Source: Glycera tridactyla (Eukaryota). From it: a stretch of DNA of 64,000 nucleotides. Position numbers and translations under genes: made by a program. The stretch covers positions 71,052,001 through 71,116,000 of the forward strand of contig OZ286459.1 in the NCBI GenBank assembly GCA_965644265.1. The letters run 5' to 3'. The notes beneath the pieces were generated by a model. That model was not told where the DNA came from. It ran no database searches and saw only the letters and a program-made list of their open reading frames with translations. Positions 1 through 64,000 of this stretch are shown here, piece after piece; the stretch's first letter is position 1; each line of letters opens with the position of its first letter.

Positions 1-1022
1 TACTTGTGCATGCCTTCATTTGTTATCTATCATTCCTGCCACACTCCACATATTCAACAGCTGCAAAACTGCCCCAACAGCTTATGATTAAATGTAATAA
101 CCTAATTCAAAATGTGGCTTGAAGATAATTGAAGTTTCCAAAAGAGTAATGTAGTTTCAGGAAACCATACACTTCACTTGAACTTTTTAGCAATCTTATG
201 CTTATTATACAGGGTATTGGATAAATTTTGAAAGATCTTGCAGTAAGAATACTGAAGAAGAGTATTCGATTATGCATAAAATTTACTTGGTGGCACATGG
301 GATGAGTTGCAGATGACAAAAATTATCGTGAAAGACAGCGGACAATTATGCATGGATCGGGAGTGAGGTAAATCTGATATTAATCAAATGATGACAAGTA
401 TAATATTCTGTGAGCCAGAAAGATGGAGATGTGAGCACATCTGTCACATTCATCAGCTCGCCTGATGATAGTCGATGCAGACTAGACTCATTTCTTACAC
501 TATTACTGATAATTAAATTCATCCAATAAAGTCGACATTTTTATAGGACTGACTGAGAGGCAAAAATATTGGCAGGTCAGGCACTTTGCACATTCTCAAT
601 ATAAACTTTCAAAGCTCTGTATTTTTGTTCAATGACTAACGCTAATCTGAGACTCTAGAAGGATGCAGGCACTTGTTTTGAAGTCAATTTCAAAGGGATT
701 ATCAGGTCATATTATGTATATTTACACGAATGAACCCATATGACCAAAACTCCGAATCAGTAAAAACAATTCATATATTAGAGACTAGAAAATGTGCACA
801 AGGGAAACAGATCAATAAAGGTCCTCAATATGCTGCAGAACGTCTTGATTCAATCAGATTGACAGGTAGCCTGATGGCAAGGCCATGCTTGCACAGTGCC
901 ACAAGGGTGAGGGGACCAGGTGATGAGTGGTACAGTCAAGGGAGCAGGCATTAATTCAGCAGTTCTGGCTTGTCCGCAGCCCGAGGCGAGCGACTGCCCG
1001 CTCCTGATGGCACCAATGTTAC

Positions 1023-1095
1023 CTTCAGTTTTGTCAACCTGAATCTTGCGCGTTGCTGTCGCCTCCATGTATCTCTTGGCTTGGCATGCTTCTGG
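1023..1095 (-). CDS. Weak candidate cassette exon: 69 nt in frame (EACQAKRYMEATATRKIQVDKTEG) or 73 nt with an internal stop
   Basis: Acceptors cctatttgtacag|ccag|, donor AAG|gtaaca; phase 1-1 if the second AG is used. No homology support. Confidence 0.3.
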
Positions 1096-4000
1096 CTGTA
1101 CAAATAGGCACAGTGTGATGATTCATTCTATATTGGTGGTGAGTGTCATTTGCACATCCCTCACTTTTATTACACCCAGGAGACAGCTAGTTTAACTCTT
1201 ACATATGACAAATCCAATGAAGTTATCATAACCCAAGGTTTGATGCTAATACAACATCTAGATTATAATATTATCAAATCCACTAGTTCTCATTTATTTT
1301 TGTCGATCTGCATGAAATTTGAGTTTAATGTAAATGGTCATTTCGCTTTCAAGCAGAGAAACTGTAACTGTAACACAAAATGGGATTTCTCATCCTGTTC
1401 ATATTCTAAGTGATCGAAGCAAAAAATGACCATCAAATTCCTCCATCTGTAACACTACATTCTCCACATCTATATCCTGAGGTTAGATGATATAAGATTC
1501 AAACGCTAGATGATCAAATTATGGTGCCCTTATGTACCAGAAAATCCTGAGAAAGAATCATCGGCTGTAGAAATTGGATCATGATAATGTGATAAAATTC
1601 AACTATACCACTTGAGATTTTGGAACGAAGTGCAGTATCTTTATAGAAAATGCCGGGAGCAAAGCTGATACATGAACATAGCAAGTTGAGGGTTTGTATA
1701 TGTATGACCAATATTTGACCACCCTTCGCCATATATGACGCCTGGGGCCATTTCACAATGAATGCCGAAAATATGAGAGGTTACACATCATTGCTACAGC
1801 TTCCGACAGAATCATTTCTATTGAGAGCACCTTGTTCTTCTAGCAGGACAGGTAATTGAATGTGAAAAAGGCCCCTGATCATCAAATGGCTAGTCAGGCT
1901 TCCTGTCCCGGCTACTATCGGTCCAGATACACATCTATCATGGGCCATATGCTCCCAGATATTATAGCCATTATTCAGTGTCCCATCCAACTTTCGGTCC
2001 TCAAAGAGTTCCCAGAATAATAAAGTAGTTCTTGACTCATGTTTGCACGGATCAGTGTGTTTGTTGAGAAAACAGCAACTCCCGCCGCTAGAAATTTCTA
2101 ATCAGCAAAATGTGATCTCATAGAATCAGAAGTGACAATATTCAACTAATCTCAGCAGTGCCATATTTTTTCAGCAATTCTCAAGATGAACCTTGAGGGC
2201 ATCGATGCATATTTCATGTATGAATAACTTTTCTACACTTGTTTCGAGCGAATATGATAACTAATGTTATAGATATGATGAGATGTGACCATCTGTACAT
2301 ATGTAGGAGTCATACTTCTTGTAGTCTCATAATACCCCTCAGTTTTTAATCTACTCCACTGAGGAATCTTTCAATGAGCTAAAAAATTATGGGGATACTG
2401 GCGAGGACAGGACAACCACAAGAGTCTCAATGGAATAGCCACTTTTTTTTTTTTTTTTTTTTAATACCCAATTGTTGTTTATCCAAGCTTCAAGCTTGAG
2501 CTGATGTGAAGTACTGGCCCTGGCTGTGTCCGGCCCTGGGGTGTGAGGTTGTCCAAGCCTACACTGTGCAATGACCTTAAGCATCAGAGCATCCCTGGAT
2601 TGCCTATTTTGTGTTGCAAATGACCTGAACAAATGACAAGGCAATCTAGATTATCTGTGTAACAAGTAATATGATGCAATATGTCAGAGTTATTACACAA
2701 TACCAGCAATGGCCAGTAGACATTGGCCCCTTGCTCACTGCTGCCCTTTCATCAACACAGCACTGCTCTTATGCAATCCGGCACATTCCAAATCCTCACA
2801 GATCCACTTGCCAGCTGTGCTTTCATTCTTGGGTCAGCTCAGTTGAATACTATTTGGGTGCAAGCAGAGAAAGAGATCTTTTCCTGTGAATAAATAATTT
2901 GTGGCTTTAAATTATTTTCCTGGATGGCATACTCAACTCTAAGATAATTTTCATAGCTGTGGTCAGCAGAGGTGAAGAAAAGACAATATATTATCTTTAT
3001 CTGAAGTGCATAGCAATTTTCCTCGTTACAGTGATCTCTTGAATAGAACTTTAGAGAGATTTTCAAACACATTTCTAAATTTTAGAAATAGGACCTATAC
3101 AAGGACATGCTAATCCAACTATTCACAAAGAAACATGACAGTTTGTAAGATTACTTTTGGGATGTGGGAAATTACTCATGGAAGGAATTGATCAAATATC
3201 TTGTAGGTCTAGGACCAGAGGGCATGGTGATATGGGGAGGAGGAGGGGATTGTTGCATGGACTCAGCAATACCATATGGACTTTGCCATCTCCCAATCGT
3301 TGAGCAATCTCTATGTTCACCAAGGCAGCCCTGCCTCTGACCCAACAACCCGACAACCAACGTAATCAGACAAATGTGCTGTAGTGGCTGTGCAAATGTT
3401 CCCTGTATTGTGTAAACATTGTAATCATCAAATAAATATTCATCAAGCAACGGCTTCCAGCCTACATTTCCATTAGAGTAAGATCAGACCAGACTCGTCT
3501 TACCATGTTCATCCGAATCACATATTTTGGCACGGCAGCAATGGCCATCTTTACTAATTCATGTCCCCTGCTGTGCTGCACTTCTATACGAATGAACTCC
3601 TCTGAGAAAGGCTAGAAACACGCTTTCATCAATCAGGTCTTTACTCAAAATTTCCGTTATGGTCAACTGCTAAAATTTCATGAAAATTAATATTAAGCCA
3701 TTTTTCACAGCATTCCACCCCTCTTTCTAGAGGTGCTGCTTTTCTCATGTATGAGAACTAGTCTCATTTTTAGCCAATGGTTTAAAATGCAAGTCAAGAT
3801 CTTGACTGTTTGAGACAGATGCTACCCTGCTCCAGTGTCCAAGGCTCCTGTGTGAGCCGAATAGAGTCTAATCTGTCTCTCTCACGAGCATGAATTAGGA
3901 AATATCACCATGAGGATCAAAGTGTCAATTCGAAGCCCACTGATGGATGGCATTATGGACAGAAAGCTCATATGTTCATCATGTCTTCTTCATTGATTGG

Positions 4001-4937
4001 ATTTGCGAGGAAGCGGTCTCATCATTGCTCGAGGCAACCTCACTGACATAAATTACTTAACTTCCCATTTGCGTGTATCAACAGAGAAAAGTGAAATTTG
4101 GGCAAATGGATGGGTATCTCAGCCTGCAGGCGTAAGCATCGTGGTCAAAGGTGGTGAGAAGTGAGGATGACGCCAGCCACGTGGCAGGAGACAGTCACCT
4201 GGGGAGGCCCAACCAGGTCCCCGTACTCCATTAACGCTCCCCCTGTACATGTTTGCTGAGATTTGCAATAATCCCAAGGACCATCATCAGAATGCGCCAA
4301 CCCTTCTCTGATGGCCCCTCGGGGGTGCCCGTCAAATCACGCCACTCCGCACCAGCAACACCTTACCACTGGTCACCATGGCAACTAGCATTAGGGCGAG
4401 GCAACCAAATATGGAGTTATGTGCTGCAGCATACAGTTGGCCGTGCTTCACGACCATTTACTGGTCAACGTATTGCATCTTCTGTCTTCAGCCCTAATTG
4501 ATAACCTTTTGCAACCTTCCAAGCCATCACTTTCTATCCCCCTGGTCACCCTCGTGACTGTTGTCCACCTACTTCAAACCTTGAATAATAGATGCCTGCA
4601 ACAACACTTACATTGAGACACACCTACATGGGTATTCCAGTCCATATTGTCCTCAATACATTTTTTATCAGCTCTTCACTTAACCATGTGTATATTGTGA
4701 AATGACCTAGTTGAATGTATACCCAGAATTGTGACGATAAAATCACCCTACAGACAAATTCACCTAAATGACTATGTTAGTTAGTCGATGATGTTAGTCG
4801 ATGACAGAATTGTCTTCCCACAAGATAAACATTGCACATGGATCTGTTCATCTTTACAGGTCTGAAGAAAGAATGGTAGGATTTATGGAGAGGCAGTCAA
4901 TAATGTATTTTGTATTGCATTGTGTATATTTAATTGG

Positions 4938-5357
4938 CAGATATGAGCATGGAAAGTGTGATATAAAGATCTGGAGGGTGTCATTCCAATACATATACAA
5001 TGATGAATAAGGAGGTTCATTCTGCGGTACCTCTATTTTCCATGGTAGAATGAGCCCCACGATCTCCACAATCACTCACAATATCTTATAGATGTATACT
5101 ATTGAAATTGTCTGCACTACTGTATACATTGGCAATGATAGAATTACAGATATGAGCATGGAAAGTGTGATATAAAGATCTGGAGGGTGTCATTCCAATA
5201 CATATACAATGATGAATATGGAGGTTCATTTTGCGGTACCTCTATTTTCCATGGTAGAATGAGCCCCACGATCTCCACAATCACTCACAATATCTTATAG
5301 ATGTATACTATTGAAATTGTCTGCACTACTGTATACATTGGCAATGATAGAATTACA
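4938..5357. repeat. 209-bp direct tandem duplication next to an assembly gap
   Basis: Units start at 4938 and 5147 and differ at the two positions I found (aataagg/aatatgg, cattctg/cattttg). Confidence 0.95.
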
Positions 5358-6067
5358 ACAAGTTTACAACAATTAGAGGTAAAACACAGCAATCAAAATA
5401 TATNNNNNNNNNNNNNNNNNNNNNNNNNNNNNNNNNNNNNNNNNNNNNNNNNNNNNNNNNNNNNNNNNNNNNNNNNNNNNNNNNNNNNNNNNNNNNNNNN
5501 NNNNNNNNNNNNNNNNNNNNNNNNNNNNNNNNNNNNNNNNNNNNNNAGCAATAGCAATGGGATTTCGTCCATATTCAGTGTGTAAAATCACCTTTGTTAC
5601 TCAATAGCTGAGATAGGGATATGCTTTTCAATAACTTCATTTATGCAGTGAATATCTCAACGTCATATACCCATCACAAATCAACTGCAACTTAAATATA
5701 AAAACCATAAATATGATAGTCAATGTGAACTGTATCCACTGGGAATGCTAGATACAGAAATACATGGTATGATTAGAAAAATAAGACTAGAATCAATACA
5801 TCCAATCATTGGGGTTTATTGAGGTGATCATATAAACTAAAGGCATTCATACTGATCTGGAGTACTAGTATGAGTAATGGCAGAGAGATGATAAAAATTT
5901 CAGGTAATTCTAAGGTGCTTCCATGTCCTTCCATGTCTCATGGACCACAAGTGTTATTTTTGCATATTATCTCAATACCTTGATTTTGTTAATGTTCAGA
6001 TATATGAAGTTGCAGCTGACCTGTGATAGGGTGATGAATCAAATATCAACAGAAGAAATTTATTTAC

Positions 6068-6154
6068 CTTCTTTTTGAGCAGTGGTTGGAATAATGGCAG
6101 CTGCATGTTGAGCAAGAGCTTGCTGGAACTGGCCGTAGGCTGCTGGGTAAGTGG
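6068..6154 (-). CDS. CELF3-6: CELF exon, 87 nt, [29 protein letters not shown](G)
   Basis: Acceptor actttgtttcttgcag, donor AAG|gtaaat, phase 1-1; YPAAYGQ...Q[K/R]EG precedes RRM3 in CELF3-6. Confidence 0.96.
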
Positions 6155-7811
6155 CTGCAAGAAACAAAGTAATCTCGTCTTAATCTGTTCAGCAAGAACT
6201 GGCGATGAGGCATTCTACTACGACGACATATGATGCCCACCTATCACAAGTATACATATTAATCACAACTCCAGATCTACTTTGGAAATAATACATCGGA
6301 AGTCAACACCTGATCTGGAAGGGAGGCATCTAGTTGCTATGGTTTCCAGTGAAAATCATACCAACTAGGAGCATCTATATAAATCTGGAATGCTACTTTT
6401 ATAAAAATAATATAGAGATTTATGTACAATTTAAACACTTATATTCCTCACTAAGGAGCCAAGAATGATGAATTTATTGTGTCAATCATCTTAGGCAAAA
6501 TTGGTTATGAATAGGAAATTACATATTTTAGCCAATGTGAATGGATTCTACTAGTGAGGTGAGCATGATATGTTGTCAATCAAGGTAAAAATGGTGCATA
6601 AATGAGTATCATGTACACTCCTAATGATTTCATCACTGAGGTGCAGCTGCTGCTGCTGCAGGTGCTCTCAGCAATATATGATTTTGATCTTATATATCTT
6701 GTATATACATATATCTTATATATCTTGGCATAATCAGCAAAAGCTACCATGAATGGATGGAGGAATAACTTTGGATGATTGCAAGTTAGTAGACAACATG
6801 GTTGAGTATCAACTATTGTCTCTATAGTGTTCACAAGACTGGTTGCATTGGCATCATTTATCTACGATGAAAAGCGTTTGCCAAAAATTCTTATCCTTAA
6901 TAAGTCAATTCAGAGTTGTGCGGACAGGACGTTGAAAAATATGTCCAGATTAAATGCCCCAGTCGTGGTATAAAAATGGGGAATTTGACGTTGCAGTCCT
7001 CTGAGTGATAAAACGAGAATTGAAGCTATCCCAAGCAGCTACTTTGAGAAATATGAACGTTTATATCATAAGCTCTCAGAGATGAGAAATATGAATGTTT
7101 ATATCATAAGCTCTCGGAGATGAGAAATATGAATGTTTATATCATAAGCTCTCAGAGATGAGAAATATGAACGTTTATATCATAAGCTCTCAGAGATGGC
7201 CAATCTAATTTATGTGCAACCTGCCATACTCATAAACAAACATCCTTTATCAAATAATCGATACAAGTCATTAAATGAAACCAAATGGTATTGCAACCAG
7301 AGTTACATTCAGACTTGAGACAAATGGGTTTTCTGTGTTTCTTTACTGGAGATTTTCTCCCCGTTAGTACTCCTCTGGATTCAACCTAAGGAACCAGATT
7401 GATGCCAGTGTGCAGCCTTCTTTTCAGCAACGTCCAACTGGACCTCTGAATAGTTACATACATTTCTTTTATATCTCCCACAGATTTATCCTACAATGGC
7501 TTCTAATGGGGTTGTAGATTTACAGAAATTGACAGTGATATACAAAGTATGTATGTCAAGAGGTATTGCTATACATTTAACAACCAAAGTTCTCTTATTT
7601 ATGCCTCAAAATATCCTATTGAAGAAGACCAACAGCTTTAACTTTATATCATTTCGCCAAAATCTATTTCTCATTAAACAATGTACATGGTATACAGTAT
7701 AACGATAATGCCTATCATGATAATGGCACGATGATGGGAATAACATTGATGATGATGAGAATGAGGATGATGATGATTACACCAATGGCAATGATGATGA
7801 GGTGGAATTTG

Positions 7812-7845
<34 letters not shown>

Positions 7846-10800
7846 CAGCAGTAGCAGAAGTAGTAATAGTAGTTGTAGTGGTGGTGATAGTAATAGTAGT
7901 AGTAGTAGTTGTAGTACTAGTATTAGTATTAGTAGTAGTAATAGTAGCAAGAATAGTGGAAGTAGTGGGGCAGTAGTAGTAGTGGTGGTAGTTGTTGTTG
8001 TAATTGTAGTAAGAGTAGTAGGAGAAGTAGTGGGGGCAGTAGGAGGGGTAGAGCAGGTTTTGCATATGAGTGATTAGCGGAAAAATCATGTGGATGATGG
8101 CATAAGGATGAATGTATTATATCTCATCTAAATCCAATTGCTGAACCCTGCCCATTAGAATGAGAAGCTTCTGTATTGAGAGTAGGTATGATGATTAGTA
8201 TATACATCAAACAAAATGCACACCATGAACTAGACATGGATGACCAGACACTAGGAATACATGGCAACTCTACTGCCAAATCCCAAACAACACACTGAAC
8301 CAATATTATCACATATTAATGGAGCAATCTTTTGCACCTTGGCTATATTCGAAAGCCAGCCATGACTACCAATTAAATTGAGGAAAAAGATTTCTCCGCT
8401 TCTTTAAGAATGGTCATAGGATGAGAACAAAGTACATCATCTCTATCAGAAGTGGAATAGGGCATTGGCAAGTGTGGCTTTCTGAACACAGAATATATAT
8501 AGTTTAGAAATTTCAAATAGATTCGGAAGCTCACAAATAACTTTGCTGCTTCAGGTTACACATGACCCCGGCTCAATGGTAATCCTCGAATTTCACATTC
8601 TAGAATTCAGACTGGAATAAGATGCATGGGAAATCACCAAAGATGTGCATTTTGCATTGACTTTAGTTAACTAAATGAGAGAAGGAAAGATGAGAGAGCC
8701 AGTCTGTATAGGGAAGGGGACACATTGGAACATCAAATATCAATTGACAACACATTCCATGAAGCACACCATCTCTTTCTGTGAAACTAAATTCTACCAT
8801 CATCCTGGGCAAGTTAGGAAACACAGTTGAAGATCATAGACACAGCAAATGTGTTTCTACCATGTTTGCCCTTTCTCTTTCGATATCCATACTTGCAAAT
8901 ATATGCATTGACTACCGCATTTTTATCCTCATGCCATTACCATTCTGAGATGGATCTGAAATGAGCTAAGTGAAACTTGAGGGTTTTTCTGTTTGTGGGA
9001 ATAAGTGCAAGCCTACATTTTAGTAGGCATGTCTGGATATGATCATATAAATTTGCTTGTAACATCAATTCCTCTTGCTAACTATTCCGGCAGTATTTCT
9101 GATTAGCTTACATATATTCCCAAAAGTAATTTCACACTGCATACAATTTACAGTGCACCAGTCAAAAACACAGAAATACTTCATTTGATTATGGATGAAC
9201 AGCTATTGCCACATCATTTCAACTTTCATACTACCTAATGATACCTGAAAGATATACTATCTTAATCCGGTATTTGCGGTTTCGGCCATGTGAGGTCGAT
9301 TCTACCAAATGGAACTTTCCAGTTCAATTTGTGTTCAAGTAATTATGATTTTATACGGTATCAAGGAACACTACCCATGGACTGCTCTGGCTGAATGAGC
9401 TTGGAGCAGTTTGGAAAAATGTTGATGTAGCAACACAGTAAGAAGGCATGCCAAAGCTGTCTTCTTCATGGAATGTTACTTTTTTTTTTACTTTGGTTGC
9501 TGTTTCTTCGACGACAATCACATGCTGGACTGATACTCTAAACAACAGTCAAATTCCAATAAGAACCAAACAAACTGAATATGTAAACCCAGCAAAAACA
9601 CACACATTTTAGATAAATTGTCAAACTCAAACCATATCATTTACACACAATGGATGCCATAACAATTTTAGAATATGCCAAAAATTGGAAAAAAGGACAT
9701 AAAAACAAAACATCTTACAATACCAACCAACACACACCACACACACTGTGTTTGACATCAGCCTCTTAGTTTGAATATGTGTTTTGCATATTTATCTTGT
9801 ATATTTAGTAGAATTCTTTCATCAATTCCCCCAATTCAACCTATCACATATATTACAAAAAAAAAACATATTTGTGAATTTCACATAGACTGGCATCTGA
9901 ATTGTGAAATTCAAGCAACTTCACGAGTTTTCACAATCCATATGCCAAAATATCTGAAAACTATGATGAGCATGTACATATTCAGAGTGCTTTTCCAGTG
10001 ACAATTATCTATATGCCTTCAATCTGATCAGGGGGTAAGGTGGACCAACAGACTGTTTATTTACCAATATGCCCACAGTACTTCAAACTGTGCTGGCACT
10101 GCAGCAGTCACTCTTTTCCAAAAATATTCTTGACACGGCAAAAGAAATGTAACCACATAAAATGTTTAAATGAAGCAACAGATGTGGTGACGATGCGGAT
10201 AGTTAAAGCATTTTTTGGAGGTTAAACATGAGGAAATGCTGCAGCAACACAAGGAGCACAAGTGTGAACACAGTGGTAGTGAAACAAGTCTTGAAGCCTG
10301 AGCATTTGGTGGCACAATTAACAGATCTGGCTTTTACAGTTGCCGCCTGCCCCCAACATCGCAAACAAATGACACTACCATTTTGAAATGAGAGAGCAAT
10401 CATACACAATAGCTCAGAAAAAACCCAAAGTTTGAGTCTAAATTTTGCCACAAATTTTTATGTATAAAATGATATGAATTTTTAGATACAACTCTGTAAT
10501 TTTCAATTGTTTTCAAGTGATAGTGGTTCGTTGTTGATGATTTACACAATGCAAGGGACAGGCTAAAGGAGCATTTGTCTGTCTAGAACTAGCAGAAGTG
10601 CTGATGTAAAACAAAGAAGGTTTCATTACGCAGGCAAATATAGGAGGAGGCGTCACCTATACCGGCGGCGTACTGTTGTACTCCCGAGTAGGCTGGTTGT
10701 AGGGGGTCGCCATTGGCAACCGCTTGTGCTGCAAGAGGCAGAGCTAGACTTAACAAATGGTTACCAAGGGTGAGGCGTCATCACCTTGGTGACATCAAAA

Positions 10801-13800
10801 CACACCCAGCACAATATATACAACACAAATACATTTCAGTCAACCCTGGCATACTTTGACTTCCACCATATCATTTATGGATACAATACATTTGCAATGA
10901 CCAACAAAAAATTGTGATTCATTTGAATTTGACTATGAAGTCCAGTAAGTGGTGTTTGGAAAGCTCAATCAAATCACAACCATGAAATATGGGGAAGGCT
11001 AGAAGCGGGAAGTATTTTTTCAAGTATGACAGGGTTGAAAGCAATCCTGGTCCTGCTGGCCTTCCATATTGATGCTGACTATATGCTTATTCTCATGCAT
11101 ATGAATTATTCTATAGTTCACTAATACAAAAAAGGAAGATTTTTTCATGATTATACAAGCCTGTCTGGGGACTAATAGCACTGGCTATATACTAATTTGC
11201 AAGAATGACACCGGTATAGTTGCTGAATAAATATGGCAATCAGAAAAAGGTGAGAATCCAGACAGTATCATTTGGCCATTGCCTATGTCTCATTTGATAC
11301 TTGATGTGTGCTACTGAGGAATACTTGACTGCCATTTCCTCTGCATCTTTGACTCAAAGTCTGAGATGAACAAAGCAACTAGAACCTCAAATGGATGTTA
11401 TCTTATTTATGGGTGTCAATTGTTTTCAAAACTCCTAACTCAGTGTAACAGAATACAAGCACAAGAGAAAGCATTTGACTAACTAAAATGATATTTCAAT
11501 ACTGAAATAAATTCCATCATAATTTTACCAACTACTGAAGGCTATCCGATCAGAACAAGTAACTGATATGCAAGCTGGAGTGGAGATAGCTGCAGGAGTA
11601 AAAGGTAGAAGAATTTGGAAAAATGATGCTCTGAAAGCAGTGACATCTAGTGCTAGAGAAGGTGTTGCAAAGTTAATGTCCTCCATGAAAAAGGGAGTGA
11701 AAATATTGGCACGTGAAAAATAAGGTGCCCAACAAGTGAATCAATCAGTCATTTCAATCCATGTGAAGACACCCTTTCTCCACGATGTACATCAACTTCC
11801 TGTGAAACTGGAGATAATAATTGCCCTGGAAAGATGCTGATCAATTCTGGATCCTTGTTGAATGATCCTATGAATACTGGTTCACATTGTACATAAGTAC
11901 AAGTGCATGACTGAAGTAGTAAATATCTGTGAGTCATCTAAAGCATGAGTTCTTTTAGGCTTGTGCACAAACGCAATCCCTACATGAATCATGATTAGCC
12001 GTACTGGAAAAAATAACTCTTAATCAATGTTCCAAATCATCATGTGGAATAGAATTATGTAAATGAAAACAAAAGATACAAATTCAAGATTACCTCAAAG
12101 AATAACATGCATGGATGCACATAAGTTATCATATGGAGGCCAAACAGACCAGTTCATCAAACCATTCTAATGTACATGCATGATGTATGAGAACATGTAA
12201 GAGAAATCATTTCAAAATTGAGATGAGACAAATAAGAATGGGATATCCCAGAGTAGAATACATCTGACCAATGAAATCTGAGCCTGATAGCTTGTAAATT
12301 ATCACCTTAACACATATATATATTTCTAGTCTTCAGGACCCCAAATATCTTCCTATCATAGTGGACTGTAAAATTTGCAGAGTGAAGTTTTTGCCTCAAA
12401 ATATGCCCTCCTTCTTGAGCTAACCTGGCAATCATACGTGGAATATATACTTCTGGCAAAGGATGGAATAAAGAAGATGAAATTTCAATTTTTGCTGAGG
12501 AGCTTTTTGTTAGGATACAGGAAGAACTCCATCATTTGATGTAGCATAAATGATGGTAACGATATTTTACTTTGAGTCTAATTAGTCTCATTGCTTAGTG
12601 AGGCATCAGACATTGATTAATGTGCATTGCAGCAGTCTATCAAATCGGTTGAAATCAATGAGCAGCCATGCTGTAATTTAGTCGTTATTTATCATCGGCA
12701 CACATGTGACCATGCTATCTATATTCGCATTATATGAGCCCTGGGTTGGCAGGTACACGTACAATCACTATACCTCGTCAGTACCATTTCTATACTAAGT
12801 GTACCCTATCATCTTCCAATAACACCATATCATCGTTAATTATCATCCCCAATGCTTTGTGAAATCTGATATATATCTATCATCAGATATGAATCGTTCC
12901 TGTTGCCATCGCTGTGACCACCGGATACATTCAGTGATAAGCAATTACCCGCATCATGCAAGCGTCTGTACCAGACGACTTTTCTGTCATTTCTCTGCAG
13001 ATATACCCACAACCAGCAAGCACCTGCCTCACGGGATTGAAATCGGAGAAATTCAAGGTGCTCTCTTACTACAGCTTTCATGTAACTGTCGCGGTGTCAA
13101 ATAGTTGATATGAACAGTTTCTTGTAGTTGTCATAAATTTGTATTTATAGAGCTGTTCATCCTGTATGAGGAGAATGTGAAAATTCAAGTCCATGCTGCT
13201 GTTTTTTTTCTCGCATTCACAGTAATTCACTGGAATCACAGTGGTTCACTACAATCACAAAGGTTCACTACAATCTCAGTGGTTCACTACAATCACAGTG
13301 GTTCACTACAATCACAGTGATTCAGGAGAGTATTATCTTGTCTCTGCTAATGACCTTGACGCAAGTGATGCATTGATTCCTTAGATGAGTATAGATGCAA
13401 GGAACTAATTGATTATTCATTGAAAGCCAGTCAAGCATCCAATGCAGGATTTACCTCGACGTCATTCTCGATGACGTGATATACTTCAAACGAGAACATC
13501 GTGCAACCTGGTGTCCGATAGAGAAAAGACTTTTGTACACATTGCTCGCAAGGACTTATGGATAGATAGAGCATGTTTGCAGATGCATGAAAATTGAGGT
13601 GTTTGGCGTCACAGCATTCTGAGTATGAGTTTATTGACTGCAAGATATTTTTTCCTATACTGTTCCGAATGCTCTGCTGAAATACAGATGACTGAAAAAT
13701 TCCAAAAGTCAATGAGTGATGAAAAGGATCATTCTCTTCAGAGAAATCACTATAGTTCAAGTCCTATCCTTTGACGATCCTGATACACACTGATTTCTGT

Positions 13801-16800
13801 TCAACTCAATATAATGAAAACATCTCAGATACCCTGACCTAGTCATTCTCATAGAGTCTTCAGCCCATGGCAGTATAAGACAGGTGCTCATGATTTTAGA
13901 AACATTGAGGTCCCAGTATGTCGACACTGACATAAACGCTATATTTCAAAGGAATAGTTGGAACTGTACAAGCTCCACATCAACCCAGCCCATTTGTTCG
14001 CTTTTAATTCTAATGATTAATTGTTTTATAGATTGAAATCATTTCATGAACACCGAAAAGTGCCCAGTTTATCCATAACTGTCAGCATAGCTACTTAACA
14101 ACTTTAACTAACTCAATCAAACAATCAAACAATACTGAAGTTGGACATCAAGATAGATGCAACGAAACAAATGTTGCACATGACAAGAAAGAATCAACAA
14201 GGAGCTTGGCTAGGATGTGAACTATCCAAAAATATTCAAGAAATGTCTCAGAGTATATACTCCCAACCATACTTCACAAAAAAGTGAAGTTTCTGAAATT
14301 GTTGTTGAGTAAAACAATACTGCATAGATGAGTGGGTCGGATATAGTGTCGAAATTATGCATGGGACACTCTCGAAATTTCCATCACTCCAATACAATGT
14401 GTTCCTGTTAGCACCCAACTCCATCAGTCATTCGATTCCATGTGCAAAATAGATGTTATTCATGAAGAAAGAGAAAATCCACCATGCCAATTCCACATGG
14501 TAAAGGCAATGGTGTAACTTCATCATAATCATTGTAGTGGTAACATTGAATCTTGGCTGGGAAATAATGATCTCCCAATTAAATGAAAATTCATGAGCCT
14601 AAAAGGCATGTCAATTCATGTCCCAATATTTTGAGAACGGCATAATTAAGAACAAACATAGATTTTTCAAGCAACCTTAAACCGAATCTATGTCATACTA
14701 CAAGGCCGTGCCTGAAATATCGTCAATTAAATCATGAATTTATGGTTGGGGTGAGAGTAGTGCAAGAGAGGTTATTCAGTTATCTGTCAAATGGGAATAT
14801 GACCTCTGAGACACAAAGAGAGAAGAAACTAGGTGAAAGAGACTCACTACCCAAACGACACTGAGCAGTAACAAGGTGCTGGTAGTTCATGTAACAAGTG
14901 CCACAATATAGCCATAGACACCAAAATATAGAGAGAAGTAGGTATATAAAACTGTGAAAGAGGACAGAGAGAGCACAATGCATGGATAACCTGGTCAGAA
15001 AATCATTTCATTCACTGCATAAGGACAACTTTATAATTCATATATCATCAAATGTATCATATCCATGGTTGTCTCAACTCAATCTTTCATCATGAAAACA
15101 ATATTCCGATCTTGCATATAAATCCATCATTGTAAAAATATAGTTGATATCAATAACATCTTCTCTACATGTATAACATTCATATTGTGATAACTTATAT
15201 TATTCCATTCTGTTTGACACAGCCATCTTATTTTCTCTACAATTTGACAAAAAGCTTGACCCACTCTGCTTGCAATTTCATTGCATGGGCATTCTCTACA
15301 CTTTTTGTAGTCATGAAATACAATGTACTTTTTTGCCACACCTCTACTGCAGTTATAGTTCGAGTTGCTGCGAAGAATCTACAATATTGATATATTAATA
15401 TCATATGAACTATGGCTTATCAAGCCCAGTCTCACTTGTATTTCTTGAGCAAAAAACTCACGGACACTATGGTGGGAATGTGTCTGTACTTTCACTGTCA
15501 GTACCAACTTTATCCAAAAATAAGCCACACTGATTCGGTGTACTGAGGAATGAGCTATTTTATAAGGTATCACCGATTCCAGGATATGAACCAGTTTGAT
15601 GGGGTCCTTGATACCAATGGCTTTGACACAATCTGGATCTTCATGAATGGGTACCAGTCAACAGTGTACAGGAGTTACAGCCTCTGGGGAGGGGATCCTG
15701 GATTTCTAGTGCTTTATATCATGCACTGATTTGCATGAGGAATACAAGAAATAATGTCTGTCTCAAGTGGTCATTATGATGTTACCATATCCATGGAAGA
15801 AAGGGGCGGTTTTGAATACTTCTTGCCCTATACTTCATTGGAAGGCCATGCATGGTGGGGATGCAAGGTAGAGTTCATGTCAATCCTGTTAAAGCCCATT
15901 CCAAAAGATGTGACATTGGCAGAAACCAAACAAGCAAAGCATGAAGAGAACCAATGAGCTGAGGGAGCAAACCAAAATAAAGATGGACTGCATTGATAGA
16001 ATTTATCAGCTTGCAACTGCCTCCATTTCATACTGCTTCCATTTCATGATGATGTTTCTCGGTAAGGCATGTATGATTAAATTTCCAATAAATAAGTATT
16101 GGGTTTTAGAGTGGAATAAGGTTACAGCCATTCAAATCAACCTGTCACAAGTGAGGAGATGAATTGGTTGAGTCAGATATCACTTTTGCCTTTAGTAATG
16201 CCATGTGGTTAAGGTGTGGTATAGAGATTGTCACTAGCTCAGAGCCAAACCAACAATATCTGATGACCTCATATGGAAGAGCCATTTGCAATTTCAGATT
16301 AAGTGAGAAATTCTCTTCAAATTTTGACTACATACTTCAGCAAAAAAAAAGCTGATGAAAACCAGAGATGAGATCTAAAAGGTTTCAAAATGTATCCGTC
16401 ATTCCCTCTACAGGTAGAACACACATGAGAGAGGTTGCCAGGTTTGTGATACCATGCTGAATTGTGCACAAATTGTGAGTCACTCCTTTCAGTGAATGAA
16501 TTTTCATGCAATTACACATAGACACATTGCAATTCCAGCTCACACTTTGACCAATGTATGAAAAAACTTTGATTGTTATCTGCTAAAACGATTCAGCTGA
16601 TTCAAAAACAAAGATCAAGGATTCAAGAAAACCGTGCATTGTGTTTTTGTGATGTGCTGTTAAGAGAGACAAAATATTTTTACTCAAGTTACTATCATGT
16701 TATTCAATGTACATAACATGGTTCTATAATATTTTCTGATGCTGTAAATTAACAACCGTGCTACTTCAAAGTGAGCATCTATTTCATTCCCAAACAGAAG

Positions 16801-19800
16801 CAAAAACTAGGAACTTTCATAGTAAACTAAATAGTTATCAGATATAGCTGTTTTGTGTTTCCAATATCACAAATTTGCAGCTACATTCCCACAAGTATTT
16901 TAGTCATATTAGTAAGTCTCAGGCCATTATAAATGATCTTCTGACTAGATAATGCACAGTGAGTTGGCAAAAATGCAATGTGCCGAATATTGGGACACAA
17001 AGGAAATAGACAGACAACAGCCTGCATTATGCACAAACGAGACTATAGAAGAAAGATACGATGAGGACGATAATGATCATGACGACGATTAGGGGGACAA
17101 TACAGAAATGTGACCATTAATAGATTACTATATACATTTTGCTTCTTTTTGATCCAGAAGAATGTAGATTGATTTCGGCTCTAATGGGAACAAAATGGAA
17201 ACAGCAAACTGTCACAAAACAGAAACAGCAACCCATCCCACACTAAAACCATCCCTAACTTGCATCATAACAGGCCTACTCTTCAGGTAGTCTGTCTACT
17301 GAAGAGAAATGCTCACTGATACATTGAGCAGAAAATCATCTATGATATTCCTATGAATTTGAGTTTTCTTCTTGCTAATAGACAGAAGCACACTTCACAT
17401 CACACATCACTTTGCCAATTTTGATAGTTCTCACTAGCAATACTGTTAGTGATTGTGGAAGCACAATTCGGCATAATAACTAATCCGGCTAAAGAGATTG
17501 TACAATCTGACAGCTGTAGCCGACACCACACATGTCTGTGACACCTCTCTGACTCAATCAATCCTCACTTCAACCAGGTTTACACTAGAGCAAGAATATC
17601 CAAACATCTTCTTTTGTAGGCTTGATATCTGAGCATTACAGAGAATGTGGCATCACAAAACCATCAATTATGCTAGGATTCATCTGTGGTTGAATCTATG
17701 TAATAAATTCCATTTGAAAATCATAAGTCATCATCATCCCAAACCAAAAAGTTCAGAATGATCATTCATCTGATGGTATCATTAGCAATGAAATAATCCT
17801 TCAAAAGCTTGAGAATTCATGGCCGGGTGTCAAAGTCGTATTCCTGTTGCAGTCACATCTGCATGCATGAATATGCACTGAGTACAGATTTTGATTGACA
17901 ATGATCCAACTAGGCCTTGGCAGGAGCAATATGTTCTGTATTGCATTTCAATGAGGATAAATTATTCAACACACGCCTCAGAATTGACCTATCACATGTC
18001 TTCAATACCTATGAGAGTATGCATGTCAAAAGATGTGGGTCAGATCGAGAGATAAAGAGCAGCTCTCATTATCTATTCAGATGCTTATATACAAATCGAT
18101 CATAATCTGCAGTGGGTGTGTAAAGTAGAGTGCCCGGTACCCAGAGAAATACAGGAAAGACAGGAGGTGGCATCTCAAGGTGGGAATACACTCGTTTCCC
18201 TATCCGCTTAGACCATATCCCTACAAACTGCCATCTATTGTTGGTGATTGAAATGAAAGCATTTCCATCTGCTGGATGAAAAAGAAGTGAAGTCTTGATC
18301 AATTAGCATATAAAAAAGTTAGGTTAGTGGAAGTTTGTTTTGATCAATCAGCATGTAAAATGTTTGGTTAGTAATAGTTTGGCTTGGCCAATTAGCATGA
18401 AAATGTTTGGTTAGTGGAAGTTTGGATTGGCCATGCATCAGCTTGTGTTTGTATCGCCATTGCAGAGGAGATCAGCGATGCTGATAGGTCAAATTCAGAA
18501 TCAAGATGGCAGCCTCCAGGGTGAGCAATAATATGGTCAATATATAAACATATAACACGGATATGTTTAGAATTGGTCAAATTTGAAACCAAACAATTTA
18601 CCTGAAATTAGTCCTATGGCTGTGAAAAGGCAGAATGAATAATTATTTTTAGTAAGTTAAACTTAGATTTCATAGAAATCGAGTACAAACACCCACTCCA
18701 ATGATTTGACAATACAGGTAACATTTCACAAATTTATTTCTCTTTACTCATGATCTCATGAAAAAAATATATATGGCTATAAGCCGTCTTTTTGTAAGTT
18801 GACTTTTGAAAGCATGGTGTAACTTACCGGGATACTGGGCTACTCCATTGGCATATACTTCGGCAGCCTGGCCATTTGTCTGTGGCACAGGGAAGGTGGT
18901 GACTGGCGATAACATTGTTGGAGGTGCACCATTAATAGCTGTGGTCCCTGCTGGTAAAATACAAAAGAGATACACGCTTGAAATCCTGAGTCATCTTGCT
19001 GGAATCTTTGCCGATTCTCAATTCCACAGATAGCCTTGTGGACACAAGCAAAAATTTGTGGATGAGAACATTTTTCTATGATTATCCTGCACTTTGTCTC
19101 AGAATAGAACACACAGGTCCTTGTAGCCCAGATAGCTATTTCATGAGAAGACAAATTATTGATTCCCATTTCCCATCTAAAAATCACAAGCAGCTCAGAT
19201 TAGAACATAGCAACTGTCCGTGTGTGTGTTGTTTGTGTGTGTGTATGTGTGTGTGTGTGTGTGTGTGCATGTGTGTGTGCGTTTGTGTGTGTGGATGGAT
19301 GTGATGGCTGATGAAGAAGAGGTAGGTTCGGATGAGCAGTGGGTCACATGTGGAATGTGATGAGAAAATGATGGGCAAGCAAGCCGTGGCTCTGACAGCC
19401 TCCAATCACATCTTGAGACAGAATCACTAGAAAGCGTGAGCGACCTGCATCAAAGATCAGCTCCTATTCACACCCGTCTATTGTACAATTTACACTTGTG
19501 GCTTCCTGGGCAAACCACTGGCTAATCTGATCACTTCAATGCATTCACTGCGAGGCTGCCATTTGCTGCAGCCCTACCCCAACAAGATGAGAGAATGTCT
19601 GAGATGGCCTCAATGTCAGACATGTGGCCAATGCCAAGCACGCACTCAATTCAGTATGAGCAATTAGTCCAACTTTGAACTTTTAATTAGGTCTCAGGAA
19701 CAAATTATGTGTAACACAGAAGCAGCTTCAAAGGTGACAGCTGGATTCAGACATTTCCTGGCTGTACATGGTTTCACAAAACCATGCATGCCAACATGAA

Positions 19801-22800
19801 GCAGTTCCCAAAGCCTGTCATTCATCTGCTACATTCAATCAAGATCACAAGGAATATGTCATGAAATCATCAAATATGGTCAAGCATTGGCTTCATGATC
19901 ATCTTTAGATGATTTCAACTTCTTTACACTAACTCTTCTACATTTTCATTATTGATTATTCAGGATCTGATTACTTTCAACCATTCAACCATTTTGATAT
20001 GAGAGATCATGTCTGCTATGCTTTAACTAGTGTATATCCAAAGATAGCTAGGAAATGAGTGAGATTTTATCTCTTCCTGCTAGGGGGTTATCCTGCAGAA
20101 TTTGCTGTGTGATTTGTCTCTGAGATCTTGGCTTGAAAAGGTGGCAGGGCATATCAAGTCAACATGCAACACTTGCATGGCAGATTTCTTGCACTTCAAA
20201 ACTGTGCAGAATAGGGTGTAATTAGACGGGCGTGCCAATCAGGCTTCATATAAAATGAGACACATGTTCAAGGAAATATGAAGTCAAGCTGTTTTTATTG
20301 ATCAAATAACTCTTTTGTGACAGTAGTCAGAATGTGCAATATATATTTCTTCCTATCATTGAAAAAAACCCAGATTTGATCTAGAGATGATGAGAAGTAT
20401 TTTTGGTAATCGTTGTTATGATTCGTTGCTGAGCCCATGTGAGCTGTGAGCTCAATTGATTGATATATTAGTGACAAAAGAGTACTGAACAAGAATGTAG
20501 GGAATGATGCAAGGATCAGATTTCTTACCTGTAGTAGTGGGTGTAATGGCACCAGTTGAGATTCCATTGGGGATAAGGGCATTGGCATGTTGTACTTGTG
20601 CGGCAAGAGCGGCCATAGGGTTGATGTAGCTGCCTTGGGAGGCAGCAGCAGCCATGAGTGCAGCCTGTTGCTGCATCAATTGCTGAAAACGAGCAGAGAA
20701 AATATGCATATTCATGAGTGAATTCAACTCAGTTTATCAAGTGATACACATACTGAAGTACCATTTGGAGCTTCTGAAAAAATCGGAATCCTGGCACAGT
20801 TCAGAGAAATATCATCATCAGGAACACATAGGTACTGAATCATGTAGAATGAGTCAATCTTCTTTCTCTTGGGTGAACAATGCTCTAGACTTTATATATT
20901 TTGTTATTTGCTCATTTTATCACCAATTGCTGATTTGTTCTCATCGATATCGGGACCAAATGAGCAAGATAAATTCTATTGCCTTCTATCATGACCTTCA
21001 ACCATGCGAATCACCTTGCTCATCAGATCACAGGGCTCTACATTAACTTTTTTCTTCAGCTCTCCTTTGGGCAGGTGAAGTAGGATTTTTACCTGCCCTG
21101 CCTGTCATTTTCACCTGCCCTCCTGCATATAATCATAGCCCAAATGATGATTGGGTACCTGCCCGTTGGGCAGGCAAATTGATAAAATCACCTGCCCTAA
21201 CAGCACATCTGCCTGCCTGTGCCAGTAGGGTAACCATTAGTGTAGAGCCCTGTATCAGGGTTTCAGATGTGATGAATGTTCCAGAGGAGTTCTTCCCTCT
21301 CACACATGAGTGGAGGCAAATGTTGGAAGCAATGCAATCACAACTCATATCCTGCGGCTATGAAAAAAAAAACCTCAGCAACTTAATCATGTTCCTCATC
21401 ATACGTTCCTCATTACCAGCCAATTTTCCCTGCCTTTGATAATGCAAGATGCCACTGAAATCTCATTTTGCTGCCTTCCCGACAGCGAGATCAACTTTTG
21501 ACATGAGTGAACATGCTGTGCCATCAATTAAGGTGGCTCTGACAACTTTGGCCCCAGAGCTGCCAATCAATTTGACTAGCCTGTTTAAACTCCACTGGCA
21601 CCAATCAGTGAAAGGCCTGACATCCCTGACTTTTTGTCCCTTCCAGCATTTGCCGTAAATGTCAAAGATATTTTTCTCCCAGCTGAACAAGATGGGGTTC
21701 ATGGGACATACCAAGAGGAAGTCAAATGTCACAGCTGCTTACTCGGCACAATTTCCTTTTTTTATTTTTACCATTCATATCATTGTTACCATTGGAAAGC
21801 AGAGATACTCTCATACAGAATGAACATTTGATTAGAAGGTTTAAGTCAGCCTCAGTAAATCATCCAATCTCAAGCATTCCAGCTTTTTTGCATCGATAAG
21901 TTAAAGTGGACTAATCCCTGATGGAAGGAGGTAAAAAATGAATGTTCTGTGATCCAATTTCTGCGGCAATTAAACAGCTGACTAATCACCTGTGCATGAT
22001 GGGAAGGGGATTCAAGGTGCTTCACTATCCCGCCAAAGGCATGACTAGCAATAAATTGTCACAGCCATCACTAGCCATTCAACTGTCACATTGTAAGAAG
22101 TAGGATTTTCCATGATATGCTTGGATTTCATGCTACCTTTGCAGCAAATCGGAAAGGATGCCTTCATTGCTCCTGATTCAAACCCTGGACCTAACCTTGC
22201 ACTCAGCAACCCCGCAATAATCAGCCAGAGGCCAGTGCATGAAGAAAGAATTTGGACATTTGAGAAGGATGGAAGATGCAAATTGAAATATTCAGTGAAC
22301 CCTGCGACGAGTGACCCCCCAACAAGAGATCACCTCTGACCGGAGACCGCTTTTCAAGGGCACCTTTTTTATTTGACAAAGTCAAATATACCTTTGACGA
22401 GAGACCGCCTCTTTTGAGACTGAATTTTGTAGACATATAGGGTGGTCTCTCGTTGCTGGTTTCACTGTGAGCTGAAATCTCATTTGTGGATCAAAAGCGT
22501 TAATGTGCCGCAGCTGTGTGGGTGAGGTGGTTCATAAACTGGAAATATTTATCATTTCCACATTATCGCTATGAAGTAATCACCTGCTAAGCAGGCACTC
22601 TTTAAAACTGAGCATGCTAAGCCTCCAGATGCTATCTATTAAAAGTACACATTTTTATGTGAAATTAAATCTGTTGATCCAGACAAATACCGCCAACACT
22701 CGAAGGTCTCGCGAGCAATAAGTTAGAATTAAAGTCTAATGGGCACGCAGTGCAAATCTGTGTGGTGATTTGTCACTGTAGCCAGATCCACACTCTCATG

Positions 22801-23781
22801 CACGAATCATCTTTCAATAACTTGGTGAATTGCAAAACAAAATTGCTGTGAAACGCCCAAGAAACCATCAAGTCAAACAAATATACACATAAATACATAC
22901 AATCAAACCTGTCTCCCATCCTAAGGGCATTTATCTTCAAAGCATAACTGACTCCATTCTAATGGCACATATATGAGTGAGGTTAATGCTAAAGTATTAT
23001 TAACACATTAATTCAGGGGCATATGTCTGGGAGGTTGAGTGGGCTGACCGCTAGGTGGTGTGATAGGCAAGCTGATCATCGGCGGGCGTCTAATCGATAT
23101 GTGCACTCTTGATGCTGATGTCTTCTGATCCGGGCATATTATGTGCATGTCATTCGCTAGTTTGTGTGTGATATCCAATTGACCAGCTCACAGCTCCTCT
23201 CTTTTATTATCTTGTACAAATAGTTCCTTGGTCACTCCCGCTAATATCACGAGCCATCTCTCCTGAGAAATAACCATATTGAATTTGCCCGATCTTGTCC
23301 CACACCAAAATGACTAATCATGCTCTCTAGCTGAACTTATAATTTCCCACTACTTGCCACCTTGACATACATGCTTATCTCAAAGGGAGGCATGAAGATT
23401 ATTTTATTTTGAGGGTGGCTTCAATAAGAGGGGATAATTTTTCTCAAGATTTGAGATGCTGCTCCTGTAATAATACTTCGAAGCACACAGAAATGCTGGG
23501 AGGAAGCTCTAACATCTGTCAATTTGGGGATTACTAAACCACAAAAACTTCACTCTCTCATCATCAGTCTCAGAGCATTTGAACGATACCATGACTTACT
23601 GAAACTAGATGAGCATATAGGCAAGCTGTCTTTGTTGCATAGGCAAGGGATACCATATTCTGAGTCCCATGACATCATGAAATACATGTATACACCTAAT
23701 AAACTATGATGAAGATAGTGCAGATGCAAGCAGCGAGGATATATTCGATGACAGAGAGCGAGAGAGAGAGAAAGGGAGAGA

Positions 23782-23837
<56 letters not shown>

Positions 23838-26800
23838 GATCAAGCAAGCATGTGTAATATTCCCTCATGATTATTCCACACCATGAGCCATAAAGCAGTG
23901 GATCAATTTCCTCGGGGATTCCCGTGGAAATCCTTCCAGGGAAAAACAGATCATTGATGAGTTTGGCTGGCTGTGGGCCTCCGGCTTACTTGTCAACTAG
24001 CCCGAACTACCCAATCCAATCTAGGCCAGTGACAATCTTAAGCCATCATCCGAGCAAGGTGATGAAGGCAGGTCAAGGCCATTATTGATCTGCCCGTGTT
24101 AACTATTGTTGCCATACTACAGGTGAGCTAGCTTGTGTGTCAGCGTGACCTGTTTGTGCATCCAGCTGGCATCGTCGATCTGCCACAAACCGCCATAAAA
24201 ACTGCATCTTATTACCACCGGCCAACATGCATGATATGGCACAATTAATGAAAGCCAGCTCCGGTGATGTGATTCCGAATGTTCGGTCTCGCGACCCGTC
24301 CAGGAATTCACACCTGCATCGAATGACAATGATGTTGGATGCTGCGTTTTATTTCAAATACAGTGATCGGCAGTGCCAGATCTGTTCTTTGATGTCTGTA
24401 GAGACAAGGTCCATTGATTGAATCTGCCCATATACATCCCATATTGAAACACATGGATTTGCCAACAGGATGAAAAATAGATGAACAAAATTGCATCCAA
24501 TTGGTGTGTGCATGTCTGAAAACTTCCTCTTCCCATGAATTGTAATGTTCCTTATAGAAACACCTCATATCATTCATTAGTGGAAGCTGGAATATGCATC
24601 TTATATGGATAGATAATGTAAGGGGTGTTTCACAAAGGATTTGTTGAAAAATAAAGTGTGAAATGCTACTAAAAGTCTGAAGAAAATGTCCGATTCTCTG
24701 TCCTGGGATGAGCATCCATCCTTCATGGTTTGCTCCTTGTCACCCTAATTTACATCAACAACACACTGATGAAAATCAAGATGAATGGACAAATCCATCA
24801 GAGATGACACAAGTGGGCAGAAGTCCCGCACAAAACAAGCTCGGTGAGGGAAGTGTGGACCATTTTCTCCAGACACTCCACCAATACCATTTGGCAAACA
24901 TGGCTTGCTAGTGAATATTGTCTAACTTTGACAGTGCCATCTATACAATAGAGATGGTATCACACTCCCGACGAACTCGCGGTTCATTGACCATGGTGAT
25001 GATCAACGCTCGCACTGCTGATCACCGTGAACACTGGGGTCAATAGTGTCACTGACAAGGTCACGCTTAGACGAGGTCACTTCGATGGAGATGAGCCACC
25101 GATCGATAGCATCATCTTGGAGAGCCATCTTGTGGAGCATCCCAGTAGCTCCAGTAAAAACCACGCCTATTCTTACCCCACCATTATTTCACATACAACG
25201 ATACCACTTCCCTTCCTTGGTAAAGATAATATTCCCTTAGGTACTCTCTAGACAAGAAATTCAAGTATAAAATTAGTCATTAGAGGAAACAGATATCCAT
25301 CTAAATGGACGGATCAGTGAAATTTCATGAATTCTTTTCATGTCTGTTTACTTGAATATATGTCATTGTCAACATGGGAAAACCAGAGGCAGCAATTGAT
25401 GATGAGGAAGAGGGTTAGAGAGATTATCGGGAGGAGGAGAAGAAAAAGAAGAAGACGAAGAAGAAGAAGAAGAAGAAGAAGAAGAAGAAGAAGAAGAAGG
25501 AGAGGAAGAAGGAGGAGGAAAGGAATGCAGAGATAGAGGGAGGGTTTCCACAAAATAACTTTGTATGGCGGAAAAAATCAATACCATTTCAAGACATCAT
25601 AACCTCGTCATCAGACGCGTGCGCTGTAACAGCTTGAAAACATGGCATCCCAGGCAGGATCAAACAGTTCCCTTTTTCATCTATTTCCTTTTGAAAGTTT
25701 TTACATTACCCCTGATTGAACATGAATCACCGACATCTTGGCAGGTGATGTGGTGCCGCTCCCTTCACATTCTAACCCTCTGAGCATTGGCTCAGTTTTC
25801 CATGAAGCTGTCCTCCATCTGATACTAATTTGAGACACATGACACATGAAATCCTGCTTTAAATGACGGCTACTTAAGCTTTCATCATGAAATTATTTTC
25901 TCCCGCTTTACATTTGCTACTGTTGTGGCATTTGCTGCTGATGTTGCTGCACGAAGGTTGCAGAGTGGACTATGACCCCCCCCCCCCCCCACCCCCATTC
26001 ATTTCATCCACTGCAGTCTTTTACTCAAAGTTGGAATGAAATAGGGTTTATTTTTGTTGCAGAGTGGAACCACACTGCTACATGTAGATTCATTCATTAA
26101 TTCTCAAGGACAACAAGAAACAAAACAAGCTAATATTAGCTGCTACTGGCATGGCAAAGTGCAGGAGTAGGTAGATGAATATTTTATAGTATGTAGTAAG
26201 ACTATATATGGTCAAAATGTGGCCCACTGAGGTGATCTTGTGGAAAATATATTCTGAGAATAGTGAAATACACAAAATGCCCATCAGTAGTAAACTTAGG
26301 CAGAATATTGGAGCAAACTGAACTGGAAGCCGTCATTCAGGTAACATTTTTTATGAAGATAACTTCACAAAGGCTGGGAACTTCATCGATAGCATGCGAG
26401 AGCGGATTCTTCTCAAATATCAGAGGCATTCCTCTCAGAAACTAGTATTACAAATGTGACTGGCTTGGAGTTGTCATGAAAAGCTATTTTGTAAAGCAAA
26501 TGCGCATCAAGCTGTGAAACGTTGAATATCATGAGAGGATCTCATGAAAACATGCAAATGAATCATTTGCTTTTGGTTAATCTTCTTCAGGATGAATATA
26601 TCTAATAGTTTGGGCTTGAACAACATGCTTTTATGAGGCGGGACATGCAGGCTTTCCCTTTATTGCAACATCCATGGCCAATATTTTTTCATGAACAGAG
26701 AAATGCATAGCATTCAGTGTGTTCTAACCCAAGTCAGCATAAATGCATCACAGAGATCATCTTATTTCATGTCCCAAATTATCATTCTTTAAATGTCTTC

Positions 26801-29800
26801 GAACATTTCTGAAGTGCCATTTCAATCTATATAGGCCAATTGGTAAACTGTCAAGCACTGATTCTTGTGAATTACAGGGAGCTTGAGCTGCCACCAAGGA
26901 TTTGAAAATGGAAAGAAATCAGATTCTATATCTAGCACAACTACCTCGCAGACAGTCAGCAAAAGACTCTACTCACTACTGAGAACAGAAACCAGACGAA
27001 TTTATAACTGGTATGACTGAGTGGTGAATAGAAGTGAGACTCTGCTATGTGGAGTAAATACTAGTACGAAGATCATTCAAGCCATACAGAATCAACTGAT
27101 AACCACAATTGGTTATATGATTTGGTCATATGGTTAATAACCACAATGATGAGTGCTTTATGTAATAGACCCACCCCATTTATAATTTTCAGAAAAGCAT
27201 GTGGGTTCATGAAATACAGGTATTTCAACTGATCTCCTACTATTGTCATGAAAGATAATATTGAAATCCTGGAGCACAATAAAATCTGCTCGATGGCTGG
27301 GCAGCGGAGAGTGATATGACCGGAAAAAATGTTATCAGTTTGGCGATGGTTACCATGCAGACTAGGCCACATTTTCAACCACTTATCCAAGATAGCATCG
27401 CTAATTGAGATGCAGAGCACTAGCAAACAAGTTTCCATTGGCAAATGCATGATGGAATACGTCTCTATGAGAGTAAATGGGTCAATTGTTTCGTGTGCAA
27501 TATTTACTCTGCCGAGTACAGAGGGTAAATATTGCTGGCTTTGATGATGGTGTCGGATTCTAATGAGTATACATATAGGAAAGATTGATTGTATATGAGC
27601 GCAGCATAGTCTACGTACCTCATGATTTACATAGGCGCCAGCACTTGGCGACGTCTGAAGAGAGTTCGCCATCTGCTGTTGAATCAGCTGCTGCAAAAAT
27701 CAGAAAAACATGCTGCGTCTCAGAACTGATGTGAAATACTGTGTGCAGAGCCGAGACTCCAATAATAATTTCTGAACTATACGAGTCAACTGGTGGATCC
27801 TACTGTCACAGAATTTCGCCTCAGCTGCAAACATTTCAACTTTATATGAGAGATGCTGAAATATTCCAAGCACACAGGATAGTACTAACAGCTGCGAGAT
27901 ATAGTGCTCTCTCACAAATACACAAAACTCCTTCAATTATGGATATTCAAGATTTTTACAGCCTACATGCTGATATCTGAATGTGAGTGTACAAGCAGTG
28001 ATGTTCATCAATGTTCAGCAATGATTTTCAAGTCAAAATTAGCCTCAGTAGCCTGCATTTACCTGCAATTTGTGTGATTGTGACCTAAGATATTTTCTTC
28101 TGACGACTTCTGGTATAAGTGTTGAAAGTTGAATGACATTTTATGGATATAATTGAGACAAAGAGATGGGGAAAGCTGTTAGTGGGTATGCTGTCATCAT
28201 CTAACAAGATAATGGAAGCAATCAGAGAACAGGTGTGCCTTCTCTTTGAAGCAAGCCACTTGAAATGCCAACTCAAATTTGGCTCAGAGATTTCAAGAAA
28301 AAGAGCATCTGCATCAAGGTAAATGGGTGGTTTAACATTGACTGCTAGTAGGGCCAATCTCTTGCAGAATGGCTCGCATCCTGCGCCGCCATGGAATATA
28401 TACTTAATTGTGCAGTCTGATTAGATTATTCCTTCATTTACGATAATGGTGGAGGGATCAAGAAATGTTGATGGATGCAAGGCTAGAGTACAACTCTAAA
28501 CAAGATTCCAAGAAGTAACCTTTCGCTAGATTCAGAGGTACCCTTTAGTTTTTCGATACCAAGTGGAACAGAACCGTCATGTTTATGCCTACAAGACAAT
28601 TTATTGAATCCCCACACCAGAAATTAGGCCAATTATCTATATAATGCTGCACAGAAAAGTAGCACGAGTCCCAGAGCCTTTTCAGCAATCAAGAGCAAAT
28701 ATCCATCAGAAAAGCAGATATATCTGACAAAAACGTGACAGTGAGAAAAGCCAGCAACTGCAGTTAGGAAACTGTCATGGAAAATAAGGGCCACAATTGT
28801 AACTAATGCTCTCCCCATCAGGCCACACTCTGTGCTGATTTGGGCTTCCCATCTCCAGCCCATCGATATGGATGCACTGATGGAGCTTTCTGTGTTCAGT
28901 AATGTATATTTACTACTGTCATGAAATCAGTAGCTGTGAACCCAGTAGCCAAGATACCACATAAAATGACATATTACATCAGCAAATATAGTGTTCTTTG
29001 TCTTAAGATGGCATGTTTTTTCTTACTTGGCAATCAATGTCGAAATTGAACAGGTCATGCCAGTCATCCACCACATAATCAAGGCCACTGTAACGGCGGT
29101 CAAAATGCCATGCTTACTTCCAGCTTTTATTCCACAATAAGAAAAACTGGGTGCCTACATAAAAAACGTGTACTGCAGCACTGTGAAGTCCTTTCTTCAT
29201 TTCATCCTTCCTATATCAGATACCTTTGTTTCCACACTCTCTCCAGCCATCTTTTCGGATGATAGTGGTTCTTTTATGGGCATTGTTTGGGGGTGATGTG
29301 TGTATTTGTTTGTGAGCAATGATGAAAGGGTTGGGTAATTGGCTGCCTTCTCTGATAGCATCTCTTGTAGGAGTTCTTGTCATCAGTCATGCCGACTCAA
29401 GTTGTTATCGGTGCAAGGCAAGTTACAAGGCTTCTAAACGTCCAGATGGAGTGAGAATGGAATCAGCTTAATGTAGCGAATGATGTATTCACCGTGACTG
29501 CCACACCCTTTTCTGTAGGTATTAATGTTCTATAGTGCAGCTAACTCAATGTGACTCGTTTCTTTCTTGAAAAGCACAGTATATATCTGGCAAGTTTACA
29601 TGGTGATTTTATCTGTTGACAAGGGATTTCAAATCAAGGATTTCACTCCTCAACGTATGTGCTTTCCCTTCTCATCAATCATGAGAACAATATCCATGAA
29701 AACCCTGTGAACTGATGCAGTAACATAGAGCCGAACAATGTAGCCATACACACTTGTATACAGTAAAGAACAGGAAGCCAGAGTATGTACCTACATCATC

Positions 29801-32800
29801 ATTCTCATCTCATTACTTGCTTCTTGTTTGCTTTAGTTTGAGGAGACTGTGAATGGCTTGATCAGAACCTGATAATTTTTTCTTGCATGATTGTGCGTTC
29901 ATAGGGTCGGACCAATTACCGCTAAATTTGATGCGAATGTGTTAATTTCACGCCGAGGACACTCCCTGCCAGGAATATAGATGAATCGGGTATTCTTCCT
30001 CAAGGGCTGAATGCCTTTGTACAATACATCTTTTAGGTGGTGATTTCAAGCTATCGATCCTACTCCCCTCATGATGTAATGTGTACTGCTCGCAGTTGTG
30101 CACGATCAATAGAGGCCAATCGATGCAGACTTCCATTAACCCATGACCTGACGGCCTTCCCCGCCACCAGCCTGATGAGATATCATGGGATACTCTTTGC
30201 TTTAGCCTAGTCGTATTTAACTCTTCAACGATGGCCCAAAGCACAATCTTGACTAAATTCATCTCTATCAAAGTTAATGGAATGAAACACTTTAGCTCTT
30301 TCCCGGCATATACCCACTTATGTCAGTTGCCACTAATGCTTAGATGCCACTTTACTTGCCTGATATTAGCTGGATTAAAGTGGATTTGATGTACCCATGT
30401 CAAACTGATGAAAGTGCAAATTACCCACCAGTCGACTGACAAGAAATTTCAAACAATATCTCAAAGGCAGCAGAAGAATCCTAGATATACTTTGTTGATT
30501 CCATTCATGATACGTATAAGCCACAATAACATGAAGTAATTCTTGAAGATGGAGGCCTGTGCAAGTTAACCATTGTGCTTCCTTCTCTAATTGACTCCCA
30601 TCTCGCAGACAATCTCATTGATTTACTGCTCATATGTCTGAACCACCGAGTGACTGGCTAACCAAGGTTGATTGAGCTAATTCCTTATGGTATTCAATCT
30701 CTGACACTTTGAAGTGGGAAGTTCGTACAATGCACGCCAGAGAAGCTTTGTAACCATGGATATGAGGTTGAACTGGGCAAGACGGCTTTGTTCCTGCACA
30801 CACTGCATTGAGAGACACACAATATGGTACGAGTACCTGAATTCAAGCTAGGAATGATCCCAATATTTTCATACCTATCAATGTACAAAAGAAACTCTGA
30901 AATTCTCCAATTGTGGTTGGCAACCTTACAATTCCAACATGGCCCAAAATATTGTAACGATGCAGAGCCATCCACATCTTGCAATTCCCTGCTCTCATTA
31001 CATGAGCAAATGCAAGTGATACACATGATACTGTATCACTGTAGTATAGGGGTTTCACAGAGCAACAGCAATGAGCCAAACCCAGCTGCCTAATGTTTTC
31101 TGGGATCCATTTCACTTTACTTGTAGGAAACATTGAAAATTTCATAGATGCTATTAATTCCTACACTTTCCTACAGAATTCTATGACAACATGAAGCACA
31201 CACTCGATTTTGCCAGCGTCATATCGAAACAGCCCCTACCTGCATAGAATAATCCCTTAATAGCATTAGGCCTCCTGCTGCCTGCTAGACAGCTGATTTC
31301 ATCAATAACCCATCTTGCACGTACAAATGACTATTTTGAGATGCTAGGCTCACCCAACCCCAATTTATCAGTCATGCAACTTTTTTTATAGAAGCAGTTT
31401 CAAGATGAAATAAAGCTCCGATGGGAACAGACTGAAGGGTATTATTCTCCAAGTGTATGTGATTGCACCGTGATGAAATATCTGAATGTCACAGGCAAAA
31501 CTGTCTGCTCATGAAACATTATTGACCATTAACTATATACCTGGACCATGTATACAATTCAAACACAAAGATTTATAGAATATAACAACAGGCACCTTCA
31601 CTCTTCAGGAAAATTACTTAATCTGGTGGATAAGCTGGTCTTGCCAGACCCAAGACAGGTGTCACATTGTTGAGTGAAAGTGGTTTATGAATCTGATGTG
31701 GGTATTTGCACACACATGTAATGCACACAATGTGTCACATGTGAGGTTGGCGCCTGGACACAGTCCTGTAAGTATATCTACCAATCAATAACAATACATA
31801 TCCACTCCCAATGATGACTCCCCTCCACACTCCTCACCACCACCACCAACCCCACCCCATCCCCCAAACACTGGCAACACGAGAATATTGTCCAGCGAAA
31901 CCTTCCTATTTGTTCACACATTTCCTCTTCCCTGGAGTGCTGCCGAGGTGACAAAGCACCCCCTCCCCCACCTGTACTTGGCCAAGATGGCTGCCGCAAG
32001 AAATATTGATTGTCAACATCACGCCAGGACCACATGGGACACGTCTATATCCACGGGTGCCCACCAGCCTATTCATCAATATGATATAGCAAGTGGATGG
32101 CAAATGCATGTGTGAGATAAGTGCATCAACAACAAAAACGCATTGCATAAAACGTACCACATAGGTTGAGTGTGACAACCATTCATTGGTTTCAATCTAA
32201 GCAACAAATCTGTCCATCATATGATGGGTATGTTTCTAGATATGGTGGCTCTCAGGTATTTTTCTTTGTTTCATATAAGTTCCTAGAAAACAGTTTTTAT
32301 TTCAGATTTCAATTGCCAAGTCACTGCTTGCCCGTGCCATTTTAAAATTCTGTTCTTACAAGTGTGAATGTGTGTGTGCACATGTCCATGTGTGTTTAGT
32401 TTCCACATCAGCTCATGTGATTTTTTTTTTATGAGGCACCCACAGAAAATATTATCTTGTAAAACAATAGCATTTTAAGGCAGGGAATATCAATGCAATT
32501 GACAATAGGTTAAAATTCACCAGACAGCGCACTATATTGATTTCCATTCCTATTGGGGGAGGGACTATTTTCTGCTTTCTCTTTAGCGAGACATAAAAAA
32601 TGGACGTTATGAGCCTGACAGAAGTGCCGGAGTGCTGCAAGGTGAAAGCCTCTCAGCATGAGGCTGATTATGAGCCATCTCGCTTAGCGGTAATTAGTCA
32701 CACATTCGAGAAATGCACGCAGTAGTTGGTAAAGCAGGGAAAGAATGCCACCAGCGATGGATTGATGAATGCATCCCTAACAAGCTGCGGGAGTTCAACT

Positions 32801-35800
32801 GGAGTTCACTTCCCTGGATTAACGGCCCACCTGGAAACTAGGACATTAATCACATCGGAGAAAGGAGAACAACCATTGAGAGGATGCACCCATCACCAAT
32901 TTAAAACCTGATCTCATATTTTCCCTATTGACTGTGGACTGCCGAAGATAGAAATCATTATATGAGCCAGAAATTCTATTCTTAAAACCCATGAGAATTC
33001 AATGATATAGCCATAAGCTATTGCATGAAACAAAGATAAGGACCACACAGATCTGTAACAGTTTGGTATACCATTTATATCAAATTCAAAGACCATGAAT
33101 GATAACCGATGCCAGTGTGAGCGGTGCACCAAGAAATGCCTCTCAGAATATGGGCACTTCAGGTTTTGAAAGAGCAGCCAATAAACAGGATTCACCTAAT
33201 TTTTCCAGTCACTCTCCTAAAGACACCCTCCCCTGGCTCTAATCAGAGCACGGCAAGAAGTTCCTGAGCAGACATTACAGACCTAATGCAAGTTCATTAC
33301 ACTAACCAGTCTGTTAATTATCATGGTTTATTACCAGCTTCTCCACAGAAATTGGAAGGCATTTGAATGCACGAAAAAAATCTTGTACAAGTTCCAGACA
33401 AAATCGGTCCAAGAGAAAGCCTACTGTTACTGTGGAAAAGTTTCTTGCTGACGACTGAGCGTACACTCAATTACAAGATGAAACAATCTGATGCAAAGTA
33501 AGATTAGAAGAAATCTGATCAATTTCTGTCATGCTCCAAAACACATCTCTTGCCGTATCGGCAAATATTACTAAAAAATATCACTGATCTCCCAAACAGA
33601 ACTATAAAACCCATCTCAGAGGCAAGATTCAAATAATTTCATGCTGTGCAATTCGATGTGTATCAACTAACTTATTTTCCCCCATTGATGAGCCACAGAT
33701 TGACCAAATGGATAACACGAAATATATAGTAATTTCATATCCGGTGCTTCAGAAGGCGCCATATAAGGGTTGACAGAGAGGCATTTGCCTGATCATCAAA
33801 GCATTTCCATAACACTGCAGCCTGATTGCTGCAACAACTTAATAAAATTCGCAGCGATAACACTATATTCGCAATGTAATTAGCAGGCGAATATCACTAG
33901 TAATGAACCAATTTCCATTTTTAGCATCAGCCTAATGCTGTTGTGGCTGCAGGTGTGTAGACAGGCATTCAGCAGCAAGCACATTGCACACATAACATTC
34001 ATCAGACATGGACTTCTATCATTAGTGTCCATGAGCATCACCTCTGAATATCCTTCCTTCATCTTTGTCTTGTCTCTACAGTGAAACTTTTGATGACACA
34101 GTCAAATACAGTAAAACCTGCTATAGTGTAATCCTGTCCACAGTGAAATCCTGTCTACAGTGAAGAGAAAAATCTGGCCCGAACATTTTTTTTCCACTAT
34201 AATTGACCTGTATATAGCGAAATCCTGTCTTTTCAACAAGACAGGTTTAATGTATACCTCCTTCAAGACTGCATTTTGGTGACATTTATTGTGGTCTCTC
34301 GTCGCAGGTTACACTGTATTAAGATGCATCTGGTGTGCAAGGACCTAAACCATAGCTCCAACAAATGTTAAATATGACTACGAAAATGTTCAGGTTTGAG
34401 AAGATTATTCATAGGCAACTACATATGAGCTGAGATATTCGTGGGTAGTTTGTACTCGTATAGAGTAGAACTACTAAATCTTGTTCATCTTGTTCAGCTC
34501 TCTTCACTTACAAAATGAACACAGTTGCTCACATTTTCAATGATTAAAGAATGTGCCATTTACTGATTACTTTTTTCAATCGATCAGCATCGATCTGGTA
34601 ATGGCTTCAAAGTTATGTGCTTTTGAAACATTAAACAGTAAGTAGCTGCTGCCATGCCTACTGCTTTGGCCTGTGTCATGTGGTGACAAGGGTTTTTTAT
34701 TTCTGAGACTACGTTTCAGCGACAGCCAGGATATCACCCAGAGATACAATATCCAAATAGTTAAACCAGCTCCAGCCAAATTTCGAACTCTCATACACAT
34801 TACTTACGAAGGATATTTCGATATGTTTTGCAGACATCATCATCAGAAATGATATCTTTTGACAGTGCAACAGAACGAAAATAGCATTTTTTTATGGCAC
34901 ACACAACTGACTCATAAAACACCTGCTAGTCTATCATAACCACCTGCTTATCTCTCCACTGGATACAGATAACAATTATCCAACTGCAATGCTTCATTAT
35001 ACAATGCAAATGATGAATGCAGTATGGCGGTTCATTTCTCGGAAAAGACAATGTATTCATGATCAGATAGACGGCACACCTCCTCTATAAAACAGGACTG
35101 CCTGTCTCTGGTTTGTGAAATATTTGAATGACACTCTCTGGTTCATGTTCATTATATTCATACCCAATCTGAGTTGCTATATTGGGATCATGATTTTCTA
35201 CTTTCTTACAAGCATGCCTAACAAATAATTGGGTCATTATTTTCAAGTCATGAAGTAATAATACTGAAATTACTGTGGCTGGTTCAACGGTATCATGTGG
35301 TAATGACAGCCCTTGCATTATAGTGAAAAGAAGGCAGCAGGCAGTGGAGGCGAGACTCATCATTGTCTCTGGTTACCATGGAAATAAACGATCAGGCACA
35401 CCTGATGCTCAGGCCTCACAGCACACCTGAATACAGCTAAGCGCATATACCACATCATCATACCATTATATAGCCACACAGCAAAAAACAATTGCAGATA
35501 TGAATAGCAACCCGGTGTTTTCACCGTGACAAACTAACCCCAGCGCAAACCAACAATCACCATCTCCATGAATAAATATATGATTGGCCTTCTCCTTAGT
35601 GCACCATTTTAGCAATGTGACGTCATACTCTATATCATTCAAAATCGGAGCCATTTTTCAGTGAACCAGCTGCACCAAAGTTGCAGATTTCATCAACTAC
35701 ATTACAAAGGCAGGGCACACTGATGTGTCCATACATTACGAAGCATAGGATACGTTACAAAGTCACATGAATTTCCAGGCAATTTGCCAGAAGAGCATGC

Positions 35801-38800
35801 GTGTTCCTTACTCTTCACTATACAGTAAAACCTGTCTATAGTGAAAAGTCACGGGCCCGATTTTTCTTTTCACTGTAGACAGGATTTCACTATATACAGG
35901 TCAATTACAGTGAAAAAAAAATGTTCGGGCCAGATTTTTCTTTTCACTGTAGGCAGGATTTCACTGTGGACAGGATTTCACTATAGCAGGGTTTACTGTA
36001 GTTTCTTGGCACATAAACTGACAGGAAGGCCCATAGATTCATTATTGTTTGATCCATCAGGGCACAGAGGTTGTTACCACTGATGATGACATACCAGAAA
36101 AGTACTCAAAATATAAAGCAATGTTAAATCACAAAAAAATGTCTCATGGTTGCATAGCCCTATTCTCTATGCTGCGGTAACTGTTTTGGCATGATCAGAT
36201 CGAAAAAGCAAAACGGAGTATATAAGCAGGATGGCATGAAAAGGTATAGTATTGAGGAGCAAATGGTCTGAATAGCAGCAAATATTCACCCACTATCCCA
36301 ATGCAAGCTGCAAAACTACTGGTGATTTTGTGAGTGAGTATGATAATTCTTTATTCGAGCAAATCCTTCACAGCTATTGAATCTTTCAAGTCTGAGATTT
36401 ATTTGCACCAATGACAATCCTCACACTCTGCTCATTCACATGACTCATCAAATACAATCCACACAACAGTTAACGCTCACAAAATTATGGACTGACAAGG
36501 ACGGCTACAGGACTACATGTATCTAACCCAACTAGGACTCCCTTGTTCTTAAACAAGATTTGTTGGCCAGCTCACAGCTCTGATGATTACTTGGATTGGC
36601 CAGAATAACTGTACGCTGATGGACATTCATTTTCGTCAATTCAAGTCTTATTCTACATGGACTACTGAGGTGTGAATAGCAAGTTTGAAGTTAACTACAA
36701 TCTAATACTATATTACTCATGCATTGTTCAGGTGAACAAATTAGCATCATGCAACCATGAAATCTCCAGTCAACAGCCATATTTCTTGTCATCCAGTCAA
36801 TCTTGTTTATTTTGTTCTGTTTGTGACTACATCGTCTCACTTTCAATGATGTCTCACCATCAACCCACGTGAATTAAAAATGTTCCCATGTGACTACAAT
36901 CTTCCCTCCGGTTCATCAATATTTCACTGGCTCCAGACATCAATCATGCTACAGGCTGATACATGTTTTTTCTCCATTTAAAAGCCAAACTACAGCTAAT
37001 GACATTCTAAACTAGTAGAATTCATGTCTAAGTCTATGAAACAGGGGCCCCCATGCAAGGAAGGAGGCAGTTGCTCTCTCCGAGAGGAAGCTCGGTCCAT
37101 TTTCGACTAACATACTGAATGTATGTCCATCGTTAAGGCAAGCCAATTATGTCAACATCACTTGTCCCCAATCAACCACAGCGTCCCTAAACCAATTGGC
37201 CTGAGGCATACATAGTGAATCTGCTCCAAGTTGCTAGACTACGGCTAGAGGATAAAACTACTACATACACTATATCAATATTCTTAGAAGATCCCATACA
37301 CTCAAAAATTCATCCCCTCTTCATTTTTTCAGACACAGTCACACTCAAGCGGCATTTCGGTGTTATGTTTTCTGAGAAAACCTTAGAAATTCACCTGACC
37401 TCCATCAAAACGGACCCAGAAGTGACCATGAATTTTGCTGAAATTCGGCATGAACTCCAAACATACATTATATGTGTCTGGTGAATACAGTGGTTAGAAC
37501 CGGACTAGCACAAAAAGCGGCACGTGATCTGCTGACTCGGCACTAAATGTGAATAATGTCACATACAAGCAGTCACAGGGTTGAGTTTTGAAATGCAACC
37601 TTCCTGCCCGATCCTCAAACCAATGACCATTTTTTTGCAGTGGCAATCATCAGCCGAGGGTGCACCTGTCACTGCTGACCTCAAACTCCTACCTTAGGAA
37701 GAAATGATTATGGAACTTGGCCCAAAAAGAGTAACAACCCCCATCATGTGATGCAAGGGTTGTGTCCAAAATCTCTCCACCAAAAAAAAAAAAGAATCCC
37801 CTAGTCCACTATATACCCATCACTGCACTATGATCAGAACCACATAATTTGGTTCGGTGTTCATTTTCATATTTGATTCATTGTGCTATGATAGAGTTGA
37901 ACTAGGTGAATCCGCATTCGAGGTTGCATTTTTCATGTGTTTTCTATGCAGTTAGCAGGGATGAATTCAGGGTATTTTGCAGGATTGCAAAGCAGTATTG
38001 GTACAGGATGACCAGCATTGGGGAGGATGGCAGTAGTCTATTTGTTGAATAGATCAGAATAAATGAGAGGATTGGGAAAGTGATAATATATATCAGATAT
38101 TAGGAGAGGTAGAACATATCTTGAATGATGCTCATCAGATATATTCAAAACCAGAGGTTAGATAAGAAGACATTAGGTAAAAAATATTCCCTTCTATAAC
38201 CTACATCTACATGAATGTCCTCCTATTCACGTTAATGGAAGTAGGTGGAATAAACAGGAAGATGTCAGTTTTAAATATTTCTGGTACCAGGAATAATGGT
38301 AGCTCTTGAATTGATATCTTTCTGCCATACATGGGGTGGAGTGAGAGTTGGAGAGAAAGACAGACAGAGATAGTGAGGATTAAGTAGTCTGATCTCTAAG
38401 GAGAATATAAAGGCATTTAAATTACCTGTGTGTAGGGGTCGGAGGCGCCAATCTGGAAGTAGGGGGCAGGTTTCAATAGCAAATCACCACGGCTCAATCA
38501 GCCCACAAAATACTCACAAATCAGTGTCAATCAATTTAGAATCATGCTTGGATATCCAAACACCATATCCCAGTTGGTGTACATCATCAATTAAAAAATG
38601 GCGAGATTTCATATATTTAAATTTCATATTTCTCTTAAAGCTAATATCCTTGCCTCAGTTAAGTTTTGAATACTGCTAATATACCCATAAACCAAATGAA
38701 GAGGTTTATAAAACCATCTCGCTGAATTGAATGAGCAGCTCAATGGAGGGCAATCTTTGGGATTGAAACATTCAAATATCATATTTTTTGTGATGTGTAT

Positions 38801-41800
38801 GATGCTAATGACAAGAAATTATACTGGCAAGTTGCAAGGACAAGATCTGCCCAGAGAATTATTATATGTTTCCCAGATGGTTCCTCACATTTAATCACAC
38901 GGGCATTTTGCCCGGAAAACAGTATCAGATAATAAATACAAAACACAACTTGCTTTTGCATGGAAGGCCATACACAGCAATTTCGGCATCCCTTTTTTGC
39001 AGAAATCTAATGCCAAAGATGTGCAAACAAAGTATTGCAAATCAATCACTGGAAAGTCCACAAAAATTACATTTGCTTCACCACTACAGATTAAACATGC
39101 TAAACTGTCATCAAATAAGCAAGATAATGTTGGTGAAATATACGTTTTCTACACCAGATTCTATAGCAAACTGAAAGAAATACAGGTAACATATATCATC
39201 CAGCATTTTGTAGACATTTTGTACAAAATTTGCCTCATTTGAGCACATCAGCTACTCATGTTCTCAATCCCAAGATAAAATGCAGAAATGGGATGAGGAA
39301 TAAACAACATGGTCAAATAACTGAATAGCCATAGGAAAATGACTGAAGGATGATGACAATGGTAATGACCATGCAGATGAAAATTTCGCATTTGAAATTT
39401 TGGTAAACACCAAGTTTGAAATGGCGATACAGTTGTGTCTAGGGGTTTGCCAGAGGACCAGAGCAAATGACTTATAGCCAAACACTGGTAGTAGTCCTTG
39501 ATTAAAGTGGCCTGACCTGAATGAAGATGGAGAACATAAACTGGGATATGGGTGAACTCAAAATTAGAGTTTGAGGCACCTATCTTCTTGAAATTTGGAT
39601 TTTCAACGGGGCAACAGGGTCAGAAAAATGGGCAATAGAATGAGAGAAAAAGAACAATGCCAATTTCTACATGGTCCAGGCGACATGAATGACAACAACA
39701 ATACATGATTAGGAAATGGTGCGCAGAAGGCGAAAATATACAAATATGCAATCCCTCCCCTGCTATGTTCAAAGGACATGCCACATTTCTACATATTGCC
39801 GTAGAGTAATTTCTCTTGAGTAGCAAGACTGTTTTGTTTTAATGTGTATTATCATTCCAAAAGATGCAGATGTTCTCAATGACTATGCATCCACTGTCAG
39901 CTCCTCCACTCTAGTTTAGTGCCATGAATATTTCAGCAAGATTCCATGCCTAGATGACAGTGTCAGCCCTATACTATGCCAATATACTGAAAAAAAATAT
40001 GCGATCGCAGATGAATACACATAAAATGTGATCATCTGATATTATTTCACAGATTGATCATTGTTTTTCATTTACAGTCTTCGATAGGCAATCTCCCATT
40101 GGGAAAGAGGATTAGAGATATCATTCTCCTGAGGAAATTTGGGCAAATGGGTGAGTTATCAGGAGAGCTGGCCATGATACTCTAATGATAAGGGGGGATG
40201 AACAAGGCAGAAGAGAGAAGGACTTCACAATCGTGTGAGACAGATTAACGAACTGAGTAGGAACATGTAACAAGTGATGCTTACCTGAGCATATGCATCA
40301 GAAGCTCCAACCTGCAAAGTAAAATGAAATAACATTTAGAATTACGAATCTGTTAATGCTTAGATAATAACTAATGCAGTCCATTCTGAATCCATTATTT
40401 GGTTACTTCCATAGCCAAAAATCTTGATTTATGAAGGGAAGTACACCACACAGAGCACGGCCTTTGGAATATTTTTGCACTCACGCTACATGAAGTTCAT
40501 GGTACTGATAAGTTTTTTCAGTGAAATCCTCAGGTACGATACTCAAATGATATTCAACACCAAGGTCATAAGATACACGCAAAATATTTAGTCAAACAAT
40601 ACCTCAAAATAGTGAAGCAGCTTGTGATACAAGGACAAACAAGTCTTTGTTGGAATCCATGTTGCCAACTTTGGAAATGTATCAGTTTGAAGTACAGTAA
40701 AGAAGAATAAGGAAGAAAATGTTCATTTACCTGTGGATAAGCACCATAAGCTCCAAACTGGGAGAGTGTGAAAGGATTTAATAATCCGAGAGGTCCCGCC
40801 ATTTGTTGCATTCTTCTGAGTTGTCGTTCTTTCTCTGTGTCAGCAAACTTTACCACCAAACTGGATGATGCTCCCTGCATTCAGAGGTGAAATGAAGGAT
40901 GGTTAGAAGGGATGCGGTACAGATGTCAAGCGGAGGCAGAGGAAATTTAGCATGTTCAAAAGCCAGATACAAGTGGAGACAGTCACCGAGTGATATCAGC
41001 TGAAGGCTAATCAGTCGCTCATGTAATCCACGTGGCTTACTTGTTCATTTCCAAGACAATGTGTGCACAGGCGAAACACTCCAGCCTTGCTGATGCAGCT
41101 ATTGCGAAGTCAGTCAACAGTGCAGTGTCCTGCCAGAGCAATATTATCACATTTGGAGGTAGGTCACTAACAGACGCGGGTGCTTATACAAAATACACCC
41201 AACACAGCTGCATGCATCAAGAGATAACATTAGCATGAGCCAGCAATGGGCAAGTTAACAAAGCTTATATAGTGGGTATCCCTCATATCAGTTAATTTAT
41301 GTACATACAAATGGTCTAGTGTGAGAGAAGCAAACCGGGTGTGAACTGTATAGCAGGGTGGCCGGCCCATGTGCTCGGGCTAAGGCTACTGATATCAATC
41401 GAACAGTTGTACAAACATGCCAGGGCTTTGAGGCGGCCTGACTCGGTTTGACAATAGTGCCTGCACGGCGACTGATTTGCCAGCCAGCGTGGCTGGTGAT
41501 GCCTGCTGTGCCCCCACTCCACCCCCCTCAGCTGATATCCCTCACCCACTCACACCCACCCACCCACGGGATGACTCACACCCATGGCCAACAAATACTC
41601 GCATGTCCATCCATGTAGATTAATGCTCTCGCATTCACATCAAGTTTCACTGGTATTGCAATTCCCCGCTAATACCCCCATTCATACAAACATGCCAATC
41701 GAGAGATCTAATAAGTTCATGCATGCCAGAGAAATAAACCTCCATCAACAAATTCAAATCACTGATATAACACTAACAAACTCACCCCGATACCCATGGT

Positions 41801-44800
41801 AAGTTTTACCTTGCATTACTGATAAAGTCCAGTTTCCTGTGTGTGACAGATGCTGTTAAATTTCCATGTGTGGTTATCCAAGTGTAAATGCATAAAATGT
41901 AGGAATTATTCAGCTAGAGAAGCATATAATATCTTACAAACCTATTAGCGAGAGGCAGCAATGTTGCTCCAAAGAATGCGTTAAACTCTAGCAATTGTGA
42001 CTATGTCCGATCAGAGAACCTACCCTGTGCTGCATACTACGAACGTCCCCCGGCAAAAACCAGAACACAACTGACAGCTCACAGCCGCTCTACGAAGATC
42101 AGTGCTGACACAAATTGATTTGGGATTGGGATCAGGGCCGGCAGTTAAGCCTGATTCAGAGATCGGCATTGTTTTGGGTCCGAATAGCATACTAACGAGG
42201 TATAGAGAGTCTGCCAGCATGATGCTTAATTACGTACCCCAATCACACACAACTGGACGCTAATTAATGAGAAATTACTGGGCCACTGTCAAAAGGCTCT
42301 GAGACATGCCACTCAATGACTCTCCACCTAATCCTAGCGTACATTCCCCGATCACAGGTTCCACAGCGAATATCTGAGCAAAATTCCAAGTAAACATGCA
42401 CATTTATATCTCTTATCATTGCTAGCACGGATGGAAGGGAATGGAGTCTATTGGGCTATTTTATTGGAAATCAATAACGGATGCGTGGCCAGCTCAGCCT
42501 CAATATAATCCGTTAAACCACTATCCTGCCTAATAAATGGCCTGGAATCATGCTAATTAACAAGGAGAGGATATCTCATATTACATCTACATAGTGACAA
42601 TGGGGTTTATAAATAGGAATATATTGCTAATAAGTCGAGATGCTATGAAATCTGAGCTACAGATTCAGAACAAAGCAAAAAGCAGACGCTATAAGGATAA
42701 ACATCACGTATTGATATCCCATCATACATCTGAAAACTTATGTTGCCATCATGATCACTATTGTGCACACAATGAGAGATATATAGCTACCTATGCCCAT
42801 AAAATATAAACATCGATAAAAGTGAACAGCTGTGACTACCTAGCCGAGTATTAGCCCCAATAGCATCTCAATGACATCCACAAATGATCTGTAACCACTA
42901 GGAAACTTTTCATACAGACTTATCAAAAGCCAATTCAAATAACCGGGGGCAGTGGAATTGAAAAAGCCCAAGAAGTAAGACTCGGCAATATTACCCAGAG
43001 TTTTGTGTAAAAATACCTCAGCGTGGTGCAGTGGAACTCATTAGTCGTGGAGTAGCCAAAGTACTACTCAAGGCCACATAATACCTCATCTGATTGGATA
43101 ATAAGGAGATCCAAGACCCAATCAAGAAGCTCGTACTACTTCAGCTGGCCCTGCTGTAATTTTCTGCTGCATCATTACCATCATGGTGTTCAGTGAACAA
43201 GTTCACCAATGCAGTTTCAGATAAACGTTCAATTATAGCGATCTGCAGATATTCTTTCCCACACATATATCTCCTATACATCCCATCTCATTCTGCACAT
43301 CAACATCATAGATTCCTAATAGACCCAAAATGGCACCACTCATCGAAGCAGGTAATACGAACAGCTAGTCAGCCAAAAGGGCATCATTCATAATCATTTG
43401 CAAGCACCAATGGTAAGCCGCCCTGTGTAATAGGTCCAGAGGTGCTAGTATGGATGACCCAAGTCAGTGGCACAGGCAACTCACGGGCACTTCCCTTTTT
43501 TGTGGTCAGCTGCCTCCATTCACAAAGGCTATTTGGGAGACAATTTTCCAGTGGCTGGCAACGGTGAGCTGGAAACCCAGGGGATAGGTGACGCAGTATG
43601 CTAGTGGAATATATCCTCATCTAGAGTGACTGTTTTACACATCTATTTTCTACATCATTTCAGATAGTGGCACTAGTCCTGATGCTATCAATTCATCAAC
43701 CATATCCACCTTATTGCACACTTCCCAGTGTGTGTATGCATGACCTATGAGAGATTTCTGTTTGATCTGGCCAGCATGATGAGAATTAACATCACGCTTG
43801 CAGATACAAACCATTATATTCCATGATGTACATATGTCATGGGAGCTCCGGCTAAATGATGAATGAAATCCATTTAGCACTTGGGNNNNNNNNNNNNNNN
43901 NNNNNNNNNNNNNNNNNNNNNNNNNNNNNNNNNNNNNNNNNNNNNNNNNNNNNNNNNNNNNNNNNNNNNNNNNNNNNNNNNNNNNNNNNNNNNNNNNNNN
44001 NNNNNNNNNNNNNNNNNNNNNNNNNNNNNNNNNNATAATCAATCCCGCACTAAAAACACTACATTTGCTACCGCAAGAGCAGCATATTATTATTCTTTAT
44101 CCATCCATATATGGACATCATCCCTGTGCCCCGACATGAAAACTAATTATCAATCTTCTCTGCCATTGTTAGCTTTGCATAAACAGGATATAATCTTCTG
44201 CCATTATCGCTCGACTTCTGCATACCATTGCCAGGATATTTGCATCTATTCCTCTGATGATCCCTCACCACAACTGGTCATGTAATTCTACCCACTGATC
44301 ACCACACTATATGCCTGAATCAAGACCAGATGAACTAACCAATTTTCATCAGGGCACTGACAAAATCAGCTCAAGGAGAAGAGGGTGACCCTGTATTGCA
44401 TCTCATGAAAATAATCTGTGATATATGCAAAAATCTGCACTGTGTTGCTTATCTCATATCTAATCTGAATAGTGGAGCCAGGTGTGCACCGATGCCCAAA
44501 ATGAATGGAAAAGACTGGAATTTTCTATGTTCATTTGAGATTTGGGTTAAGAAACTCCATTGAGAATTCAAGCAACTTGTGGATGACAGCATCATTGCAA
44601 CCTTTCTTATCCTCCAATTTCTTAAGCTCGCTGACTGATCCAACTAAAGTACATACCTCCAGGATAGGGAATCGGAACTGAATCATTGCATAGGAAAGTT
44701 TTTGTCCTGAGAAGAGAGAATACTAAGTGATGCAGCAGATCTGAAAGCCAGCTGGCACAGATGGCAAAAATCCATTATCTGATTTTGTGTTTATCTCATG

Positions 44801-46017
44801 CATAATCGATGCTAATGATTGAAAGTGTCTCGGACGCTAATTCACCATTTCATGCTTCAGATCATTCTCATTTATGTGGCTGTGCTACCAACTTATCCAC
44901 CATAAGAATGAATTCTGACTTGATTACACAGCATTTCTATTATAAGAATTCCAATCATGGCTGGCTGAAAATATTCTATTGTAATGTTTCAAGTTACTGT
45001 TGTAAGTCTGTGATGTACAGTGGAGTATAGGACTATCGTTATTGCAGTATTCATTTGATGACTAATACAAACTAGAATTTTAGTGAGGCATCTCCTCACT
45101 CAATATGTCTCCCCCAGACTTTGTAATTATTCACTACCCGCATACATGCCTGGGTCCACCTGCTTGCTTATTCATCTTCAAGTGAGCATGCGCACTGAAA
45201 AGCTAGACATCATTGGTTGACAACTATCCTTTGAGTGACCAATGATGTAGTATACCTAGTCATGAGTATGAAAATATGTCCTGGGGTATGAGGTGTACTG
45301 GGGTACGGGGGGGGGGGGGGGGGGTCTCCTTGTGTAGGATTTGTCCTCGAGAATATGCCCAGGCATCAGAGAACTTCAGTTGAATTTGGGTCAGGGGTTT
45401 GAGTGGAATCTTGCTGACAAGGTCTTGATCAGCTTGTGTGACCTTGACCTTTGACCTTTTGGCACCATACCAGTGTATCACCACTAGCCTGTAGATGCAC
45501 ACTGAGATGGCAACCCCAAAATCTTGCCATAGCCTGGGAATGTCTGTACACCAAGTTTGTCAAAGCCACCCCTGTAATTCATGAAGTGACTGTCCAGAAA
45601 CTCTTTTGACCTTTTTCCATTAAGTGACCTTGAAATTGAAGATGGCCACTAAAAAATAAGTGGGTGTGTTGCCATAGTCTATGAGAGGCTGTACACCAAG
45701 TTTGAGAAGGCTACCCCCGAAACTCATGAAGTCATTGTCCGGGAACCATTTTGCACTCAGTGACCTTGAAATTCAAGATGTGAATCCATAGTCTAGGAAA
45801 GAAGGTACACAAAGTTTGAGACAGCAAGCCCTGAGATTCATGAAGTTATTGTCCGGAAACCATCATTTCTTTCACCCACCAAACCAATAGGGGGTGGGGG
45901 GGGGGGGAGGGTGTAGCCATAACTCCCAAATTGCTAACAGCAATTGGATACCAATATCACAAGTATGGTAGCCATGGGGTATTCACACATAGCAACATGG
46001 AGCATGTACATGCACGT

Positions 46018-46097
<80 letters not shown>

Positions 46098-49000
46098 GTG
46101 AACCAACACGGGGGGAGGGGTATGACTGTCAATTATATACCAATATGCCAAGTATAATAGCCATTGGATATTCANNNNNNNNNNNNNNNNNNNNNNNNNN
46201 NNNNNNNNNNNNNNNNNNNNNNNNNNNNNNNNNNNNNNNNNNNNNNNNNNNNNNNNNNNNNNNNNNNNNNNNNNNNNNNNNNNNNNNNNNNNNNNNNNNN
46301 NNNNNNNNNNNTTAATTTTGGGCTTTTGTTTGAGGAGAGAGGGGAGATGAAATCAACCAGAAGTCATTGAAGCATAACCAAGGAGCATTGTATGACCGGA
46401 AGAATCTTACATAACCATTAATGGAGAGGCAACAGAAGGAGTTCATTTCGGGAAGGTCACAATAGGGACTGAGTTTAATTAAGGTTGGTACCTCTTTGGT
46501 GAAATTTTGGTGAAATTTAGGCCTCTGGTGATCTTGAAAATTATGTCACATGCACCAAAATCTAATCAGTTCATTGGACTATCCCAAGGAATATGCCCTC
46601 CAAATTTCATTCAATTCGAATGAGTAGTTTTGCTGCAATCGTGCTCACAAGGTTTTGTGACAGACAGACGGACAGACAGACGGACAGACAGACAGACGGA
46701 CAGACGGACAATATGAATTCTATATGTCTCCCCCATCAGGGGGGGGGGGGGGGAGACATAATTCTGGAATGAAGGCTATTGAGTGCATTTTTCAATACAG
46801 TTTCTCTTCCAGGAGAGAGAGATAGAGGGAGGGAGAGTGGGGGGGGGGGGAGGGAGGGAGGGAGAGAGGGAGAGAGTGAGTGAGTGAGTGAAAAAATACC
46901 AGAGAGAAAACACAGATAAACATAACGACACATGAATGGACAGACAGACAGATAGATGGATGGATGGACAGTCAGACAGACAGATGAACAGAGGAAAAGA
47001 CAGACCAGCAGGAAGAGGGATAGAAATGAAAATGAAAAACAGAACAAAAGCCTACGGCATTCTCAAATATATAAATAATCCGGAAATCTGGCTGCTAAAA
47101 TCTAGCCTGACATTTCATTGTTGTTGCCTGGTCTAAGTGAGCAGAGACCACACTGCTGCCTGCTACTATGCAACTGTATGCACACACTGAAATCTGTCTT
47201 GTCACAGATCATATATCGCTGCCTAAGTAAATATTGACTTTTTCATTATTTGCAAACATTGCGGGGCTATACATCCTGGATCTGTGTTGGATGTTTGCCT
47301 CCAATTGTTAGCCATTAGGATCAATACCAGCAATGCAGAAGTGTTAACGCACATCCACCCTATTAAGAACTGTGTGTTATTCATGCTGCAATGTTTATCA
47401 AAATCTCAGTTACGAAAGTCCATTACTTAGCTCATAATTGAATGAACTATTTAATTTTTCAGTGTCCTCTGCATATTGCATTTCAGTGAAGAATGCCCAC
47501 TTTCACCCTTGCAGAGTGCGGTAGGCAAAAATTGTGAATCTGGATCTGAAGTTAGTGAACAAAAGATGATGCTATTTACCAGTCCACTATTTTTGACATC
47601 AAGAGTCTGATGAAAATCAATGTCTAGTAGCAGTGAAAATTCAACAAGAGTGAAGACCAACCCAGTTGACCATCGGCAGATCGAGATGCCCATAGAATTC
47701 AACTTTCAAACCAATTAAATATTACTGGAAATTCCATCCTATAACAAAATCTCTCCTCTTATTTCCATCTATATCAGAGACAAATAAGCTGAATGAACAA
47801 TACATTATTCATGGATGATTCTGCTAAGTTGAATATGATCTGGTTCAGTAAAAAATTGTGAAAAGCAACATGCTTGTGTGCATTTAGATGTAATTGTTGT
47901 TTGCATATTAATAGCCGCTCATGTGGTTCGAATATGAACTAACACTAGATCATTACATTCTCGTTGATCTCTACACCTCATGCAGTATTTCTTCCATGCA
48001 GAGACGAGAAGGCAGAATTGATCGTTTAAAAATAGCACCAATTTCAAATGAAAAACTCTGCTTGGCATCCAGGTATGCTGATCGGAGTCCTAAACAGCTC
48101 TAAGGCACATAAACGTGTGCACACACAAATCACCAAAACACATGCACACCATGGTGCAATGAGCCATGCCAGTGCATCATGGTCACTCCTGTTGTCCATA
48201 TAATGGCTCATGACCTCCACGTCTTGCAGAAAAAAGAGATAAGCTATCGAGAAAGGTATCATATTGCAATTGCTCTCATGTACTCATGTTTATTGTAACC
48301 AACAGAGATTCTCTGTTAACCAACCATACAGGCACTGGAAAGAGGCAAAACCTGATAACCAATAATTGACAGAAGGGACAACATGAAAAGTACAGTTTTG
48401 TCCCTATATGTCTGCATAGCTTCATCAGAGGAGGAGGGAGAACAGACATAAATTTTCCATCGAGTGCGAGATCCAGAAGAGTCAATAGAAACCCGGTGTT
48501 GTGGCTCAATCTTGCCTCAGACAGATGTTTATTATGAAAGGATGCAAACACAGTTCACTTTCTTGCTATTGAATATTCCACTGTCAGAGAAAAGACACTA
48601 ATAAAATCTGAGGAAGCATAAATATGGCATTATTGTTCGACAATGGATGCGTGTGTGCCAATATGAAATTATCTGCAGTGGTGATCTAATAATCAAGAGA
48701 TTTGGTCCGCACTTGAAGGGCTTCCTAACACAGGTGGAGTAGAGGCATTGTCATGAACCTAGAAATACTTTCTCAAGATGGATACTGACTTTCTTTCCAT
48801 TTAGGTTTTGACAAATTTCTTGGTCCAGGCACAGGGTATCACAGCTGGCAAAAAGTCACCCACACACCACAAGTGCATTACACCTAAAAGCCATTTAACT
48901 GACAAGAATTACAGCAGGGTGCCAGAAATAAATGTTAAACCAACACTGATGATAACCAATAGTTGGGCTGTACCTTCTAGCTGCCGGACAAAACCACTCA

Positions 49001-52000
49001 TCTTATGCCACAATGCAATTGAGTACAATGCATACCAAGTAACCAATAGGAGTTTGCCTCCAGCGGCATGGACTCGTAAAAAATGCCAAGCACAGTGTAG
49101 GCTAAGTGAACGCATTTCATGTTCACAAGGTTATACCATGACCAAGATGTTTGGATATGACACATATAATCTTTAATAAAGCAACAAAGATAACAGTTCT
49201 CTATGGTTTGTGAAAACACCAAAAATGGTTTCATGCCTCCTGTATTCTTTTCCTGTCTTGACTGAATGAAATGACTCAATGGAAATGAAGACAAGAACAC
49301 GTAACAAAAGTATCACTGAGGAAGAACACCAATTTCCTGAGTGCAAGAGGTTGGAATTTTCCATTGTAATCTAAGACTTCTCACTAAAAATATGAAGAGA
49401 ATATGAGAGATGTCGACCGATCTTGGCATAATTACACATCATCCCACAGCTATGATTCATGCACCTGATTCCTTTCTGGTTCAATCTGTTGTCTCCGAGA
49501 GCTGACTATCTTTTCAATGACCTATAATGTGAGATGGTGCGTCAATGTGAGGCAATCGGCTTTCGTGATTGGATACGAGGCGGGCCACGAAGCCAATGAC
49601 GGATGTCAAGCATCATCTTTTGAAAGCAATCAAGGAAGTGGGCCAGCACCATATGAGCCTGATGAATTACCAATGAGTTGGTAAAAAGCCAGGTTAGAGC
49701 CCAACAGCTGCACCCTAGGCCACACCATCATGGCCTACCCAGCCATCTTAGTTGCTTCAATGTTGAGTCTAAGATCATGAACCATTATGATGGATGATAT
49801 ATAAGATTCTTACCGCCATTACTCAGAAAATGCAAGAGTTGAGCACTGATTTCTCAGATGCAACTTTACATCATCATCTTTATTTTTGCATGAATGGACT
49901 TCATGACAGTCAACACCTTACAGGCAAAAAGCAAATTATTTGGTCTTGATGCTCAACATTCAACAGAGCCAGTCATGATCACATGGTAGATGGTTTGGCC
50001 TCAAGACATAATACAGTCCATGCTGACCATAAAGAATATCACAAGTGTAAAATTTGATGGTAGAGAAATGGATATCACCGACCTGCTCACACTTCAGAAG
50101 ATCTAATGATCAGTCAGAAAGTTGGATGCAGTTGGCACTTTCACACCACAGAGGAAGATGTCTGTGAGCAGTAGTGAAGTTGCCTTAGAAAACCTCGGCG
50201 GAAAAAGAGCTGATCTGGCTCATTAAAACTCATCTAATGAAATCAACGCCAGGCTTGTGCTGACCACCGTCTATCTTCGGTGACCTAATGCCATTAGTGG
50301 GACTTGCTTGCATTACATGTACAAGCTCTACCCTGAGGTGCATTCAACTATTGAGAGGTGAAATGTTGAAACCACGCCATCAGACATTCGCCTTCCTTTT
50401 GAATACAAATTTCCTGAGATTACAATTCTATATTTCAGCAAATTCCTCAACTCATTGATATTAGTCATGGATTAACTTATTGGCTTGCACCATTCCTATA
50501 TCATCCTTTTTTGCTTCTCACCCACTGTGACTGATGCTATACTCCAAAGATGAGCAGGCAAAATAAAAGCACTCAACAAATTGTACACTCGTGAAATAGC
50601 ATCCATTTTTGTCTGACTCACCAATGACAGATAATAGCTGATTCTATTTGGGTCAGTGGGAATTTGTCTCATTTCTAGACACAGGCTTTACGGTGGATAC
50701 CAGCACAGCAGAGTCAAACTTACTGCGAACATGAGGCTAAGGGAGATGATATAACTGTCAGCTGAGAGGAACTACTTGCTTGATGGAGGCGTAACATAGA
50801 ACACAACACTTTGGTGGGATGAACCGATTGTGTTGCATATGTGAAGCTATTGCTTAGTATAAGTCATACTTGGGACAAGTTTGAATATATAAGACTTGTG
50901 ATGCATCACTGTAAGACTCATTTGTGGATGAACCCAATAGAAGAGCAAGTGGGCAGACAGCACGTATTATGTAAGATTGGAAATTTGATGGAAGTAGCAA
51001 CGACACATAGAGAGAACTCCTGTTTCACTCTCAATCCAACAAGCGCGGATGCAAAGTTCTAATCAGAAACTGGGACATGTTTCTGAGTGGCTGGACCCCA
51101 AGGCATGACAGAGGACATGTGTGTCCGGACCAAGCTCATCTGAAAGTGACTTCATGAACCTTAGCTTTTTGGGCACTCCCCAGAGGAGGGCAAGTCCTAT
51201 CACCACCAGTAGGGGTGGCAGGTTGCTTAATCCATTCCACTCTCTGTAGTGAATCCAGCAAACAGAACAAAATGCAGACATGTTGCTAGCAAATATTACG
51301 GCATTGAGATGGACACCCCGGAACAAATGAATACTGCCACTGGAGGACAAAATGGGAGGAATGTGAGCTCAAGGTCATGAAGGTCATGGTGCCAAGGTCA
51401 AGCTAACAAGGAATGATCAGCTGGCGTGGATTCTATGTTGCAGGCAGTGGGTAGCAGGGTGGACAGTTTGAATTATGGCCACGATCAAGTTGGGCCCAGC
51501 CCTTCACATCTGCCAACCTAACATCAATAACTGGCAAGCCGACCTAATCCAATTAGTGAGAATTTCTGCATATCACGCTCACAAACCTCACTCTCACACA
51601 TCATAGACTAAACATTCATTCACATCTGCTCATGTCCCCTTTGTGCAGTTCACATGGCTCACGAACCTTCTGAACATTTCAGTCTGCAGTGCTCACGAAC
51701 CAGAGGCCATGAAAATCACTCACACACCTCCTAGACCAGACATTACTTCACAATCATTTTGCGCACTTGCTGTATGACTCACCAACCTTGAATATTTCAG
51801 GACACCATGCTCACAGACCCTGTTCTTACACATCATAAACTCAACATTAGAAGAACTTGTTTCCAACTGAAATACCAAATCTCACATCATAACAATAAAC
51901 TTGTAAAGATGTATTAAGAATTGTCTCCAAACGTCAAATTGTCCTAGAATTGGTTGGATTTCAGAAAGATAACATTTCTAAGGGTGTGTTTACAAAGCAG

Positions 52001-52948
52001 GAACATCCAGACATCAAACAATAAATGAGAGACACCAAAGCACATGACATACAAAATAATAAAGAAAATTTCCCATGTAAATAACATCTTCCCATACTTT
52101 TCATCTTCAGTGCAACCTGTTTGTCCCAATAGTCATTTTGCTTGTATACATTAAAGCAAAATGAGGAAAGAAAGACGTCCCCTAAAATAAAATTACTAGA
52201 ACTATGGATACTGCAGTACAACAGATGTGTCAAACTGAATGGGATACTACCCAAATAAAAGAACTAATGTGATTTCAAGCTTGAAAACAGACCTTAATTA
52301 CATGCACAAGCTGGTAGGATGGTATGTAAGCAAATTACATTCATAATGTTGGGCATGTATAGACAGGGGACAATTACCGACATATGACATTGCTGGCCTC
52401 AAGAATTACCTCATAGTAAAACAACATTTGTGCATCTCCTACTCAAATTTTGATGGCGAAATTGAATATTTCCACAAACAAATGTTGCCACCTTTTGCAT
52501 TTCAGGTTTTTAAACGAGCATTACTGCCAAAGTTTCTCTAGAGATGATCCATGACAATGAAAATTCCAGAAAGGATGCTTTCAATTCCCAGAAGTTGAAT
52601 GATATGGTAAATTCAGCTGACAAAATTAAGGGTAAATCAATCACCGGCTGCATATAATGATTGAGGTTTCAGGCCAATGTTGGACAATATCGAAGAAATA
52701 AATATAACAAGCTCATGTAAATAAATGGAAAGCATTTACAGCCCCCACCCCCCACCCGTGAACCCCATATATACACTCACCAAAAACCTTAGCCTGGAAC
52801 CTCAATGCCAAACAACACTGAAGATGAAATAGATGAGAATGATGTCTACTCACATGTTGAGAACTTACCGGCATTGTCTGACTGCCATGTAAAGCATTGA
52901 TAGCGGCTTGAGCTTCTGAGTGCGAACCAAATTTGACGAATGCACAAC
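6068..52948 (-). CDS. CELF3-6: CELF3-6 / Bruno-3-type RNA-binding protein gene, partial (end of RRM2 through the divergent linker); extends beyond both window edges
   Basis: Six GT-AG exons splice in frame to (G)[26 protein letters not shown]|[48 protein letters not shown]|[29 protein letters not shown]...|...[17 protein letters not shown]|[22 protein letters not shown]|[30 protein letters not shown]. This matches the CELF4/bru-3 sequence and exon layout as I recall them. Confidence 0.97.
7046..7197. repeat. Minisatellite, 4 x 38 bp
   Basis: Unit gagaaatatgaa[c/t]gtttatatcataagctctc[a/g]gagat at 7046, 7084, 7122 and 7160. Confidence 0.97.
7747..8050. repeat. Compound trinucleotide low-complexity tract (GAT)n/(AGT)n/(GGT)n
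   Basis: Visible directly; accounts for the poly-T/V/S ORFs in the track. Confidence 0.95.
10663..10728 (-). CDS. CELF3-6: CELF exon, 66 nt, [22 protein letters not shown] (alternative donors possible at 10657 and 10630)
   Basis: Acceptor ctctgcctcttgcag, donor CCG|gtatag, phase 1-1; matches CELF4 AQ....DPLQQAYAGVQQYA. Confidence 0.93.
13237..13324. repeat. Minisatellite, ~4.5 x 19 bp (cacagtggttcactacaat)
   Basis: Visible directly with 1-2 substitutions per unit. Confidence 0.9.
18301..18432. repeat. Three diverged ~44-bp tandem units, each containing ACTAAC on the minus strand
   Basis: Units start at 18301, 18346 and 18390; gttagt at 18323, 18367 and 18410. Confidence 0.85.
18602..18619 (-). 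CDS. CELF3-6: Candidate 18-nt microexon ((A)IGLIS)
   Basis: cttactaaa branch-like motif, ttcattctgccttttcacag acceptor, CAG|gtaaat donor; phase 1-1 matches both flanking exons. Confidence 0.6.
18828..18950 (-). CDS. CELF3-6: CELF exon, 123 or 120 nt (NAGNAG), [A][40 protein letters not shown]
   Basis: Acceptor tgtattttaccagcag, donor CCG|gtaagt, phase 1-1; NGQ..AE.YANG...YP motif as in CELF4. Confidence 0.93.
19220..19292. repeat. Imperfect (GT)n microsatellite
   Basis: Visible directly. Confidence 0.95.
20529..20682 (-). CDS. CELF3-6: CELF exon, 154 nt, [51 protein letters not shown](G/A)
   Basis: Acceptor ttctctgctcgttttcag, donor CAG|gtaaga, phase 0 to 1; matches the [14 protein letters not shown]...GxYxNPMAA motif. 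Confidence 0.95.
21031..21252. mobile_element. TIR-bounded non-autonomous DNA element (222 bp)
   Basis: Termini cagggctctacattaa / ttagtgtagagccctg; repeated internal acctgccc motifs; no clean TSD. Confidence 0.7.
22293..22467. mobile_element. MITE family A (CAGTG termini; Tc1/mariner-pogo-like), 175 bp
   Basis: Imperfect TIRs cagtgaaccctgcgacgag / ctcgttgctggtttcactg; homologous to the outer element at 34079. Confidence 0.75.
23753..23835. repeat. (GA)n microsatellite
   Basis: Visible directly. Confidence 0.97.
25431..25522. repeat. (AGA)n/(GGA)n purine tract
   Basis: Visible directly; accounts for the poly-R/L/S ORFs. Confidence 0.95.
27619..27690 (-). CDS. CELF3-6: Candidate 72-nt cassette exon ([24 protein letters not shown])
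   Basis: Acceptor tttttctgatttttgcag (tandem CAGCAG), donor GAG|gtacgt, phase 0-0; peptide resembles the start of the next exon. Confidence 0.78.
34079..34316. mobile_element. MITE family A copy (internally deleted) carrying a nested family B MITE
   Basis: TA|cagtgaaac ... ggtctctcgtcgcaggttacactg|TA; shares gtcaaata..tacct and the right end with the 22293 copy. Confidence 0.8.
34109..34252. mobile_element. MITE family B copy nested in family A, flanked by TA on both sides
   Basis: ta|cagtaaaacctgctatagtg ... gacaggtttaatg|ta; aligns to the reverse complement of 35823-35998 with one internal deletion. Confidence 0.85.
35823..35998. mobile_element. MITE family B, apparently full length (176 bp), TA-flanked
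   Basis: TA|cagtaaaacctg ... cagggtttactg|TA with internal caggatttcact repeats. Confidence 0.88.
38426..38452 (-). CDS. CELF3-6: Candidate 27-nt microexon 2 (IGASDPYTQ)
   Basis: Acceptor cctgccccctacttccag, donor CAG|gtaatt, phase 0-0; 6/9 aa identical to microexon 1 with five synonymous third-position changes. Confidence 0.8.
40285..40311 (-). CDS. CELF3-6: Candidate 27-nt microexon 1 (VGASDAYAQ)
   Basis: Acceptor atttcattttactttgcag, donor CAG|gtaagc, phase 0-0, no stop; 21/27 nt identical to the last 27 nt of the 144-nt exon. Confidence 0.8.
40731..40874 (-). CDS. CELF3-6: CELF exon, 144 nt, [48 protein letters not shown]
   Basis: Acceptor tctgaatgcag, donor CAG|gtaaat, phase 0-0; diagnostic [13 protein letters not shown] motif. 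Confidence 0.98.
43380..43620. mobile_element. Possible SINE/LINE 3' remnant
   Basis: GC-richer island ending in an atg/aatg-like tail on the minus strand; family not identified. Confidence 0.25.
45540..45862. repeat. Three degenerate tandem units (~115-145 bp), probably internal repeats of a transposon remnant
   Basis: Repeated acac[c/a]aagtttg...tcatgaagt...tgtcc[a/g]g[a/g]aac blocks and tgaccttgaaatt motifs. Confidence 0.65.
46019..46094. repeat. Perfect (CA)38 microsatellite, reading (UG)38 in the CELF pre-mRNA
   Basis: Visible directly. Confidence 0.97.
46480..46762. mobile_element. Helentron/DINE-1-like non-autonomous element, 3' portion
   Basis: (GACA/GACG)n at 46659-46710 followed by a terminal hairpin tatgtctccccc...ggggagacata (46723-46760); left boundary approximate. 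Confidence 0.5.
52869..52948 (-). CDS. CELF3-6: CELF exon, 80 nt, RRM2 RNP1 region (G)[26 protein letters not shown]
   Basis: Acceptor tttttgtctggttgcag, donor CCG|gtaagt, phase 1 to 0; near-identical to CELF4 RRM2. Confidence 0.98.
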
Positions 52949-55900
52949 CTGCAACCAGACAAAAAGACAAAGATCATTGAGTGGAAAATTGGGAGACAGT
53001 GAAACAAAGAGAAGGCATGGAACCAACGATAACATATGGTGGGTGACAGAAATGGTGATAGCGGAATCGGCAGCGGCAGCAGCAGTGGTGATGGTGTTGG
53101 TGATAATGGAGCTGGACCAGCAATGTCAGTGGCAATGTTCAACAAAGACACCAACAATGATTATGATGGCAATGATAATGGTCTCTTCACCTCCATGGAC
53201 AGAGGCTCTTCTTGTGAAAATGGTAGAAAGGCTGAATACTGATATATTCAAACCTAGCCATCTTCATCTCTGCACACTATGGCTGCCAGCACTGCTGCCA
53301 AACAGAATTGACAACCAATACAGCAGAAGTAACAACAGCACCATAACCAGCTGTATAATGGAGCTGGAAATATGATAATTGGCTGGACATATTCGCTGCC
53401 AGCATATTATACTGGGTTAGCAACCACTACAAAAGAGCATTCCAATGACTGAGGCTAACTGGAGGATCAATTTCAATTGACTGACGCTGTCATTAGCATG
53501 AAGTAATGGAGGCTAGCGAACACCATGACTATCAAGTGAGCAAAATGCCAAGCAACACAGAAGCTGCACCTGCTTGATCATTGGCTTGTTAAGCGAGTTT
53601 CCATGTCGATATAATCATTAGTGAGGGTTTGCTGTCCATCTAATTGAACAAAGCTGAGGAAGTTATTGATGAATGGTCAGCTAAGCTAGGCAGGTATTGA
53701 TGGCAGCTCACCAGCCTCTTAACATCCCTTGACATTCAGTAGGAAATAGGAGGGACCATTCGGCTTCTCGGGCATTTACACGATCGTTCGTAAGATTCCA
53801 TTGTCAATGACTATAGCACTGACTACGGATACATAACCACTCCTTCTCTCAACATCTGCCTACCCTCAACCGAGCACATTTTTGTGAGCACACACATTTC
53901 CAGATGGGTTACAAGCTGCATTTTAAAAGAATGCTGGTTGGGATATCTCAATATTTTACATAAATGTGTCCATGTCTCTCCATCCTGCGACAAGTACATT
54001 GCAGCTGAGCCTTCCTCCAGTGAATAAAATGGACAATTGTGGATGCTCACATAAAATAACAGGTGGAAAAATAGGATGTATGTGACAGGGGGTTTTTTCA
54101 AACAGGGAGAAGATTTGAGCTCGTGCTTTTTACAGGGATGTAAATCAGGTTAGCTTCTGCCAGGCATTGGCATTCTCCAGCCCTACAAAGACAGGGATAT
54201 CATGTTGACGACAATAAATTTGGAACCAGATCCCTCCTGCTCTGTTTTGAATGATGCAAGTATCACACTAGTCATTTGGCTTCCTTGAGAGGGAAGTAGC
54301 AAAACCTGTACTGATGAAAAAAACATCTGACTGATGGCTGGGAGGATTGTGTCTGTTCTGTGGAAGGGATTATGGAGGTATAATCTCTGGAGTTTCCTTT
54401 TCCATCAGACTAAGCTCTAATACATCAATCACACCTGTCAACCTGCAAGAGGTGCCCAGCAATCGCAGACAGCAAGCATGCACTTCAACCGGGATATGCT
54501 TTCATGTGGAGAGACACATGAGTGACATATTTTACCACTGGCTGATCCAGGCACATTTCCGACTCCTGCAGAATGCAGGAAGTATCAAACGGCTAGAAAT
54601 GTGGCTACTAATCACAACTACCATTTCGGCTTGGCAGATGCAAAGTGACAGAAAAGTCAATAATCTATCCATGTTAAAATGAGAGCCAGCAATCAGTTTG
54701 TGGAACCAACTGCATATGGCCTGCCATACACTGGCAGTTTTTGGAAGGGAAGCTATTCAGCAGACAGAGGTGGAGTGTAGCAGGATGAAGCACCTCACAC
54801 AAATCTTGCAGATATTGAATTAGGTGCACCAAGGGAAGTTGCCTACTTCTTGTGCAAGCTCCATTCTGTCTGGAAACATAAGGAGTACAGGGGACAAGTT
54901 GACAGGTGCAGAGCCAAGGGATGCCTCCACTATATATTCTCGATAGAACTGGGCAGACTGAAAACAACATGTAATTTATGGTCCAGTCAGCATGTCTGCT
55001 AGCATAGCAACCCCAGAGGATTTCCCTAATTGACAGTGGGAATTGGTGCAGAATCTATCAATCATGGAAGCTAAGAAAGCTTGCCAGAGCAAAAGTGCAA
55101 ATCAGAATATATTTATTTCTCATTGCTGGCAAATTATTCACAATGATGCCTAAAGTGACAGCGCAATAAAAACCAGTCTTCCAGAGGGACAAGTCACAGC
55201 ATATGGTACAATATCATGGACTAGGCATCCTACGCAATGCTATCTTGCTATTCGGGCTCTTTCAACACCACTATATTCCCTTGATAAATATCTGTGCCAA
55301 TAAGCCATAGTCATCCATCACGCACAATGAATGACCACATGTTCCTCGCAAGCATGCGCAGACTGTGGACTGACCAATGAGAGCATACTGAATTCACCAG
55401 ATGAATATACCATATCCAAAAACAAAATGCAGCAAAGTGTGGCTGCTTGAGATATGGTCACTGAAACATGGTTTAAGACATATTTGTGTATCTCAGATCT
55501 GGCATTCTCTCCAATTGGTCGGAATGTACAAAGGTAAAGTAATGAAATGCTAGTGGCAGATTAGAGTGTATTACAGCAACTTCAATGTTTGTTGGACACA
55601 GCCTCAACTGTTGTAGTCAATATGCACAGCTGGTGGACTAAATCTGGGTTACATTGACATTCTGAATATGTGAGATAAACCAATGTATTATAGATATGAT
55701 CACCATCATTTCCAGTGATTGGAATTTTCCATGTTGTCATATATTTTGGGTGTATTCTACCATGTGTAGATTGCTGAGGTTTTCAGTGTTCATTCCCTNN
55801 NNNNNNNNNNNNNNNNNNNNNNNNNNNNNNNNNNNNNNNNNNNNNNNNNNNNNNNNNNNNNNNNNNNNNNNNNNNNNNNNNNNNNNNNNNNNNNNNNNNN

Positions 55901-58278
55901 NNNNNNNNNNNNNNNNNNNNNNNNNNNNNNNNNNNNNNNNNNNNNNNNNNNGAAGGGGAGGTCAAAATGGTTAGGCAGTTCATAACTGACACTATCTACT
56001 GAGGAGGCATGCATGTCAAACTGCCATCTACAGGCATCAGTCAAATCAATAGAGGTAGCAGATTCCAAACTAGCCACCAGATGACACTGTCCCAGTGATG
56101 ATGCAGTTTCTGACAGAATGCCCACTTCTTCATGGTTGAAGTCTCAGCCTGCATCATGAGACCATTTTTGGTAAATGACTATTTTAGTTGGAGATACATG
56201 GAGAGATGTAACACATGAATTCGGGCAGATGATGATGGTGACGTTGTGGCTGATGCCGGATTCAAGAAGCATTGTGGAAATACCACCAATGGTCGGAGAC
56301 TGAAGAGGTGGTGAGAATTTACATCAGGGTATGAGACATCCATCATGATGCCAGGCCAGACACAATGCCCACAGTGGCCCATCAAATCTTTACCCTAACA
56401 GGATCATCACAGCCATAAAATGGCCTCTCNNNNNNNNNNNNNNNNNNNNNNNNNNNNNNNNNNNNNNNNNNNNNNNNNNNNNNNNNNNNNNNNNNNNNNN
56501 NNNNNNNNNNNNNNNNNNNNNNNNNNNNNNNNNNNNNNNNNNNNNNNNNNNNNNNNNNNNNNNNNNNNNNNNNNNNNNNNNNGGTAATCATCAAAACTAT
56601 CAAATCTCTGTAGCATGATTTCCTCTCTGTGCAGTGTGTTTGCTATAACCAGTCTAAGGATGAGGTAGACCTTTACTTGCCTTTAGTGCTTTCCTATGTG
56701 TCCTATGAAAGTATCCATTTGGAAACTGTCCCCGGTCTACATTCAGTCTGGCAGTTGTAGAAATTGCTACATTCATAATAGATGTCAGTGCGTCATCCCC
56801 CAACCATCCAGCAGTACAGGATGACAGCAGAAAAAATGGCCTGATGTTAAAACATGCATACTATTCATCAATAGTGACATGTCAATACAAGCGACATCGT
56901 CTATATTTAATACCACTGCCGTGCCCAGAATTCAGCAGTAGGAATCTGTCACTACGGCCAGCAAATAATCTACTCACCATCACAGATGAAATCTCTTCCA
57001 CCACTCACTCTCAGATAAGATTTCAAAACAAGAATTTCAAACGGTGACGAACCAAAATTACACTACATGTAATTCCAATTTATGATATTACCATCAGCCC
57101 AAGTAAAAAGTACTTGCCGTAGGTTTAACATGATAATTTTGTCCTAAACATGGAGCACACATTGATGCATCTCTAGTTCAATTCCCATGCCGGGCTAATT
57201 TTGCACATAGGAGTTACAGAACAATCATGAAAAACTACCCCTCCCCCATGTGGACTAACCTATGATTGGTCATTGATGGAAACATCATGGAATACCCAAG
57301 GTTGGCAAACACTCTATTGATCCAAGCCTGGGCGTCATAGCTTGGATGCCATGAACATGGATGGATGGCGTATTTTCAATGGGATCATGGTTGAGGATTC
57401 CATGGCCTGCCCGACACGAAATCAATACAAGTACCCAATGACCCAATGAATTAGTAATGACCACTACCCAATGCCTGCGAAACTCCCTCGACATTGTTTC
57501 TGCAATGGAAGGTAACCTGAATGCTGTTCCAGTATCAGAGCTACTAACAACCTGAATAATAAAGCATTGAAATGCTTCGATCTTGATCTCGTACTATAAG
57601 AGCCAAATAAGGGTCTGCTTTTTTTCTCAATCGCCTGACCCATCATACCAAATCCAGTCATCAGAAATATATCTTTTTTTGTGTCAAAGATATACTAAAA
57701 ATCATATCTGAAAGAATTCCTAGGTACAACGATGTTCGCAAATCCTCAAAAAAATTACCAGTTTCAGTCAAATGATATCAGGTAAGTTCTGATCAAAAGA
57801 TATAGGTTTAGTATTTTTATTTGAACGTCAGTTATTCCTTCTCACAAGAACATTGTAAGCATAGTACAAACCATGCAATACATCACAAATTTCTATACAC
57901 AAGATAAGAGATTCTGAGGGGGAGAAAAGGCCATTGAATTCATCCTTTCTGAGTGGATTTTCGAGAGGAATTGAGATCGACAAAAGAGACTGAGATGAAT
58001 CGGCATTGGAACAATTATATTGAGCGAGGATCACAGAGGCAAGTACATGTATTAGCTGATAATATGGCCACTGGTGCTTGACCGCCACCCCCTTGTGCCG
58101 GTTTAGGCAATCGCATCTCTCCTTATCTGACAGCTCACAAGTTATATGATTGGCCAATGATGGAGCGATGACATTAGATTGTATAGTTATCAATTACATC
58201 TCCGACAATCGGTTATACAATATACGAGCGCCATCTTAGATTTGTCCACCTCAGAATCATTCAATCACTTGTGGATGT

Positions 58279-60405
58279 TTGAAGTTGAAGTTGAAGTTGA
58301 AAAACGTTTATTTTCTTTCACGGAAAAATAACATTCATATACATAAAATAAACAGTACATGATTTTCGATGTATCCGTGAATGAGTCACCATGTAAATTC
58401 TATAGATAGTGAATCACTCAAGGTAAAATACAGTCATGGAGCCAGACTTGACACTTTCACTCATAAATTGTGTTCGTTATGGATATTGGTTGTCAGAGCC
58501 GACCATAAAAAGCGTGACCGCTGTAGAATTGCTGCTATTTTTCGTTAAGTTGAGACATGTGTCTTGTTTAAAAACATATTCTGGTTGTGTGTCAACTCTG
58601 CCACCATAGTGTAACATCTGCGATAAATAATGCACATTTAACTTCCCAATAAACTTTTCTCAACGTATTTCCCGGGATCATCTTGTGGTAATCCATGTTC
58701 TGACATGTTCTGTGAAAGCATTTCTTGATAGATTCTTGAGCTTTTTCAGTTCAGTGGGTAGTTTGTTCCATACAAGTGGACCAACATAGGAGAATGCTTG
58801 TTGCCCATGTACTGATTTCATTAGAGGTAATTCATAGTTCCCCTCCAATGCCCCTCTTGTCCCATGATCATGGTAGTCTGAGAGTGGTTTCAGAACTTCC
58901 TTAATGTACACAGGTACTTCATCTTTTGAACATTTTTGCATCATTAAGATGAGGTGTAGTTCTCCTGCCTCTGACAATCTCAATATACCTGTACTACTAT
59001 GCAGAAAATCTGTATCAGTCCATCTGTTTCTCAACAAAATGGTTCTCAGGGCTTTGTTCTGCAAAACCTGTAACTGATATGCGTCCTTGACTGACAATGA
59101 GTGAAAAACTGTGTCACAATAATATAACAGAGGCAACACAAGGGCACAATATAAATTCTGAGCTGCTTTTGATGTGATAAACTCTCGTGCTCTCGCTAGC
59201 ATATAGATTCTTACGCTAGCCTTCTTGCAGACATATTCCACATGTTTATCAAAGGACATATACGGGTCTAGGATGACTCCTAGATACTTAAACTGTTCGA
59301 CAACCTCCACAATCTCGTTGTTTATCCTGATATCTGGAAAAACTCGATTTGATAGCATAGCTCGGGTCCCAAAAATCATGATTTTTGTCTTCTTAACATT
59401 CAGGTATAGTTTATTTGTGTTCAGCCATCTCTCTACTTGGAGTAAGTCATCCTGGAGGTCATCCACGATCCGTACATGATCAGTCCCACTATGATGTATT
59501 GCTGTGTCGTCCGCATAGAGCGTGCATTTACATCTTGTGAGTGCATTGCTGATATCATTAATATAAATGATGAATAGTAGAGGGCCTAATGTCGAGCCCT
59601 GGGGGACACCACAGGTGACTTCTTTGGGTTCAGAGATATGTCCATTTATCATGGTCGTTTGTTTTCGCCCCACTAGAAAGCTTTCGAACCACCGTATTGA
59701 ATCTTCGGAAACTCCATATCTGATCAGTTTGGAAAGCAGTCTAGAGTGGTTGACCGTTTCAAAAGCCTTTTTAAAGTCTAAAAACGCAACCACTGTTAGT
59801 TTCTCATTTTCAGAATTATTTATTATGCTGTTTGTTACTTGTAGGAGGGCAGTTTCAGTTGAATATCCCGATCGAAATCCCGATTGACAAGAATTGAGAA
59901 GATCATTTTTATTGAAATACTTGTAGAGTTGTGTATGCACTGATTTCTCAATCATTTTTGAAACCCAGGGCAGAATAGAGATCGGGCGGTAGTTTGATGG
60001 GTCTGAACGGTCTCCATCTTTATATATTGGAGTCACCTGTGATGTCTTCCACCTGACTGGGAAAGTGTGACTTTCAAAGGACTTTCTAACAATAATATCT
60101 AACACTGGAGCTATAATATCAGCTGCGTCTTTCAAAAAACGGGCATATATCCCCGGAAAACCTGTGGACTTTGCAATTGGCAGCTTTTTCAGAAAATCAC
60201 AGATCTCAGATTGTGTTGGGGGTTCTACGTCAAACGGTTCAATTGGCTTTGGAATTTCAGGCTCTTGTGGTAGTAGTGGGCCAGTGATCTGGCTGCTTAA
60301 CGAGTCTCCCACCTTAACTGAGAAAGAGTTGAAAGTATTAGCCATTTCTGAGCTTTCAGTAGAGTTTCTATCATTGGTCTGCACAATAACATCATTTTGT
60401 ATCCT
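58279..60405 (-). mobile_element. 5'-truncated non-LTR retrotransposon (CR1/L2 group) with 3' UTR, AATAAA and a (TTCAAC)n tail
   Basis: RT ORF followed by a ~365-nt UTR, AATAAA at 58312-58307 and ~3.5 copies of ttgaag on + at 58279-58300. No endonuclease domain seen; the 5' boundary is approximate (in-frame stop just upstream). Confidence 0.92.
58678..60384 (-). CDS. LINE ORF2 remnant: reverse transcriptase and C-terminal region, 568 aa uninterrupted
   Basis: Motifs PIYKDGDRSDPSNYRPISIL, QSGFRSGYSTETAL, FLDFKKAFETVNH, GVPQGSTLGPLLFIIYIND, LYADDT, LNVKKTK, YLGVILD. Confidence 0.95.
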   Translation of the reverse strand: MQTNDRNSTESSEMANTFNSFSVKVGDSLSSQITGPLLPQEPEIPKPIEPFDVEPPTQSEICDFLKKLPIAKSTGFPGIYARFLKDAADIIAPVLDIIVRKSFESHTFPVRWKTSQVTPIYKDGDRSDPSNYRPISILPWVSKMIEKSVHTQLYKYFNKNDLLNSCQSGFRSGYSTETALLQVTNSIINNSENEKLTVVAFLDFKKAFETVNHSRLLSKLIRYGVSEDSIRWFESFLVGRKQTTMINGHISEPKEVTCGVPQGSTLGPLLFIIYINDISNALTRCKCTLYADDTAIHHSGTDHVRIVDDLQDDLLQVERWLNTNKLYLNVKKTKIMIFGTRAMLSNRVFPDIRINNEIVEVVEQFKYLGVILDPYMSFDKHVEYVCKKASVRIYMLARAREFITSKAAQNLYCALVLPLLYYCDTVFHSLSVKDAYQLQVLQNKALRTILLRNRWTDTDFLHSSTGILRLSEAGELHLILMMQKCSKDEVPVYIKEVLKPLSDYHDHGTRGALEGNYELPLMKSVHGQQAFSYVGPLVWNKLPTELKKLKNLSRNAFTEHVRTWITTR

Positions 60406-63400
60406 TCAAATCAAATATTGGTATTATGTGCAGAATCATAAAGTGAGTCACAAAATTGCCTTATGTGCTAAAGCATGGATGAGACCTACAAAATCCTACA
60501 ATCAGACTCTGCATGCTTATCTCCCTTTCATGATCAGTACAAGAACCTATTTCTTTCCGAAGGACACAAAATTAAACTCTTGAAATCAATAGAATGTATT
60601 CAAGTACTTATTTGCCGTAAATATATTTTTGCTTCAAAAAAGTCAATACATCAAGCAAACATGATTGTGAACAGATGAATGTAGTCCACCGTGCCAGAAA
60701 TCGGCGCCTACTGGACCTCTAAAAAAATAATTAATCAGGCTTATGCGTTTTTTTCTGGCCAGCTGAGTAGATCAGCATAAGACACACACTGAGGCGTATA
60801 GGTATAATCCGACAGCAAACCTCCATGGCTGAAGCCTGTCACTGCAAGCCCAAGATAAATCTCCAGTTGGCTGATATCACTATCACTTTCTTCACAAGCA
60901 CATACACCACTGCCAGCCAAAATCCATGACAAATGAATGTATTCTCCTCTCCTTGCTTATTCCTGGTTACAATCTGTCAACTCATCTTGAGCAGCTTGAC
61001 TCGAAGGATAATCTGTCATGATCCAACTATTTTTTTTTTACACCATACATAAAAATGAATATGGTGACTTTATCGTGGCAATTCCTTATGGCTTCGGCTC
61101 CATTTTGCTATATACATGTACTGAATCAATATTACTTCAATTGTTGTTGTAGGTATCAACACAAGCTTTGATTCATTAGGAAGATGAAATCCTGAGGCAA
61201 GTTGGATCACCTGCTTTCGAAGGACCAGATATATAGGCAAGTGGGATTATAAATCTTTGACAAATCTGGTAGGGATAAATATGGAAAAAAAACATAGACG
61301 TGTCTGAGATTTAAACCATAAAACTTTTGATCACACAGGGAAAGTGGATTTGACGAAGGCGAGTGCATACTGCAGGATCTTATTCAGCTTTTGTTATTGA
61401 AATCCAAGAGAAGCATGTTGAACAATGACCTGGCCCATAAATCCCAAGGTCATGGTTGGGTAACCCCTAATGCTAACCAGGAAAGACCATCGCATGACAG
61501 CGGCCAGACAAGACATGGTGTTGTGATTGCTTCAAGAAAAGAAACAAGTCCACCGAGATGGTCACCATGCAGAATCTTAATAACCTCCGTCAGGCTAAGA
61601 TACAATAAAACCCAAACTAGTCTCGCCGATGATAGCGGTGGCAGAGCACCTTACAGGAAGCCACATCGCTGATGCCCGACTCGTGACATGATCAGACCAG
61701 CAGAAAAATCACTGGTCACAATCCTCGGCATCATCTGAGTGGATACGCATCAGGAATGTCATCATGGCATAGATGGCCTATGATGATAGATGGAGTGATG
61801 GTCAAACTACCATATCCTCCCCGAAAAAAAAACATCAAAATGATTTAAAAGTGAACTTCAACTCCCCGGAAATACATCGCTGACAAAGTTCCTGCGAACC
61901 CTCATATGACAACATCCATATTCAAACTCTATCTCTTGCTGCGATTCTGCAAATCATAACCGGCTTGTTACTTATTTTGTGTACTTGGACAGAAAAATTC
62001 TGTGCACAATGTTTGGTACAGTCTTGCTAACGAGAGAGCATATGCCATTTCTCCATGGATGTAACAACAGATTGAAATGCATCAAGGCAAAGTAGCGGCA
62101 GTGAGGTTGAAAATCAGATGGGCGGGAAGCCGTAATAGAATATGAGGCTCTGGCAAGGCGATAATGCCATTATGGAGATACAACAAGCTGGTGGCTGAGG
62201 GCCAGGTGCATGTACATTATATAGTGGCATTCAACGGTGACTAGGGGGCAGGCTGGTTCCCCGCAACCGGTTGCAAGCCTTGAATAATGTAACGACCTGT
62301 CTGGTACACCATGAACAATGCCAGATATATGGTCAACTGACTCAGCAAGGCCATAATTTCAGGCGCCACTAGCCAAGTATACCTTCTAAAGCTGGCATCT
62401 CTATCCAATGAAAACATCAAGTTGCGGAGAATGGTGGAAAAAAGATGGACACTGGCATTTGATTTAAAATCGCCTACATCCGTTAACACTTCTCTAGAAC
62501 CACACACGTCAACCACGAGTTTCTGCTGCGGGCGGCTTCAATTTTCCGAGCTGCATCCCATCCAAAGTTTCCAGCTTCCTCCCTTACTTGGGGCTACTTC
62601 AATCTAGAATGAATCAGGGAAGTCCAATCCACAACGCTTTGACCAACAACGGAGCACATTTAATCAATTGGAAACTGCAAACTGGGACTTTGATTGAATT
62701 TCTGTGTGAGCGGCGCTTAGATGGGCGGGGTTAATGTACATGTCATTATCTCAAATCAGACCTCCGATTCCAAACTGATCCAATTCACTGACTACCACAG
62801 AGCGGTAATGCCAACATTATGGCTGCCGCTGGCAAAGGTAAAAGGCATCGTAGATTGAGGTTGCCAAGTGGAATGCAAGTACAATTTCACTCACACAATC
62901 CCCTCACACACACACACACATGCACACACAATATGTGGAAATAACTAATGAAAACCTATCAACCTGATCTGCCCTTTTCACCCAGCATTTCATGAGCAGG
63001 ACCTCTACATCATAAGATTTATCGCAGCCTATTCACCCGAAATATATTTCATCGATAAAATTCTGACATCAGTGGAGAGACAGCTTCAATATCAATCCTG
63101 AAGAAATTTTTGTTTGATGACCAATATACAAATTTCTGACCACTTCGCCATTCATTCTTTGAANNNNNNNNNNNNNNNNNNNNNNNNNNNNNNNNNNNNN
63201 NNNNNNNNNNNNNNNNNNNNNNNNNNNNNNNNNNNNNNNNNNNNNNNNNNNNNNNNNNNNNNNNNNNNNNNNNNNNNNNNNNNNNNNNNNNNNNNNNNNN
63301 NNNNNNNNNNNNNNNNNNNNNNNNNNNNNNNNNNNNAGAGGGGCAAGAATGAGACGGAGAAATAGGGAGAAAGATACAAGAAGAGAGAATAAAACCGAGT

Positions 63401-64000
63401 ATTATCACATATTTTCTACTCCAATCACCAGAAGAATAACCCGATTTCTCAAGATTATACTGAATTGACTTGCAACCATAAAATAGCAGCGCCACAGGGC
63501 TTCAACACAGAAACTTTCTTTTCAACATAAACTTTTGTGATAGTCCAATCTAGACAACTGGCACAGCTGCGGGGCAATCATTCTAACAAACTTGTCCAAT
63601 CTGCTCCAGAGTCTCTAATCAACTTACAAGGATAAAAACTGGAATCGATTGAGCTTGCAGCCAGATTAATAGAATATCTAGAGTGTGACATTATCAGCAA
63701 GATGAAACAAGCTGGCGATGCCGCAATATGTGAATAATTTATATGAATGAGGTCATCGTATTAATTGATACATTATGCAACTTGATCATGACAGAGATAG
63801 GGGCCCCTACTCTCACAAATTTCACCTAATTTGGACTCAATGAAAAGCACATCTATAGCCATCAACAATTTAGCGCAAATTCAATTATGATCTGGGTCAT
63901 CTATGATGCTTTTAATGTACAAATGAATACTAGCCCCCATGGTGTGTCATTAGCCTCCCCCCTCCTGCAATAATCCTACTGGTTCAGCCATATAATGCTA

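Follow-up and report, generated by a model that had tools for sequence, protein, structure and literature searches.

CELF proteins regulate splicing as well as the stability and translation of mRNA in neurons and muscle, and the functions of activation, repression and localisation reside in their divergent linker. Tandem acceptors of the NAGNAG type were reportedly described by Hiller et al. in 2004. In Drosophila bruno-3, 35 splice forms have been cloned (Kandul & Noor 2009, PMC2767349), and the same gene has documented cases of new exons arising within large introns (PMC2767349). For lophotrochozoans, series of isoforms are available from the NCBI CELF3/4 annotations of Mytilus (up to X27), Haliotis, Pecten, Ostrea and Lingula (X11). 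The annotated Mytilus isoforms that we examined combine four independent in-frame events into 11 distinct linkers, and those of Haliotis, Lingula and Ostrea behave in a similar way. Here, we compare these systems with a lophotrochozoan locus for which a first-pass annotation had proposed combinatorial splicing of the linker between RRM2 and RRM3. With a probability of roughly 60%, we read its optional elements as alternative cassette exons or splice sites in a linker of CELF3-6/Bruno-3 type.

Results

Judged by its sequence, the window (the whole 64,000-nt stretch of DNA analysed) contains the middle part of the single CELF3-6/Bruno-3-type gene on the minus strand of a lophotrochozoan invertebrate genome (Table 1). 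RRM2 has the RNP1 GCAFVKF followed by the 17-residue signature of the CELF3-6/Bruno-2/3 subfamily, and its 80-nt exon equals Drosophila Bru-3 exon 7 in size (PMC2767349). RRM1 and the first half of RRM2 are absent from the window, and the C-terminal RRM3 (GPEGCNLFIYHLPQEF...KRLKVQLKRPKD) lies 5.8-7.9 kb beyond it, in two exons on the same strand 5.8 and 7.8 kb below coordinate 1. RRM3 is 94-100% identical to ortholog P0001, whose own RRM_1 match has E = 8e-19. A search of this genome found only one CELF3-6-type gene, with a second-best match of 43% identity, so there is no within-genome paralog to compare. The 144-nt exon is matched by 281 database proteins at E ≤ 1e-10, no fragment identical to it was found in a collection of 5.8 billion proteins (closest 96%), and the 87-nt exon is 93% identical to Capitella and to ortholog P0001 (tblastn).

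Joining the core exons gives a clean reading frame of 281 aa from the 144-nt exon to the stop. The linker takes up approximately 200 residues of it, encoded by five small exons with long introns between them. The assembly gap in the last linker intron abuts no exon. Orthologs have no residue that is lost at this point and the core exons close the frame independently of the gap, so it has no effect on the frame. In the AF2 model of an ortholog, the first part of the 144-nt exon packs against RRM2 and its tail is disordered, and all linker insertion points fall within a stretch of pLDDT <50; the linker is hence predicted to be disordered. The RRMs are left untouched by the linker options, as had been claimed.

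Table 1 Features of the CELF3-6/Bruno-3-type gene in and next to the window
Feature	Position	Strand	Splice scores	Phase, evidence and remarks
RRM2 second half (GCAFVKF...HGSQTMP), 80 nt	52948-52869	-		Motif scan, sequence, Pfam RRM_1 E = 6e-5
144-nt constitutive exon (...FGAYGAYPQ)	40874-40731	-		Phase 0-0; linker start; sequence
Candidate microexon 27A (VGASDAYAQ)	40311-40285	-	acceptor 7.1, donor 7.6
Candidate microexon 27B (IGASDPYTQ)	38452-38426	-	acceptor 3.8, donor 3.9	Putative paralog of 27A
Candidate 72-nt cassette exon	27690-27619	-	acceptors 6.5 and 4.3, donor 4.8
154-nt constitutive exon (...TPTTT)	20682-20529	-	8.8, 6.9	Phase 1 end; ortholog tblastn, sequence
123-nt constitutive exon	18950-18828 (or start 18947)	-		CAGCAG tandem acceptor; sequence
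Candidate 18-nt microexon (A-IGLIS)	18619-18602	-	acceptor 8.2, donor 4.2	Phase 1
66-nt constitutive exon	10728-10663	-		Sequence; extended donors reach 10630
66-nt exon donors +0/+6/+33	ends 10663/10657/10630	-	-0.9, 2.25, -4.9
87-nt constitutive exon	6154-6068	-		Phase 1-1; final linker exon ahead of RRM3; tblastn, sequence
Assembly gap, 143 N	5404-5546	.		Last linker intron, 87-nt exon to RRM3
Proposed weak 69-nt exon (EACQAKRYMEATATRKIQVDKTE)	1091-1023	-	acceptor -1.2, donor 2.1	Phase 1; most likely not an exon
RRM3 exons	4219-4076 and 2226-2099 of flanking segment L002	-		Ortholog comparison

All seven optional elements of the first-pass annotation were found where it had placed them, and the 288 linker combinations calculated from them are all open in frame and encode distinct proteins, a figure that is a ceiling only. 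Using a simple human-derived splice-site matrix, we found seven candidates on the gene strand and none on the control strand when both scores had to reach at least 3.5. A phase-aware scan of the five linker introns with both scores at least 2 gave nine on the gene strand and three on the opposite strand. Six of the nine are the 27A, 27B, 72/69-nt and 18-nt elements, and the remaining three encode peptides unlike the linker and are clearly background. At the sequence level, several frame-preserving options thus lie between RRM2 and RRM3. The excess of frame-preserving options holds for 27A, 27B, the 72/69-nt exon and the 18-nt microexon when compared with the control strand, but not for the +33 donor and the 69-nt segment, which are at chance level. 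Open AG...GT stretches arising by chance in long introns fit these two and the three further gene-strand candidates. As an explanation of 27A, 27B, 72/69 and 18-nt, however, chance is hardly credible, with 0 on the control strand at the same thresholds and with paralog similarity, codon-position pattern and composition each significant.

The 69-nt segment is most likely not an exon: at its own thresholds, the same 6 kb holds two candidates on the gene strand and three on the control strand, its composition is unlike the linker and no similar insert was found among the orthologs compared. A possible acceptor 12 nt inside the 154-nt exon scored -1.95 and was dropped.

The 27-nt and 72/69-nt candidates are well above chance, with strong sites, linker-like composition and mainly synonymous paralog changes. 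27A has the best-scoring acceptor and donor pair of the region, matches the final 27 nt of the 144-nt exon at 21 of 27 positions and has a composition in the top 0.3% for linker likeness relative to random intronic peptides (27B, top 1.3%). In the nine codons available, 27A and 27B differ at 10 nt, seven at third and none at second codon positions (P = 0.008), with five synonymous codons and six of nine residues kept. Both modules share the pattern xGAxxxYxQ with the tail of the 144-nt exon. The 72-nt exon, which shrinks to 69 nt through the second AG of a CAGCAG (start 27687), is more linker-like in composition than all 20,000 random intronic peptides, and at the peptide level it is similar to the beginning of the 154-nt exon (Smith-Waterman score 42, shuffle P = 6.5e-4). 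In that alignment, which covers 21 codons and was picked by peptide similarity, 10 of 21 residues are identical, eight of these 10 with different codons (P = 1.5e-5). The codon patterns support the proposed duplication of short peptide modules for 27A, 27B and the 72-nt exon, all of which appear to be paralogous to coding sequence next to them and to have been kept by selection on the peptide. An origin from repeats or transposons was rejected because 27A, 27B, the 72-nt and the 18-nt candidates are each single copy in the genome.

Duplication and past selection would also leave such traces if the 27-nt and 72-nt segments were relic or decoy pseudo-exons, skipped in essentially all mRNAs, so that the gene makes one main form plus NAGNAG and GI variants. 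Signs of purifying selection record history and not present use, and the modules are absent from one related contig. We nevertheless regard this as rather unlikely: with approximately 40-55% nucleotide divergence, loss of the frame or of the splice sites would be expected in a relic, whereas the frames are open, the splice sites are intact and match or exceed the constitutive exons in strength, and orthologs in many phyla use inserts at the same junctions.

27A could instead act as a recursive-splicing exon that helps to remove the 20-kb intron in which it lies and is itself spliced out afterwards, as suggested by the length of that intron and by the AG/GT juxtaposition at 40312/40311. The donor rebuilt at the junction of the 144-nt exon and 27A (CAG/GTTGGA), however, scores 0.9 versus 7.6 for 27A's own donor, and 27A would therefore stay included rather than be removed. 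Recursive splicing is very improbable also in view of 27B and the 72-nt exon, which do not start with GT, and it does not explain why 27A and 27B show conservation of the coding type.

For the smaller options, the 18-nt microexon, the CAGCAG acceptor and the +6 donor are plausible. The 18-nt microexon lies 209 nt downstream of the preceding exon, its acceptor is in the top 0.2% of all AGs and an internal acceptor gives a 12-nt form (18613-18602, GLIS); its composition is not distinctive. At its site, gastropods and Patella carry GLYS, GIYT or GMIK, and oysters GECQVVEL. The CAGCAG acceptors of the 123-nt exon (18950/18947) score 5.9 and 5.4 and their choice adds or removes one Ala; the longer form is probably the main one, as it fits the two residues that orthologs carry there. 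At the 66-nt exon, the +6 donor adds GI and its form reads YAAGIATYPAAY, in agreement with the ortholog consensus YAGIATYPAAY, and Capitella genomic DNA retains GCCGGTATAGGTG at this site. The +33 donor adds 11 residues; it scores poorly and its peptide does not stand out. A third, longer form is found elsewhere (bivalve GIGEYLT, Haliotis GIGKT).

The first-pass annotation had further inferred that this lineage expanded its linker diversity, which can be upheld only in part after comparison with orthologous loci. Orthologs vary at these junctions too: the intron positions concerned are insertion hot spots in the annotated orthologs of molluscs, brachiopods, annelids and the fly (PMC2767349), and because they vary in all of these, we take the multi-site architecture to be ancestral. 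Gastropods and bivalves have microexons of 4-9 residues at the same HYP/AQAV junction, and other lophotrochozoan transcripts contain inserts starting with VGAS or VGTS directly after the 144-nt exon. The Capitella gene is compact, with a +6 VP donor at the first junction and GGTATAGGT conserved at the fourth, and no comparable microexons were found in it. The Tubulanus ortholog spans 260 kb. What appears lineage-specific is the particular 27-nt and 72-nt modules, as seen from one distant contig over 10 kb. The 27-nt candidates were not found within 10 kb in this related genomic contig (Logan; 77% exon identity), in which a +24 donor is used instead and similarity is limited to the exon. Twin paralogous 27-nt exons were found in none of the orthologs inspected.

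Discussion

Under the preferred reading, in which the elements are alternatively spliced, the options would be two 27-nt exons, the 72/69-nt and 18/12-nt exons, a 3-nt tandem acceptor and a 6-nt donor shift (GI). Each choice would insert or drop a short linker peptide while the RNA-binding domains remain unchanged, and the yield would be perhaps ten to a few dozen linkers, as in fly and mollusc orthologs, rather than 288. The 27-nt and 72-nt modules would be old duplicates of neighbouring coding sequence, kept through selection on the peptide. Their number, Tyr/Gly/Ala-rich or Gln-rich, may alter self-association or partner binding of the disordered linker, and this could in turn tune splicing, translation activity or localisation.

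A more specific form of this idea, which we consider a long shot, is that splicing selects between one and three xGAxxxYxQ modules from an array made up of the 144-nt exon's tail and both 27-nt microexons, with the 72-nt exon as a selectable second copy of the Gln-rich start of the next exon. Duplication of exon ends and exon starts would in that case have produced a 'valency dial' in the disordered linker for self-association or partner recruitment, depending on cell type. If the predicted modules are used, they would provide a clean invertebrate case of linker diversity obtained through duplication of parts of neighbouring exons and selection, and their natural length variants would offer a simple set for testing linker function.

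Several features recall the neural microexon programme (SRRM3/4, eMIC). 27A, 27B and the 18/12-nt exon preserve the frame, fall within 3-27 nt and belong to a disordered part of a neuronal RNA-binding protein, and the 18-nt exon has a very strong acceptor. The microexons have a TGC ≤20 nt from the acceptor, and so do the constitutive 144-, 154-, 66- and 87-nt exons. Since UGC does not discriminate between them, we claim no neural-microexon signature. UGCAUG (the RBFOX motif) is not enriched, with 76 observed versus 93 expected. Candidate NAGNAG acceptors of the sequence CAGCAG are present at three sites, 18950/18947, 27690/27687 and the upstream RRM3 acceptor, and both AGs score well. PMC10423696 attributes to Gueroussov et al. 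2017 the finding of Gly/Tyr-rich alternative exons in the disordered regions of hnRNPs. As in hnRNPs, short optional exons would here add Tyr/Gly-containing modules to the disordered region of a splicing regulator, but the comparison is an analogy of mechanism only, and the CELF linker is Ala/Gln-rich and not Gly/Tyr-rich.

Close counterparts are found among the CELF genes themselves. Mollusc and brachiopod CELF3/4 orthologs have optional in-frame inserts at the same five linker junctions and of similar size, 9-33 nt (ARNISLPVT, DMNIS, VILT, EAYLT, GEI, DFSPINT), although the insert sequences are mostly unrelated and the annotations come from pipelines and are not a described 'system'. Drosophila bruno-3 belongs to the same CELF3-6-type family, shares the 80-, 144- and 128-nt exons, and has in D. 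melanogaster an exon 10 of 277 nt that equals 154 + 123 of the present gene (PMC2767349). It has many in-frame events between RRM2 and RRM3, and these are of the same kinds, with cassettes in large introns, alternative 3' sites and an 18-nt choice before RRM3, but they are neither at identical positions nor of identical sequence, and the fly forms are proven by cDNA cloning whereas the present ones are predicted (PMC2767349). The principle of extensive in-frame linker splicing is already known in Drosophila and annotated in many lophotrochozoans, and the locus opens no new question in this respect. Its new point is modest and concerns the source of the modules: the new exon 8 of Drosophila arose from intronic sequence (PMC2767349), whereas some of the present modules look like old duplicates of parts of neighbouring exons.

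Results

The gene is of CELF3-6/Bruno-3 type and, by RNP-motif and ortholog searches, lies on the minus strand; it is the only CELF3-6-type gene in the genome. The 144-nt exon encodes 48 residues (...FGAYGAYPQ) with 281 protein matches at E<=1e-10 in a 1.8-billion-protein library; those that carry a name are CELF3/4/Bruno-like, from Capitella, Tubulanus, Octopus, other molluscs and Lingula. Identity to these is ~76-82% from the 144-nt exon through the C-terminus, which indicates a lophotrochozoan without a close relative among the proteins compared. Core exons, defined by tblastn and splice-site inspection, join into an unbroken 281-aa frame ending in ...KRPKDANRPY. Their sizes of 80, 144 and 128 nt (the last being the second RRM3 exon) equal those of Drosophila Bru-3 exons 7, 9 and 14, and 154 + 123 nt gives the 277 nt of D. 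melanogaster Bru-3 exon 10 (PMC2767349), so the exon structure is conserved across protostomes.

The assembly gap between the 87-nt exon and RRM3 adjoins no exon, and has no match nearby among 267 related proteins, and the ortholog alignment accounts for every residue between ...AQKE and GPEGCN; hence, the frame of the model is independent of it. Five more gaps, all upstream of the finding, lie in the 80-nt/144-nt intron (43886-44034 and 46175-46311) or upstream of the 80-nt exon (55799-55951, 56430-56582 and 63164-63336). (CA/TG)-type microsatellites at 45965-46156 and 19215-19313 translate as His-Thr repeats and give spurious tblastn hits.

Core exons, candidate optional elements and assembly gap (window coordinates; L002 is the adjoining chromosome DNA below coordinate 1)
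Feature	Position	Strand	Comment
80-nt core exon	52948-52869	-	RRM2 second half; tblastn + splice sites
144-nt core exon	40874-40731	-	tblastn + splice sites
27A, candidate microexon	40311-40285	-	VGASDAYAQ
27B, candidate microexon	38452-38426	-	IGASDPYTQ
72-nt exon	27690-27619	-	69 nt if 27687 used, via CAGCAG
154-nt core exon	20682-20529	-	tblastn + splice sites
123-nt core exon	18950-18828	-	tblastn + splice sites
CAGCAG acceptor of 123-nt exon	18950/18947	-	plus or minus Ala
18-nt exon	18619-18602	-	AIGLIS
66-nt core exon	10728-10663	-	tblastn + splice sites
66-nt exon donors +0, +6, +33		-	in frame
87-nt core exon	6154-6068	-	tblastn + splice sites
Assembly gap, 143 N	5404-5546		intron between 87-nt exon and RRM3
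69-nt segment	1091-1023	-
RRM3, two exons	L002 4219-4076 and 2226-2099	-	outside window, next 10 kb of chromosome

All seven frame-preserving linker elements proposed in the first-pass annotation are present in the sequence, and the 288 in-frame combinations calculated from them all translate without a stop into 288 distinct proteins, although 288 is a ceiling only. The observation holds for five of the seven elements; for the 69-nt segment, which is at chance level, and the +33 donor (score -4.9) it does not. A second acceptor within the 18-nt microexon (CCATAG/GACT) would give a 12-nt exon (18602-18613) encoding GLIS; heterobranch gastropods have a closely similar 12-nt insert, GLYS/GIYT, at the identical junction.

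Within the introns, every AG and GT was scored with a simple, human-derived position matrix; the opposite strand served as the control. Frame-preserving segments of 9-81 nt with both acceptor and donor at >=3.5 number seven on the gene strand and zero on the control strand, and six of the seven correspond to 27A, 27B, the 72-nt exon, its 69-nt form, and the 18-nt exon with its 12-nt variant. With reading phase included and both scores at >=2, the counts are nine and three, and the three additional segments on the gene strand specify peptides rich in Arg, Lys and Cys that do not resemble the linker. That the strong candidates are themselves products of chance is barely credible. For the 69-nt segment chance is the best reading: at thresholds set by its own site scores (-1.2 and 2.1), this 6-kb stretch contains two candidates on the gene strand versus three on the control strand, and the segment's peptide is not linker-like in composition. 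Ranked by composition against 20,000 random intronic peptides, 27A falls in the top 0.3%, 27B in the top 1.3% and the 72-nt peptide above all, and the 18-nt, +33 and 69-nt peptides do not stand out. Each candidate region occurs once in the 2-Gb genome, which rules out transposon exonisation as their origin. Three open AG...GT segments on the gene strand, at 31838-31939 (84/102 nt) and 32521-32580 (60 nt), have moderate splice scores and Arg/Lys/Cys-rich peptides and were set aside as background.

Microexon 27A matches the final 27 nt of the 144-nt exon at 21 of 27 positions, and the likeness ends at the splice sites. 27A and 27B differ from each other at 10 of 27 nt, seven of them at third and none at second codon positions, with five codons synonymously different and six of nine residues retained; random placement of ten changes equals this pattern in 0.8% of trials. 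The next exon begins with a peptide similar to that of the 72-nt exon (QLMQQQ...GSYIN versus QLIQQQ...GAYVN; Smith-Waterman score 42, shuffle P 6.5e-4); their DNA differs at 35 of 63 nt and is almost unrelated. Here 10 of 21 residues are identical, eight of them through different codons (P=1.5e-5, for an alignment picked on the peptides). Judged from these sequences, three elements show peptide-level conservation, and the optional modules probably arose by duplication of parts of neighbouring exons, a modestly new point. The candidate segments could alternatively be relic pseudo-exons, which we consider unlikely; the optional splice sites score as well as the constitutive ones.

An alignment of the model with some 20 proteins from lophotrochozoans and hemichordates shows hot spots of insertion at all linker intron positions. 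After ...AYGAYxQ the inserts include VST, VPST, VPQSVSSQ, VGVSPG, VGTSYE, VGGVPA..., YDPL, IP and longer ones; two fragments, transcript or genomic, carry VGASYD and VGTSYE, which are similar to 27A. In a Logan genomic contig of a related species (L012) VPQSVSSQ is a +24 donor extension; no 27-nt candidates were found in the next 10 kb of this contig, where likeness to the present species is confined to the exon (77%). Its usual 144-nt exon donor is weak (CAG/GTCCCT, -1.7; L012:10127-10294) and a strong one lies 24 nt downstream, in agreement with VPQSVSSQ-carrying transcripts; this relative varies the first linker junction by donor shift and not by separate microexons. In Capitella teleta a +6 donor (VP) follows the 144-nt exon, the exon homologous to the 66-nt exon ends in the same GGTATAGGT tandem-donor sequence (L011:48085-48120 and 50590-50720), and the linker introns measure just 50-1300 nt.

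At ...HYP/AQAV, where the 18/12-nt exon would insert AIGLIS or GLIS, gastropods carry GLYS or GIYT, Patella GMIK and oysters GECQVVEL(DL). In most orthologs the sequence at ...QQYA is YAGIA(T)YPAAY, the exact product of the +6 donor here, which outscores the +0 donor (2.25 versus -0.9), and GCCGGTATAGGTG is retained at this junction in Capitella genomic DNA. Bivalve GIGEYLT and GIGETILT and Haliotis GIGKT represent a third, longer form, given which the +33 form could still be used here. Before RRM3, many species carry inserts of 4-9 residues. The first RRM3 exon has, beyond the window, a CAGCAG acceptor 27 or 24 nt upstream of its main one (2.1 versus 5.4; L002:4219-4246, window coordinates -5781 to -5754), and use of it would extend the exon in frame by AVPLPISVA, near AMPMFLLSP of Octopus sinensis isoform X3. 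It is an eighth possible event, beyond the view of the first-pass annotation.

An AF2 model of an ortholog (P0164), built from a 25-sequence alignment, is confident for RRM2 and RRM3 and gives the first part of the 144-nt exon as a strand and helix adjoining RRM2. Residues 100-296 have pLDDT below 50, and every insertion point lies inside that stretch.

Discussion

At the level of genomic sequence, the optional elements are well formed and frame-preserving, and the variable junctions are positionally homologous. The elements would be spliced in, in some combinations, and a changed number of Tyr/Gly/Ala or Gln-rich modules may alter self-association, partner binding or localisation of the linker, by analogy with the optional Gly/Tyr-rich exons of hnRNPs (PMC10423696) and with the condensation reported for CELF2, driven by its hinge (divergent) domain. 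That the segments are instead recursive-splicing stepping stones we regard as very unlikely: the donor rebuilt at the 144/27A junction scores 0.9 against 7.6 for 27A's own donor.

The proposal that linker diversity was expanded in this lineage is partly right, but the ortholog junctions are variable, so the architecture is ancestral and not a lineage novelty. Combinatorial use of the CELF linker is already known elsewhere. A 2026 CELF review mentions multiple isoforms and describes no such system. Members of the protein cluster have isoform series up to X27 in Mytilus and up to X11 in Haliotis, Pecten, Ostrea and Lingula. Among 20 Mytilus isoforms compared, four independent in-frame events of 12-33 nt yield 11 distinct linkers, and four events are combined in Haliotis. 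From Drosophila bruno-3, Kandul and Noor cloned 35 splice forms; these involve cassette exons located within large introns, alternative 3' splice sites and, ahead of RRM3, a choice of 18 nt (PMC2767349); the upstream RRM3 acceptor found here resembles that 18-nt choice, at Bru-3 exon 13.

Follow-up and report, generated by a model that had tools for sequence, protein, structure and literature searches.

A gene on the minus strand of the window, that is, the whole 64,000-nt stretch of DNA analyzed here, carries in one of its introns two segments of 27 nt that resemble the end of the preceding exon. This raises the question of whether these segments are dead duplicates, exons used one at a time, regulated cassettes, or exons that are joined to each other in the mRNA. 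As the best explanation of the whole, we consider it likely that two local duplications of an exon tail took place in a CELF gene and that both copies are spliced in tandem.

The CELF gene and its copied exon tail

Judged by its sequence, the gene belongs to the CELF3-6/Bruno-3 class and to a spiralian invertebrate. A profile-free HMMER search with its 48-residue (144-nt) exon matched 281 proteins at E<=1e-10, and the named relatives are CELF3/4 of Octopus, Capitella, Tubulanus and Lineus. Using tblastn of CELF3-6 proteins, RRM2, the linker and later exons were mapped in order on the minus strand, and, as is the hallmark of CELF3-6/Bruno-3 genes, the exon encoding RRMQQ...FGAYGAYxQ directly follows the RRM2 segment GCAFVKF...HGSQTMP. 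This segment lies in the exon at 52869..52948 (all features named here are on the minus strand), which was placed by tblastn and sequence and has its proximal donor at 52869/52868. A 15-nt extension (VSSQH; 52854..52868) with a second donor, cat/gtgagt, is present in an RNA contig of sample X2 and reads through into the 144-nt exon (40731..40874), which spans the final strand of RRM2 and the beginning of the divergent domain. Further downstream lie an in-frame exon of 72 nt (QLIQQQ...AGAYVNHE; 27619..27690) and the next conserved exon (20529..20682), the direct partner of the 144-nt exon in most other species. The last mapped exon ends with ...TTAQKEG at ~6.07 kb; an exon for the C-terminal RRM3 (NLFIYHLPQEF...KRLKVQLKRPK) was not found within the window, and a run of N occupies 5404-5546 downstream of the last mapped exon.

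The unit from which the copies derive, FGAYGAYPQ, is encoded by the last 27 nt of the 144-nt exon (40731-40757) and is preceded within the exon by ctctcccag. Microexon 1 (VGASDAYAQ; 40285..40311), with the acceptor ttttactttgcag and the donor cag/gtaagc, differs from this parent unit at 6 nt. Microexon 2 (IGASDPYTQ; 38426..38452) has six consecutive codons ending in C, 63% GC and two CpG. All three units have cag in front and gtaa behind, both microexons are of phase 0-0, and both encode Ser-Asp where the parent has Tyr-Gly. The preliminary description had seen here twin copies of the upstream exon tail together with splice sites. This was borne out by the exact 27-mers, which gave one match each with 0 expected by chance, and by a repeat finder, which independently recovered three 34-nt copies as one family (D1) in which the parent tail and microexon 2 are 82% and 71% identical to microexon 1, respectively. 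The 20-kb intron holds only 68 candidates of the form AG-27nt-GT, and none of 300 dinucleotide shuffles yielded a candidate that matched the parent peptide at at least 5 of its 9 residues. Thus, the significant similarity to a neighboring exon, splice signals included, that marks a local duplication is present. Between the flanks of the three units no similarity was found beyond cag and gtaa, which leaves 27-34 nt from which to read how far each duplication reached and which came first.

Splicing and constraint of the microexons

RNA was available as assembled contigs, in which minor isoforms are dropped, rather than reads, from two small, unlabelled samples (X1 and X2) of the same organism. 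In a 175-nt X1 contig, 40729-40865 is joined to 40285-40309, and the 13 letters that come next match the beginning of microexon 2 exactly. In a 306-nt X2 contig, 40285-40312 is joined to 38426-38452 across 1832 nt that are bounded by GT..AG and left out, after which the 72-nt exon follows with its first 30 nt. The contig pieces, from both samples, are all at least 99% alike. Both 27-mers are therefore genuine spliced coding exons, and the order in the assembled transcript is 144-nt exon, microexon 1, microexon 2 and 72-nt exon. The word depth of the microexon contig in X2 (4) is not below that of a constitutive-exon contig (2.4). No skipping contigs were seen in X1 or X2, where contigs hide minor forms; because assembled contigs drop such isoforms, constitutive and alternative use look alike in these data.

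The two microexons differ at 10 of 27 nt, and the earlier count of five synonymous third positions (in the codons for G, A, S, D and Y) was reproduced; two further differences are third positions in changed codons. Accordingly, 7 of 9 third codon positions differ as opposed to 3 of the 18 others (p = 0.0036). All third-position changes in microexon 2 are to C, which suggests a directional pressure, so the divergence between the copies cannot serve to date the event. In two related organisms, B and C, the segments 40280-40322 and 38382-38488 are retained with 2-4 differences. The latter forms a conserved island around microexon 2 that extends ~44 nt into the intron downstream of it and 36 nt into the intron upstream, while the upstream intron is ~13% different and most of the intron is unalignable at 80% likeness. 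Both microexons are almost unchanged in B and C, with no change listed even at synonymous sites; the 144-nt exon shows 8 differences there, all synonymous as read from the comparison table. The codon-periodic divergence together with the conservation in B and C argues for purifying selection, as had been suggested for the encoded peptide.

Alternative readings of the pair

The microexons might be independently regulated cassettes, e.g. specific to neuron types and dependent on SRRM3/4 (eMIC); combined with the 72-nt exon, they would allow as many as eight versions of the linker, all in frame. We regard this as a possibility worth holding, but not as the favored one. All eight combinations of inclusion and skipping of microexon 1, microexon 2 and the 72-nt exon stay open and in frame, and with 27 nt each and phase 0-0 both microexons have the size (3-27 nt) and the frame preservation of eMIC-type microexons. 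The conserved intron flanks of microexon 2, the exons free of listed changes even at synonymous sites, and the variable small inserts of 0-40 residues at the same junction across animals also speak for regulated use. UGC occurs at -5 from the acceptor of microexon 1 and at -16 and -29 from that of microexon 2; however, chance alone would place a UGC within 30 nt of a good fraction of acceptors, and the constitutive 144-nt exon likewise has one at -5, which leaves this element without discriminating power. A scan for splicing-factor motifs gave no Rbfox UGCAUG within 150 nt and other motifs at unremarkable density. The lack of skipping contigs in either RNA sample counts against cassette use as well, although these data are weak.

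A further version, which we think unlikely, is that the 72-nt exon and the two microexons, all of them optional and all diverged copies of a neighboring exon's end or start, act as a combinatorial dial. Cell-type-specific splicing would then set one to four Tyr-containing GAY-type motifs and thereby tune clustering or partner binding. If true, a splicing regulator would here contain a natural 'sticker-valency' switch that arose from the duplication of exon ends.

The pair had also been proposed to be mutually exclusive, with one or the other microexon in each mRNA. Homologous, adjacent exons of equal length and phase are indeed the usual anatomy of tandem-duplicated substitution exons, and this anatomy is present. 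But such exons never occur together in one mRNA, and here microexon 1 is joined directly to microexon 2 in contigs of both RNA samples, which refutes mutual exclusivity for the assembled isoform. Nor was a mechanism found that would enforce it: double inclusion and double skipping are both in frame, so neither the frame nor NMD would select against them, and the 1832-nt intron excludes steric hindrance between the microexons. The suggested check for docking/selector complementarity returned nothing notable, as the inverted repeats of the region are short, imperfect (73-92% matched) and unremarkable. Taken as a whole, this reading is very improbable.

That the matches are chance or dead duplicates (pseudo-exons) outside the mature mRNA, as their shortness and absence from the ORF listing might suggest, is practically dismissed by the contigs from two samples that are spliced at exact GT-AG joints, the failure of 300 shuffles to reproduce a unit, the codon-periodic divergence and the conservation in two related organisms.

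Origin, distribution and comparison with known systems

We propose that two successive local duplications copied ~34 nt from the end of the 144-nt exon into the downstream intron. The copied piece would have comprised the last 27 nt, the donor gtaa and, in front, the pyrimidine-rich in-exon stretch ending in cag. Since the AG ahead of such a piece and the GT after it were copied along, any copy could have served as an exon at once. The first copy would have acquired the changes Tyr to Ser and Gly to Asp before it was itself copied, which would explain why both microexons have Ser-Asp in common. Both are now spliced one after the other into the mRNA, followed by the 72-nt exon. The event is an ordinary lineage-specific exon duplication rather than a splicing switch, and both of its kinds, duplicated exons and microexons, are already known.

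The product gains 18 residues, and its divergent domain opens with three copies of the conserved GAYGAYxQ-type motif, whereas other animals have FGAYGAYxQ-(Q)LMQQQ without these residues. The addition would lengthen the Tyr/Gln/Ala-rich low-complexity start of the domain. It brings in two Tyr and two acidic Ser-Asp pairs, through which self-association, partner binding or phosphorylation may be tuned.

To see how widely the copies occur, 427 CELF3-6-class proteins or fragments were fetched by HMMER with the 48-residue exon and by word-index searches. None of the 427 contains GASD or two or more GAY-type units, in line with the earlier remark that such a pair is not known from CELF genes, and no description of such CELF microexons was found in the literature searched. 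The protein encoded by the window itself was not found in the protein database searched; protein-homology gene models would miss the 18 residues, since no fetched relative has them. In more distant relatives, the units are also absent from three genomic loci (L001-L003, over 10 kb downstream) and from two transcripts (L004 and L005). The insert VGVSPGM of transcript L004 was considered as kin of microexon 1 and rejected as too weak, with 3 of 7 residues in common. Synonymous sites have reached saturation in these distant relatives, with differences at 28-39 of 48 third positions, so absence there shows lineage restriction only. With no second copy in the 427 proteins and none within 10 kb in the distant relatives, the duplication is lineage-restricted.

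Tandem-duplicated substitution (mutually exclusive) exons have been surveyed (PMC9741552), and the exon sets of unc-32 are under the control of a CELF protein, UNC-75 (PMC3585155). The microexons share with substitution exons that they are neighboring homologs of identical length and phase, arose by local duplication and diverged mostly at synonymous sites. In contrast to those, the copies add to each other and to the parent in one mRNA, so that the motif is present three times and nothing is substituted; moreover, the copied unit is the tail of an exon and not a whole exon.

The bilaterian neural microexon program consists of exons of 3-27 nt that depend on SRRM3/4 with an eMIC domain (PMC8797185, PMC12626424). 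Likeness to these comprises the 27-nt length, the preserved frame, the position within a neuronal RNA-binding protein, in a part that is disordered, and the conserved flanks of microexon 2, along with the non-discriminating UGC near the acceptor. Unlike that program, which is deeply conserved, the exons described here are lineage-specific duplicates.

Vertebrate paralogs need the CELF divergent domain for activity and clustering (PMC13522573, PMC2978352), and a lineage that triples the most conserved motif of this domain therefore offers a natural variant for testing the role of the motif. Other CELF3-6 genes also have variable small inserts at this position, between ...GAYGAYxQ and (QL)MQQQAAL: Octopus has VSTQ there, spiders have VDLNF and vertebrates have 1-3 residues, while L001-L003 and L005 reach VPQSVSSQ through a downstream donor. 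The sequences of these inserts are unrelated, and, unlike the microexons, none of them repeats the GAY motif. The microexons provide an RNA-supported example of how an exon piece with an internal AG and its own donor becomes a working microexon once copied into an intron; in this case the copies extend a low-complexity motif that is conserved in a splicing regulator.

Gene context and the three repeat units

When proteins of relatives were mapped to the window by tblastn, the exons were found to be collinear on the minus strand, from the end of RRM2 (about 52.9 kb) through the 144-nt exon (40731-40874, also read from the sequence) and the exon beginning QLMQQQAAL (20529-20682) to further exons at about 18.9, 10.7 and 6.1 kb. 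Most of a CELF3-6/Bruno-3-class gene of a spiralian invertebrate therefore lies in the window. The 48-residue translation of the 144-nt exon matched 281 proteins at E ≤ 1e-10; the top named relatives were CELF3/CELF4 of Octopus, Capitella, Tubulanus, Lineus and other molluscs, and the best full-length relatives were the transcript assemblies P0001 and P0152. No RRM3 exon was found in the window, which contains six N runs of 137-173 nt each; one of them (5404-5546) lies just downstream of the exon ending in TTAQKEG, at the expected place of the first RRM3 exon. A LINE-type element with a reverse-transcriptase-like open frame of 575 codons (58681-60405, minus strand) occupies part of an upstream intron of the gene, and an 18-nt candidate microexon (18602-18619, minus strand) contains TAG in one frame of the extracted sequence.

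The preliminary description had reported two 27-nt microexons that copy the end of the 144-nt exon (parent tail, 40731-40757, FGAYGAYPQ). Both 27-mers were present with one exact match each, at 40285-40311 (microexon 1, VGASDAYAQ) and 38426-38452 (microexon 2, IGASDPYTQ), where none would be expected by chance, and the described splice signals were likewise recovered, a pyrimidine-rich stretch and cag preceding and gtaa following each microexon. The parent tail differs from microexon 1 at 6 nt and from microexon 2 at 11, and the two microexons differ at 10; both carry Ser-Asp where the parent tail has Tyr-Gly. An unprompted repeat search returned three 34-nt copies (cag, 27 nt, gtaa), spaced by 446 and 1859 nt, as the top direct-repeat family, and no fourth copy was found on either strand of the window. 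Only 68 AG-27nt-GT candidates exist in the 20-kb intron, and 300 dinucleotide-preserving shuffles of this intron yielded none with at least 5/9 identity to the parent peptide.

Inclusion of both microexons in RNA

Two RNA-type runs (X1 and X2), both from organism A, contain the 144-nt exon (word shares of 1.00 and 0.61). Their contigs, rather than reads, were aligned to 38000-41200, with thin coverage and minor variants dropped; the identity of every aligned piece was at least 99%. In a 175-nt contig of X1, 40729-40865 was joined to 40285-40309, followed by 13 letters identical to those with which microexon 2 begins; with the cut set at +2, the joint is 40731>40311 with GT..AG ends on the gene strand. 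A 306-nt contig of X2 covered 40285-40312 and, after a jump of 1832 nt, 38426-38452, and then ran on for another 251 nt; the initial 30 nt of this stretch match, in reverse complement, the beginning of a 72-nt exon (27619-27690, minus strand). Thus, the assembled mRNA order in two samples is 144-nt exon, microexon 1, microexon 2 and 72-nt exon, and the proposal of a mutually exclusive pair did not hold for this assembled isoform, as both microexons are co-included. No skipping contig aligned in X1 or X2, where coverage is thin and contigs lose minor variants, so that skipped forms may have been missed. The word depth in X2 (4.0 for the microexon contig versus 2.4 for the constitutive-exon contig) is consistent with majority inclusion of the microexons.

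As it is joined straight after microexon 2 in the X2 contig, the 72-nt exon is a real exon, too. It encodes 24 residues and appears to be a diverged duplicate of the following exon's start (QLMQQQ...). The frame is kept in 8/8 inclusion or skipping combinations of microexon 1, microexon 2 and the 72-nt exon. Further upstream, the exon with the end of RRM2 carries a pair of donors separated by 15 nt (52854-52868, minus strand), ccg/gtaagt and cat/gtgagt, and the distal one is used in an X2 contig, adding VSSQH between ...QTMP and GASSS...; small inserts at this junction, such as VSIV and VR, also occur in fetched fragments of other species.

Conservation and distribution among relatives

The suggested purifying selection was supported by the comparison of microexons 1 and 2, in which 7/9 third codon positions differ versus 3/18 of the other positions (one-sided Fisher test, p = 0.0036). 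This excess is absent between parent tail and microexon 1 (2/6 differences), a pattern that fits early amino-acid change and later constraint. In the related organisms B and C, genomic-looking contigs match 40280-40322 and 38382-38488 with just 2-4 differences, none of them listed inside either microexon. Upstream of the 144-nt exon, 179 intronic nt are about 13% different in these contigs, and the remaining intron gave no B or C alignment at the 80% threshold. Eight differences, of which B shows five and C seven, were listed within the 144-nt exon, and all eight appear synonymous from their positions relative to the frame. The composition of microexon 2 is unusual: at 63% GC, it has six C-ending codons in a row and two CpG, against 40% GC and a CpG observed/expected ratio of 0.37 for the window. 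This composition, together with no listed change in B or C, suggests constraint at the nucleotide level, possibly by a splicing enhancer or protein-binding site, so that divergence would be unusable as a clock.

None of 427 fetched CELF3-6-class proteins and fragments contained GASD or at least two GAY-type units; the protein database yielded no annotation from the species of the window itself. Across animals, 0 to 40 residues are inserted between ...YxQ and (QL)MQQQAA, and this junction of CELF3-6 genes is a recurrent hot spot for small lineage-specific inserts. In three genomic loci of distant relatives (L001-L003), no microexon-like unit was found within 10 kb downstream; here, the counterpart of the 144-nt exon is 24 nt longer (VPQSVSSQ; L001 10358-10381, L002 10271-10294) via a second, downstream donor, as also seen in a distant relative's transcript (L005, about 569-592). 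Since these distant relatives, which are saturated at synonymous sites (28-39/48 third positions differ), are without the units, the duplication seems, as far as seen, confined to the lineage of organisms A-C. Literature searches found no published description of duplicated CELF microexons.

Origin, possible function and known exon classes

In the simplest history, the parent tail would have given rise to a first copy, which gained Ser and Asp, and this to the second; the Ser-Asp common to both microexons argues for this order. The copied piece brings its own donor, and in the parent exon the unit is preceded by ctctcccag, an acceptor-like signal. A copy of about 34 nt or longer, once in the intron, may therefore have been spliceable immediately.

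With both microexons included, the protein is 18 residues longer right where the divergent domain begins; the added stretch brings two further Tyr and two Ser-Asp pairs and raises the number of Ala/Gln residues. Clustering and splicing activity of vertebrate CELF2 need the divergent domain, for which Tyr-rich FUS/TAF15 regions can substitute (PMC13522573), and ETR-3 cannot act on CFTR without this domain (PMC2978352). In a review, the linker is presented as a hub for phosphorylation, and residues 192-231 of CELF3 are stated to target nuclear bodies (PMC13326565). Given these vertebrate roles, it is reasonable that the added motif copies may tune self-association, partner binding or phosphorylation.

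A UGC lies near the acceptors of both microexons, and the same UGCAG occurs at the constitutive 144-nt exon. We assign the pair to lineage-specific duplicated coding microexons, the kinds themselves being already known. The CELF microexons share size and frame with neural microexons, and their anatomy is like that of tandem-duplicated mutually exclusive exons, whose rule of never being co-included, however, they do not follow.
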